Source: a bacterium (lineage in GTDB: Bacteria > Sysuimicrobiota > Sysuimicrobiia > Sysuimicrobiales > Kaftiobacteriaceae). Taken from it: 37,058 nt of DNA. Below the pieces are notes generated by a model. That model had not been told where the DNA came from and did not search any database. It was given only the letters and a program-made list of their open reading frames with translations. Numbering within the stretch: the stretch's first letter is position 1; each line of letters begins with the position of its first letter. The translations under genes and the position numbers were made by a program. Below are positions 1-37,058 of the stretch, piece by piece. The stretch covers positions 1 through 37,058 of the forward strand of contig JBIOWP010000029.1 in NCBI GenBank assembly GCA_044868695.1. The letters run 5' to 3'.

Positions 1-966
1 CTGGTGCGGATGCGGCCGGTGGGTCCGGTGGTCCGGGAGACCGTGCTGACGATCGACCTGCGGGCGGTGCACGAGCGCGTCCGGCCGCTGATCTCCTCGG
101 TGCTCACGGGCGAGGCCGCGGCAGAGCTGCAGGCTGCGCCGATGGGGCTCCCAATCGCGGCGTTCGACTGGGCGGGTCCGGTGCTCGATGCGCTCACCCG
201 CCGTGCGCTTGAGGCGGTGCTGCCCGGATTCACGGCCTCCGCCCGCCTGCAGCCGGGCGAGGTGACCCGGCTGGACCTCACTATCGCGCCCAGGGATTCC
301 CGGATCATCAGGAACATCGGTGTCCGCTTCCGGTCGGGTTCGATTCCGACCATTCTCCTCGAACAGCACGGTCCCCAGGTCGCGTCGATGGGGGACCCGC
401 TGCGGGGGCTGCCGGTGGCGTTTGCCGAGGCGCATCGGCGGTCGCTTGAGCGTCTGCTCGACACTGATCTCGCCGCCTATCCCCCGGCGGCGCAGTACGG
501 GATCGTCGCTACCGCGCGCTTGAGCGTCGCCGAAACGACGTACGTGGACGTGACCGCGGAATCGCTGGTGTACCGGGCGCGCGTGGAGGCGCACCTCAAC
601 ATCGGGCCGCAGGCGCCGGAACACGCGCTCCTCGCGCACCTGGGCCGCCTCATGACGCCGCAGACCGAAACGTTTATTGAGATACGGATCGTGCCGCAGC
701 CCCTTGCCCTGACCGCCGACCTGGGGGTGCGCTACGCGGTGTCCCCGTCGGCCGCGGTGGGGGCCACGTATGCGCCGGCGATGCAGGCCACGACCCTGTG
801 GACGGCGGTGCAGGTCAGCCCCGACCTCGGGCTGCGCGGCGGATGGACGCTGCCCACCCAGGTGTTCGAAGGCGCCGTCACGTATCGCATCAACGAGTTT
901 CTGGCGTGGGAGCTGATCGGCACCACCCGCGGCGATGCCTGGGTGCGTCTGGTGAGCAACCTGTGA
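1..966 (+). CDS. Hypothetical envelope protein, 5'-truncated, with a beta-strand-rich C-terminal part; precedes the skp/lpx cluster
   Basis: The frame is open from base 1 to TGA at 964-966 with GC-rich host-like codon usage. The C-terminal third has alternating hydrophobic beta-strand patterns. No family recognised. Confidence 0.65.
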   Translation: MVRMRPVGPVVRETVLTIDLRAVHERVRPLISSVLTGEAAAELQAAPMGLPIAAFDWAGPVLDALTRRALEAVLPGFTASARLQPGEVTRLDLTIAPRDSRIIRNIGVRFRSGSIPTILLEQHGPQVASMGDPLRGLPVAFAEAHRRSLERLLDTDLAAYPPAAQYGIVATARLSVAETTYVDVTAESLVYRARVEAHLNIGPQAPEHALLAHLGRLMTPQTETFIEIRIVPQPLALTADLGVRYAVSPSAAVGATYAPAMQATTLWTAVQVSPDLGLRGGWTLPTQVFEGAVTYRINEFLAWELIGTTRGDAWVRLVSNL

Positions 967-968
967 CA

Positions 969-1047
969 CAAGGAAAAAGGAAGAGGGAAGAGGGAAGAGG
1001 GAAATACCATGGGGCCTTCTTCCCTCTTCCGTCTTCCCTTGTCCTTG
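969..1047. repeat. Heptamer (GGAAGAG/CTCTTCC) inverted-repeat hairpin, 'empty' copy
   Basis: Left arm 969-1001 CAAGGAAAAAGGAAGAGGGAAGAGGGAAGAGGG; right arm 1015-1047 CCTTCTTCCCTCTTCCGTCTTCCCTTGTCCTTG; 29/33 complementary with a 13-nt loop. It ends 3 nt before the SD (AAGGAGG, 1051-1057). Confidence 0.9.
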
Positions 1048-1063
1048 ACCAAGGAGGTTCATA

Positions 1064-1525
1064 ATGCAGATCCGGGGGAGATCCATCCCGAATGTGTGGC
1101 TGGCCGGAAGCGCGGGTGTCCTGCTGCTCGTGATTATCGCCCTTGTCGCGTGGCAGGGCGGGTCCGTGCTGGGCCAGTCGTTTACGGTCGGTTACGTGGA
1201 CATGCAGCGTGCACTCGACAACCATCCCCGGAAGGCCTCATCCGAGCGGGCCCTGCAGGAGTTCTTCCAGGCGAAGCAGCGCGAATTCCAGCAGCGCGCC
1301 AAGAGCCTGACCCCTGTACAGCGTCAGGAGCTGGACCGGCAGCTGCAGCAGGAATTCATCCAGAAGCGTGAGGAGCTGCTCAGCGGGCTGGACAAGGACA
1401 TCCGCGTGGCCGTGGAGACGGTGAGCCGGGACCGCGGGGTCGGGATTGTGCTCGATCGCACGGTGGTGCTCTACGGCGGGATCGATCTGACCGACGCGGT
1501 GATCGCGCAGCTGGCCGCCAAGTAG
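1064..1525 (+). CDS. skp: OmpH/Skp family periplasmic chaperone
   Basis: SD AAGGAGG; N-terminal hydrophobic segment; motifs VGYVDMQRAL and VLDRTVVLYGGIDLTDAVIAQL flank a coiled coil. Confidence 0.88.
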   Translation: MQIRGRSIPNVWLAGSAGVLLLVIIALVAWQGGSVLGQSFTVGYVDMQRALDNHPRKASSERALQEFFQAKQREFQQRAKSLTPVQRQELDRQLQQEFIQKREELLSGLDKDIRVAVETVSRDRGVGIVLDRTVVLYGGIDLTDAVIAQLAAK

Positions 1526-1527
1526 AC

Positions 1528-2652
1528 GTGTCAGGGAAGAAGCGGCCGGGCGTCCCCCGGCCGCGCCGCACAATAGTCTGGGTCGTCGGCGCCCTCGCGC
1601 TGGCCACGGGGCTGGCCGGGTGCCAGCGGCGTCAGGCCGCCCCGGTGCCGGAGACTCGCATTGGCGTCGTGGACCTGCAGGCGGTGACCCGCGCCCATCC
1701 CCGCTGGTCGGAGCTCGACGCCGTTGTGCGGCAGATCAACGATGTTCAGGCCCAGCTGGCGTCTCTGCCGCCACTCCCCGCCGTGCTCGACCCCGATGTC
1801 CAGCGGCTGCTTGACGCGGAGGCGCAGCGGCTGCGCGCCGACGTGGAAAAGGAGCTGGAGTTTCTCCGGCAGGATGGGCGGAGACGGCTCGAAGCATTCG
1901 CCGACGAGCTGCGCGCCGAGCAAGAAGCGCGCCTGGCCCAGACCCGCCAGGACCTCGATGCGCAGGGCTCGCGGGAGATCGGGTCGACGCGCGACGCGCT
2001 GCGGGCGCAGCTGCGCGCCGCCGAGCAGGAGATCCGGGACGAGTACCGCTATCCGCTCCTCAACCTCCGCCTCCGCGCCGAGGTCGCCGGTCTCACGTCG
2101 GAAGATGAGGCCAAGCAGCTGAGCCAGCAGGCGCAGGCCCTGCAGGACGAGCGCGAACGCCGCATCCAGGCCAAGACGGAGGAACTCCAGCGCTCGTTTG
2201 CTGAGTTTCAGCGGGGCAAGGAGGCGGAGATCAACGCGAAACTGAAGGCGGCGCAGGAGGCGCTCCAGGCGGAGGCCGAGCAGCGCCTGGCGAGCCGGGA
2301 GCGGGAAACGCAGGCGGAGTTCGCCCGGGCGGCCGCCGAGATGGAAAAGACGTTTCGTGCCCGCCTGGAACGCCGGCGGATCCAGATGATGGAGACGGCG
2401 CAGGCCAAGTTGCTCGGACAGCAGGCGTCGAACCCGGAGAGCGGCGTGCAGCGGAGCCGGCGCCTGCGGGCCGAACTCGCTGCGCTGAACGAACAGCGTC
2501 TGCGGCTGGAAGACAGTATCCTCGCGGAGGTCAAGATCGAGATCGCCGCGCTGGCGCAGGAGCACCGGCTCGACGTGGTGTTGACGCGATACGTGGCCAA
2601 TCTCACCGGGATCGACATCACGGCGGACGTCGTGCACAAGTTGAAGCGATGA
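1528..2652 (+). CDS. Elongated OmpH/Skp-like lipoprotein with a long coiled-coil insertion
   Basis: Lipobox LAGC; Skp-like ends (IGVVDLQAV ... LDVVL...GIDITADVVHKL) separated by about 250 aa of heptad-rich Glu/Gln/Arg/Ala/Leu sequence. Confidence 0.75.
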   Translation: MSGKKRPGVPRPRRTIVWVVGALALATGLAGCQRRQAAPVPETRIGVVDLQAVTRAHPRWSELDAVVRQINDVQAQLASLPPLPAVLDPDVQRLLDAEAQRLRADVEKELEFLRQDGRRRLEAFADELRAEQEARLAQTRQDLDAQGSREIGSTRDALRAQLRAAEQEIRDEYRYPLLNLRLRAEVAGLTSEDEAKQLSQQAQALQDERERRIQAKTEELQRSFAEFQRGKEAEINAKLKAAQEALQAEAEQRLASRERETQAEFARAAAEMEKTFRARLERRRIQMMETAQAKLLGQQASNPESGVQRSRRLRAELAALNEQRLRLEDSILAEVKIEIAALAQEHRLDVVLTRYVANLTGIDITADVVHKLKR

Positions 2653-3047
2653 GACCGGGATTCGTGCTCGTGATCGCCCTGGCCGCGCTGGCGGCCACCG
2701 GGTGTGCTCCCAGGATTGGCGTCGTGGACTCGAAGCGCATCCTCAACGAGAGCGTCCTGGCGCTGTCCTACCAGAAACAACTCGACGACCGTGAGAAAGC
2801 GATGCTGACGGATCTCCAGCTGCTCAGCGGCCAGCTGAGCCGGGAGGATCTCGAAGCCCGCCGGCAGACGCACGTGCGCGAGCTGACGGCGTTCCGGAGA
2901 GACCTGGAGGGCAGGCTGAATGACCGGATCCGTGAGGCGGTCGCTGAGGTGGCGCGCCGGCGCCGGTTGCAGTTCGTGATCAAGAAGGAAGCGGCCAAAC
3001 TCGGCGGCGTCGACATCACCGATCAGGTGATCGAGAGGCTCAAGTAA
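2649..3047 (+). CDS. Short OmpH/Skp-like lipoprotein
   Basis: ATGA overlap with the previous gene; lipobox-like ATGC; IGVVDSKRIL and GGVDITDQVIERL motifs. Confidence 0.8.
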   Translation: MRPGFVLVIALAALAATGCAPRIGVVDSKRILNESVLALSYQKQLDDREKAMLTDLQLLSGQLSREDLEARRQTHVRELTAFRRDLEGRLNDRIREAVAEVARRRRLQFVIKKEAAKLGGVDITDQVIERLK

Positions 3048-4060
3048 TGAAACTGCGCGAGCTGGCCGAGGCGATCGGCGCGAGCGTTGCCGGAAACGGC
3101 GAGGTCGAGGTTTTAGAGGTCGCCGAAGTCGAACGCGCCGGTCCCGGGTCGCTGGTAATGGTGCGGACAGCGCGCCATCTCCCGCAGGCCGAGGCGAGCG
3201 GCGCGACCGCGCTGCTGCTGTCAGACGACCTTCCGCCGGGCATCAAGCCGGCCCTCCGGGCGCGCGATGTCCGGGTTGCGTTCGCGCGGGCCATCAGTCT
3301 GATGCATCCCGCCTCGCCCGCAACGCCGGGGATCCACCCCACGGCCGTCATCGGGAACCAGGCGCGCGTGGGCAAGACGGTCTCCGTTGGACCATACGCG
3401 GTGCTCGGCGACGGCTGCACGCTGGGCGAAGGTGTCGTGGTCATGGCCGGCTGTGTGCTGGGGCGCCAGGTGACGGTCGGCGACGGCAGCGTGCTCTATC
3501 CGCGCGTGGTGGTGTACGATCGCACCACGATCGGTCGCGGCGTGATCGTGCACGGTGGGGCGGTGCTCGGCAGCGACGGGTTTGGTTTTGCGGCCGACCA
3601 GGGACGCCACCTCAAGATCCCGCACATCGGCCGGGTCGTCATCGAGGATGACGTCGAGATTGGGGCCAACACCACGGTGGACCGGGCCACGCTGGGGGAG
3701 ACCCGGATCGGCGCCGGCACGAAGATCGACAACCTCGTCCAGATTGCTCATAACGTGCAGGTGGGGCGGGCCGCCGTCATCGTCGGGCAGACTGGGATCG
3801 CAGGGAGCGTCGTCATCGGCGATGGAGCCGTGCTGGCAGGCCAGGTGGGCGTGAGAGACCACGTCCGGATCGGGACGAGAGCCATGGTGCTGGCCCGTTC
3901 TGTCGTCACGAAAGACGTGCCGGACGGCGCCGTCGTCTCTGGCGACCCGGCTCGTCCCCACAGCGAGGTCCTCAAGCAACAGGCCGCCGTGCAGCGTTTG
4001 CCCGATTTGGTCGATCGCCTGGCGTCCCCACCACGCGGTCGCAAGACGCACCGCCGTTGA
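3047..4060 (+). CDS. lpxD: UDP-3-O-(3-hydroxyacyl)glucosamine N-acyltransferase LpxD
   Basis: Hexapeptide repeats; motifs GSDGFGF, GRVVIEDDVEIGANTTVDR and KIDNLVQIAHNV. Confidence 0.95.
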   Translation: MKLRELAEAIGASVAGNGEVEVLEVAEVERAGPGSLVMVRTARHLPQAEASGATALLLSDDLPPGIKPALRARDVRVAFARAISLMHPASPATPGIHPTAVIGNQARVGKTVSVGPYAVLGDGCTLGEGVVVMAGCVLGRQVTVGDGSVLYPRVVVYDRTTIGRGVIVHGGAVLGSDGFGFAADQGRHLKIPHIGRVVIEDDVEIGANTTVDRATLGETRIGAGTKIDNLVQIAHNVQVGRAAVIVGQTGIAGSVVIGDGAVLAGQVGVRDHVRIGTRAMVLARSVVTKDVPDGAVVSGDPARPHSEVLKQQAAVQRLPDLVDRLASPPRGRKTHRR

Positions 4061-4887
4061 CTCGCCACCCGGAGCGCACGATCCGCACCCCCGCCAGGCT
4101 CAGCGGGATCGGCATCCACACCGGGCATCCCTCCTCGGTCGTCTGCCTGCCGGCCGGTCCCGGCGCGGGAGTCACGTTTGTCCGGACCGACCTGCCCGGC
4201 GCTCCCGTCATCAGGGCGACACTGCGCACTGTGAGCGAGATGCGTCGCGGGATCTCGCTGGGCCGCGATCCTGCTGTCCGCACCGTCGAGCACCTCCTGG
4301 CAGCCGCGTCTGGTCTCGGCATCGCCAACCTGCGGGTCGAGGTGCACGGCGAGGAACTCCCGATTCTGGACGGCAGCGCCGCGCCGTATGTGGCCGCGCT
4401 GCAGGAGGCCGGCATCGTGGAACAGGACGACCGCCTCCAGAGCCTGGTGCCGGGCGCACCCCTGTGGGTGGCGCGTGATCCCGCATGGATCCTGGCCGTG
4501 CCCTCCGATCACTTCCGCGCGACGTACATCGTCCCGCTGCGCCAGACCCGGCTGCCGACCCTGGTCGCCGACTTCGACACGCGCCGCCAGCGGTTTGCCG
4601 ACGACATTGCCCCGGCGCGGACGTGGGGATTTGTCCATGAACTGGACGCGCTGCGGCGCGCGGGGCTCGCGCGCGGTGCCTCCGCGGACAACGCGCTGGG
4701 GATCGGCCCCGAGGGGTACACGGCGGATCCGCGATTCGCCGACGAGCCCGCGCGCCACAAGGTGCTGGATCTCATCGGCGATCTCGCGCTGCTGGCCCGC
4801 CCCCTGGACGCGCACGTCATCGCGTGCGGCGCAGGGCACACGCTGCACCTGGAACTGGCGCGCCGCGTCGCGCAGGAGCTCCGGTAG
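4057..4887 (+). CDS. lpxC: UDP-3-O-acyl-GlcNAc deacetylase LpxC
   Basis: Motifs GIGIHTG, TVEHLLAA, ELPILDGSA, IAPARTWGF and HKVLDLIGDL; TTG start overlaps the lpxD stop. Confidence 0.95.
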   Translation: MTRHPERTIRTPARLSGIGIHTGHPSSVVCLPAGPGAGVTFVRTDLPGAPVIRATLRTVSEMRRGISLGRDPAVRTVEHLLAAASGLGIANLRVEVHGEELPILDGSAAPYVAALQEAGIVEQDDRLQSLVPGAPLWVARDPAWILAVPSDHFRATYIVPLRQTRLPTLVADFDTRRQRFADDIAPARTWGFVHELDALRRAGLARGASADNALGIGPEGYTADPRFADEPARHKVLDLIGDLALLARPLDAHVIACGAGHTLHLELARRVAQELR

Positions 4888-4895
4888 GGCCGCTT

Positions 4896-4927
4896 GCAGG
4901 TTGGGGAGTTGACGAGGTGAAACGTTG
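4896..4927. repeat. Degenerate octamer tandem repeat at the lpxC-fabZ junction
   Basis: GCAGGTTG GGGAGTTG ACGAGGTG AAACGTTG, period 8. Resembles the repeat at 13136-13184. Confidence 0.45.
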
Positions 4928-4954
4928 AATGGTCAAAGTGCGCGAGGTGCGCTG

Positions 4955-5386
4955 ATGCAGTTAGGCCGTGAAGACATCGAACGGGTCATTCCCCACCGGC
5001 CGCCGTTCCTCTTCGTGGACCGGATCATCGAGCTCTCAGAGAACCGCATCGTCGGAGAGAAGGACGTGACGGGGGACGAGTGGTTCTTCGCCGGGCATTT
5101 CCCGGGTGAGCCGATCATGCCGGGTGTGCTGATCGTGGAAGCCATCGCCCAGACCGGCGCCTGTCTGGCCCTGCGGGCGCCCGAGTTTGCCGGACGGATC
5201 CCATACTTCGCCGGCATCGAGCGGATGCGTTTTCGCCGGCCGGTGATGCCGGGCGAGCGGCTGGTGATGGAGGCGTCGGTCAAATGGGTGCGCGGCCGGA
5301 TCGGCCGGGTGGAGGGGCGCGCCACGGTCGGCGGTGAGCTGGTGGCCGAAGGTGAGTTCACCTTTGCGGTGGCCGATGTCCGGTGA
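4955..5386 (+). CDS. fabZ: 3-hydroxyacyl-ACP dehydratase FabZ
   Basis: Motifs IPHRPPFLFVDRI, FAGHFPGEPIMPGVLIVEAIAQ and FRRPVMPG; ATG at 4955 follows GAGGTG. Confidence 0.96.
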   Translation: MQLGREDIERVIPHRPPFLFVDRIIELSENRIVGEKDVTGDEWFFAGHFPGEPIMPGVLIVEAIAQTGACLALRAPEFAGRIPYFAGIERMRFRRPVMPGERLVMEASVKWVRGRIGRVEGRATVGGELVAEGEFTFAVADVR

Positions 5387-6185
5387 GGTGACGATTCACC
5401 CGACGGCGCTGGTCCATTCCAGCGCCCAGCTGGGCCGAGGCGTCACGGTGGGACCCTACGCGATCATCGAAGCCGGCGTCCGCGTGGGCGACGGGTCGTC
5501 GATCGGTCCCCACAACGTGATCAAATCGGGAGTCACCATCGGGCCGGAGAACCATTTCAGCGCGGGCGTTGTCCTCGGGGAGGACCCCCAGCACAGGCGG
5601 TTTGCGGGCGAGGAGAGTTTCGTGCGACTCGGCAAAGGCAACATCCTCCGGGAGTACGTGACCGTCAACCGGGCGTACGGCGAGGGTGAGGCCACCGAGA
5701 TTGGCGACGACAACTTCCTGATGTCTTACGTGCACATCGGCCACAACTGCCATATCGGGAATCTTGTGATCATCACCAGCGGCGCCGAGCTGGCCGGACA
5801 CGTACTGGTGGACCACCAGGCCAACATCAGCGGGCATGTCGGCGTACACCAGTTTGTCCGGATCGGCCGCCTGGTCATGGTCGGCGGCGGATCTGTCGTC
5901 CGCAAAGACGTGCCGCCGTTCGTGCTGGCGTTTGGGCTCCCGGCGCGAGCGCACGGGCTGAACTCGGTCGGGCTGACCCGCGCGGGCGTGCCGCCGGTCA
6001 ACCGCACCATGATCAAGCGCGCCTTCATGCTCCTCTACCGCTCCCGGCTGGCCGTGTCGACGGCCGTGTCGCGCATCGAGTCCGAGCTGGCCGACGATCC
6101 GTTCGTGCGGGAGATGGTCGAGTTCATCCGGGGCAGTCAGGATCGCGGCATCATCCGCTGGGCGAAGGACAGCGATGGGGAATGA
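5376..6185 (+). CDS. lpxA: Acyl-ACP--UDP-GlcNAc O-acyltransferase LpxA
   Basis: IHPTALV start, hexapeptide repeats, REYVTVNR, HIGHNC, VHQFVRIG, DVPPF and GLNSVGL. ATG 5376 is preferred over the ORF-track start. Confidence 0.95.
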   Translation: MSGEVTIHPTALVHSSAQLGRGVTVGPYAIIEAGVRVGDGSSIGPHNVIKSGVTIGPENHFSAGVVLGEDPQHRRFAGEESFVRLGKGNILREYVTVNRAYGEGEATEIGDDNFLMSYVHIGHNCHIGNLVIITSGAELAGHVLVDHQANISGHVGVHQFVRIGRLVMVGGGSVVRKDVPPFVLAFGLPARAHGLNSVGLTRAGVPPVNRTMIKRAFMLLYRSRLAVSTAVSRIESELADDPFVREMVEFIRGSQDRGIIRWAKDSDGE

Positions 6186-7029
6186 TCTGCGTACCGAGGC
6201 GATCGGGCTCATCGCCGGCGGGGGCAGCCTGCCGCTGGTCCTGGCGAAGGCCGTAAAATCCCGCGGCCACCCGCTCGTCTGCCTGGCCCTTGAAGGCGCG
6301 GACCCGGTGCTGGACGGTCTGGCGGATCATGCCTACCACATCCGCTTTGGGCAGATGGAGGATGGCATCGCCGCGCTGAGGCGGCACGGAGCCACCCGCG
6401 TCCTGATGGTCGGGCGCGTGTCGCGGACAGACCTGCTGGAGCGCGGCGACCCGCTGTTCCGCCGCGTGCTTGCCGAGGCTCCCGACCGTCGCGATCAGAC
6501 CGTGTTCCGGCAGGCCGTCGCCCGGATGCGCGATCTCGGCATCCACGTGCTCAACCCCCTCGAATTCGCGCCTGATCTCGCCGTGGCCCCCGGCGTGCAC
6601 ACGCGCCGCGCGCCCAGCGATGAGGAGTGGGCCGACATCCGGCTCGGCATGCTGGTCGCGCGGGCGGCCGCCGCGCTCGACGTGGGACAGACCGTCGTGC
6701 TGAAGCGCGGGGTGATCCTCGCGGTCGAAGCCGCCGAAGGCACGGACGCGGCGATCCGGCGTGGCGCTGCGATGGCGGGAGGCGCCGTCGTCGTGAAGGC
6801 CGCGCGTCCGGCGCAGGATCCGCGTTTTGACCTGCCGGCCATCGGCGTCCAGACGATCACGCTGCTGGCGGAGGTCGGCGCCACTGCCCTGGCCGTCGAG
6901 GCCGGAAAGACCCTGCTGCTGGAGCGGCCCGAGGCGCTCGCCGGCGCGGATCGGGCCGGCATTGCCGTGGTGGGAGTCGAACTCGGGGAGTCGGGGGTCG
7001 GGAGTCAGGGGTCGACTCCAGTTCCGTAG
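6175..7029 (+). CDS. lpxI: UDP-2,3-diacylglucosamine pyrophosphatase LpxI
   Basis: Motifs IGLIAGGGSLP, DVGQTVV, AVEAAEGTDAAIRR and QDPRFDLPAIG; lies between lpxA and lpxB. Confidence 0.93.
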   Translation: MGNDLRTEAIGLIAGGGSLPLVLAKAVKSRGHPLVCLALEGADPVLDGLADHAYHIRFGQMEDGIAALRRHGATRVLMVGRVSRTDLLERGDPLFRRVLAEAPDRRDQTVFRQAVARMRDLGIHVLNPLEFAPDLAVAPGVHTRRAPSDEEWADIRLGMLVARAAAALDVGQTVVLKRGVILAVEAAEGTDAAIRRGAAMAGGAVVVKAARPAQDPRFDLPAIGVQTITLLAEVGATALAVEAGKTLLLERPEALAGADRAGIAVVGVELGESGVGSQGSTPVP

Positions 7030-7070
7030 GGGAGACGGCGTGCGCACGGACCGACCCCCGACCCCCGGCC
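6986..7070. repeat. Heptamer inverted-repeat pair (GGGRGTC / GACCCCC) spanning the lpxI stop and lpxB start
   Basis: GGGAGTC GGGGGTC GGGAGTC AGGGGTC at 6986-7013; CCGACCCCCGACCCCCGGCC at 7051-7070. Confidence 0.8.
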
Positions 7071-8233
7071 TTCCATCACGCACGGTGTTCATCATCGCCG
7101 GTGAAGTAAGCGGAGATATGGCCGCCGCATCTCTGGCCGCCGAAGTGCTCCGCCTGGATGCCTCCGTGGTCCTGCTTGGGGTCGGCGGGCCGCGGATGGC
7201 CGCCGCCGGGGTGACCCTATTGGCGGAGAGTTCGACCTGGAGCGCCATCGGCCACCTGGACCCGCTGCTGCGTCTGCGGACCCACCTGCGCCGCCTGGGT
7301 GCCGTCGAGGATCTCATCCGGCGGTCGGCGCCGGCCCTGCTGGTGCTGGTGGACTTCGCGGCATTCAACCTCCGCCTGGCCGAACGGCTGCGCCGCGCCG
7401 TGCCGATCGTGTATTACTTCCCACCGATGGTCTCGGTGCGCCGCGGCAACCGCGCCGCGAAGGTTGCCAGGCTGGGGATGCGGCTGCTGGTAACCCTGCG
7501 TCCGGAGGCTGAGGCGTATCGCGCCGCCGGGGCCGACGCGGTCTTCATCGGGCATCCGGCCGTCGATACGGTCCGCCCTACAATGGGAACCGCGCAGGCT
7601 CGCCTTCGTTTCCAGTTGCCCGCCGGGGTCCCCGTGGTCGGCGTGATGCCCGGGAGCCGCGCACAGGAAATCCGGGCGCACCTACCGGTGATGCTGCGGG
7701 CGCTGCACCGGCTGCGCGCCGCATGGCCTGACCTGCGCGCCGTTCTGCCGGTTCCTTCCGAAGACCTCGCGCGCCAGGTGACGGCGCCGGTGGCTGCGTC
7801 GGGATTGCCGGTCCGCATAATCCCGGAGATCTACGACGCGATGGCGGTTGCGGACGTGCTGATTGTCGCCACCGGTACCGCAACACTTGAAGCGGCCGCG
7901 CTGGGCATCCCGATGGTCGCCGTGTACCGGCTGCCCTGGCTGAGCTGGGTTATTGCGAAGCGGCTCGTCAGCGCGCGCTATGCCGCCCTGCCGAACATCC
8001 TGGCCGGACGCGAGATCGTTCCCGAGCTGCTGCAGCACCGCATGACGCCGGACGCGATCGCGGATGCAGTCACCGCGTTGCTGCGAGATTCGCAACGGCG
8101 GGCGGCGGTGCGCGAGGAGCTCACCCAGGTGGCCGGCGGATTGGGGCCGCCCGGTGCCGCCGTGCGCGCCGCGCGGGAAGTGATCGAGGCGCTCTCCCGG
8201 ACGGCGATTGTCGCTGCGCGGGGCCAGGGGTAA
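7040..8233 (+). CDS. lpxB: Lipid-A-disaccharide synthase LpxB
   Basis: Motifs IIAGEVSGD, GVGGPRM, FIGHP, MPGSRAQEI, GTATLEAA and LPNILAGREIVPELLQ; GTG 7040 follows GGAG. Confidence 0.92.
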   Translation: MRTDRPPTPGLPSRTVFIIAGEVSGDMAAASLAAEVLRLDASVVLLGVGGPRMAAAGVTLLAESSTWSAIGHLDPLLRLRTHLRRLGAVEDLIRRSAPALLVLVDFAAFNLRLAERLRRAVPIVYYFPPMVSVRRGNRAAKVARLGMRLLVTLRPEAEAYRAAGADAVFIGHPAVDTVRPTMGTAQARLRFQLPAGVPVVGVMPGSRAQEIRAHLPVMLRALHRLRAAWPDLRAVLPVPSEDLARQVTAPVAASGLPVRIIPEIYDAMAVADVLIVATGTATLEAAALGIPMVAVYRLPWLSWVIAKRLVSARYAALPNILAGREIVPELLQHRMTPDAIADAVTALLRDSQRRAAVREELTQVAGGLGPPGAAVRAAREVIEALSRTAIVAARGQG

Positions 8234-8234
8234 G

Positions 8235-8825
8235 ATGGACATGGTGATGGCCCGACGCTGGCGGGTGTGGGCGGGCATCGCGGTGGTCGTCGTCGCCGGT
8301 GGAGCCGTGTGGTGGAAGACGATGGCGCCTATCGCCGTCGAGCCGCCCGCCGTGCGCACGCCCGCGGCCGCGCCGTCCGACTCCACACCGCCCTCCCCGC
8401 CGCTGCTGGAGATTCAGGGGACGCGCCTTGCGGGGACCGACGAGGCGGGCCGCCGGCAGTGGGACCTGCAGGCAAGATCGCTCGAGGTCGATCGCGCGCG
8501 CAATGTGATCATGCTGGTGGAGCCCGCCGGCTGGCTGTACAGGGGCGACACCCGCCAGATCCACCTGGCGGCGCCGCGCGCCGTCTATACCGTGGAGTCC
8601 AAACAGATCCAGCTCTCCGGCGGCGTGACCGGGACCGCGCAGGACGGCAGAACGTTTCACGCCGACCGGGTGGAGTGGGACGGCCGGCTGGGGCGTCTGG
8701 TCGCCGACGGCCGAGTGACGGTGACGCAGCAGGGGATGACGATGCGGGCGGATCACCTGGAAACCGATGCCGGGCTGGAGCGGATCACGCTGGAAGGCCA
8801 TGTGGCGATCAGCGTTCAGGAGTAG
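8235..8825 (+). CDS. lptC: LPS export periplasmic protein LptC
   Basis: Single N-terminal TM helix followed by beta-jellyroll-type strands (GRRQWDLQA, IQLSGGV, ADRVEWD); precedes lptA/lptB. Confidence 0.75.
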   Translation: MDMVMARRWRVWAGIAVVVVAGGAVWWKTMAPIAVEPPAVRTPAAAPSDSTPPSPPLLEIQGTRLAGTDEAGRRQWDLQARSLEVDRARNVIMLVEPAGWLYRGDTRQIHLAAPRAVYTVESKQIQLSGGVTGTAQDGRTFHADRVEWDGRLGRLVADGRVTVTQQGMTMRADHLETDAGLERITLEGHVAISVQE

Positions 8826-9645
8826 CGGTCTGGAGGTCCCGGCGGCCGGCGCGCTCGCCGCCCTGCTCGTCGGGATCGCGCCGGTTCCGGCTGCGCTGGC
8901 CCAGGAACCGCAGATCCCGCTGGAGGTCAGCGGGGCGACCCGCGTCGAGTTCGACGATGCCGCCGGTGTCTGGCGGATGGAGGGCGATCCGGTCGTGCTG
9001 GTGCGGGCGGGGGCCACCGTCCGCGCTCCGGTGGTGCGATTCGATATCCGCACGCAGATCGTGGCCGTGTCCGGCGGCGTGTCGTTTGCCGACCGGGAAG
9101 TGACGCTGTCGGCCGCCTCGATGACGGTCTGGCTGCGCGAAGCGCGGGCGCTGGCGGAAGGCGGCGTGACCGCGACGGTCCAGCAGGACGGCGAGCCCGC
9201 ACGCCTCAGGGCCATGCGGCTCGCGGTGTTCCGAACCGACGGACGCGCGGTGGCATCCGGCGGTGCGGTCGTCTCGCGCGGGGATACGGTGCTGGCGGGC
9301 GAGGTGATCGAATACGAGCACCGCGCGGGACGGGCCACCGCGCGGCAATCCGCGCGTGCGCAGGCGTCGGAGGTGACGCTGCTGGCCGATGAGATCGACG
9401 CGCACTTCCGCGACGAGGAAATCGCCGCGAGAGGAAACGTCCGCCTGGCGTATCGCGACATTGAGGGGCGAGCGGCCCACGCGGTCTTCCGCCGGCGCGA
9501 CGATCTTGCGGTGCTCTCCGGCGCCGCGGAGGTGCGCTTGGGCCGGCAGATCGTGACGGCGGATACGGTGCGGGTTGAACTCCAGGCCCGACGGGTCACC
9601 GCAGCGGGCACCGCCCACCTGGTCGCGTACCCGGCGGCGCCGTAA
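8800..9645 (+). CDS. lptA: LptA/OstA-like beta-jellyroll periplasmic protein, extended
   Basis: Signal peptide ending ALA-Q; repeated A(R/E)G(N/G)V jellyroll strands; lies between lptC and lptB. Start position uncertain. Confidence 0.7.
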   Translation: MWRSAFRSSGLEVPAAGALAALLVGIAPVPAALAQEPQIPLEVSGATRVEFDDAAGVWRMEGDPVVLVRAGATVRAPVVRFDIRTQIVAVSGGVSFADREVTLSAASMTVWLREARALAEGGVTATVQQDGEPARLRAMRLAVFRTDGRAVASGGAVVSRGDTVLAGEVIEYEHRAGRATARQSARAQASEVTLLADEIDAHFRDEEIAARGNVRLAYRDIEGRAAHAVFRRRDDLAVLSGAAEVRLGRQIVTADTVRVELQARRVTAAGTAHLVAYPAAP

Positions 9646-9649
9646 GGAG

Positions 9650-10366
9650 ATGCTTGCCGCCCAGGGGCTGGTGAAACGGTTCGGCGCCCGCACCGTTGTA
9701 AACGGCGTGACCCTGCGCGTGGATCGGGGTGAAACGGTTGGGCTGCTGGGCCCCAACGGCGCGGGCAAGACCACGACATTCTATATGATCGTGGGGCTGG
9801 TGCCGCCTGATGGGGGCGAAGTGCTGCTCGACGGGCAGTCGCTCACCGGCCTTCCCGTCCACTTGCGCGCGCGCCGCGGGATCGGATACCTGGCACAGGA
9901 TCCGTCTGTGTTCCGCGGGCTGACCGTCGAGGAGAACATCGTGATGGTCCTGGAGGCCAATGGCCGGCGCGCGACCGAGCGCCGCGAGATCCTGGAGCGG
10001 TTGCTGGCGGAGTTTGGCCTCATGACGGTGCGCCGGCAGCGGGGGACAACGCTGTCCGGCGGCGAGCGCCGGCGGGTGGAAATTGCCCGGGTCCTGGCGA
10101 TGGAGCCGGCGTACATGCTGCTGGACGAACCCTTTACCGGCGTCGATCCACGGTCGGTCGCCGAACTACAGGATGTGGTCCGGTATCTGAAGGGACGCGG
10201 GCTGGGGGTGGTCATCACCGACCACAATGTGCGCGATACGCTGGCCATCACGGACCGCGCCACCGTCATTCATGAAGGCCGCATTCTGCTGGAAGGCAAG
10301 CCTGACCAGCTCCTGATAGATCCAGAGGTGCGGCGCGTCTTTCTTGGAGAGCGCTTCGAGTTATGA
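9650..10366 (+). CDS. lptB: LPS export ABC transporter ATP-binding protein LptB
   Basis: GLLGPNGAGKTTTFYMIVGL, LSGGERRRVEIAR, LLDEPF and ITDHNVRDTL; SD AAGGAG before ATG 9650. Confidence 0.96.
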   Translation: MLAAQGLVKRFGARTVVNGVTLRVDRGETVGLLGPNGAGKTTTFYMIVGLVPPDGGEVLLDGQSLTGLPVHLRARRGIGYLAQDPSVFRGLTVEENIVMVLEANGRRATERREILERLLAEFGLMTVRRQRGTTLSGGERRRVEIARVLAMEPAYMLLDEPFTGVDPRSVAELQDVVRYLKGRGLGVVITDHNVRDTLAITDRATVIHEGRILLEGKPDQLLIDPEVRRVFLGERFEL

Positions 10367-11442
10367 GCATTCCCCTCCTCGACCGCTACCTGTGGCGGCA
10401 GCTGCGCGACCTCTTCGCGTTCGGGGTCGCCATCTTTGCCACCCTGCTCTTGGTCAATCACCTCTTCCTGTTGTCCCGGCTGGTGCTGCAGCAGGGAATT
10501 GCGCTCGGCGTGGCCCTGCAGCTGCTCATGTACCGGCTCCCGTATTTCGTCGGGTTCAGCTTCCCGATGGCGATGCTGCTGGCGGCGCTGCTGGCGGTCG
10601 GCCGCCTCTCGGACGGACAGGAGATTACCGCGATGCGAACGAGCGGGATCAGCATGGCCCGGATCGCGGTCTCGGTCATGGCGGCTGGCACGCTGGTCAG
10701 CGTGGCGACGCTGGTCATCAATGAAGGGATTGTGCCCCGCGCGGAGGAGCGCTACCGCCGCGCGTTCGCGGCCGCATTTCGAACGCAGGCCGGGAACGAG
10801 CAGCGCAACGTGTTGTTCCGCGAGTCGCAGGAGGGCGTGGAATCAGTGTACTTCGTGCGGCGGTTCTTCCAGGACCAGCAGCGCATGGAGGGCGTCGTCG
10901 TCAACCAGATCGAGCGCGGGGTGCTGCGCCGCGTCATCGAAGCGGCCGACGCCAGGTACGTGGACCGTGCTTGGGTGTTCCGGAGGGGCACCATGTACGC
11001 GTTTGCGGGAGAGACGACGGTCATCACGCAGTTCGACCAGCTGCGGGTGGGCCTGCAGCGGACACCCGCGGAGATCGCCCTGCCGCAGCGGGACCCGTCG
11101 GAGATGAGCGTCGGGGAGCTGCGCGCGTACATCGGCGTTCTGCGCCGCGGGGGCGAGCGTGTGGCGCGCTATGTCGTGCAGCTCCATTTCAAGCTCGCGG
11201 TGCCTCTCTCGGCGGCGTTGTTCGCCCTCCTGGCCGTGCCGGTGGGGCTCCGGCCGCACCGGTCCGGCACGTCGATCGGGCTCGGGCTCACCATCATCGT
11301 GTTAATCGGGTACTATATCATCAGCGCCATTGCGCTGCCGCTGGGTGAAAACGGCCGTCTGCACCCGATCCCGGCGGCTTGGGCGCCCAACGTCGTACTG
11401 GCGGCCACCGGGCTGGCGCTGCTGCGGCGGGCGGACCGGTGA
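10363..11442 (+). CDS. LptF/LptG family permease (single copy)
   Basis: LLDRYL start, 'LSDGQEITAMRTSGIS', a 3+3 TM layout around a periplasmic domain, and AAWAPN. Confidence 0.9.
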   Translation: MSIPLLDRYLWRQLRDLFAFGVAIFATLLLVNHLFLLSRLVLQQGIALGVALQLLMYRLPYFVGFSFPMAMLLAALLAVGRLSDGQEITAMRTSGISMARIAVSVMAAGTLVSVATLVINEGIVPRAEERYRRAFAAAFRTQAGNEQRNVLFRESQEGVESVYFVRRFFQDQQRMEGVVVNQIERGVLRRVIEAADARYVDRAWVFRRGTMYAFAGETTVITQFDQLRVGLQRTPAEIALPQRDPSEMSVGELRAYIGVLRRGGERVARYVVQLHFKLAVPLSAALFALLAVPVGLRPHRSGTSIGLGLTIIVLIGYYIISAIALPLGENGRLHPIPAAWAPNVVLAATGLALLRRADR

Positions 11443-12161
11443 CGGCAGGGCGCGCCGGACCGGCTCCAGAGTTGTCCATCATCGTGCCGACGTACAATGA
11501 ACGGATGTCGCTGCCGGTCCTCGTGTCCAGACTCACGGACGTCGCGGGGGAGCTGGGCATGGAGGTGGTCGTCGTTGACGACGCCTCCCCCGACGGCACC
11601 GGCGCCCTGGCCGAGCACCTGGCGAAATCGTCGGCCGTCCCCATGACCGTGGTGCACCGGCAGTCCAAGGCCGGCTTGGCCTCGGCGGTGATCGCGGGGG
11701 CGGCCGCGGCGCGGGGCCGCGTGATCACGGTGATGGACGCGGATCTCTCGCATCCCCCAGAACTGCTGCCCGCGCTGGTGCAGGCGATCCGGGCCGGCGC
11801 CGATGTCGCCGTGGCGTCCCGATACGTGCCCGGTGGAGGCGTCGCATCCTGGCCGCTCGTCCGCCGTCTGGTGAGCCGCGCGGCGACGCGTGCGGCGCGT
11901 GCCGGACTGGGCGTGCGCGTGCGCGATCCGCTCTCCGGATACTTTGCCGTCCGACGCGAACTCCTCACCGGCGGCGGGTATGTGGGGCTGGGCTACAAGC
12001 TGCTGGTCGAAATCCTCGTGCGGCACCGAGGGCGCCCGGTGGTAGAGATTCCTTACCGGTTTGTGGACCGCCGGCACGGCCGCAGCAAGCTCGACGCCCG
12101 TGAGATCTGGGCGTTTTTGAGGTTGCTCGTGGCTCTGAAAGTTGGAAAGAGCAAACTGTGA
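11439..12161 (+). CDS. GT2 polyprenol-phosphate glycosyltransferase (Ppm1/DPM1-like)
   Basis: SIIVPTYNE, VVDDASPDGT, MDADLSHPPE, ASRYVPGG, DPLSGYF and EIPYRFVDRRHGRSKL; GTGA overlap with lptF/G. Confidence 0.88.
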   Translation: MTAGRAGPAPELSIIVPTYNERMSLPVLVSRLTDVAGELGMEVVVVDDASPDGTGALAEHLAKSSAVPMTVVHRQSKAGLASAVIAGAAAARGRVITVMDADLSHPPELLPALVQAIRAGADVAVASRYVPGGGVASWPLVRRLVSRAATRAARAGLGVRVRDPLSGYFAVRRELLTGGGYVGLGYKLLVEILVRHRGRPVVEIPYRFVDRRHGRSKLDAREIWAFLRLLVALKVGKSKL

Positions 12162-12214
12162 TCCCGCCCAGGATCACGGAGGGTAAGTCTACGCTTCTCC
12201 AACAGTTCTAGGCG

Positions 12215-13141
12215 ATGGAACTCGGAGTCCTGCTCATCCCAGTCCTGATCGCGTTGAGCGGTGGGATTGCGCTCGTCGGGAACGCGGTAGGCCGCGGCAT
12301 CGGCCGGCGGCGGCTGTCCTTGTTCGGATTGCGCCCCCGGCATACGGCGCAGGTGATCACCGTCGCCACCGGGATGCTCATCACGATCACCACGCTGGTC
12401 GTCGTCCTGCTACTGTCGGCCGAGGCGCGCGTCGCTCTGTTCCGGTTGAACGAAGTGCTGCGGGAGACGAAGCGGCTTGAGGCGGAGATCCGCAGGCAGG
12501 AAGACCGGTTGAAGCAGCTGGCGCTGGGCGACATCGCGTACCTCAACAATCAGGAAGTGGTGCGGGACGTCATTGACGGCCGGCAGGCGTCCGGCGCCGT
12601 CAGCCAGCGGGTGCGGGCGGCGGTGGAACGCGCCGGTGAGATTGCCCGCGAGAACGGGATCGGGGCCGATACCCGCGGCGATCTGGTCGTGCTGTCTCCC
12701 CCGCGGGCGACGTGGGACGACATCGCGCACCTCATCGACCTGCGGGATACCGACACCGTGCTGCGGCTGGTCGCAAACCAGAACACGCTGAAGGGCGAGC
12801 CGCTCATGGTGTTTGTCCAGCTGTTTGACGACCGTCTGGTGTACCCGGCCGGCACCGTACTGGTCGAAGGCATTGTTGACGGCCGGCAGTCCCGCGAGGT
12901 CATCGGGCGCGAGTTGCTGCGCCTGGCCGATCAGTCGGCCCGGCTCGCCCGAGGACAGGTGCTGCCCGCGGCCTTCACGCTGGTGACCGCGGCGCCCTCG
13001 GCCCAGGTCGACATCGACGACCACCGCGCCGCGATCTCGCGGGTCCAGCGCGCGGGGCGTCAGGTGCTCGTGCAGGTCGTGGCCACTCGTGACATTCACA
13101 CCGTTGGACCACTGACGGTGTCGTTCCGCGTCCCCCGTTGA
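12215..13141 (+). CDS. DUF3084-like membrane protein
   Basis: N-terminal GGIALVGNAVGRGIGRRRLSLFGLRPRHTAQVITVATG matches the DUF3084 pattern as recalled; two TM helices then a coiled coil. Confidence 0.75.
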   Translation: MELGVLLIPVLIALSGGIALVGNAVGRGIGRRRLSLFGLRPRHTAQVITVATGMLITITTLVVVLLLSAEARVALFRLNEVLRETKRLEAEIRRQEDRLKQLALGDIAYLNNQEVVRDVIDGRQASGAVSQRVRAAVERAGEIARENGIGADTRGDLVVLSPPRATWDDIAHLIDLRDTDTVLRLVANQNTLKGEPLMVFVQLFDDRLVYPAGTVLVEGIVDGRQSREVIGRELLRLADQSARLARGQVLPAAFTLVTAAPSAQVDIDDHRAAISRVQRAGRQVLVQVVATRDIHTVGPLTVSFRVPR

Positions 13142-13184
13142 AGACGTTAAAACGTTGGATCGTTGGAATGTTGGAACGTCCAGG
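13136..13184. repeat. Octamer tandem repeat (CGTTGGAA-type)
   Basis: CGTTGAAGA CGTTAAAA CGTTGGAT CGTTGGAA TGTTGGAA CGTCCAGG, overlapping the DUF3084 stop codon. Confidence 0.8.
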
Positions 13185-13227
13185 CTTACGTGCGGAGGGG
13201 AAACCGGCTTGTTCGTGGAATATCGCG

Positions 13228-13405
13228 CTCCAAGTGGTGCGGGTGTAGGGAAGCCCGGTGCAATTCCGGCGCGGTCGCGCCGCTGTAACCGGTGAGCCCC
13301 TCTCCAACGATCGCCACTGAGCGGACCCGACCTGCCAGACGGCGGGCCGCTTGGGAAGGCCGGAGGGGAGCGATGAGCCGGAAGCCAGAAGACCTTCCCG
13401 TGCCA
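13228..13405 (+). ncRNA. Cobalamin (AdoCbl) riboswitch
   Basis: AGGGAAGCCCGGTGCAATTCCGG, CGCCGCTGTAA, GCCACTG, GGGAAGG and the B12-box AAGCCAGAAGACCT in canonical order, upstream of a TonB-dependent receptor. Boundaries approximate. Confidence 0.95.
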
Positions 13406-13445
13406 TAGACGCCACACGCCTTCGCGGCACAAGGAGGTGGGCGAT

Positions 13446-15293
13446 ATGGTGCATCATCCTCCCCGGCGCCATTGTGGCTGCTGGGGATTTTTGATGGGTT
13501 TCGTCGCGGCGGCAACTCTGGCAGGTGTCCGAGGCCCCGCGGCGTTCGGGCAGGTCCCGGAGCCTCCGCCCCCTGAGCCTCCGACGTTCGAGCTTCCCGA
13601 AGTCGTCGTCCCTGGAAAGCGCCCTCAGCCGATCGCCTCGACCCCGGCGGCGATTTCCGTCCTGACTAGAGAAGACTTGGACCTCCTGGGCGTCGCCACC
13701 GTCGGGGAGGCGTTGCAGTTCCTCGCGGAGGTCCACATGCGCCTTCAGGGCGGTTTGGGCGCGCTCACCCTCCCCGGCATCAGGGGCAGCAGCCCCAATC
13801 AGGTGCTCGTGCTGATCGACGGCGTCCCCGTCAACAGCGCGATCCAGGGCCTATTCGACCTCAGCACCGTGAGCACGGCCCACGTCCAGCGGGTGGAGGT
13901 CCTGCGCGGTCCGTTTTCTGCGATCTACGGAGGACCTGCGCTCGGCGGCGTGATCAACGTCGTCACGATGGATCAGCCCGCCACGTCGGTGCAGGCGCGC
14001 AGCGGGGGCCTGTCCACGACTGCGGCCTCCGGCCAGTGGACGTCACTCGACGGGCGGGTGAGGCTGGCGGCCGACCGGTTCGCATCGGAGGGAAGCCGGT
14101 CCAACAGCGATGTCGGGTCGACCACGGTCCTGGGCACGGCCGCGTGGGAGACGGCTGCCGGTGACCCGGTGGTGGTGAGAGTCAATCACTTCCAGAGCTC
14201 GCTCGGCACACCGGGTTCCACCGCTTTTCCCTCACCGCAGGCCCGGCAGACAGAGACACGGACGGTCCTATCGTCGGACTGGACCCGATCACGGGGAGAC
14301 GGAGAGTGGGCCGTTCGCGCGTACTGGTGGGGGGATGATTTCCGGTTCGTCGATCCCGCATCCTCTGTGGACAGTCGTGTGGCCACCCAGGTCTTCGGCG
14401 CGACCATCCAGCGGGTCGTGCACCTCGCGCCAGGCCGTACCCAGGTCTTCGGGGCCGAGCTTCAGAGCCAGGCGCTCGTGGACAACGGGCCGGTCGGCAG
14501 CCGGCAGGCCGCCATCGGTGGTCTCTATCTCCAGGACGAGCGACAGCTCACGCCTCGCACCGTGCTGTCGACTGGACTTCGGTACGACCTGCACTCGGTG
14601 TATGGAGGCCAGCTGAATCCCCGCGTGGGGATCGTGCATGTCATCCGGGAGGGGGTGACGCTGCGCGCGGGCATCGGCCGCACGTTTCGCGGGCCGACGC
14701 TGAGTGAACTGTACTTTGCTCCGTTCGACAACCCGGCTCTCCGGCCCGAGTCCGCCTGGTCGGCGGATGCCGGACTCGCGTGGCAGGCGACATCCGGAGT
14801 CGAGGTGCGGGTCGGTGTGTTCGGGACGTCGGCGGCGGATCTGATCCGTCCGGACGTGTCGTTCATCCCCCAGAACATTGGCCGCGCGACGATGGCCGGC
14901 GGCTCTCTGGAGATCACCGGGCAGTTCTCGCCGCTCCTTCGCGGCGCGGTCAACGTGACGGCGACGCGGGCGGTTGATGACAGCACGGGAGATCAACTGC
15001 TGCGCGTCCCCTGGGTCACGGCGTCGGCCGCCCTGCACCTCAAGGTTGCCGGAGGCACGATGAGCGCCCTGGCGAGCTACGTGGGCAGTCGGCCCGACGT
15101 GGACCCGGCAGCGTTCACCCGAGTCGTCCTGGGCGGCTACGTCGTCACCGGCTTGCGATTCGCTTCGCTTGCAGGGGACGGGGCGGAATGGCAGGTCGGC
15201 GTGGACAACGTCGCGGATCTTCAGTATGAACCGATTGCGGGGTATCCGGCTCCGGGCAGGACGGCGTTCGTCGCCTACACGAGGAGGTTTTAG
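13446..15293 (+). CDS. btuB: TonB-dependent receptor, BtuB-like (cobalamin uptake)
   Basis: SD AAGGAGG; TonB-box-like EVVV; plug motifs IRGSSPNQVLVLIDGVPVN and VEVLRGPFSAIYG; FRGPTLSELY; C-terminal Phe. Substrate inferred from the riboswitch. Confidence 0.85.
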   Translation: MVHHPPRRHCGCWGFLMGFVAAATLAGVRGPAAFGQVPEPPPPEPPTFELPEVVVPGKRPQPIASTPAAISVLTREDLDLLGVATVGEALQFLAEVHMRLQGGLGALTLPGIRGSSPNQVLVLIDGVPVNSAIQGLFDLSTVSTAHVQRVEVLRGPFSAIYGGPALGGVINVVTMDQPATSVQARSGGLSTTAASGQWTSLDGRVRLAADRFASEGSRSNSDVGSTTVLGTAAWETAAGDPVVVRVNHFQSSLGTPGSTAFPSPQARQTETRTVLSSDWTRSRGDGEWAVRAYWWGDDFRFVDPASSVDSRVATQVFGATIQRVVHLAPGRTQVFGAELQSQALVDNGPVGSRQAAIGGLYLQDERQLTPRTVLSTGLRYDLHSVYGGQLNPRVGIVHVIREGVTLRAGIGRTFRGPTLSELYFAPFDNPALRPESAWSADAGLAWQATSGVEVRVGVFGTSAADLIRPDVSFIPQNIGRATMAGGSLEITGQFSPLLRGAVNVTATRAVDDSTGDQLLRVPWVTASAALHLKVAGGTMSALASYVGSRPDVDPAAFTRVVLGGYVVTGLRFASLAGDGAEWQVGVDNVADLQYEPIAGYPAPGRTAFVAYTRRF

Positions 15294-15295
15294 CT

Positions 15296-16039
15296 GTGCG
15301 CACGGGCGCGGCGGTCCTCTATGGTATCGGTGCCGGTCTCGTAATCGCCGCATGGCTGGCGTCCCCGGAGCTGCGGGTGGTCCGGCCCCATCCACCTGCG
15401 CCCACCGCCGAAGAAGAGGCCGGCCCGACCTCCGGCGGGCCGGGGGCAGCGGTCGAGCCTGCTCCGGCCCCGCGGAAACCCGCCGCGACAGGACCGCGGG
15501 CCGGCGCAGACGTCAAGGTTTCCACTCCTCGTGCACCGGATCCGGTGAAGCAGGACGCCGCGCACGCAGTTCCGTCCCCGGGTCAGCTTGCGGCGGAGAA
15601 TCGTTCCACGCCGCGACACAGAGAGCCGCCCGACGGGGGTTCGGGAGCAGTCGAACACGGCGCGGCCGGCGAGCAGGCGACTGCGCCGGGTGGGGAGGCG
15701 CGGTCCGATTCGGACCACACTCCGGTGCTGGCGCCTCCCGTGTTGGTGAGCCGCGGATCGTCGGGATATCCGTCCGAGGGGTATCGCATCGTCCTCGACC
15801 GTAACGCGCTGACCCCGCGGCTCCGGGTCGAAGCCGCCCAGGGTCTGGTCGTCTTGCGGGTCCTCGTACGCCGGGATGGCTCCGTCGCTCAGGCAGAGGT
15901 GATGCGGTCGTCGGGCGTTCCGGCGCTCGACGCGGCCGCCCTGCGCAGCGCGGCCACCTGGAATTTCACGCCAGCTACTCGGGACGGCACGCCGATCGAG
16001 GCCTGGGTGCTGATCCCTGTCCGATTTGTCGTACCGTGA
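15296..16039 (+). CDS. tonB: Energy transducer TonB
   Basis: N-terminal TM, Pro/Ala-rich linker and TonB_C domain (YP...QGLVVLRVLVRRDGSV...SSGVPALDAAAL...WNFTPA...PVRF). Confidence 0.88.
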   Translation: MRTGAAVLYGIGAGLVIAAWLASPELRVVRPHPPAPTAEEEAGPTSGGPGAAVEPAPAPRKPAATGPRAGADVKVSTPRAPDPVKQDAAHAVPSPGQLAAENRSTPRHREPPDGGSGAVEHGAAGEQATAPGGEARSDSDHTPVLAPPVLVSRGSSGYPSEGYRIVLDRNALTPRLRVEAAQGLVVLRVLVRRDGSVAQAEVMRSSGVPALDAAALRSAATWNFTPATRDGTPIEAWVLIPVRFVVP

Positions 16040-16073
16040 AGGGGAGAAGGAAGAGGGAAGAGGGAAGAAGGGA
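16040..16073. repeat. Left (purine) heptamer arm flanking the four-helix-bundle gene
   Basis: AGGGGAGAAGGAAGAGGGAAGAGGGAAGAAGGGA begins immediately after the tonB stop. Confidence 0.9.
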
Positions 16074-16099
16074 CAGCGGGAGGGCAGGCGGGTGGATGT

Positions 16100-16468
16100 T
16101 TGGAAGCCTTGGGATACAAGAGACTGGCTATTTGGCAAAGAGCCCATGCACTTCTCAGGGCGGTATTGAAGGCTTCCCAGAAATTTCCGCGGTCGGAAGA
16201 GGCAAGGATAGTCAGAACCCAACTGCTCAGGGCGGCAATGTCTGTCCCAGCAAATATCGTGGAAGGCTATGGGGGACAACGAGGGAAGTCGTTCACGCGA
16301 TATCTAAACCTTTCGAGAGGTTCCGCATGGGAAGCAGACTATTGGATCCTCCTCGCTGAGGAACTTAAGGCGATTGACCGGGCCACCTATGAGGAAGTGC
16401 ACGGGCTGTGCCATGAAGTCATCGCAATGCTGACTTCCGCGATCGAAAAGGCAAGGACGATAGAGTAG
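16100..16468 (+). CDS. Four-helix-bundle protein (23S rRNA IVP / bAvd-like family)
   Basis: 122 aa with YKRLAIWQRA, FPRSEE, QLLRAAMSVPANIVEG, FTRYLNLSRGSAWE and EVIAML. More AT-rich, with AGA/ATA/GAA codons unlike its neighbours; TTG start. Confidence 0.9.
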   Translation: MEALGYKRLAIWQRAHALLRAVLKASQKFPRSEEARIVRTQLLRAAMSVPANIVEGYGGQRGKSFTRYLNLSRGSAWEADYWILLAEELKAIDRATYEEVHGLCHEVIAMLTSAIEKARTIE

Positions 16469-16956
16469 TGGACTTTCTCTCTTACTTCTTCCCTTTCCCC
16501 CTTTTCCTTCTTCCCTTTTCCCTCTTCCCTCTTCCCTGTCTCGTTATCATGGCCATCGATCCCGGTCGTGCCAAGAGCGGAGTGGTGGTCGCCGACGCGG
16601 CGGGAGGCGTTCTTACGATCCTGGAGCGCGGCGTGGTCCCCACCGCGGGCCTGGCCCCGCTCCTGCGGGAGTGGGGCAGCCGGCATGCGGTGACGCAGGT
16701 GGTCGTAGGGGACCGGACCGGAGGCGACGCCCTCCGCCGGATCCTTGTGGATGCACTGCCCGGCGTTCCCGTTGAAGCCGTCGGAGAGGCCCACACGACG
16801 TTGCTGGCCAGGCGCCGGTATTTCGCCGACCATCCACCCCGCGGATGGCGGCGTCTGCTCCCGCGCTCAATGCAGCTTCCCCCGGAGCCGTACGACGACT
16901 ACGCCGCGGTGGTGATTCTGGAGCGGTTCCTTGAGGGGAAGAGGCGACCTATATAA
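16468..16956 (+). CDS. YqgF/RuvX-like RNase H-fold nuclease; start either GTG 16468 (repeat-encoded tail) or ATG 16549
   Basis: IMAIDPGRAKSG, VVGDRTG, E-x-x-TTLLARRRYF and PPEPYDDYAAVVILERFL. Confidence 0.8.
   Translation: MDFLSYFFPFPLFLLPFSLFPLPCLVIMAIDPGRAKSGVVVADAAGGVLTILERGVVPTAGLAPLLREWGSRHAVTQVVVGDRTGGDALRRILVDALPGVPVEAVGEAHTTLLARRRYFADHPPRGWRRLLPRSMQLPPEPYDDYAAVVILERFLEGKRRPI
16473..16537. repeat. Right (pyrimidine) heptamer arm flanking the four-helix-bundle gene
   Basis: Near-pure C/T tract ending TTCCTTCTTCCCTTTTCCCTCTTCCCTCTTCCCT. 16504-16537 is 30/34 complementary to 16040-16073, and three of the four differences would be G-U pairs. Confidence 0.9.
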
Positions 16957-17060
16957 AACTTTGTATCTTTTCCGCAATCCCATGCCCCAGGGCAGGATTT
17001 CCCGGAATGGCGGAGTATTGCTCCTTGGACTAGTTGGACTGGCAAGGTATTCAAGTGTCC

Positions 17061-17203
17061 TGCCGTTCCACAGGGCGGCATTCGCGCGGAGGAAGGGAGG
17101 TGCAACCCCTCGGTCCGCCGGTGCCTGGACGGTAGGCTTCAGTGAGCCCACGGCCACCGTCGCAGCAAAGAGGAAACTCGCACACTCGTTTGTCTGTGCG
17201 CTG
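17061..17203 (+). other. Putative structured 5' leader of the SLH-porin gene
   Basis: Several hairpins and a GAAA-tetraloop stem within a 291-bp intergenic region (see findings). Confidence 0.4.
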
Positions 17204-17247
17204 GCCGCTGGCTCGAAGACCCAAAAATCCAAGGGGGTAACGAGCAG

Positions 17248-18813
17248 ATGAGGAATCTCGCACTTGCTGTTGCAGCAACCCTCGTGCTCGCGGTTGTCTC
17301 CCCCGTCTTTGCTCAGCCGTTTGCCGACGTCCCGACCGACCACTGGGCGTTTGACGCGATCGCTGAGCTCGCCGCGAAGGGCATCATCGAAGGCTTTCCG
17401 GATGGTACCTTCAAGGGCGATCGGGGAGTCACGCGATACGAGGTGGCCATGATCGTCGCCAGAATCCTGGCTCGCATCGAGGCCATCAAGATTCCCGGAC
17501 CCGCGCCGGCACCTGCGGCTCCCGCGCCGCAAGTCACCCGCGCGGACGTCCAGACCATCCAGCGGCTCGTCAACGAGTTCCGCGCAGAGCTGGCGGCCCT
17601 CGGTGTTCGGGTCACGGCGGTTGAGGAAGAGCTGACCGCTTTGAAGGGGACGAAGGACAACGTCGCCGTTAAGGGCGACGTCCGCCTCCGGTACAACGTC
17701 TTTCCGGGAGGCAGCGTCGGGGATACCGCACCGTCGATCCGCTACCGCAACCGGATGACCTTCACCGGTAAGGCGGGCAGCAACGTGACGGCCGTCGCGC
17801 GGGCATCGTTTGGCGGCGGCGGCGGCGGTCTTCCTGGAGGCACCGGCCCTGCTGGTCAGCGGGCCTTCAGGTTCGACTTCGACCTCCGCAGTCCGGAGTT
17901 CATGCAGACCGTCAACTTCGACTATGCCTATCTCGACCTGGCCGGCGTATTCGGACTGAACTGGCGGCTCGGGCAGCAGGCATACACGCTGTCCGGTGTC
18001 GGCTGGTCGGGGTACGGTCTGCTGTTTGACCCGTCCAACTCAGACATCTTCTCGCCTGTGGGTGTGGCGGACGGCTTGAAGGCGTCCGGCAGCTGGGGCG
18101 GCTTCAGCTTCGACATCGCAGACTGGCGCGAGTCGAACGGGCTCGACATTTGGACCGCTCGCGTCGAAACCGGCATGCTGGCCGGCTGGAACCTGGGCGT
18201 GTCGGCCCTGATGCAGCGCCGCAACGGTCAGGGCGCTCCATCCAGCATCACCACCGCGGCCGGCGACACGCCGACATCGGTGACCGGCGCCGTGAACACG
18301 TCGGACACCGGATATCAGGTGGACCTGGCGGGCGACCTGTTCCCCGGGTTCAGCGTCGGCGCAGCCTACGCCAGCTTCAATCCCGACGTAAGCGCTGGGA
18401 CGAGTTCCAACGCGTACATCGTCTGGATAGGCTGGGATCTGGGCGCAATGATGGGTGGTCTGTCTCCAGCCCTTACCTTGTGGTATAAGGACTACGGCTC
18501 GGCGACCGCCGGCGCGGGCGTTCCGTTCCACGGCGGCGCGACGACCGAGATCGGGGACTGGGACTACCTGGACTGGAACTTCACCGGATATGGCGCGGCG
18601 CTCGATCTAAAGTTCAGTCCATCGCTCTCTGGGACGATTTCCTATGAGCAAGGCGACCAGAAGGTCGGTGGCGCTGATGTCGTCGAGTACTACGCGTCGA
18701 TCGCCTACGCGCTCGCGGCGAATACGTCGGTGAGCCTCAACTACTTCAAGACGCAGCTCGCCGGCGTGGACACGCTCGACTTCTACCGCGTTCAGCTGAC
18801 CTACTCGTACTAG
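17248..18813 (+). CDS. SLH-domain outer-membrane porin/tether (OmpM/SlpA type)
   Basis: Signal peptide VFA-Q; SLH motif FADVPTDHWAFDAIAELAAKGIIEGFPDGTFKGDRGVTRYEVA; coiled coil LVNEFRAELAALGVRV; beta-barrel ending FYRVQLTYSY. Confidence 0.92.
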   Translation: MRNLALAVAATLVLAVVSPVFAQPFADVPTDHWAFDAIAELAAKGIIEGFPDGTFKGDRGVTRYEVAMIVARILARIEAIKIPGPAPAPAAPAPQVTRADVQTIQRLVNEFRAELAALGVRVTAVEEELTALKGTKDNVAVKGDVRLRYNVFPGGSVGDTAPSIRYRNRMTFTGKAGSNVTAVARASFGGGGGGLPGGTGPAGQRAFRFDFDLRSPEFMQTVNFDYAYLDLAGVFGLNWRLGQQAYTLSGVGWSGYGLLFDPSNSDIFSPVGVADGLKASGSWGGFSFDIADWRESNGLDIWTARVETGMLAGWNLGVSALMQRRNGQGAPSSITTAAGDTPTSVTGAVNTSDTGYQVDLAGDLFPGFSVGAAYASFNPDVSAGTSSNAYIVWIGWDLGAMMGGLSPALTLWYKDYGSATAGAGVPFHGGATTEIGDWDYLDWNFTGYGAALDLKFSPSLSGTISYEQGDQKVGGADVVEYYASIAYALAANTSVSLNYFKTQLAGVDTLDFYRVQLTYSY

Positions 18814-18830
18814 GGGTCAGTGTTCTATCG

Positions 18831-18871
18831 GGACTTCCCGGCCGGGAACCGGCCGGGAAGTCCTCTTTCTT
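18831..18871 (+). terminator. Rho-independent terminator
   Basis: GGACTTCCCGGCCGG-GAA-CCGGCCGGGAAGTCC is a perfect 15-bp stem, followed by TCTTTCTT. Confidence 0.88.
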
Positions 18872-18921
18872 CCCCGCTGAGAAACCCCTTATAATGAGGG
18901 CGGGGCGGATTCACGGAGGTC

Positions 18922-19191
18922 ATGATGCTGAAAGTCACCCTGCTGGTCGTTTTGGTCACGGCGTTCGCACAGGTGATTCCTTCCTGCGGGGGCGATCAGC
19001 CGACCGGCCAGGTTGGCGTCATCGGGTGGGTGGAGGCAAAGCGGGTGAACGCCTACGCCCGGTCCAACATCGTCGTGATCAACTCCGTCGAGTACGAGGT
19101 TCCTGGCTACTTCTGGTCACAGGTCGACGTGGGCGATCTGGTCAAGTGGGATGGGACGACGTGGACCATCGTGAAAAAGCGCGGCACCTAG
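18922..19191 (+). CDS. Small exported hypothetical protein, possibly a lipoprotein
   Basis: TATAAT at 18890-18895 and SD GGAGG at 18915-18919; hydrophobic N-terminus then Cys (PSCGG); short beta-rich domain. Confidence 0.65.
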   Translation: MMLKVTLLVVLVTAFAQVIPSCGGDQPTGQVGVIGWVEAKRVNAYARSNIVVINSVEYEVPGYFWSQVDVGDLVKWDGTTWTIVKKRGT

Positions 19192-19721
19192 TCGCCGCGA
19201 TCCTCACGGTCGCGGTCTCGACGCTCGGCCGGCCGGCTGCGGCGGTACAGCCCGTGGCAGCGGTCGTCGTCATCGTCCCGTTCGCCGATGAGGTAGGTAT
19301 GCGCCGGAACCTTGCCCGTCACGCCTCGGGCCGCCTGGCCGAGCTGCTCTCCCGGAAACGTGTGCAGGTCGTGGCCTTTGCCGACGCGGAGTCCGCCCTG
19401 CGGGAGGCCGGACTGCGGCCCGAAGACCTCTCCGGTCTGGGGGTCACTGAAACCTTCGGCCGCCGGCTTGGGGCGGACGCCGTGATCACCGGCCGGCTGG
19501 TTCGTGCCGAGACGGAGCCCGTGCGCCGGCTCGATGACCCGACCGAGCTCGGCCCACCCGAGTCGACGGTCACCCTCGCCTTTCGACTGACGGTCGTGGC
19601 CACGCGCCAAGTGTATTTCTCAGAAGTCACGGGTTATGGCGTCGGTCGGCTCACCGGGATGGTCAGGGCTGCGGACCACGCCGTGGCGGATTACGTGAAT
19701 CGCTGGTCGCTGTCCCCCTAA
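19161..19721 (+). CDS. Exported hypothetical protein, possibly CsgG/TolB-N-like fold
   Basis: Signal-like segment, VVIVPFAD, 'GRRLGADAVITGRL' and 'RLTVVATRQV' patterns; GTG 19161 start inferred. Confidence 0.55.
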   Translation: MDHREKARHLVAAILTVAVSTLGRPAAAVQPVAAVVVIVPFADEVGMRRNLARHASGRLAELLSRKRVQVVAFADAESALREAGLRPEDLSGLGVTETFGRRLGADAVITGRLVRAETEPVRRLDDPTELGPPESTVTLAFRLTVVATRQVYFSEVTGYGVGRLTGMVRAADHAVADYVNRWSLSP

Positions 19722-19755
19722 GTAGAAAGGAGCAGGGGATGTTCACCCTGCTCCT
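19720..19755 (-). terminator. Terminator between convergent genes
   Basis: AGGAGCAGGG-GATGTTCA-CCCTGCTCCT 10-bp stem; T-rich tail on the minus strand. Confidence 0.7.
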
Positions 19756-19778
19756 CGTAGATCTGACAGATCGGGTGC

Positions 19779-20312
19779 CTAGTAGCTCATTGTGACGCCA
19801 AGGTAGAGCGAGGACGTTCCGCCAGAACCCGTCAGGCCCACCACACCCCCCACGCGGCTCGAGAATATGTACTGGGCGCCGACGTCAAACGACGTCACGC
19901 TGGCTCCGCCTGAGGACACCAGGTTGACGCCGACATACCCGTTCCACTGGGGCGCCAGCCGTGCCACGGCGCCGCCTCCGACGAAGAATCCCGTCGTGGC
20001 GCCGGCGAAGCGCACGCCCGCGCCGACGTAAGGCGCAAGCCCTGCGGGTCTTGCTGGGAACCAGTACCGGGCGCCGAGGTCGACCTGACTCGTGCCTCCC
20101 GAACTGGTGTAGTTGAGCGTCCCGTCGAGAATGAAGCTGAACGGGTACGTGGCCCCAAAGGACAGGGCCGTGGTCCCGCCCGACGAGTAGAAGAGCAGGT
20201 CAAGCGACCTCCCGCGCTGGGCCGGGGTTTGCGCCGACGCAGGCATGGGAGACCACAGACTCGGAGCAACGGCAAGAGCACACACGAGGGCAATGGCTGA
20301 CAGTCGCTTCAT
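19779..20312 (-). CDS. Small outer-membrane beta-barrel protein
   Basis: SD GGAGGAGG; signal peptide MKRLSAIALVCAL...ASA; amphipathic strands (PYVGAGV, FDVGAQY); C-terminal LYLGVTMSY. Confidence 0.8.
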   Translation of the reverse strand: MKRLSAIALVCALAVAPSLWSPMPASAQTPAQRGRSLDLLFYSSGGTTALSFGATYPFSFILDGTLNYTSSGGTSQVDLGARYWFPARPAGLAPYVGAGVRFAGATTGFFVGGGAVARLAPQWNGYVGVNLVSSGGASVTSFDVGAQYIFSSRVGGVVGLTGSGGTSSLYLGVTMSY

Positions 20313-20413
20313 TGAGGTGCTCCCTCCTCCAGGGTAGGATTGAGCATGCATGAGTACAAATGCCCTCTTCGGGCCAGGGATTAGACGGCTGCCGCCGGTC
20401 TCCTCTCCCCCTC

Positions 20414-20442
20414 TTTCCTTTTTGTCCGAGATATGCTAGATT
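20414..20442 (+). promoter_or_regulatory. Putative extended -10 promoter of the pyr operon
   Basis: TGcTAGATT at 20434-20442, with TTTCCT 17 nt upstream of the -10; lies just before the PyrR site. Confidence 0.45.
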
Positions 20443-20457
20443 TTCTGTGAAGCAGAT

Positions 20458-20488
20458 CCTTTAAGCCGGCCCCGTGAGGCCGGAAAGG
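20458..20488 (+). promoter_or_regulatory. PyrR-binding RNA stem-loop (anti-antiterminator)
   Basis: CCTTTAAGCCGGCCCCGTGAGGCCGGAAAGG matches the PyrR binding-loop pattern (CCUUUAA...GnGAGG...AAGG) directly upstream of pyrB. Confidence 0.85.
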
Positions 20489-20495
20489 CCATGCA

Positions 20496-20609
20496 CAAGG
20501 GAAAAAGGAAGAGGGAAGATGGAAGAGGGCAGGGGAGATTGCTCCTCTGCCGTTTGTGTTTTCTCCCTCTCCCTCTTCCTTCTTCCTTCTTCCCTCGTCC
20601 TTTTTCCCT
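20496..20609. repeat. Heptamer (GGAAGAG/CTCTTCC) inverted-repeat hairpin within the pyr leader
   Basis: Purine arm 20496-20529; pyrimidine arm 20562-20609 ending 1 nt before SD GGAGG (20611-20615). Confidence 0.9.
20528..20562 (+). terminator. Attenuator terminator of the pyr leader
   Basis: GGCAGGGGAG-ATTG-CTCCTCTGCC followed by GTTTGTGTTTT. Confidence 0.75.
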
Positions 20610-20621
20610 CGGAGGCGTGTG

Positions 20622-21596
20622 ATGCGCCGCCACCTGCTGGGCCTGCGCGAATTCGACGCCGGTCAGCTGCTCCAGCTCCTGGACCTGGCGGACCGTTGCG
20701 AACGGGGCGCCCCGGCGGGCGCGCTCGAAGGCCGGACGGTCGTTACCCTCTTCTACGAACCCAGCACCCGCACGGAGATCTCCTTCGAGCTGGCAGCCAA
20801 GCGGCTCGGCGCTGCCGTCATCCGTTGCGATGTCGACCGCAGCAGCGTGAAGAAGGGGGAGAGGTTCGTCGACACCGTTCAGACGCTGGAGGCGCTGGGC
20901 GCGGACGTGGTGGTGATCCGGCACCCCTCGGCCGGCGCGGCGCACCTGGCGAGCCGCTGGGTGCGCAGCGCGATCGTGAACGCGGGCGACGGCATGCATG
21001 AGCATCCCACCCAGGGCCTGGTCGACCTGCTCACCGTCCGCCAGCGCGCCGGACGCATCGCGGGCCTGCGGGTGGCGATCGTGGGCGATGTCATCCATTC
21101 CCGCGTGGCGCGCTCCGCCCTGTGGGGCTTCACCATGCTGGGGGCCGCTGTCACTCTGGTTGGTCCGTCGACGCTGCTTCCTTCTTCCTTCTTCCCTTTT
21201 CCTTTGTCGGTGGCAATGACGTCGTCGCTTGAGGAAGGTCTCGAAGGCGCCGACGTTGTGATCGCGCTGCGGATGCAGCTGGAGCGCCAGCAGCACGGCC
21301 ACGTGCCGTCGTTGGGCGAGTATGCGCGGATGTACGCGATCACGCCGCAGACGCTGGCGCTGGCGCGGCCCGGCGCGCTGTTGATGCACCCCGGCCCGAT
21401 GAACCTCGGCGTGGAACTGTCGGCGGATGCTGCGTACGGACTGCAGTCCACCGTCCACCAGCAGGTCCACAACGGCGTGGCGGTGCGGATGGCGGTACTG
21501 CTGTGGTGCCTGGGACTCGATAAGATTTCGGAAACGGGGAACGCGGGAACGCGGGAACGCGAAACTGTCCCGGCAATGATCGGGGACAAGGAATAG
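20622..21596 (+). CDS. pyrB: Aspartate carbamoyltransferase catalytic subunit
   Basis: FYEPSTRT, SSVKKGE, NAGDGMHEHPTQ, HSRVARS, RMQLER and MHPGP; SD GGAGG 6 nt before ATG 20622. Confidence 0.95.
   Translation: MRRHLLGLREFDAGQLLQLLDLADRCERGAPAGALEGRTVVTLFYEPSTRTEISFELAAKRLGAAVIRCDVDRSSVKKGERFVDTVQTLEALGADVVVIRHPSAGAAHLASRWVRSAIVNAGDGMHEHPTQGLVDLLTVRQRAGRIAGLRVAIVGDVIHSRVARSALWGFTMLGAAVTLVGPSTLLPSSFFPFPLSVAMTSSLEEGLEGADVVIALRMQLERQQHGHVPSLGEYARMYAITPQTLALARPGALLMHPGPMNLGVELSADAAYGLQSTVHQQVHNGVAVRMAVLLWCLGLDKISETGNAGTRERETVPAMIGDKE
21177..21206. repeat. Pyrimidine heptamer arm embedded in the pyrB coding sequence
   Basis: CTTCCTT CTTCCTT CTTCCCT TTTCCTT TG, encoding LPSSFFPFPL. Confidence 0.8.
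21530..21565. repeat. Octamer tandem repeat GGAACGCG x3 in the pyrB 3' end
   Basis: GGAAACGG GGAACGCG GGAACGCG GGAACGCG AAAC. Confidence 0.8.
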
Positions 21597-21598
21597 TC

Positions 21599-22930
21599 AT
21601 GGGTCTGCTGATCCGCGGAGGGCGCGTCGTCGACCCGGCCGGCGGGGGTGAGCGGGCCGCCGACGTGTTGCTCGAGGGCGAGCGCATCGCCGCCGTCGGG
21701 CCGGCACTCGCTCCCGCTGGGCATCAGGTGCTCGACGCGCAGGGCCTCGTCGTCGCGCCGGGATTGGTCGACATGCACGTCCACCTGCGCGATCCGGGGC
21801 AGACGCACAAGGAAGATATCGTCTCGGGCACCGCCGCGGCCGTGCGGGGCGGGTTCACGGCGGTCGCCTGCATGCCGAATACCGCACCGCCCCTCGATCA
21901 TCCCACGGTCATTGAGTACGTCCTCAGCCGCTCGGCGAAGACCGGGGCGTGCCGCGTCCATCCCATTGGGACCATCACCAAAGGCCGGGCTGGGCAAGAA
22001 TTGGCCCCGATCGCCGGCCTGGCGGCGGCCGGAGCGGTGGCGCTCTCTGACGACGGCGACGCCGTGGCCGATGCGGGTCTGCTGGGTCGGGCGATGCGGT
22101 ATGCCCGGCAGTTCAACCTCCCGCTGATCGAACACTGCGAAGATCGCGCCCTCAGCGACGGAGGCGTGATGCACGACGGTGGATGGTCCGCGATCCTGGG
22201 GCTCCGGGGAATCCCCTCGTCGAGCGAGGAGGTCGTCGTCGCCCGGGACCTCCTGCTGGCGGAAGCCACGGGTGCCCGGTTGCACATCGCGCACGTCAGC
22301 AGCGCCGGCAGCGTGCGGCTGATCCGTGAGGCTCGGCGGAGAGGCGTCCGGGTCACCGCCGAAGTCACCCCGCACCACCTCCTGCTCACCGAAGAGGCCG
22401 TGCGCGGGTTTGACACGAACGCCAAAATGAACCCGCCGCTGCGCGCGGCCGCTGACCGCTCGGCGCTGCTCGAAGGGCTCGCGGACGGGACGATCGACGT
22501 CATCGCGACCGACCACGCGCCCCACGCGCCTGAAGACAAACTCGTGGAGTTTGACCAGGCGCCGTTTGGTGTCGTCGGCCTGGAAACGGCGCTGGCTCTC
22601 GTGCTGACCCACCTGGTGCGTCCCGGCGTGCTGCCCTTGGCGGAGGCCCTGCGCCGCATGAGCACCCTTCCGGCGGACATCCTTGGGCTTCCCGGCGGCC
22701 GGCTGGAACCCGGTGCGCCCGCGGATGTGGTGCTGATCGATCCGGACCGCGCCTGGACTGCGGATCCGGCCTCCTTTGCGTCAAAGTCCCGCAACACCCC
22801 GTTCGCCGGATGGCCGCTGGTGGGGCAGCCGGTGCTGACGATCGTCGCGGGGGAGATCAAGTACGACGAACGTACGGGCACCGGGCACCGGGCGCCGGAT
22901 TTCGCCGGCGAGGAAGTGCGCGCCAGATGA
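21599..22930 (+). CDS. pyrC: Dihydroorotase (multifunctional-complex type)
   Basis: DMHVHLRDPG, CMPNT, EHCED, HIAHVS, KMNPPLR, IATDHAPH and SKSRNTPF. Confidence 0.95.
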   Translation: MGLLIRGGRVVDPAGGGERAADVLLEGERIAAVGPALAPAGHQVLDAQGLVVAPGLVDMHVHLRDPGQTHKEDIVSGTAAAVRGGFTAVACMPNTAPPLDHPTVIEYVLSRSAKTGACRVHPIGTITKGRAGQELAPIAGLAAAGAVALSDDGDAVADAGLLGRAMRYARQFNLPLIEHCEDRALSDGGVMHDGGWSAILGLRGIPSSSEEVVVARDLLLAEATGARLHIAHVSSAGSVRLIREARRRGVRVTAEVTPHHLLLTEEAVRGFDTNAKMNPPLRAAADRSALLEGLADGTIDVIATDHAPHAPEDKLVEFDQAPFGVVGLETALALVLTHLVRPGVLPLAEALRRMSTLPADILGLPGGRLEPGAPADVVLIDPDRAWTADPASFASKSRNTPFAGWPLVGQPVLTIVAGEIKYDERTGTGHRAPDFAGEEVRAR

Positions 22931-22988
22931 CGCAGAGCGCGTCACAGGGTGTGGTCCCGCGGAGCCCGGAGCCCGAGGCCCGGAGCCC
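22875..22988. repeat. Heptamer inverted-repeat pair spanning the pyrC/pyrD ATGA overlap
   Basis: CGGGCAC CGGGCAC CGGGCGC CGG at 22875-22898; CGGAGCC CGGAGCC CGAGGCC CGGAGCC C at 22960-22988. Confidence 0.78.
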
Positions 22989-23904
22989 ATCACTGGCCGT
23001 CGACATCGCGGGGATCGCGCTGGCGCATCCCATCCTCGCGGCGCCCGGGCCGCTGGGGTTCGGGAGGGAAGTGCAGGCCACCGTCGACCTCCGGGCCTTC
23101 GCGGCGTTCATCACTAAGTCGGTGACGCTGCACCCGCGTGAAGGCCACCCGTATCCCCAGGTGGTGCAGACCGACGGAGGATGGCTGAATGCTCTGGGCC
23201 TCCCCAACCACGGCCTCGCAGGATTTGTCACCAAAGACCTGCCGTTCCTCCGCACCCTGGGGACGCCGATCATCGTCAGCATTGCCGGCGAGACCGTCGA
23301 AGAGTTCGTCACCGTGGCGGAGTGGCTGGGTCAGGAAGACGGGGTAGCGGCGGTGGAGCTCAACGTGTCCTGCCCCAACGTGGACCGCGGACTGATCTTC
23401 GGCGCCGACCCGTCCCAGACACGCGAGCTGGTGGCGGCGGTCCGGGCGGTGTGCCCGCGGCCGCTGTTCGTCAAGCTGACGCCCAACGTGACCGACGTCG
23501 TCCCCATCGCCAGGGCGGCACAGGACGGCGGTGCGGATGCCGTGTCGCTGATCAACACGCTGGCCGGGCTGGCCATTGACGTCCACACCCGCCGGCCGAA
23601 GCTCGGAGGCGTCACCGGAGGCCTGTCGGGTCCGGCGATCCGGCCAGTCGCGGTGCGGATGGTCTGGGAAGTCGTGCGGCACTGCCATCTCCCGGTGATC
23701 GGAATGGGCGGCATCGCCACGGCGGAGGATGCGCTGGAGTTCCTGCTGGCCGGTGCCAGGGCGGTGGCCATCGGGTCCGCGGTCATCGACCGTCCCGGCG
23801 CCGCCGCAGAGATCACAGAAGGCCTGGTCCAGTATCTGCAGCGTCACCAGATGCATGGGATCGGCGACGTCATCGGCGCTCTTCAGGTGGAGGGGAGGAC
23901 ATAG
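22927..23904 (+). CDS. pyrD: Dihydroorotate dehydrogenase catalytic subunit, family 1 (1B-like)
   Basis: ELNVSCPNV, VKLTPNVTD, LINT, GGLSGPAIRPVAVRMV and IGMGGI; ATGA overlap with pyrC. Confidence 0.92.
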   Translation: MTQSASQGVVPRSPEPEARSPSLAVDIAGIALAHPILAAPGPLGFGREVQATVDLRAFAAFITKSVTLHPREGHPYPQVVQTDGGWLNALGLPNHGLAGFVTKDLPFLRTLGTPIIVSIAGETVEEFVTVAEWLGQEDGVAAVELNVSCPNVDRGLIFGADPSQTRELVAAVRAVCPRPLFVKLTPNVTDVVPIARAAQDGGADAVSLINTLAGLAIDVHTRRPKLGGVTGGLSGPAIRPVAVRMVWEVVRHCHLPVIGMGGIATAEDALEFLLAGARAVAIGSAVIDRPGAAAEITEGLVQYLQRHQMHGIGDVIGALQVEGRT

Positions 23905-24663
23905 GTGCGCACACAGACGCGCGTGACCCGGTCTTCACGGTCTGCATCTTCGGCCGCCGACCGGCTGATCGTCGCGCTGGACGTTCCGACGCTCCAGGAG
24001 GCTACCCGGGTGGTCCAGCGAGTTCGGGAGGTGGCCCGCTGGTTCAAGGTAGGCTCCGAGCTCTTTACCGCCGCCGGCCCGTCGGCGGTTACGATGGTGC
24101 TGGAGCGCGGGGGGCAGGTCTTCCTCGACCTCAAGTATCACGACATTCCGCGTACCGTCGCGTCGGCTGTTGGCGCCGCGGTGCGCCTGGGAGTGGCGAT
24201 GCTGAACGTGCACGTGGCCGCGGGCGAGGAGGCGCTCCGGGCCGCGGTGGCCGCGCTTGCCGCGGGCCCGTCGAGCACCCGCCCGCGCCTGCTGGGCGTG
24301 ACGCGTCTGACGAGCGTCGAAGACCGGCCGGCGGTGACGGCCGAAGTCATCGATACGGCGGCCCGCGCCAAATGGTGCGGCCTCGACGGTGTGGTGGCGT
24401 CCGCGCGCGAGGCCGTGGCGATCAAGGCCGCCTGCGGTCCGGAGTTTGTGGTGGTGGCGCCCGGCATCAGACCCGGCGGCGTTGACGCCGGCGATCAGCG
24501 CCGTGTGGCTACGCCGGCCGAAGCCCTGCGCGCCGGGGCCAACTATCTCGTCATCGGCCGGCCGGTCGTGGCAGCAGTAGATCCAGGGGCCGCGATCCGC
24601 GCCATCCTGCAGGAGATGGACGCCGTGCTGCACCAGGAACCGCACGCGCGCGCCGGGAACTGA
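23905..24663 (+). CDS. pyrF: Orotidine-5'-phosphate decarboxylase
   Basis: LIVALD, FKVG, FLDLKYHDIPRTV, PGIRP, DQRRVATP and VIGRP. Confidence 0.96.
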   Translation: MRTQTRVTRSSRSASSAADRLIVALDVPTLQEATRVVQRVREVARWFKVGSELFTAAGPSAVTMVLERGGQVFLDLKYHDIPRTVASAVGAAVRLGVAMLNVHVAAGEEALRAAVAALAAGPSSTRPRLLGVTRLTSVEDRPAVTAEVIDTAARAKWCGLDGVVASAREAVAIKAACGPEFVVVAPGIRPGGVDAGDQRRVATPAEALRAGANYLVIGRPVVAAVDPGAAIRAILQEMDAVLHQEPHARAGN

Positions 24664-24691
24664 TACCTATTCCTCTGGTGGGGTGACGGCG

Positions 24692-25279
24692 ATGAACAGC
24701 ACTGAGATCATCGCCCTGCTCAAACACACGGGCGCGTTCCAGACCGGTCACTTCCTCCTCAGCTCCGGCATGCATAGTTCCCAGTACGTGCAGTGCGCGC
24801 TGCTCCTTCAGTTTCCAGACCATGCCGGCGCCGTCGGGAGCGCTCTGGCCCATCCGTTTCGCCCGTCCCGCCCGCAGGCGGTGATCGGTCCCGCCTACGG
24901 CGGCATGATTGTGGCACACGAGGTGGCCCGGGCCCTGGGTGTCCGCGCCGTCTTCGCCGAGCGCGTCGAAGGAAAGTTCGAACTTCGCCGCTCATTCACG
25001 ATTGCGCCCGGGGAACGCGTACTCATCGTCGAAGATGTCGTGACAACCGGCGCCGCAACGCGCGAGGTGAAGCGGCTGGTCGAGCGGCACGGTGGAGTCG
25101 CGGTCGGCATCGGCGCAATCGTCGACCGCAGCGCGGGCCCGCTCGGGTTTGACTGCCCCTTCGAGGCCCTGGCCGCGATCGAAGCCCCCACCTTCATCCC
25201 GTCGATGTGCGAGCTGTGCCGCGACGGCGTGCCGTTGGTGAAACCGGGCAGCCGCCTGTCCCCGGTCCTTGTTCGTTAG
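24692..25279 (+). CDS. pyrE: Orotate phosphoribosyltransferase
   Basis: GHFLLSSGMHS, the PRPP motif VLIVEDVVTTG, and C-terminal CELC...KPGSR. Alternative start GTG 24683. Confidence 0.95.
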   Translation: MNSTEIIALLKHTGAFQTGHFLLSSGMHSSQYVQCALLLQFPDHAGAVGSALAHPFRPSRPQAVIGPAYGGMIVAHEVARALGVRAVFAERVEGKFELRRSFTIAPGERVLIVEDVVTTGAATREVKRLVERHGGVAVGIGAIVDRSAGPLGFDCPFEALAAIEAPTFIPSMCELCRDGVPLVKPGSRLSPVLVR

Positions 25280-25373
25280 GTCTTCAATAGGGTTAGACCC
25301 TAACTAACACCGGCGGCAGTGCCCGCCACGCCAGAAACACGAACATTCGACGAGTCCAGCCGCCGAGCGTTCA

Positions 25374-25402
25374 TTGACACCGGTGGGGGTGCTCACTATA
25401 AT
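25374..25402 (+). promoter_or_regulatory. Consensus sigma70/sigmaA promoter of hpt-guaB-guaA
   Basis: TTGACA (25374-25379), 17-nt spacer, TATAAT (25397-25402). Confidence 0.88.
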
Positions 25403-25430
25403 GAACCCAAATTTCCGGGAGGGCGGGCGC

Positions 25431-26021
25431 GTGGCGCTGCGTGACGATATCGACGAAATCCTCATCCCGGAGGAGGCGCTCCAGACCCGAATCCGGGAGC
25501 TGGGGCGCGCGGTCAGCAGTGACTATACGGGCAAAGAACCGCTCCTCGTCGGGATCCTGACGGGAGCGGTTCTGTTTGTGTCCGATCTCCTCCGGCAGAT
25601 CACGATTCCCTGCCAGCTGGACTTCATGGCCACCAGCTCCTATGGAACCAAGACGGAAAGCTCCGGGATCGTGCGGATTCTCAAGGACCTGGACCAAACC
25701 ATCGAAGGCCGGCACGTCCTCATCGTGGACGACATCATTGATACCGGTCTGACGATGGATTACCTCCTGGAAACGCTAAAGGCGCGGTACCCGGCCAGCC
25801 TCAGGGTCTGCGCGCTGTTGGACAAGGTCCCGCGGCGCCTGCGCCACGTGCCGATCGACTACCGCGGGTTCGAGATCCCCGACAAGTTTGTCGTCGGCTA
25901 TGGGCTAGACTACAACGGCCGCTACCGGAACCTGCCGTTCATCTGCGTGCTCAAACCGGAGATCTACGGCCAGGAGCCGGTCGGCAGTGAGGTGGCGGGC
26001 GCGGCCCGCTCGGTGCGGTGA
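25431..26021 (+). CDS. hpt: Hypoxanthine phosphoribosyltransferase
   Basis: LVGILTGA, SSYG, VLIVDDIIDTGLT, LLDK and FVVGYGLDYNGRYRNLP; SD GGGAGGG before GTG 25431. Confidence 0.96.
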   Translation: MALRDDIDEILIPEEALQTRIRELGRAVSSDYTGKEPLLVGILTGAVLFVSDLLRQITIPCQLDFMATSSYGTKTESSGIVRILKDLDQTIEGRHVLIVDDIIDTGLTMDYLLETLKARYPASLRVCALLDKVPRRLRHVPIDYRGFEIPDKFVVGYGLDYNGRYRNLPFICVLKPEIYGQEPVGSEVAGAARSVR

Positions 26022-27178
26022 TGGAGTTCATCGGCAGGGACAAGGTCGCGCGGCGCGCGTACGGGCTGGATGAGATCGCGCTGGCCCCGTCGTCGGCCAC
26101 TGTCGACCCGCACGACGTCGATCTCTCCTGGTCCGTCGGTCCCTACCGCTTTGCCCTCCCGTTCATCGCCGCGGCGATGGACAGCGTCGTCGATCCGCAG
26201 GCGGCCATCCGGCTCTCGCAATTGGGCGCGCTGGGCGTCTTGAATTTGGAGGGGTTGTACACGCGCTATGAGCGTCCCGACGAACCTTTGGAACAGATCG
26301 CCGCGGCTCCGCCCGAGGCCGTGGTCGGGCTCATGCAGCAGCTATACCAGGAGCCGGTCAAAGAGTCTCTGGTGACGGCGCGGGTTCGCGACATCGTCGC
26401 CGCGGGCGCGCTCGCCTGCGTGTCCGTGACACCCGCCCGCGCGAGCCGTCTGCTCCCGCTGGCCGCGCAGGCCGGCGCGCAACTGCTCGTGCTCCAGTCC
26501 ACGGTGGTCACCGACCGCCACCACTCGTCGCAGGGCCGGTCGGTCTCGGTCCGAGACCTCGTCGAGGACGTCGACGTGCCGTTGATGGTCGGCAACTGCG
26601 TGGGCTACGACGCGGCGATGGCGCTGCTGGAGGCTGGCGCGGCGGCCGTCTTCGTCGGGGTGGGCCCCGGGGCGGCCTGTACCAGCCGTCGCGTCCTGGG
26701 GGTCGGTGTGCCGCAGGCGACCGCGATCGCCGACGTGGCGGCCGCGCGCGACGAGTATCACCGCCGGACCGGACGCTACGTCCCCCTGGTCGCCGACGGG
26801 GGGATCGCCGTCGGCGGGGATGTGGTCAAGGCCGTGGCCTGTGGCGCCGACGCCGTCATGCTGGGCTCCGCGATGGCCCGGGCGGAGGAGGCCCCCGGCC
26901 GGGGGTTCCACTGGGGCATGGCTACCCCGCACGCGGCCCTCCCGCGCGGGACGCGCGTCAAGGTCACGCCCACCGGGACGCTGCGGCAGATTCTGCTCGG
27001 CCCCGCGGAGACGGATGATGGATCACAGAACCTGGCCGAAGCGCTGCGCACCGCGATGGGGATGTGCGGGGCACGGTCGATCCAGGAGATGCACCGCGCG
27101 GAAGTGATCATCGCCCCCACGCTGGCGGGTGAGGGGAAAGCCCTGCAGTTCGCCCAGAAGGTGGGGCAGGGGCGATGA
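26018..27178 (+). CDS. guaB: IMP dehydrogenase family protein, GuaB3-type (no CBS domains)
   Basis: [53 protein letters not shown] and HWGMATP; lies between hpt and guaA. Confidence 0.88.
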
Positions 27179-28818
27179 CGAGGCAGGAGCGGATCGCTCT
27201 GAGCGATGGGACCAGGGACCAGGGACCAGGGACCAGAATCGACCCGTCCGCCTGGTCCCCGGTCCCCGGTCCCGGGTCCCGTCCCTTTGCGGTCGATACC
27301 GTCATCGTGCTTGACTTCGGAGCGCAGTACGCGCAACTGATCGCCCGCCGAGTTCGCGAGAGCAAAGTCTACAGTCTGATCCTGCCGTACGACGTCTCGT
27401 TCGACGAGCTCATGGCCCGCCGGCCGAAAGGGATCATCCTGTCCGGCGGACCCGCGAGCGTCTATGAGCCCGGCGCCCCGCGCTGCGACCCGAGGATCTT
27501 CGATGGCCAGATTCCGGTCCTGGGCATCTGCTACGGGATGCAGCTGATCGCCCACGCGCTGGGGGGGCAGACGGCGGCGGCGGGACACCGCGAGTACGGG
27601 CGGACCCGGCTGTTCGTCGACGACCGGGCTGATCTATTCAACGGGCTGGAGCCAAAGTTGATGTGTTGGATGAGTCACGGAGACTCCGTGGTCACACTCC
27701 CCGACGGGTTCACCGCTCTGGCGCGCACCGATCACAACCCGGTGGCCGCCATGGGCAACCGGGAACGCCGGCAGTACGGCGTGCAGTTCCATCCCGAGGT
27801 GACCCACACCCCGTGGGGTGCGCAGGTCCTGGACAACTTCCTCACCGGCGTCTGCGGATGCCGCCCGCAGTGGACGATGGGAGCCTTCATCGACACGCAG
27901 GTCGACGCGATCCGCCGGACGGTGAAGACCGCCCGTGCGCTCTGCGCCCTCTCCGGGGGCGTGGACTCGGCGGCGGCCGCCGCGCTGGTTCACCGCGCGA
28001 TCGGCGACCAGCTAACCTGCATTTTTGTCGACCACGGCCTGCTCCGGCGCGGCGAGCCCGAACAGGTCCTCCAGACCTTCCGCCATCACTTCCAGATCCC
28101 GCTGGTCCACGTCGACGCGCGGGCGCGTTTTGCGGATAGACTGACCGGCATCGCCGACCCGGAGCGCAAGCGCCGCGTCATCGGGGAAGAGTTCATCGCG
28201 GTGTTCGGCGAGCAGGCCCGGGCGCTCGGGACGGTGGACTTCCTAGTCCAGGGCACCCTCTACCCGGACGTCATCGAAAGCGGCACCCGCACGGCGGCGC
28301 GCATCAAGACCCACCACAATGTCGGGGGGCTCCCGGAGCACATGCAGTTCCGCCTCATCGAGCCGTTCCGCGAGCTCTTCAAAGACGAGGTGCGCGAAGT
28401 CGCCCGGCAGCTCGGGCTCCCCGATGAAATGGTCTGGCGGCATCCGTTTCCGGGGCCCGGCTTGGCCATCCGGGTGCTGGGCGAGGTCACGCCCGACCGC
28501 CTGGAAGTGGAGCGGGCCGCCGATGCCATTGTGGTAGAGGAGCTGCGCGCCGCCGGCCTCATGCGCACCGTCTGGCAGGGGTTCGCGGTGCTGCTGCCGG
28601 TGCATTCGGTGGGAGTCATGGGCGATGCCCGCACCTACGGCCACACCGTGGTCGTGCGTGTCGTTACCAGCCAGGACGGCATGACGGCAGACTGGGCCCG
28701 CCTGCCCGATGACCTGCTGGAACGGATCGCGAGCCGGATCACGCGTGAAATCCCCGGGATCACCCGCGTGGCGTACGACATCACCTCGAAACCCCCCGCA
28801 ACCATCGAGTGGGAATAG
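27175..28818 (+). CDS. guaA: GMP synthase (glutamine-hydrolysing) with a repeat-derived N-terminal insert
   Basis: [36 protein letters not shown] and [13 protein letters not shown]. Confidence 0.97.
27208..27280. repeat. Heptamer inverted-repeat hairpin (GGGACCA x4 / NGGTCCC x4) within the guaA 5' coding region
   Basis: GGGACCA x4 at 27208-27235; TGGTCCC CGGTCCC CGGTCCC GGGTCCC at 27253-27280. Confidence 0.92.
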
Positions 28819-28836
28819 TACACTGATCTTTGCGAC

Positions 28837-30984
28837 ATGGTGGATCTGCTTGAAGAGCTGAACCCTCCCCAACGACAGGCCGTGATCCACCCGGGCGGTC
28901 CGCTGTTGATCTTGGCCGGCGCCGGCAGCGGCAAGACCCGCGTCCTCGCCCACCGGATTGCCTATCTCCTGCACCAGCACAGCGTCTCGCCGGGCCGCGT
29001 GCTGGCCGTCACGTTCACTAACAAGGCCGCCAATGAGATGCGGGAGCGGGTGGACCGCCTGGTGGGCGCGGCGGTCGCCCGGGCGATCTGGATCGGGACC
29101 TTCCACCATATCTGCAGCCGCATCCTCCGGCGCCACGGGGACCGTGTGGGCGTCGGGAAGAATTTCGTGATCTTCGACGACGATGACCAGCGCGCCGTCG
29201 TGCGCCAGTGCCTGAAGCAGATGGGACTGGATGAGCAGCGCTTCCCCCCGGCGGTGATCCTCGCCCTGATCGACCGCGCAAAGAATGAGGCCATCGGGCC
29301 GCAGACCTACGCCGAGCAGGCGACCGGATGGTACGAGGAGATCGTCGCCCGAGTCTACCATGCCTATCAGCGCGCGCTGGGCGAGCAGAACGCGCTGGAC
29401 TTCGACGACCTGCTGCTGGACGTAATCCGCCTCCTCACCGAGGCGCCGGACGTGAAGGCGGAGTATCAGGAGCGGTTCGCCCACATTCTCGTCGACGAGT
29501 ATCAGGATACCAACCGCGCGCAGTACCGGATCATCCGCGCCCTGGCCGAACGGCACCGCAACCTGTGCGTGGTTGGCGATGACGATCAATCGATCTACCG
29601 GTGGCGCGGCGCCGACGTGCGCAACATTCTCGAGTTCGAGCGCGATTACCCCGACGCCACCATCGTGAAGCTGGAGCAGAATTACCGGTCGACGAAGACC
29701 ATCCTCCAGGTGGCCGGCGACGTCATCCAGCACAACCCGCACCGCCACCGGAAATCACTGTGGACGGCCAATCCCGCGGGCGACCCGGTCGTCCTCTACG
29801 AAGCGTCCGATGGCCACGACGAAGCCCGGTTCGTCACCGGCGAGATCGCGCGCCTGAAGGACGGCTCGGCGGGGCCCGGACCGACTCTCCGGTACCGCGA
29901 CCTCGTCGTCTTGTACCGGACCAACGCGCAGTCCCGCCTGTTTGAGGAGCAGTTTCTGCGGGCGGGGATTCCCTACACGATCGTCGGGGGTGTGCGGTTC
30001 TATGAACGCAAAGAGATCCGCGACATCATCGCCTACCTCCGCCTAGCGCTCGTTCCCTCAGATGCGGTTAGCCTCACGCGCGTTGTCAACGTGCCGCGCC
30101 GCGGGATCGGCGACGTCAGCCTGCAGCGTCTGGAGGTTTACGCCGCCTCGCACGGGCTGAGCCTACCGGAGGCGATGGCCAGGCCTGAGGCGCTGGAGGA
30201 GTTGCCCAAATCCGCGCAGCGGGCCGCCGCCGACTTCGTCGACCTGCTCGCCCGGCTGCGCGACCGCGCCCAGCGGGTCAAGACCACCGACCTGATCGAC
30301 GCCGCGATCGTCGAGACCGGGTATCAGGCGATGCTGCAGGCTGAGGGCACCGATGAGGCGTACAGCCGGCTGGAGAACCTGCGTGAACTGGTGACCGTCG
30401 CGAAAGAGTTCGAGGAGGTCACCGGAGAGGAGAGTCTGGAGGCATTCCTGCAGCACCTGGCCCTGGTGACCGACCTGGACACCTGGCAGGAGGAGGCCGA
30501 CCGTGTCACATTGATGACGCTCCACAGCGCGAAGGGACTCGAATTCGCCGGCGTCTTCCTCGCGGGGATGGAGGAAGGTCTGTTCCCTCACGTGCGCGCG
30601 CTGGAGGAAGAGGGCGGGCTCGACGAAGAGCGCCGCCTCTGCTATGTCGGGATCACCAGGGCCAAATCGCGTCTGTACCTGTCTTATGCGCGCGCCCGCA
30701 CGATCTTCGGCGCGACGATGCCCGGGATTCCCTCGCGGTTTCTGGACGAAGTTCCCGCCGACCTGGTGACCAGGCACCAGATGGCGCCGCCGGCGGTGAC
30801 GTGGGTCGAGGAGGAGCGGGACCTGCCCGTCCTGTCGGTGGGTGACCGGGTCCGGCACGCCAGCTTCGGAGAAGGCCGCGTGCTGGAGGTCGATGGGGAA
30901 GGCGTGCGCGCCGTCGTCACCGTCCAGTTTGCACAGGGGGTCAAACGGCTGGCGCTGGGGTACGCGCCGTTGGAACGAGTGTAG
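28837..30984 (+). CDS. pcrA: ATP-dependent DNA helicase PcrA/UvrD
   Basis: AGAGSGKT, TFTNKAA, VDEYQDTN, VGDDDQSIY, LEQNYRST, LMTLHSAKGLEF, EERRLCYVGITRA and a C-terminal Tudor-like domain. Confidence 0.95.
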   Translation: MVDLLEELNPPQRQAVIHPGGPLLILAGAGSGKTRVLAHRIAYLLHQHSVSPGRVLAVTFTNKAANEMRERVDRLVGAAVARAIWIGTFHHICSRILRRHGDRVGVGKNFVIFDDDDQRAVVRQCLKQMGLDEQRFPPAVILALIDRAKNEAIGPQTYAEQATGWYEEIVARVYHAYQRALGEQNALDFDDLLLDVIRLLTEAPDVKAEYQERFAHILVDEYQDTNRAQYRIIRALAERHRNLCVVGDDDQSIYRWRGADVRNILEFERDYPDATIVKLEQNYRSTKTILQVAGDVIQHNPHRHRKSLWTANPAGDPVVLYEASDGHDEARFVTGEIARLKDGSAGPGPTLRYRDLVVLYRTNAQSRLFEEQFLRAGIPYTIVGGVRFYERKEIRDIIAYLRLALVPSDAVSLTRVVNVPRRGIGDVSLQRLEVYAASHGLSLPEAMARPEALEELPKSAQRAAADFVDLLARLRDRAQRVKTTDLIDAAIVETGYQAMLQAEGTDEAYSRLENLRELVTVAKEFEEVTGEESLEAFLQHLALVTDLDTWQEEADRVTLMTLHSAKGLEFAGVFLAGMEEGLFPHVRALEEEGGLDEERRLCYVGITRAKSRLYLSYARARTIFGATMPGIPSRFLDEVPADLVTRHQMAPPAVTWVEEERDLPVLSVGDRVRHASFGEGRVLEVDGEGVRAVVTVQFAQGVKRLALGYAPLERV

Positions 30985-31158
30985 GGCCGGAGGCCATGAG
31001 CGAGCTGGCTCGACGCAGCTCGCCACCTCCTTCCAATGAGCGAAATGGCCACCGTGAGCGTGGTCGAACGGCCGCGTGAGGCGGGCGAGTCGAATGGCAG
31101 GAGACCTTGTGATCAAATTGAATACGACTTCCCAAAGTCACGCGGGGAGGATCGACAG

Positions 31159-32910
31159 TTGAGAAAGATCGTCGTGGCACTCGGCACCCCATGTGGTCTG
31201 ATCCTGGGTGCGGCGCTGGCCCTGGCACAAGCCCCCGCCCCATCTTTGCCGGATGTTCCCAACCCGAAGGTCGCTGCGGAAGCGCCTGAGATTGGGAGGT
31301 ACGGGGGGACCTATGTCGTCAGTTCGATCAGCGACCCGCGGACCTTCAACCCCGTCGTCGCGCAGGAGACGTCGTCCACGGTGGTGACCGGGGTGATCTT
31401 CGAGGCTCTGGTTGAACAGAACTACATTACCGGGGAGATCGAACCGGGCCTGGCCGAGGCGTGGGCGGTGAGCGAGGGCGGCCGCACGTGGACCTTCACG
31501 CTGCGCCAGGGAGTCCGCTGGACGGATGGGAAGCCGCTGACGATTGATGACATCGTGTTCAGCCTCGAGGCCGTCTTCGCCGACGGTGTGCAGAGCAGTA
31601 CCCGCGACCTGCTGACGATCGAAGACAAGCCCATCCGCTGGCGCAAAGTCGACGACCGGCGGATCGCCTTCACGACGGAGAAGCCAGTAGGGACATTCCT
31701 GAGACTCATCGGTGCCCTGGATGTCATCCCCAGGCACAAGCTCGGAGACGCGCTCGCCAAAGGCGGGGCCGAGTTCAACAGGACCTATGGCATCAACACC
31801 GCTGCGCGCGAGATCGTCGGCACGGGACCATTCATCCTGCAGTCGTATGTGCCCGGTCAGCGCGTCACCCTGCTGCGAAATCCGACCTACTGGAAGGTGG
31901 ACAAGAAGGGCAACCGCCTCCCGTACCTGACGCGCTACGTCATTCTGATCGTCCCCACCACCGAAGCGGCGCGGCTAAAGTTTTTGGCGAAGGAGACCGA
32001 CCTCTATAGTGCACGGCCCCGCGAGTTCGCAGAGTTCAAACAAGGAGAGAAGGCGGGCAACTACACCATTTACGACGGTCCGGAGACGTTTAGCTCTGAG
32101 TTCCTTGTCCTGAACCACAACCCCGCCGGCACCACCGCCCCCAAGCTCACCTGGTTCCAGGACGTCCTCTTTCGCCGCGCGCTGAATCATGCCATTGACC
32201 GGAAGACGATCGCGGAGCAGGTGTACGCCGGCCGGGCATCTGCGGCATGGGGGCCGGTCAGCTCCGGCAACGCCTTGTACTATAACCCCAAGTTGCCGCA
32301 GTATCCGTACGACGTGGATCGGGCCCAGCAACTCCTGGCCGAGGCCGGCTATCGCAAGGGCACCGACGGGGTGCTGCGTGATCCGCAGGGGAGTGTCGTG
32401 GAGTTCACCATTGCGACAAACGCGGGAAATCAAGACCGGGAGGCGATCGGCAACATCGTCCGCCAGGACTTTACCAAGCTGGGGATCCGAGCCACATTTG
32501 CCCCCGAGGCGTTCAACACGCTGGTCGACAAACTGGTGGGGTCGTTCAAGTGGGAGGCGATCGTCATCGGGTTGACTGGCGGGATTGAACCGGTGACCGG
32601 TCGCAACGTCTGGCTGAGCTCTGGCTCGCTGCATATGTGGTGGCCCAAGCAGGAAAAACCCGCCACAGAGTGGGAGGCGGAAATTGATCGTCTCTTCGAG
32701 CAGGCTACCGCCGAGATTGATCAGGACAGACGGAAGCAGCTGTACTTTCGCTGGCAGGAAATCGTCGCTGTGCAAGTTCCGATGATGTACTTCAGCAACC
32801 CCAAGACGCAGCCCGCCGTCCGCAACACCCTCGGGAATATCAAGCTCGGCCTGCAGGGCGTGGCGGGGGAGCTCGAAACCTTGTATTACAAGGTCACCTA
32901 CCGAGAGTAA
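31159..32910 (+). CDS. Peptide/nickel ABC transporter substrate-binding protein (family 5)
   Basis: SD GGGGAGG before TTG 31159; signal peptide; DPRTFNP, LAEAW, WTFTLRQGVRWTDGKP and GTGPF. Confidence 0.9.
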   Translation: MRKIVVALGTPCGLILGAALALAQAPAPSLPDVPNPKVAAEAPEIGRYGGTYVVSSISDPRTFNPVVAQETSSTVVTGVIFEALVEQNYITGEIEPGLAEAWAVSEGGRTWTFTLRQGVRWTDGKPLTIDDIVFSLEAVFADGVQSSTRDLLTIEDKPIRWRKVDDRRIAFTTEKPVGTFLRLIGALDVIPRHKLGDALAKGGAEFNRTYGINTAAREIVGTGPFILQSYVPGQRVTLLRNPTYWKVDKKGNRLPYLTRYVILIVPTTEAARLKFLAKETDLYSARPREFAEFKQGEKAGNYTIYDGPETFSSEFLVLNHNPAGTTAPKLTWFQDVLFRRALNHAIDRKTIAEQVYAGRASAAWGPVSSGNALYYNPKLPQYPYDVDRAQQLLAEAGYRKGTDGVLRDPQGSVVEFTIATNAGNQDREAIGNIVRQDFTKLGIRATFAPEAFNTLVDKLVGSFKWEAIVIGLTGGIEPVTGRNVWLSSGSLHMWWPKQEKPATEWEAEIDRLFEQATAEIDQDRRKQLYFRWQEIVAVQVPMMYFSNPKTQPAVRNTLGNIKLGLQGVAGELETLYYKVTYRE

Positions 32911-32964
32911 CAGCGCCGAGCGAGAGGGACGGCCCGGGACGCGGGCCCCCGCCTGAGGACCTCA

Positions 32965-33930
32965 GTGCTCCGCCACGTTGCCCGCCGTCTGCTACACCTG
33001 ATTCCCATGCTGCTGGGGATCACGATCATGTCTTTCGCCATTATCCAGCTATCGCCAGGCGACTTTCTCGCCGAGATCCGTCTCAATCCCGTGGTCTCCC
33101 AGGAGACCGTCGATCGCATGCGGGTGAGCTTTGGGTTGGATCGTCCCCTCTACATCCAGTACGTGCGCTGGCTGACCAACGTTATCCGAGGCGATTTCGG
33201 TTTCTCCTTCTCATACCACGTGCCGGTGCTCTGGTTGATTCAATCGCGGCTGGTCAACACGCTGCTCCTGAATGTCATTGCCCTGGCCGTGGCGTGGGCG
33301 ATCGCCATCCCGGTCGGAATTCACGCTGCCCGACACCAGTACACGGCGTCCGATAACCTGCTCTCATTTGCCTCCTATGTCGGGATCTCCACGCCAACGT
33401 TTTTCTCTGGACTGCTCCTCTTGTTCGTCGCGTTCAAGACCGGGTGGCTGCCGATCGGCGGGATGACCAGCCTGGACTACGACGTGCTGCCGTGGTTCGG
33501 AAAGGTCCTTGACGTCCTCCATCACCTGATCATTCCCGTGGTAGTCCTGGGGGTCCTGAGCGTGGCCGGACTGATGCGCCAAATGCGGGCGAACCTATTG
33601 GAGGTGCTGCGGCACGACTACGTCAAGACGGCGCGCGCCAAGGGGCTGACGGAGCGCGTCGTCGTCAACCGGCACGCGGTGCGGAACGCCATCAACCCAT
33701 TGATCACCATCTTCGGACTCGAGCTGGGCGGGCTGCTCAGCGGCTCGGCGATCCTGGAGAACGTGATCGGCTGGCCAGGGCTCGGCCAGCTGATCCTGGA
33801 GGCCGTGGTCCGCAAAGACCTCTACGTCGTGATGGGCAGTCTGGTCATCGGCGGTGTCACCCTCGTCATCGGCAATCTGATCGCCGACATCCTGCTGGCC
33901 TACAGCGATCCGCGCATCCGGTATGAGTAA
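32965..33930 (+). CDS. Peptide ABC transporter permease (OppB/DppB type)
   Basis: FGLDRPLYIQY, DYVKTARAKGL, ENVIGWPGLG and DPRIRY. Confidence 0.93.
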   Translation: MLRHVARRLLHLIPMLLGITIMSFAIIQLSPGDFLAEIRLNPVVSQETVDRMRVSFGLDRPLYIQYVRWLTNVIRGDFGFSFSYHVPVLWLIQSRLVNTLLLNVIALAVAWAIAIPVGIHAARHQYTASDNLLSFASYVGISTPTFFSGLLLLFVAFKTGWLPIGGMTSLDYDVLPWFGKVLDVLHHLIIPVVVLGVLSVAGLMRQMRANLLEVLRHDYVKTARAKGLTERVVVNRHAVRNAINPLITIFGLELGGLLSGSAILENVIGWPGLGQLILEAVVRKDLYVVMGSLVIGGVTLVIGNLIADILLAYSDPRIRYE

Positions 33931-35029
33931 GGGGGCCTCCATCCAGACCCCCGACACCCGGCACCTGACCCCGCGCCAGTTAGCCTGGCGCCAGCTCCGC
34001 CGGCACCGGCTGGCGGCCGCAGGGGGCGCCGTCCTCCTCGCGTTGTACGTGGTGGCGCTCTTTGCCGACTTCCTCGCGCCGTACTCCCTGGACTTCACCG
34101 ACCGGACAAAATTCTATCACCCGCCGGTCCTGCTTCACCTCCGGGACACGCAGGGCCGCTGGCACCTGCGGCCGTTCATCTACGACACCCGGCTCGTCGA
34201 TCCGGGGCTCCGCACGTTCACGCCCGACCCGGCGCGGACGTATCCCGTCCGCCTCTTCGTGCGCGGTGAGCCCTACCGGTTGTTGTGGCTCTTTCCCACG
34301 CGGATCCACCTGCTGGGTGTCGACGACCCCGCCCGGTTGTTCCTGTTGGGCAGCGACGCCTTCGGCCGGGACGTCCTCACGCGCATCCTCTATGGGAGCC
34401 GCGTCTCGCTGCTCGTGGGGTTGCTGGTGGTCGGAGTCACGATTCCCATCGGTATGATCTACGGCGGGGTCGCGGGGTATTTCGGCGGGTGGATCGACAA
34501 CCTCATGATGCGGCTGGCGGAGATTATCATCGCCTTCCCGTCGTTCTACCTGCTGCTCACGCTCAGCGCCGTCCTCCCGGCGTCGGTGGGGTGCGCGACG
34601 CGATTCTACCTCATCGTTGCGATCCTGAGTTTCATCGGCTGGGCGGGATTCGCACGGCTTATCCGGGGTGTCGTGCTGTCGCTCAAGCAGTTTGAGTTTG
34701 TGCTGGCGGCCAGGGCGATGGGGCAGGGTGACCTCCGGATCATCCTCCAGCACATCCTGCCCAACACCAGTTCTCTTGTGATTGTGGTGGCGACCCTCAC
34801 GATTCCCTCGGCCATCCTGGGAGAGTCCGCGCTGAGCTTTCTCGGCCTGGGTGTGCGGGAACCCTGCGCGAGCTGGGGGAACCTCCTGTCGGCCGGGGCC
34901 AACCTGATCAACCTCAACCGGTCGCCCTGGCTGCTCTTTCCTGGGGTGTTCATCATCGTCGCCGTGGTGGCGTACAACTTCCTGGGCGACGGGCTGCGCG
35001 ACGCCTTCGATCCACGCATGCGCACGTAA
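33923..35029 (+). CDS. Peptide ABC transporter permease (OppC/DppC type)
   Basis: LGSDAFGRDVLTRILYGSRVSL, EFVLAARAMG, HILPN, ESALSFLGLG and GDGLRDAFDP. Confidence 0.93.
   Translation: MSKGASIQTPDTRHLTPRQLAWRQLRRHRLAAAGGAVLLALYVVALFADFLAPYSLDFTDRTKFYHPPVLLHLRDTQGRWHLRPFIYDTRLVDPGLRTFTPDPARTYPVRLFVRGEPYRLLWLFPTRIHLLGVDDPARLFLLGSDAFGRDVLTRILYGSRVSLLVGLLVVGVTIPIGMIYGGVAGYFGGWIDNLMMRLAEIIIAFPSFYLLLTLSAVLPASVGCATRFYLIVAILSFIGWAGFARLIRGVVLSLKQFEFVLAARAMGQGDLRIILQHILPNTSSLVIVVATLTIPSAILGESALSFLGLGVREPCASWGNLLSAGANLINLNRSPWLLFPGVFIIVAVVAYNFLGDGLRDAFDPRMRT
33943..33972. repeat. Degenerate heptamer repeat in the permease N-terminus
   Basis: CCAGACC CCCGACA CCCGGCA CCTGACC CC, encoding QTPDTRHLTP. Confidence 0.6.
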
Positions 35030-35192
35030 CTCGAACACGCGTTTGCATATGTTCATTCCGATTCATGCCGATAGACCGTATACGGAAGTGAACCTTCGTA
35101 TACTGTGGTGCGTTCTGATAGAGGAGAAGGCATAACAGGGGCGTATTCTTCATCCACTTCGCCTTTAAGGTGCCTGGGAGGGGCAGGTCGCC

Positions 35193-35594
35193 ATGAGGGC
35201 CAACGCTACCGCTATTCCTCATGTTTCCTCGGCGGTGCTGACGGTTGTCCAGGTCGCCGAGTATCTCCAGGTCAACAAACTCACCGTCTACCGGTATATC
35301 CGCTCCGGCGAGCTGCCGGCCGTTCGCCTAGGCAGGGGATTGAGAGTCCTACAGGAGGACCTCGACCGATTCCTGGCTGCGCGGCGGGTTCCCGCAGCAG
35401 GTCCGGCCGCGGCTGCGACTGTCCGGGCCAAGCGTTCGCTCCCGCAGCCGATCTTCCAGGGTGCGACCCTTGCGGAGCGGTGGCCGCACACCGCGGATCC
35501 CCGCAGCACCCGGCGGACTCTGGAGTACCCGCAGCCGCTGGAAATGGCCCTCCAGAGCGGTCTGCTCAGCTGGATCGCCAGAGGTCAGCATTAG
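35193..35594 (+). CDS. Excisionase-family (HTH_17) DNA-binding protein
   Basis: LTVVQVAEYLQVNKLTVYRYIRSGELPAVRLGRGLRV; SD GGGAGG. Confidence 0.8.
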   Translation: MRANATAIPHVSSAVLTVVQVAEYLQVNKLTVYRYIRSGELPAVRLGRGLRVLQEDLDRFLAARRVPAAGPAAAATVRAKRSLPQPIFQGATLAERWPHTADPRSTRRTLEYPQPLEMALQSGLLSWIARGQH

Positions 35595-35663
35595 TGCGAT
35601 TTCGGATTGACGGTTGAGGATTTAAGCTGCGGGGTTGTGAGATCCGAAGTCCGCAATCCGCAA
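35595..35663. repeat. Heptamer inverted-repeat hairpin (CGGATT/AATCCG type)
   Basis: TGCGATT TCGGATT GACGGTT GAGGATT (35595-35622) and GATCCGA AGTCCGC AATCCGC AA (35641-35663), starting right after the HTH stop. Confidence 0.72.
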
Positions 35664-35766
35664 CGGGCGTAGGGGGAGGGGGGTGGACGGGCCGGGATCT
35701 TTCGGTACCAAGGAACATGTCAGTACGACGGAATATGTCGGACGCGTATCGAGAGGAGGGAAGTGT

Positions 35767-37058
35767 ATGCGCATGAACTGGCGATGGAGCACGCTCCTGC
35801 TGGCGGCGGTGATGACGGTAACCATCGTTCCGCTGGCGGGGGCGGCACCGGGCGGTGCCGCGGGCAGCGACACCGTGGTCATCTATACACAGCAAGAGCC
35901 ATCGTGTTTTCAGCCGCTGCCCGACGCCTGCCAGATGTTCGTCGGGACGATGGTCGCAGAGAACTTCCTCCGGGCCGGCGTGCAGTACGACCAGAACTGG
36001 AAGTACTTCCCCGACCTGATGGAGAAGTTGCCGACCTTGAAGGACGGCGACTGGAAGCTCCTGCCCGGGGACAAGATGCAGGTCACATGGAAGATCAAGA
36101 GGGGCTTCACCTGGCACGACGGGAAGCCGGTGACCGCGCAGGACTGGATCTGGGCGTGGCGCGTCAACCTGCACCCCGATTACCCGTCCGCGGGGCGTGA
36201 CGTGGCCGAGCGCGTGGAAAACATTCTGGCGCCCGATCCGTACACGCTCGTGGTGCAGTGGAAGAACAAGTACGCATTCGCCAACCACACGGTCCAGGGA
36301 TCCAGCATCCTCCCCAAGCACGCAACGGAGCGCGAGTTTCGAGAGAACCCCGGCAAGTTCGATAAAGCCGCCTGGGGGAATGGCGTCCCCACCGTCGGTA
36401 ACGGGCCCTATGTGCTGAAGGAGTGGCAGAAGGGCTCCTCGATCACCCTGGAGGCGTATGACAAGTGGATGGGCGAGAAGCCGGCCGTCAAGCGCATCGT
36501 GTTCCGCTTCATCTCCGACACGAACACGATTATCGCCAACGTACTCTCCGGCGCCTCAGATGCCACCGACGAGACCGCCATCCCCTTTGTGCAGGGGCTG
36601 GAGCTGGAGCAGCGGGTCATGCGCGAGGGTCGCCGGGACATTCTCCTCGAGGCCAAACCGGGGCTGGTCTGGGAGCACATCGATTTGAACCTTGACAACG
36701 AGCACCTCAAGGACAAGCGGGTGCGCCAGGCCCTCCTCTACGCCATCAACCGGGATGAACTGACCCAGACGCTGTTTGGCGGGAAGCAGCCGGTGTCCCA
36801 CTCCTGGCTGCCGGAGAAACACTACGGGTACAACCGGAATATCAAGAAGTACCCCTTCGATCCGGCGCGGGCCAAGGCGCTGCTGGCTGAGGCCGGCTAC
36901 ACGCCGGGATCGGACGGCATTCTGCAGAAGGGCGGCAAGCGGCTAGCCTTCACCTTCATGACCACCGCGGGCAACCGCACGCGCGAGTCCGTCCAGCAGA
37001 TTCTGCAGACGATGTGGAAGGCGGTCGGAGTCGACGTCCAGATCAGCAATCAGCCTGC
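35767..37058 (+). CDS. Peptide ABC transporter substrate-binding protein (family 5), 3'-truncated and absent from the ORF track
   Basis: SD AGGAGGG. Hand translation gives MRMNWRWSTLLLAAVMTVTIVPLAGAAPG...QQEP...TWKIKRGFTWHDGKPVTAQD...VGNGPYVLKEW...DKRVRQAL; no stop seen before the window end. Confidence 0.9.
   Translation, partial: MRMNWRWSTLLLAAVMTVTIVPLAGAAPGGAAGSDTVVIYTQQEPSCFQPLPDACQMFVGTMVAENFLRAGVQYDQNWKYFPDLMEKLPTLKDGDWKLLPGDKMQVTWKIKRGFTWHDGKPVTAQDWIWAWRVNLHPDYPSAGRDVAERVENILAPDPYTLVVQWKNKYAFANHTVQGSSILPKHATEREFRENPGKFDKAAWGNGVPTVGNGPYVLKEWQKGSSITLEAYDKWMGEKPAVKRIVFRFISDTNTIIANVLSGASDATDETAIPFVQGLELEQRVMREGRRDILLEAKPGLVWEHIDLNLDNEHLKDKRVRQALLYAINRDELTQTLFGGKQPVSHSWLPEKHYGYNRNIKKYPFDPARAKALLAEAGYTPGSDGILQKGGKRLAFTFMTTAGNRTRESVQQILQTMWKAVGVDVQISNQP

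Follow-up and report, generated by a model that had tools for sequence, protein, structure and literature searches.

Inverted arms of 7- to 9-base repeats at gene junctions in a Kaftiobacteriaceae genome and their association with IVP genes

Repeat tracts in the window

The window, a 37,058-nucleotide stretch of a Kaftiobacteriaceae genome (positions 1 to 37,058), contains tracts of degenerate tandem repeats, many of them inverted arms at gene junctions. An earlier note had listed twelve such tracts, and all twelve were found where it placed them. Eleven outscore all 3000 random 80-nt windows of the same contig; the tract at 4896-4927 does not, since 5.2% of random windows reach its score or a higher one. 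The description of the tracts as hairpins holds for seven of the twelve (969, 6986, 16040 around the IVP gene, 20496, 22875, 27208 and 35595), while four are single arms (13136, 21177, 21530 and 33943) and one is at chance level. The features, all on the + strand, are as follows.

970..1003, +, left arm, GGAAGAG unit, directly 3' of the stop of the first ORF; hairpin with the right arm, folding z -5.8
1015..1046, +, right complementary arm of the GGAAGAG hairpin, stopping short of the ompH ribosome-binding site
4896..4927, +, very degenerate single 8-mer tract upstream of fabZ, at chance level; folding z 0.27
6986..7013, +, left arm, GGGRGTC unit, encoding the LpxI C-terminal tail
7051..7070, +, right arm of the GGGRGTC pair, possibly coding for the N-terminus of LpxB, since the loop contains the stop codon of lpxI and a GTG from which lpxB could start
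12161..12215, +, glycosyltransferase/DUF3084 junction, array-free here; an IVP cassette with GTTG-type arms in G004, G005, G010 and G011
13141..13179, +, single GTTGGAAC arm at the stop codon of the DUF3084 gene, upstream of a cobalamin riboswitch (13200-13415)
16040..16081, +, left GGAAGAG arm of the IVP cassette, beginning at the tonB stop
16100..16468, +, IVP (four-helix-bundle) gene, 122 aa; its stop adjoins a GTG in frame with ruvX
16490..16537, +, right arm of the IVP cassette; G004 and G010 share the cassette, G001, G005 and G008 show no trace of it
20454..20564, +, PyrR-type attenuator of pyrB, binding loop plus terminator (20528-20562), host RNA between arms; RF00515 36.8 bits, below the gathering score of 54
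20497..20535, +, left arm, GGAAGAG unit, 5' of the pyrB terminator
20562..20609, +, right arm, flanked by the U-tract of the terminator and the ribosome-binding site of pyrB
21174..21208, +, single pyrimidine arm within pyrB, read in frame as part of a variable loop; G005 and G015 carry this unit there too
21530..21565, +, single arm, GGGAACGC unit, PyrB C-terminal tail
22875..22898, +, left arm, GGGCACC unit, PyrC C-terminal tail
22960..22988, +, right arm, PyrD N-terminal extension; other units but an identical host end position in seven relatives
27208..27236, +, left arm, GGGACCA unit, GuaA N-terminal extension; hairpin folding z -6.2
27251..27281, +, right arm of the GGGACCA pair; three outer units each mismatched once to the left arm
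33943..33972, +, single degenerate C-rich arm, OppC N-terminus; no hairpin, folding z 0.49
35595..35663, +, GGATTGC-type pair 3' of an HTH_17 gene, with a clear right arm (35643-35663) and a decayed left one; folding z -1.9

Several arms are coding and in frame, forming termini or a loop of LpxI, PyrB, PyrC, PyrD, GuaA and OppC. The inverted-pair search lists no pair for the 35595 tract. In the Rfam scan only the cobalamin riboswitch reaches its gathering score, and matches to miRNA families are chance hairpins. Relatives differ at these sites. The lpxI/lpxB junction is short and armless in all three g6 relatives, complete hairpins of several units occupy the DUF3084-stop site, and the GuaA-arm junction holds an IVP gene in G005 and G009. 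The pyrB loop and terminator occur without arms in G001, G006, G007, G012, G018 and G020. Four of the six GGAAGAG elements of the genome fall in the window; local clustering of units as a genome-wide rule is unsupported (adjacency 19/96, 14.0 expected, p 0.09).

Number, placement and anatomy of arrays

A genome-wide scan detected 226 arrays of period 7 or 8, compared to 4 in an order-5 Markov control (167 vs 3 for period 7, 59 vs 1 for period 8). Period 9 yields 58 arrays vs 7, and periods 5, 10, 11 and 13 stay near the control. The proximity to start and stop codons proposed from the window extends to the genome: with starts and stops as called by our own codon model, 148/226 arrays lie within 20 nt of one, compared to a mean of 22.7 and a maximum of 42 in 200 random placements. 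Arms are oriented to transcription, and arrays avoid divergent junctions (3/217, compared to 20/217 for convergent ones).

At least 11 different units coexist in one genome. Four units per arm is the commonest length (93/162 arms) and remains the mode (19/41) in the 41 of 162 arms whose units lack a three-G run; the 9-mer classes lack G tracts. Single arms make up 73/163 elements. The two commonest units, with 42 and 35 of the 163 elements, flank no IVP gene in this 95%-complete assembly. The arms share an outer boundary, AAC-N-RC, and TAA is enriched (30/96 vs 427/2413). The earlier note counted a purine-rich first arm on the sense strand among the shared features, a wording that tests nothing because any inverted repeat reads purine-arm-first on both strands. 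Arm order as such is fixed in 88/90 pairs, the other two being weak long-range pairings, and one 9-mer class is pyrimidine-first.

Paired arms are mismatched more than chance, with a unit match of 10.3% compared to 16.2 ± 1.7% expected. Preferential loss of perfect palindromes could have left this excess behind. The idea that one arm is a mirror copy of its partner was rejected, as the match lies below rather than above chance. Mismatches on the sense strand comprise 40 G.U and 52 A.C, which speaks against selection for wobble pairs; this count points to selection on DNA rather than mRNA. The elements do not behave as MITEs: apart from one case their loops are unique, and there is no clear target-site duplication at presence/absence sites.

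The IVP gene and its cassette

The window IVP is a member of PF05635 (99.7 bits, cut-off 33.8) and scores 102.4 bits against TIGR02436 (cut-off 24). It also matches PDB 2GSC, an entry with five chains (E 5e-10). The GC content of the gene is 0.54, compared to 0.67 for the genome, and its flanking arms are 86% complementary over 42 nt.

The link between repeats and IVP suspected from the window is physical. Among Kaftiobacteriaceae, 34/40 cassette-type IVP genes lie between inverted arms of the same unit, while none of 15 weaker matches does. In the genome of the window (G000) three of four IVP genes are armed, each with its own unit. Inverted same-unit arms also occur in 22/74 distant relatives, compared to 0/65 control windows. 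The association holds across genomes as well, with cassette-type IVP in 11/13 array-rich genomes and 1/28 others, counts that are non-independent as they represent about seven genera. Arrays equally frequent without the gene would have spoken against the link, but 27/29 related genomes lacking cassette-type IVP have at most 5 pattern matches. The exceptions are G003 and G021, with arrays but no strong IVP, and G018, with an armed IVP but few arrays (assemblies 78-87% complete). A correlation of array count with IVP copy number did not emerge (rho 0.30, p 0.34, 12 IVP-positive genomes). The armless genus g2 nests among array-rich genera with a support of 0.94 in a FastTree species tree, in which the short rows G002 and G033 are poorly placed; the nesting suggests that g2 lost its arrays.

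Wherever the flanks of Kaftiobacteriaceae cassettes could be mapped, they are protein genes. Many cassettes are antisense or convergent to their neighbours and have their own promoter region. No match was found among 50,697 phage records; plasmids gave 20 among 72,556, mostly from cyanobacteria.

Turnover of sites among relatives

At one junction across relatives, the unit changes while period and arm order are kept, as the earlier note had supposed for the family as a whole; the period kept is 7, 8 or 9. A junction can be filled by IVP, carry a hairpin of another unit, or be bare. Between G011 and G015, which are ~94% identical, 20/51 array sites differ, eight by a different unit and twelve by an array in one genome only. 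Junctions with arrays were rewritten in 18/29 cases, compared to 12/39 other long junctions (p 0.014). Other small palindromic elements likewise turn over at array junctions, and some of the rewriting may be general junction tolerance. Array sites are shared between genera above chance (22/64 vs 77/437).

IVPs that share a site are monophyletic (99/96, 99/100, 99/99), some sisters occupy different sites, and at one junction the IVPs are unrelated and point in opposite directions. A single ectopic copy among 893 array flanks, possibly a misassembly, places a hairpin, its loop and the first 17 nt of pcrA inside an IVP cassette elsewhere; loops are otherwise unique. Flanking divergence is 0.094 vs 0.057 in the first 30 nt, with no excess beyond 60 nt, so that the halo expected from import of foreign patches is weak or absent.

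An upstream palindrome shared with DNA-uptake genes

An 18-bp palindrome occurs at 10 exact sites, and at 38 sites within two mismatches, compared to 5 in the control. It precedes recA, ssb, radC, comEC, comF, yraN, comM and a GspH pilin gene, so that genes of DNA uptake and processing account for 8/28 sites examined, a siting expected of a competence regulon. The palindrome is also found before genes for an Lhr-like helicase and an HhH-GPD protein, both RAYT genes and the IVP gene on C157. Its presence before IVP genes was assessed by exact matches and by reading flanks by eye: exact copies lie 55-78 nt upstream of four IVP genes in relatives, and many cassettes carry it by eye. The IVP gene of the window lacks it. 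The palindrome is not the LexA (SOS) box, as neither lexA upstream region is among the 38 sites; these regions contain CGAAC-N4-GTTYG-like boxes, which we take to be the LexA consensus. A LytTR gene and an HTH-TPR gene adjoin palindrome sites and are candidate regulators. RAYT genes share both the distribution of IVP and the palindrome, an observation that counts against the explanation favoured below.

Comparison with known systems

Cyanobacterial STRR classes are defined by particular sequences, while the units here differ and include 8- and 9-mers. The likeness to STRR noted earlier nevertheless goes beyond resemblance: three of four Nostocales IVP genes have arms of like kind, and Nostocales plasmid IVP genes carry inverted heptamer arms as here. 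REP/REPIN elements are numerous short imperfect palindromes at gene ends, few of which flank a gene, and their presence depends on the flanked gene. The arrays share these traits and co-occur with Y1 transposase genes (12/13), but the gene they flank encodes IVP rather than an HUH (Y1) transposase. They further differ in their tandem arms of variable unit and their unique loops, and the RAYT genes have other palindromes. The 23S rRNA intervening sequences that bear an ORF (S23p/IVP) encode the same protein family in the loop of a stem; the window IVP gene sits outside rRNA, between tonB and ruvX.

Avd, the accessory protein of diversity-generating retroelements and a member of the IVP protein family, is described in sections of bioRxiv 10.1101/2023.10.23.563531 as a positively charged pentamer, like S23 proteins, that binds an RNA stem-loop; unlike in that system, our cassettes have no adjacent reverse transcriptase. 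An origin from a telomerase- or DGR-like reverse transcriptase was rejected, as the enzyme exceeds the cut-off in 6/22 Kaftiobacteriaceae genomes and only 2/13 array-rich ones. A diversity-generating retroelement was likewise dismissed, with the reverse transcriptase and IVP genes on separate contigs.

The GGGAATC and GGGGA(C/T)T heptamers of Xanthomonas and Nostoc prefer four units, form convergent inverted pairs and have no known function, according to sections of PMC4692102. Four-unit arrays, a G-rich arm just past stops, frequent convergent pairs and rarity between divergent genes are common to those described there and the arrays here. The latter differ in having at least 11 units of 7, 8 and 9 bases, many non-G4, and a fast turnover of sites. 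The window units GGAAGAG, GTTGGAAC and GGATTGC do not conform to a GGGNATC or GGGGAYT unit with four G-tracts. The main-text sections of PMC4692102 name no IVP link. Parts of MacGregor 2015 (PMC4679880) describe the TAACTGA repeats of Beggiatoaceae as intergenic heptamer sets of 2-6 copies near start codons. They resemble the arrays in this placement and in their patchy distribution, but consist of one unit that is direct and nearly never inverted; the terms helix bundle, IVS and S23 are absent from the main-text sections. Degenerate heptanucleotides that pair as a hairpin are also described, in parts of PMC3488679, for P6b of the tRNA-Leu intron.

Discussion

We favour, with about an even chance of being right, a competence-coupled hairpin cassette system that acts at the DNA level, with the arrays as its cis-acting arms. 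The element would exist either as a cassette, in which the IVP gene lies between an arm and its inverted counterpart, or, in many copies, without a gene, as a hairpin or a single arm. Competence would lead to production of IVP, presumably an Avd-like, nucleic-acid-binding pentamer with no known catalytic role. On single-stranded DNA it would recognise the shape, not the sequence, of the stem with its periodic mismatches, and it would favour the integration of arm pairs, or their replacement, in short patches where a junction tolerates this. Joining could proceed via host RecA, illegitimate joining or a nuclease in trans. The cassette would be a tolerated passenger because its coupled stop and start signals keep the neighbours expressed. 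This leaves the matching arms around retained host sequence, as at the pyrB terminator, unaccounted for. A wider reading, possible though doubtful, is that IVP and a host or trans nuclease or polymerase form a competence-induced writer or swapper of arbitrary-unit array pairs flanking junctions, with or without its own gene; the heptamers of Nostoc, Xanthomonas, Bacteroidota and Patescibacteria would then all derive from it. The idea in the earlier note of one generating mechanism is not supported by these data: RAYT genes track the arrays no less closely than IVP does, array counts do not scale with IVP counts and the period takes three values.

It is unlikely that the arrays arise by slippage on the spot and are retained because they regulate host genes as G-quadruplexes or mRNA hairpins, with IVP genes merely favouring the sites. 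Sections of Rehm 2015 (PMC4692102) report that GGGAATC arrays have four units, occur in inverted pairs and form G4 in vitro, and the strong position bias with its avoidance of divergent junctions, the site sharing between genera and the mutual relatedness of the pyrB-leader units fit this idea. However, the four-unit mode persists without three-G runs, 9-mer classes lack G tracts and the sense strand has no G.U preference. Slippage cannot explain how, in genomes ~94% identical, an element comes to have another, unrelated unit in each arm and a different loop; it also faces bare junctions in the same operons of relatives and the loss of arrays together with IVP. Processing in trans by a RAYT (REP-associated HUH transposase), which would cut the arms and join them again, with IVP as accessory or passenger, seems improbable. 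Y1_Tnp is present in 12/13 array-rich genomes compared to 3/28 others, and in 5/5 distant genomes with armed IVP. Exact 18-bp palindromes precede six Y1_Tnp genes as they do IVP genes, the arms share a boundary motif, and the two RAYT-like proteins of G000 score 76.7 and 65.9 bits, near the RAYT model cut-off of 80. Yet none of 22 Y1_Tnp loci, about half with a short 3' flank, has periodic arms upstream, such loci have short palindromes of their own, and three genomes combine Y1_Tnp with an absence of the arrays searched for. Cognate RAYT-REP pairs are sequence-specific, and at least 11 units here face two RAYTs.

Action at the RNA level, in which the arms pair and the IVP segment is excised as in a 23S rRNA intervening sequence, leaving the gene-free hairpins as processing sites, is very unlikely. 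The PF05635 family name and IVS origin, the complementarity of the arms around the window IVP gene (86% over 42 nt) and intra-operon cassettes that by eye lack their own palindrome agree with it. Set against these are the many antisense or convergent cassettes with their own promoter region, the high share of single arms (73/163) and the frequent translation of arms; the regular mismatches and A.C bias disfavour a continuous RNA helix, and unit replacement is left unexplained. Least probable, and already weakened, is that all gene-free hairpins are scars of IVP genes deleted from cassettes. Such scars would be compatible with the guaB/guaA and C150 sites, IVP-filled in one genome and hairpin-only in another, and with C145, where this genome retains the palindrome and the remnant of an arm at a site that carries IVP in five relatives. 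Three of 11 mappable IVP sites of relatives carry arrays here (base rate 5.9%, p 0.024), but eight are array-free, five with gaps under 40 nt. Host terminators enclosed by arms exist armless in relatives, and ~160 elements compared to 3 cassettes would need very high traffic, while cassettes persist at sites across genera.

The heptamer repeats themselves have been published for Xanthomonas and Nostoc. A link of IVP to periodic inverted arms or competence was not found in the literature covered, which holds few subscription journals; the supplements of Rehm 2015 and MacGregor 2015 may list IVP neighbours. The proposed DNA-level cassette would join two old gaps, the excess of intergenic 7-base repeats, to which sections of Rehm 2015 (PMC4692102) could assign no role, and the IVP family, whose structures are known but whose function is known only in retroelements. 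Arrays and IVP are tied physically and across genomes, and complete elements give way to others at the same junctions within a short time. Annotators should note that translated arms account for many of the odd tails at the N- and C-termini of proteins in such genomes. The palindrome common to DNA-uptake genes is a testable trigger that opens experiments on binding, induction and marker integration, and the system offers a testable lead on the reason for unexplained 7-base repeats in many bacteria.

Repeat arrays at gene junctions

The window has a GC content of 0.67 and carries LPS, pyr, gua and opp operons. Twelve repeat tracts had been described in it as a family of repeat hairpins. Eleven score above all 3000 random windows, while the tract at 4896-4927 does not; seven are pairs of inverted arms and four are single arms. 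Genome-wide, 167 period-7, 59 period-8 and 58 period-9 arrays were found in the source genome (G000), compared with 3, 1 and 7 in an order-5 Markov control. The repeat family is real and non-random. The suggested proximity to start and stop codons was confirmed on our own gene calls (2520 genes), with 148 of 226 merged period-7/8 arrays at most 20 nt away (22.7 expected). Arrays are scarce at divergent junctions (3/217) compared with convergent ones (20/217). Eleven unit families account for 196 of the 226 arrays. These make up 163 elements, of which 90 are paired and 73 single. The loop measures 6-113 nt in 85 pairs; three loops of 351-425 nt contain genes of the IVP family, and two further pairs are weak pairings. 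The 163-element count excludes some 20 arrays of AT-rich 9-mer hairpin families (e.g. contig C115, 31770-31898, and other period-9 arrays).

Of the 162 arms in the 81 pairs that can be parsed into units, 93 are four units long, a mode that also holds for units lacking a three-G run (19/41). The earlier note had proposed a fixed arm order, purine-rich arm first. This is observed in 88 of 90 pairs, but the order is identical on both strands, and one 9-mer class begins with the pyrimidine arm. Polarity is genuine for individual units: in GGGACCN, the variable base is A in 31/53 upstream-arm and 9/51 downstream-arm units (p 2e-5). Identical units are rarer between the two arms of an element (10.3%) than between arms of different elements (16.2 ± 1.7%), a value as low being reached in 0 of 2000 permutations. 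Arm mismatches on the sense strand show no wobble preference (40 G.U, 52 A.C). A loose outer boundary, AAC-N-RC, is common to all unit families. TAA is over-represented among stops directly ahead of arms (30/96 vs 427/2413), and arms located within coding sequence preserve the reading frame.

IVP genes are packaged between inverted arms

The window gene at 16100-16468 belongs to the four-helix-bundle family PF05635/TIGR02436 (IVP) and also matches PDB 2GSC. Three of the four IVP genes of G000 are armed, each with a different unit. In the wider set, 57 IVP matches represent 55 genes, 40 of which score at least 60 on a rebuilt profile. Arrays flank 35 of these 40 on both sides, and in 34 the arms are inverted and of the same unit, which bears out the possible link between repeats and IVP suggested earlier; the remaining five have one clear arm each. 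None of the 15 lower-scoring genes has arrays on both sides. Among 78 IVP relatives from other lineages, 74 have sufficient flank: 27 are armed on both sides (22 inverted, same unit) and 28 on one side, compared with 0/65 controls. Inverted heptamer arms are present in 3/4 IVP copies on Nostocales plasmids.

The fourth G000 gene (L004, contig C27, 15513-15818) is armless, has host GC and falls into an 11-row clade that includes ten relatives at one fixed site. Genes of this type occur also in genomes without arrays, and the clade possibly represents a domesticated IVP. Its neighbours resemble lipA and ridA.

Arrays are replaced at conserved junctions

The guaB/guaA junction contains sister IVPs with differing arms in G005 and G009, hairpins of three unit types across G000, G003, G008, G017 and G021, and none in genus g2, most of g7 and the other families. 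The tonB/ruvX junction is filled by an IVP in G000, G004 and G010 and is a bare overlap in G001, G005 and G008. Several different units occur in the downstream arm at the PyrD N-terminus, and it ends at one constant host position. Cassettes, each an IVP gene between inverted arms, are inherited at the same sites across genera, and sisters are also found at differing sites.

In an unselected survey, an array-rich relative also has an array at 22/64 G000 array junctions vs 77/437 others (odds 2.4, p 0.004), and the unit differs at 17 of the 22. G011 and G015 diverge by 6.3% over 195 kb aligned. Their 51 array sites comprise 31 with the same unit, 8 with a different unit (one of them related) and 12 at which just one of the two genomes has a clear array (approximately 3 of low confidence). 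Array junctions were rewritten in 18/29 cases vs 12/39 for other long junctions, several of which contain weak arrays or different palindromic elements. In a single case, seen in assembled sequence, a G015 cassette carries a near-identical copy of the guaA/pcrA hairpin of G011, including the loop and the pcrA start. G015 carries a 95-nt insertion (L270 region vs L238:8240) bounded by terminal inverted repeats and a duplicated CTAG; this MITE has no relation to the heptamer arms.

Two RNA elements lie in the window: a cobalamin riboswitch (13200-13415, 86 bits) ahead of a TonB-dependent receptor, and a PyrR-type attenuator (20454-20564). A start codon directly 3' of the attenuator's binding loop is conserved in relatives and may open a leader peptide. 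The loop also occurs upstream of pyrD in G001, G004, G007, G019 and G021.

A palindrome shared by some IVP, RAYT and probable competence genes

The 18-bp palindrome ATRRCYCA-N2-TGRGYYAT has 10 exact sites in G000 and 38 at up to two mismatches (control 5). We examined 28 of the 38, leaving aside five second copies of tandem pairs and five weak intragenic sites. Its neighbours include recA (L136), ssb (L137), radC (L142), comEC (L151), comF (L149), yraN with comM (L132), a GspH pilin, an Lhr-like helicase, an HhH-GPD glycosylase, both RAYTs (Y1_Tnp, REP-associated HUH transposases) and the IVP of contig C157. It also precedes a LAGLIDADG endonuclease gene (L141, C109:11607-12119). About half of the sites adjoin unrelated genes, several beside a different short palindrome. 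The gene content indicates that the marked genes probably constitute a competence regulon.

The 42 exact sites in 41 genomes include copies that precede four IVP genes by 55-78 nt and copies ahead of six Y1_Tnp genes. On inspection by eye, about half of 28 IVP loci have a degenerate copy upstream, and such copies are absent from cassettes co-directional with an operon, that of the window among them.

A lexA box was ruled out; G000 has two lexA-like genes (C72, L154; C54, L153). A LytTR gene (L140) and an HTH-TPR gene (L131) adjoin palindrome sites and are candidate regulators. Sites are sometimes tandem, 24 bp apart. Seven intergenic sites (L128, L133, L134, L135, L138, L139, L147) have a short GC-rich palindrome with the 18-bp one immediately after it and lack a mobile gene in the vicinity; these are possibly relics of a lost gene.

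Discussion

Cassette-type IVP is present in 11/13 genomes with at least 15 pattern matches vs 1/28 others; the 41 genomes are akin rather than independent, and other units are undercounted because one pattern was used. Y1_Tnp, found in 12/13 array-rich genomes vs 3/28 others, co-varies with arrays much as IVP does, and co-occurrence alone therefore cannot tell the two apart. This pattern fits a RAYT acting in trans, which we consider unlikely; 0/22 Y1_Tnp loci have arms upstream. It is position relative to the arms, not co-occurrence, that sets IVP apart. RT does not co-vary with arrays in the genomes compared.

That arrays arise by slippage and serve a host function is rather unlikely, and excision of the cassette at the RNA level is quite improbable. 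Very improbable is the view that gene-free hairpins are scars only: the pyrB-leader arms enclose a PyrR-type terminator that exists armless in six relatives, and therefore some hairpins are not deletion scars. Hairpin loops resemble a relative's junction in 6/65 comparisons.

RAYT-like genes (L127, L129, L519-L538) have short palindromes of their own, and the C2 copy is preceded by a 15-base tandem repeat that recurs on C158. G041, the genome of L442, has eight Y1_Tnp matches in 0.9 Mb and an armed IVP. Six RT genes lie near contig ends (L005-L009: C44, C32, C86, C100, C47), four of them similar and approximately 630 aa if complete.

The repeats themselves are already known. Like repeats were described in Xanthomonas and Nostoc (Rehm 2015, PMC4692102), with no function given in the parts available to us, and related heptamers appear in the accessible portions of MacGregor 2015 (PMC4679880) and PMC3488679; four-helix-bundle genes are merely listed in what we could consult of PMC5524665. 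A literature search, with most subscription journals outside its coverage, returned no paper tying IVP to arms or to competence, and the IVP-linked system is apparently unpublished. In the accessible text of one report, Avd, a studied IVP relative and DGR accessory protein, is a pentamer that lacks catalytic activity and has an RNA stem-loop as its binding partner (bioRxiv 10.1101/2023.10.23.563531).

The main features that an IVP-driven process does not explain are the weakness of the divergence halo, the uniqueness of loops and the placement of arms around retained host sequence. Building on the observed arm anatomy, IVP packaging, co-occurrence, site replacement and common palindrome, we give such a process an even chance. 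IVP production would coincide with DNA uptake, the protein would recognise the mismatched stem through its shape, and its binding would favour short-patch integration or replacement.

Follow-up and report, generated by a model that had tools for sequence, protein, structure and literature searches.

An IVP-family gene enclosed by inverted heptamer arrays between protein-coding genes, and its association with repeat hairpins across bacterial genomes

The 37-kb window (the whole stretch of DNA analyzed, 37,058 nt) contains, on the + strand at 16038-16537, a cassette of ~0.5 kb in which a gene of the IVP family lies in the loop between two inverted 7-nt arrays. Upstream is a TonB-like gene (15296..16039, +; Pfam TonB_C, E 1e-16; TIGR01352, E 2e-14) whose TGA stop codon ends at 16039, abutting the 5′ arm. 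This arm is built of ~5 purine-rich GGGAAGA-type heptamers (16038..16081, +, from TRF and the inverted repeat); TRF alone gives it a period of 7 and 4.7 copies from 16038 or 16040 to 16073. The IVP/TIGR02436 gene (16100..16468, +; ORF, Pfam, and TIGRFAM) has 122 codons and an uncertain TTG start, and the HMM profile matches its product from residue 7 on. It is followed by a 3′ arm of ~9 pyrimidine-rich TCTTCCC-type heptamers (16475..16537, +; TRF, inverted repeat, and RNA fold), for which TRF reports 8.9 copies at period 7 and a period of 21 as well. A YqgF/RuvX-like gene (16549..16956, +), whose match to Pfam RuvX falls under the cut-off at E 5e-4, begins with an ATG 11 nt past this arm.

The best inverted repeat at the locus pairs 16040-16081 with 16496-16537 over 42 nt at 86% complementarity, with 414 nt between the arms. 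When 16030-16550 is folded as RNA, the paired arms enclose the whole gene in both the minimum free energy (MFE) and centroid structures, and the MFE of −209.9 kcal/mol (z −4.2) was equaled by 0 of 100 shuffles. GC content is 0.53 in the ORF and 0.70 in its flanks, and ranges from 0.51 to 0.57 over the cassette against 0.67 to 0.77 for the flanks. A first-pass annotation of this DNA was right to describe a 122-aa ORF of foreign composition bracketed by pairing arms. It was equally right that the window lacks a transposase or reverse transcriptase (RT): a Pfam scan of 39 ORFs in the window found neither, and the RT genes of this genome lie on other contigs. The cassette is not set in a 23S rRNA helix; its neighbors are the TonB-like and YqgF-like genes, and Rfam returned no match in 15800-16800. 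A search of the + strand over 15200-17300 yielded neither a sigma-70-like promoter nor a terminator.

The 122-aa protein encoded at 16100-16468 (P0001) belongs firmly to the family named for the 23S rRNA intervening sequences. It matches PF05635 (23S_rRNA_IVP) at E 1.3e-28 (99.7 bits against a cut-off of 33.8), the sole Pfam family to do so at E ≤ 0.01, and TIGR02436 at E 1.5e-29 (102.4 bits against 24). An AlphaFold2 model (pLDDT 93.3) places helices at residues 2-26, 33-58, 63-88, and 94-121, and Foldseek aligned it to chains of the family structures 2gsc (XCC0516) and 2rld (BT_0352), each of which has 5 chains in its entry, at TM 0.64-0.90, and to Avd of diversity-generating retroelements (DGRs; 8ub7, 4dwl, and related entries) at TM 0.71-0.83. 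Similarity to solved structures at the sequence level was confined to 2gsc and 2rld (phmmer E 4.6e-10 and 5.9e-7). Together these searches uphold the earlier assignment to an Avd-like four-helix bundle of the IVP family. Of the GxxRxxxSxxxNxxE motif quoted for this family (PMC3936711), P0001 has the R-x3-S-x3-N-x2-E core, reading RAAMSVPANIVE, while the leading G is missing; N52, E55, and G56 are invariant across 20 aligned sequences. Purifying selection on the protein is strong: dN/dS between the orthologues of two genus-g5 genomes is 0.08, compared to 0.25-0.34 for the neighboring genes, and amino acid identity between the source genome (G000) and g5 is 67-69% for the IVP protein and 56-61% for the neighbors. 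PADLOC returned no match for three IVP proteins, and tblastn found 0 matches at E 1e-6 in 50,697 phage records.

The arm unit of the cassette also occurs in the window without a gene, as the first-pass annotation had reported. One gene-less hairpin (979..1039, between two + strand genes; TRF) joins (GGAAGAG)3.6 to (TCTTCCC)3.1 across a 14-nt loop, and another (20498..20611; TRF), of the cassette-arm unit with a 34-nt loop, lies just 5′ of a pyrB-like gene. A lone array of 4 copies of CTTCCTT, a related unit, is found within the pyrB-like ORF region (21177..21204; TRF); it has no near partner and, taken as a pair with 20498-20529, is separated from it by 647 nt. In the genome as a whole, inverted array pairs number 70 at period 7, 19 at period 8, and 12 at period 9, with 0 at periods 5, 6, and 10; one of the 12 period-9 pairs, on contig C40 with a 441-nt loop, was dismissed as coding sequence rather than a cassette. 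Only 3 of the 70 period-7 hairpins have a loop longer than 200 nt, and each of these holds an IVP gene, while the loops of the 67 gene-less pairs span 3-178 nt. Most gene-less hairpins share the G-rich-first polarity of the cassette, and 6 of the 7 GGGAAGA arrays of G000 are on this 37-kb contig. The cassette belongs, as a gene-bearing form, to this population of mostly gene-less hairpins of period 7, 8, or 9. For the largest hairpin families of G000 (GGGACCA and others), the assembly, which is 95% complete, contains no cognate cassette.

Comparison with relatives shows the cassette to be a discrete, hairpin-bounded unit, as had been proposed. Empty alleles of the tonB-yqgF junction, which the first-pass annotation suggested looking for, exist in 10 relatives from three families, where yqgF is conserved beside tonB (46-66% amino acid identity), the spacer is 11-62 nt and cassette-free, and no hairpin whatever is present at the junction. 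Among the genomes compared, a cassette is found at this site only in G000 and two genus-g5 genomes. Its arms read GGGAAGA/TCTTCCC in G000 and GGGAAAA/TTTTCCC in g5, so that both arms have been altered in concert, and across orthologous cassettes complementarity between arms is kept at 0.80-0.95 while arm identity between orthologues is 0.65-1.0. The cassette has been retained since the split of the two genera. A comparison that spans genera only shows no evident target duplication where the cassette meets tonB and yqgF, no excision products and no recent or near-identical cassette copies were seen, and the three cassettes of G000 carry three different arm units.

We asked whether paired arms are a general property of the family, counting a locus as armed when its inverted-repeat score reached 13, a threshold picked after the scores were seen. 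In the phylum of the source genome, 36 of 41 IVP genes (E ≤ 1e-19) were armed, compared to 1 of 58 control windows placed 800 nt away, and this single armed control is an artifact arising from a run of N. Loci gathered from other genomes with a four-sequence alignment query gave 62/75 armed against 0/142 shifted windows, and median inverted-repeat scores were 21 and 18.5, against 9.5 and 8.5 for controls. After collapsing a "Desulfomicrobium"/"Kiritimatiellia" pair and five more orthologous loci, the non-redundant set from other phyla had 52 armed loci out of 63, and the shifted controls pooled came to 1/200. The test for enrichment of flanking arms that the first-pass annotation had suggested is strongly positive. 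It is not universal: 11 of the 63 non-redundant loci and one entire clade of the family are without arms, and the family-wide tally in the phylum was 36/41 and 2/18 armed. The "Desulfomicrobium"/"Kiritimatiellia" pair was rejected as a case of cassette transfer; the arms in the two metagenome-assembled genomes are identical, and the whole 2.6-kb locus is 95% identical. The family also occurs on 37 plasmid records, with 4 of 6 plasmid loci of cultured strains armed.

The arms are inverted tandem repeats of period 7, 8, or 9, and the same package recurs in many bacterial phyla. Within the phylum, 20, 9, and 8 cassettes have arms of period 7, 8, and 9, respectively. Period and unit track the clade of the protein; all six period-9 GTCT cassettes, for example, form one clade (support 100/98), and paralogous cassettes within a genome have their period and core unit in common. 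At long distance a match between unit and protein was looked for and rejected: P0001 is only 31% identical to a GGGAARA-armed Geminocystis protein, GGGAARA-armed cyanobacterial proteins are no closer to it than others, and its nearest non-orthologous relatives (~37% identity) have arms of other units. Arm lengths were 37, 37, and 43.5 nt, and arms made of non-G-tract units are equal in length. Arm length could reflect either a required stem length or a count of ~five units.

Repeat arrays are also more abundant where IVP genes are more numerous. Across 94 genomes of the phylum, the array count correlated with the IVP count at a rho of 0.40, and in an independent replicate of 61 genomes from an acidobacterial order at 0.82 (0.80 allowing for genome size); these values ignore shared ancestry, and the signal in the phylum may reflect just a few gains and losses. 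In array counts made with partial patterns (GGG-phase, or AGT-/TGA-phase) over overlapping windows, phylum genomes with at least 3 IVP genes had 51-152 hits, compared to a median of 5 in the remainder, and replicate genomes had medians of 1, 32, 179, and 307 hits at 0, 1-2, 3-4, and at least 5 IVP genes. Arrays of AGTTGGAA were abundant, at 20-73 hits, only in the genus whose cassette has AGTTGGAA arms; G000 had 2 hits and the other 18 genomes 0. There are exceptions: 5 of 25 IVP-free replicate genomes still had 29-135 hits, genus g14 had 20-27 hits and 0 IVP genes, and GTGAATC arrays were abundant (85 hits in G017, 56 in G002) where no GTGAATC-armed cassette was seen. In sum, the gene lies between arrays of a repeat family of its own, and across genomes the gene co-occurs with scattered copies of that family that enclose no gene, a correlation that leaves ancestry aside. 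Since arm period follows clade, arrays scale with IVP number, and same-unit hairpins cluster by the cassette, we suggest that the protein is tied to the repeats; that it binds, processes, or spreads the hairpins, as first proposed, is a reading for which these patterns are only correlative. The confinement of gene-less hairpins in G000 to the periods of cassette arms, the agreement between arm period and protein clade, and the rise of heptamer-array abundance with IVP number in two unrelated clades are new observations.

Among the closest known systems is the intervening sequence (IVS) of the Coxiella burnetii 23S rRNA, which measures 428 nt, contains the S23p ORF, and forms a stem of 28 bp that RNase III cleaves (PMC4990558). 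Tandem heptamers, whose number differs among strains, precede that ORF at the site of cleavage (PMC4990558). Like such an IVS, the window cassette is ~0.4 to 0.5 kb long with a family protein in its loop, a long stem of terminal inverted repeats, and heptamers at its 5′ end. The two differ in that the window cassette sits between protein genes of an operon and not in an rRNA helix, and its cleavage would follow only by analogy. Furthermore, the Coxiella authors argue that the S23p ORF is decaying (PMC4990558), whereas the window protein is strongly conserved by purifying selection. In the proposal of an "mRNA intervening sequence," then, the IVS-like design, the position between protein genes, and the placement on their strand stand, while the part played by the protein is correlative. 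Cassettes in other phyla likewise lie on the strand of their neighbors: longest-ORF strand calls put upstream neighbors on the cassette strand in 28 cases versus 2 and downstream neighbors in 22 versus 3, with just 7/38 upstream and 8/38 downstream neighbors callable in the high-GC phylum set. Strand calling from GC at codon positions was discarded because it did not pass a validation against genes of the window itself.

Our preferred explanation, to which we assign a probability of roughly 0.55, is that the locus is an rRNA-IVS-like cassette residing in mRNA, whose protein would be tied to its repeats in a manner analogous to REPIN-RAYT systems. The cassette would be transcribed along with the operon, and in the operon RNA the arms would pair as a stem of 40 to 50 bp with the gene looped out, as in ORF-bearing IVSs of 23S rRNA. 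The stem would probably be cut by RNase III, a gene for which is present in G000, and such cutting may be what allows the insert to be tolerated inside an operon. The repeat arrays would probably be recognized by the IVP protein, which has no recognizable catalytic domain, and recognition would tie gene to repeats as RAYT is tied to REPIN. One unit per subunit would suit, as solved family entries have five chains and arms have ~five units. Stem cleavage would sever the host operon mRNA too, a point against this explanation.

REPIN-RAYT systems likewise have a small gene set between hairpin repeats of its own, dispersed gene-less hairpins, and a lineage-specific repeat family inherited largely vertically (PMC3337134, PMC3116915). 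They differ in that RAYT is an HUH tyrosine transposase and REPs are fixed palindromes, while IVP is a four-helix bundle with no known catalytic motif and its arms are tandem arrays of 7- to 9-nt units; purely by analogy, we infer that IVP might mobilize the repeats. A second parallel lies in the GGGAATC and GGGGAYT heptamers of Xanthomonas and Nostoc (Rehm et al. 2015, PMC4692102), which occur as arrays of roughly at least 4 units and as 70-75 inverted pairs per genome, are intergenic between co-directional genes, and vary in number among relatives. The window cassette shares the two convergent heptamer arrays and the co-directional genes. PMC4692102 treats these heptamers as G-quadruplex-forming simple repeats and leaves the IVP gene family unmentioned; by comparison, the arrays described here are tied to a gene, units without a G tract share the same arm length, and the 414-nt loop is gene bearing. 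[quoted passage not shown] IVP genes have also been reported inside cas operons (PMC3936711).

Several other explanations deserve weighing. The cassette might be a mobile element at the DNA level, with arms that host or trans-acting enzymes would recombine, whether as terminal inverted repeats or as DNA hairpins, IVP as a specificity factor, gene-less hairpins as MITE-like derivatives, and RNA pairing as incidental. The presence or absence of the whole unit at a single junction would fit, as would the joint inheritance of gene and arms, the period and core unit shared by paralogous cassettes in a genome, the many same-unit gene-less hairpins in carrier genomes and their local clustering, and the occurrence of the family on plasmids; REPIN-RAYT, in which a gene lies between copies of its own repeat, provides a precedent (PMC3337134). 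We nevertheless consider this unlikely, given that the IVP protein contains neither a nuclease domain nor a recombinase domain, no transposase was found in the window, and neither near-identical copies nor target duplications were seen. Arms differ between copies, so a single trans-acting enzyme with fixed ends would not fit; compared with a MITE or DNA transposon, the cassette shows unlike arm units among copies, no cognate transposase, and no evident duplication. The strong sense bias within operons also fits a constraint on RNA or expression and not DNA ends alone. Alternatively, hairpins might be born independently by slippage, with the IVP gene homing to, or surviving in, their loops as safe, RNA-insulated sites and its protein serving an unrelated function. 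Gene-less hairpins do far outnumber cassettes, some hairpin families have no cognate cassette, the GGGAARA-armed cyanobacterial proteins, at 31% identity, resemble P0001 no more than others do, and heptamer arrays have been described with no mention of an IVP gene (PMC4692102, PMC4679880). We regard this as quite improbable: random landing would not predict arm periods and units that follow clade across non-orthologous loci, relatives are hairpin-free at tonB-yqgF, IVP number and arrays show a dose-like relation in two clades, and periods of 7 to 9 are found in cassette arms and gene-less hairpins alike.

The likeness of P0001 to Avd raises the idea of a retroelement accessory, in which IVP would act like Avd with an RT encoded elsewhere and the arrays would be products of templated or slipped reverse transcription. 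P0001 shares the four-helix-bundle fold of Avd (TM 0.71-0.83), which the titles of DGR entries 4dwl and 8ub7 describe as part of an RT ribonucleoprotein, and G000 has RT genes on contigs C44, C32, C86, C100, and C47. Against this, no RT is adjacent to the gene or elsewhere in the window, no template/variable repeat pair was noticed around it, and RT does not co-occur with IVP across genomes: RVT_1 (PF00078) is absent from 8 of 10 phylum genomes with at least 2 armed-type IVP genes (G004, G010, G009, G017, G005, G011, G015, and G069). The need for an RT was not borne out, and we judge a retroelement role very improbable. Finally, an ordinary small gene might lie by chance beside two simple-sequence repeats, given that tandem heptamers are common in G000 (370 period-7-type arrays). 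The shifted-window controls already refute this (36/41 and 62/75 loci armed, against an N artifact in 58 windows and none in 142), as does the IVP gene in every period-7 hairpin with a loop longer than 200 nt, and the probability left to chance is negligible.

Beyond the cassette itself, we offer a tentative and more doubtful extension, in which IVP proteins would be the missing partner of bacterial 7- to 9-nt arrays and hairpins, including the "G-quadruplex" heptamers of Xanthomonas and Nostoc. A ring of ~five bundles might bind ~five units, one per subunit, much as TRAP binds triplet repeats. The protein might then drive the birth and spread of arrays, as in REPIN-RAYT with no transposase fold, or use the arrays as a dispersed RNA regulon. 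Our literature search found no paper describing the hairpin-wrapped IVP architecture as a general rule. Combining IVP protein names with heptamers or repeats returned only the Coxiella paper (PMC4990558), while "TIGR02436" was found in no paper and "PF05635" in a DGR review only.

Three puzzles that have been treated separately for 10 to 35 years meet at this locus: the purpose of the ORFs in rRNA IVSs, the abundance of heptamers and their inverted pairs in some bacteria, and the role of free-standing Avd-like proteins. The window and the cross-genome counts join them through a small conserved protein whose gene is enclosed by a hairpin of its own repeats and increases in copy number along with repeat load. 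The protein's own arm provides a concrete substrate for binding assays, and the proposed cleavage gives a clear prediction for RNase III end mapping; cultured carriers include Nostoc punctiforme PCC 73102 (pNPUN02, positions 15234-15599, with AGGAGTC-type arms), Nostoc sp. ATCC 53789, Gemmatirosa kalamazoonensis, and Bacteroides thetaiotaomicron. For annotation, IVP genes in cas, par, acc-like, or ton operons should be read as insertions and not as operon members. If the partnership between IVP proteins and arrays is true, the ORF-bearing IVSs of rRNA would be a special case, in which a cassette landed in an rRNA helix.

The window is a series of plus-strand housekeeping genes (lpxD/C/A/I/B, fabZ, lptC/A/B/FG, a TonB-dependent receptor gene, tonB, yqgF, an SLH porin gene, pyrB/C/D/F, guaB/A, uvrD, and opp), and none of the 39 ORFs scanned in it encodes a transposase or reverse transcriptase (RT). 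Within this series, the TonB_C gene (15296-16039, +) ends in a TGA that lies directly against a purine-rich period-7 array, the 5′ arm (16038-16073). There follow an ORF of 122 residues (16100-16468, +), assigned by profile search to the 23S_rRNA_IVP (IVP) four-helix-bundle family (PF05635, E 1.3e-28; TIGR02436, E 1.5e-29), a pyrimidine-rich period-7 array, the 3′ arm (16475-16537), and, eleven bases beyond it, the ATG of a YqgF/RuvX-like gene on the same strand. The arms are 86% complementary over 42 nt (16040-16081 and 16496-16537), and, folded as RNA, the 521-nt cassette stretch encloses the gene between the paired arms (MFE −209.9 kcal/mol, z −4.2). GC content is 0.51-0.57 within the cassette versus 0.67-0.77 in its surroundings. 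The AlphaFold2 model of the IVP protein, from a 20-sequence alignment, has four long helices (pLDDT 93.3); its top structural matches are XCC0516 (2gsc) and BT_0352 (2rld), followed by Avd of DGR ribonucleoprotein structures (TM 0.71-0.83), and a sequence search returned 2gsc at E 4.6e-10 and 2rld at E 5.9e-7. Gene-less hairpins, arm pairs without an IVP gene, carry the same GGGAAGA-type unit at 979-1039 and 20498-20611. The first-pass annotation, which had described an IVP-like gene enclosed in a repeat hairpin at 16036-16551, was right in every particular (ORF, family, arms, stem, and cargo-free copies), and the finding is real.

The cassette had also been proposed to be a mobile unit, and empty alleles of its junction were found: tonB and yqgF are spaced 11 to 62 nt apart, with no IVP gene between them, in 10 genomes that together represent three families of the order (G001, G005, G006, G016, G018, G019, G020, G021, G022, and G025). 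An IVP gene occupies this junction only in G000, the genome carrying the window, and in both genomes of genus g5 (G004 and G010), whose proteins are 67 to 69% identical to the window protein. The arms read (GGGAAAA)n/(TTTTCCC)n in g5 versus (GGGAAGA)n/(TCTTCCC)n in G000, a concerted change in both arms. Across six orthologous cassette groups, arm complementarity within a cassette was 0.80 to 0.95, and arm identity between orthologues was 0.65 to 1.0. These comparisons show that the cassette is an insertion that arrived as a unit and was kept for a long time with its arms changing in concert. In genus g4, a tonB-yqgF gap of ~1.3 kb (G014:C289:17000-19500, L079) is filled by a non-IVP insert. 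Between orthologous loci of related MAGs with flanks at 82 to 93% identity, the cassette gave no blastn match at E 1e-20 (L147 versus L162), or the match ended ~115 nt short of the IVP gene (L145 versus L152); since the flanks aligned, the absent or interrupted match indicates that cassette DNA diverges faster than its surroundings.

The IVP gene itself is under purifying selection and is functional, as its substitution pattern shows. Between G010 and G004, the IVP gene has a dN/dS of 0.08, compared with 0.25 in yqgF and 0.34 in the tonB C terminus. Between G000 and g5, where synonymous sites are saturated, IVP protein identity (67 to 69%) exceeds that of both neighbours (56 to 61%). GC3 is 0.57 to 0.73 in the IVP gene beside 0.80 to 0.94 in its neighbours, which indicates that the gene has not drifted towards host composition.

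We found the same arrangement around most IVP genes. G000 has four PF05635 matches, three of them inside inverted heptamer arrays with three different arm units: GGGAAGA in the window, CGGGCAC on contig C150, and ATTGCGG on contig C157. Among the 70 period-7 inverted array pairs of this genome, a loop longer than 200 nt occurs only in these three cassettes (358, 401, and 425 nt). On C157 (G000:C157:1-600, L003), the IVP frame (151 open codons) continues across the 3′ arm, and the arm may encode a C-terminal tail of the protein; a tRNA-like sequence follows this gene near the contig start. The fourth IVP gene (G000:C27:15513-15818, −; L004) is armless and has native high GC. It falls in a separate clade (100/100) of eleven such genes, with at most one per genome in the bacterial family, and has the appearance of a paralogue that was passed on vertically and perhaps domesticated.

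Across the phylum, the search returned 61 PF05635 matches in 22 of 94 genomes. The arm score of a match was that of the best inverted repeat, without gaps, joining the 250 nt that precede it to the 280 nt that follow. At a threshold of 13, chosen once scores were known, 36 of the 41 matches at E ≤1e-19 were armed, as were 2 of 18 weaker matches (two more weak ones had flanks that were too short) and 1 of 58 control windows shifted by 800 nt, that one being a run of N. Arm period was 7 in 20 cassettes, 8 in 9, 9 in 8, and 11 in 1. In other phyla, a 4-sequence alignment found 80 loci, 5 of them short of flank; 62 of the 75 scored were armed, versus 0 of 142 shifted windows. Removal of 6 loci repeating the phylum set and 6 orthologues of another row left 52 of 63 armed, 45 of these with period 7. 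Record titles include Gemmatimonadota, Patescibacteria groups, Bacteroidota, Acidobacteriota, Planctomycetota, Proteobacteria, Armatimonadota, Omnitrophota, and Vampirovibrio-like and Firmicutes MAGs. The predicted enrichment of flanking arms thus appeared in both sets, and the gene-in-arms pattern is general.

Plasmid loci of cultured strains were armed in four of six cases examined (Nostoc sp. ATCC 53789, N. punctiforme pNPUN02, Gemmatirosa kalamazoonensis, and Geminocystis). The cassette of Geminocystis sp. NIES-3709 (pGM3709_03, L168) is flanked by parB and a gene for a ParA-like AAA ATPase and is a further example of insertion within a conserved gene pair. Plasmids gamma and alpha of Nostoc sp. 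PCC 7120 (L163 and L164) retain the 3′ array (CTCTGCC-type) alone; the two loci share one four-helix-bundle protein accession, adjoining IS/transposase genes, and ~450 nt at 91% identity.

IVP genes lie in sense orientation inside operons. With neighbour strand taken from a clear longest ORF, which was callable mainly in the lower-GC loci of other phyla and mostly uncallable in the high-GC phylum set, the IVP gene matched its 5′ neighbour in 28 cases and opposed it in 2 (22 of 52 uncalled), and matched its 3′ neighbour in 22 and opposed it in 3 (27 of 52 uncalled). A simple consensus match, which is weak evidence, detected no sigma-70-like promoter or terminator-like site on the plus strand of 15200-17300. 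Orientation and scan are both consistent with a cassette relying on transcription that reads through from the host operon.

Gene-less hairpins share the periods of cassette arms. G000 has adjacent inverted array pairs of period 7 (n = 70), 8 (n = 19), and 9 (n = 12, one a coding false positive) and none of period 5, 6, or 10. The G-rich arm comes first in 66 of 70 period-7 pairs and the C-rich arm in 1; among cassettes, the 5′ arm has more G than C in 29 of the 38 from the phylum and 40 of the 52 from elsewhere. In the window, further gene-less hairpins lie between plus-strand genes: GGGGTCG between lpxI and lpxB (6983-7067), CGGGCAC between pyrC and pyrD (22875-22988), and GGGACCA between guaB and guaA (27208-27280). 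A period-8 array of 3.6 copies of AACGTTGG, a unit partly palindromic in itself, lies at 13151-13179 between the DUF3084 and TonB-dependent receptor genes.

Arrays also accompany IVP genes in number. GGGAAGA-type arrays are concentrated on the 37-kb window contig (6 of 7 in the 2.59-Mb assembly). Among 22 genomes of the bacterial family, only those of g6, the genus with a AGTTGGAA-armed cassette, are rich in AGTTGGAA arrays (73, 32, and 20 hits); G000 has 2 hits and the other 18 have 0. GTGAATC arrays number 110 in G009, which carries a GTGAATC-armed cassette, and 85 in G017 and 56 in G002, though no such cassette was seen there. In an Acutalibacteraceae MAG (1.7 Mb, 4 IVP genes), the arm unit of its own cassette, TAGGGAA, gave 129 hits, compared with none in four other genomes, and a Vicinamibacterales MAG with 9 IVP matches has 165 AGTAGGC hits, many as close +/− pairs. 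G000 has 152 hits for four phased GGG-N4 units, compared with 44 at spacing 8 and 5 at spacing 6. Genera g1, g3, g4, g5, and g6, with armed IVP genes, have 31 to 152 GGG-phase hits; g2 and g7, with none or one, have 0 to 18; and other families of the phylum mostly have <10, g14 being an exception (20 to 27 hits, no IVP gene). The other exceptions, G051 and G052, owe their inflated counts to several short contigs with long runs of poly-G, which are likely artefacts of sequencing or assembly. Ignoring species kinship, array hits and IVP count correlate across the phylum at Spearman rho 0.40. In 61 genomes of the order of the Vicinamibacterales MAG, IVP matches (E ≤1e-15) and AGT-phase plus TGA-phase heptamer hits gave rho 0.82 (0.80 allowing for genome size), at heptamer spacing only and with kinship again ignored. 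Median hits rose from 1 with no IVP match to 32 (1 or 2 matches), 179 (3 or 4), and 307 (5 or more); of 25 IVP-free genomes, 18 had 5 hits or fewer and five had 29 to 135. IVP genes therefore co-vary with repeat arrays.

From these correlations and the Avd-like fold of the model, we infer that the IVP protein may recognise the arrays. In a maximum-likelihood tree of 54 IVP sequences (few columns, many open forks, seven short or stop-containing rows left out), cassettes alike in arm period and unit cluster together: one clade (100/98) holds all six period-9 GTCT-core cassettes, including same-genome paralogue pairs, both AATTGCG cassettes are sisters, and 8-mer cassettes group in clades. Linkage by descent explains this match of arm and protein clade as well as recognition does. 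Median arms for periods 7, 8, and 9 are 37, 37, and 43.5 nt (5.3, 4.6, and 4.8 units), or about five units irrespective of period, and are equally long for units with or without G-tracts, which argues against quadruplex formation setting arm length. Five-unit arms would suit a ring of some five subunits and a required stem length equally well.

Dependence on RT was rejected, as RVT_1 matches are absent from 8 of the 10 phylum genomes with at least two IVP genes of the armed type. In G000, an RT ORF of ~630 aa occurs in four copies, each starting near a contig end (C32, C86, C100, and C47), with two RT matches on C44; these RT genes probably mark repeated retroelements at which the assembly breaks. 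The IVP protein had no match to known defence proteins in PADLOC, no IVP gene was found in phage records, and the cassette matched no Rfam family.

Related observations have been published from several lineages. In the Coxiella intervening sequence (IVS) of 23S rRNA, a 28-bp terminal stem is cleaved internally by RNase III, and three tandem GACAGAT heptamers, strain-variable in number, precede the S23p ORF (PMC4990558). Rehm et al. (2015, PMC4692102) describe 186 GGGAATC arrays in X. campestris, with 70 inverted pairs, read as quadruplex forming, and make no mention of the IVP family; array #15 of their table, with no partner array listed, lies six nt past bccP (XCC0517) and overlaps the start codon annotated for XCC0516, whose protein is the IVP family member that was crystallised. 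TAACTGA heptamer repeats are described without mention of the family (MacGregor 2015, PMC4679880), 18 IVP genes lie inside cas loci, e.g., between cmr3 and cmr2 (Zhang et al. 2013, PMC3936711), and CPR genomes have IVP ORFs within 16S and 23S rRNA gene insertions (preprint 10.1101/2024.02.27.582315). We found no general account of the gene-in-heptamer-hairpin design in the literature covered, which excludes most subscription journals.

By analogy with the rRNA IVS, the cassette would be co-transcribed with its host operon, its arms would form a 40- to 50-bp RNA stem in the transcript, and RNase III, whose gene is present in the genome, would cut that stem. The REPIN-RAYT pair is the closest working analogy for the IVP gene and its repeats, with the difference that no enzyme fold is recognisable in the IVP protein. 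An IVS-like cassette within mRNA, as first proposed, is the best reading available, and the suggestion that the IVP protein may act on the hairpins is supported by the correlations described here.
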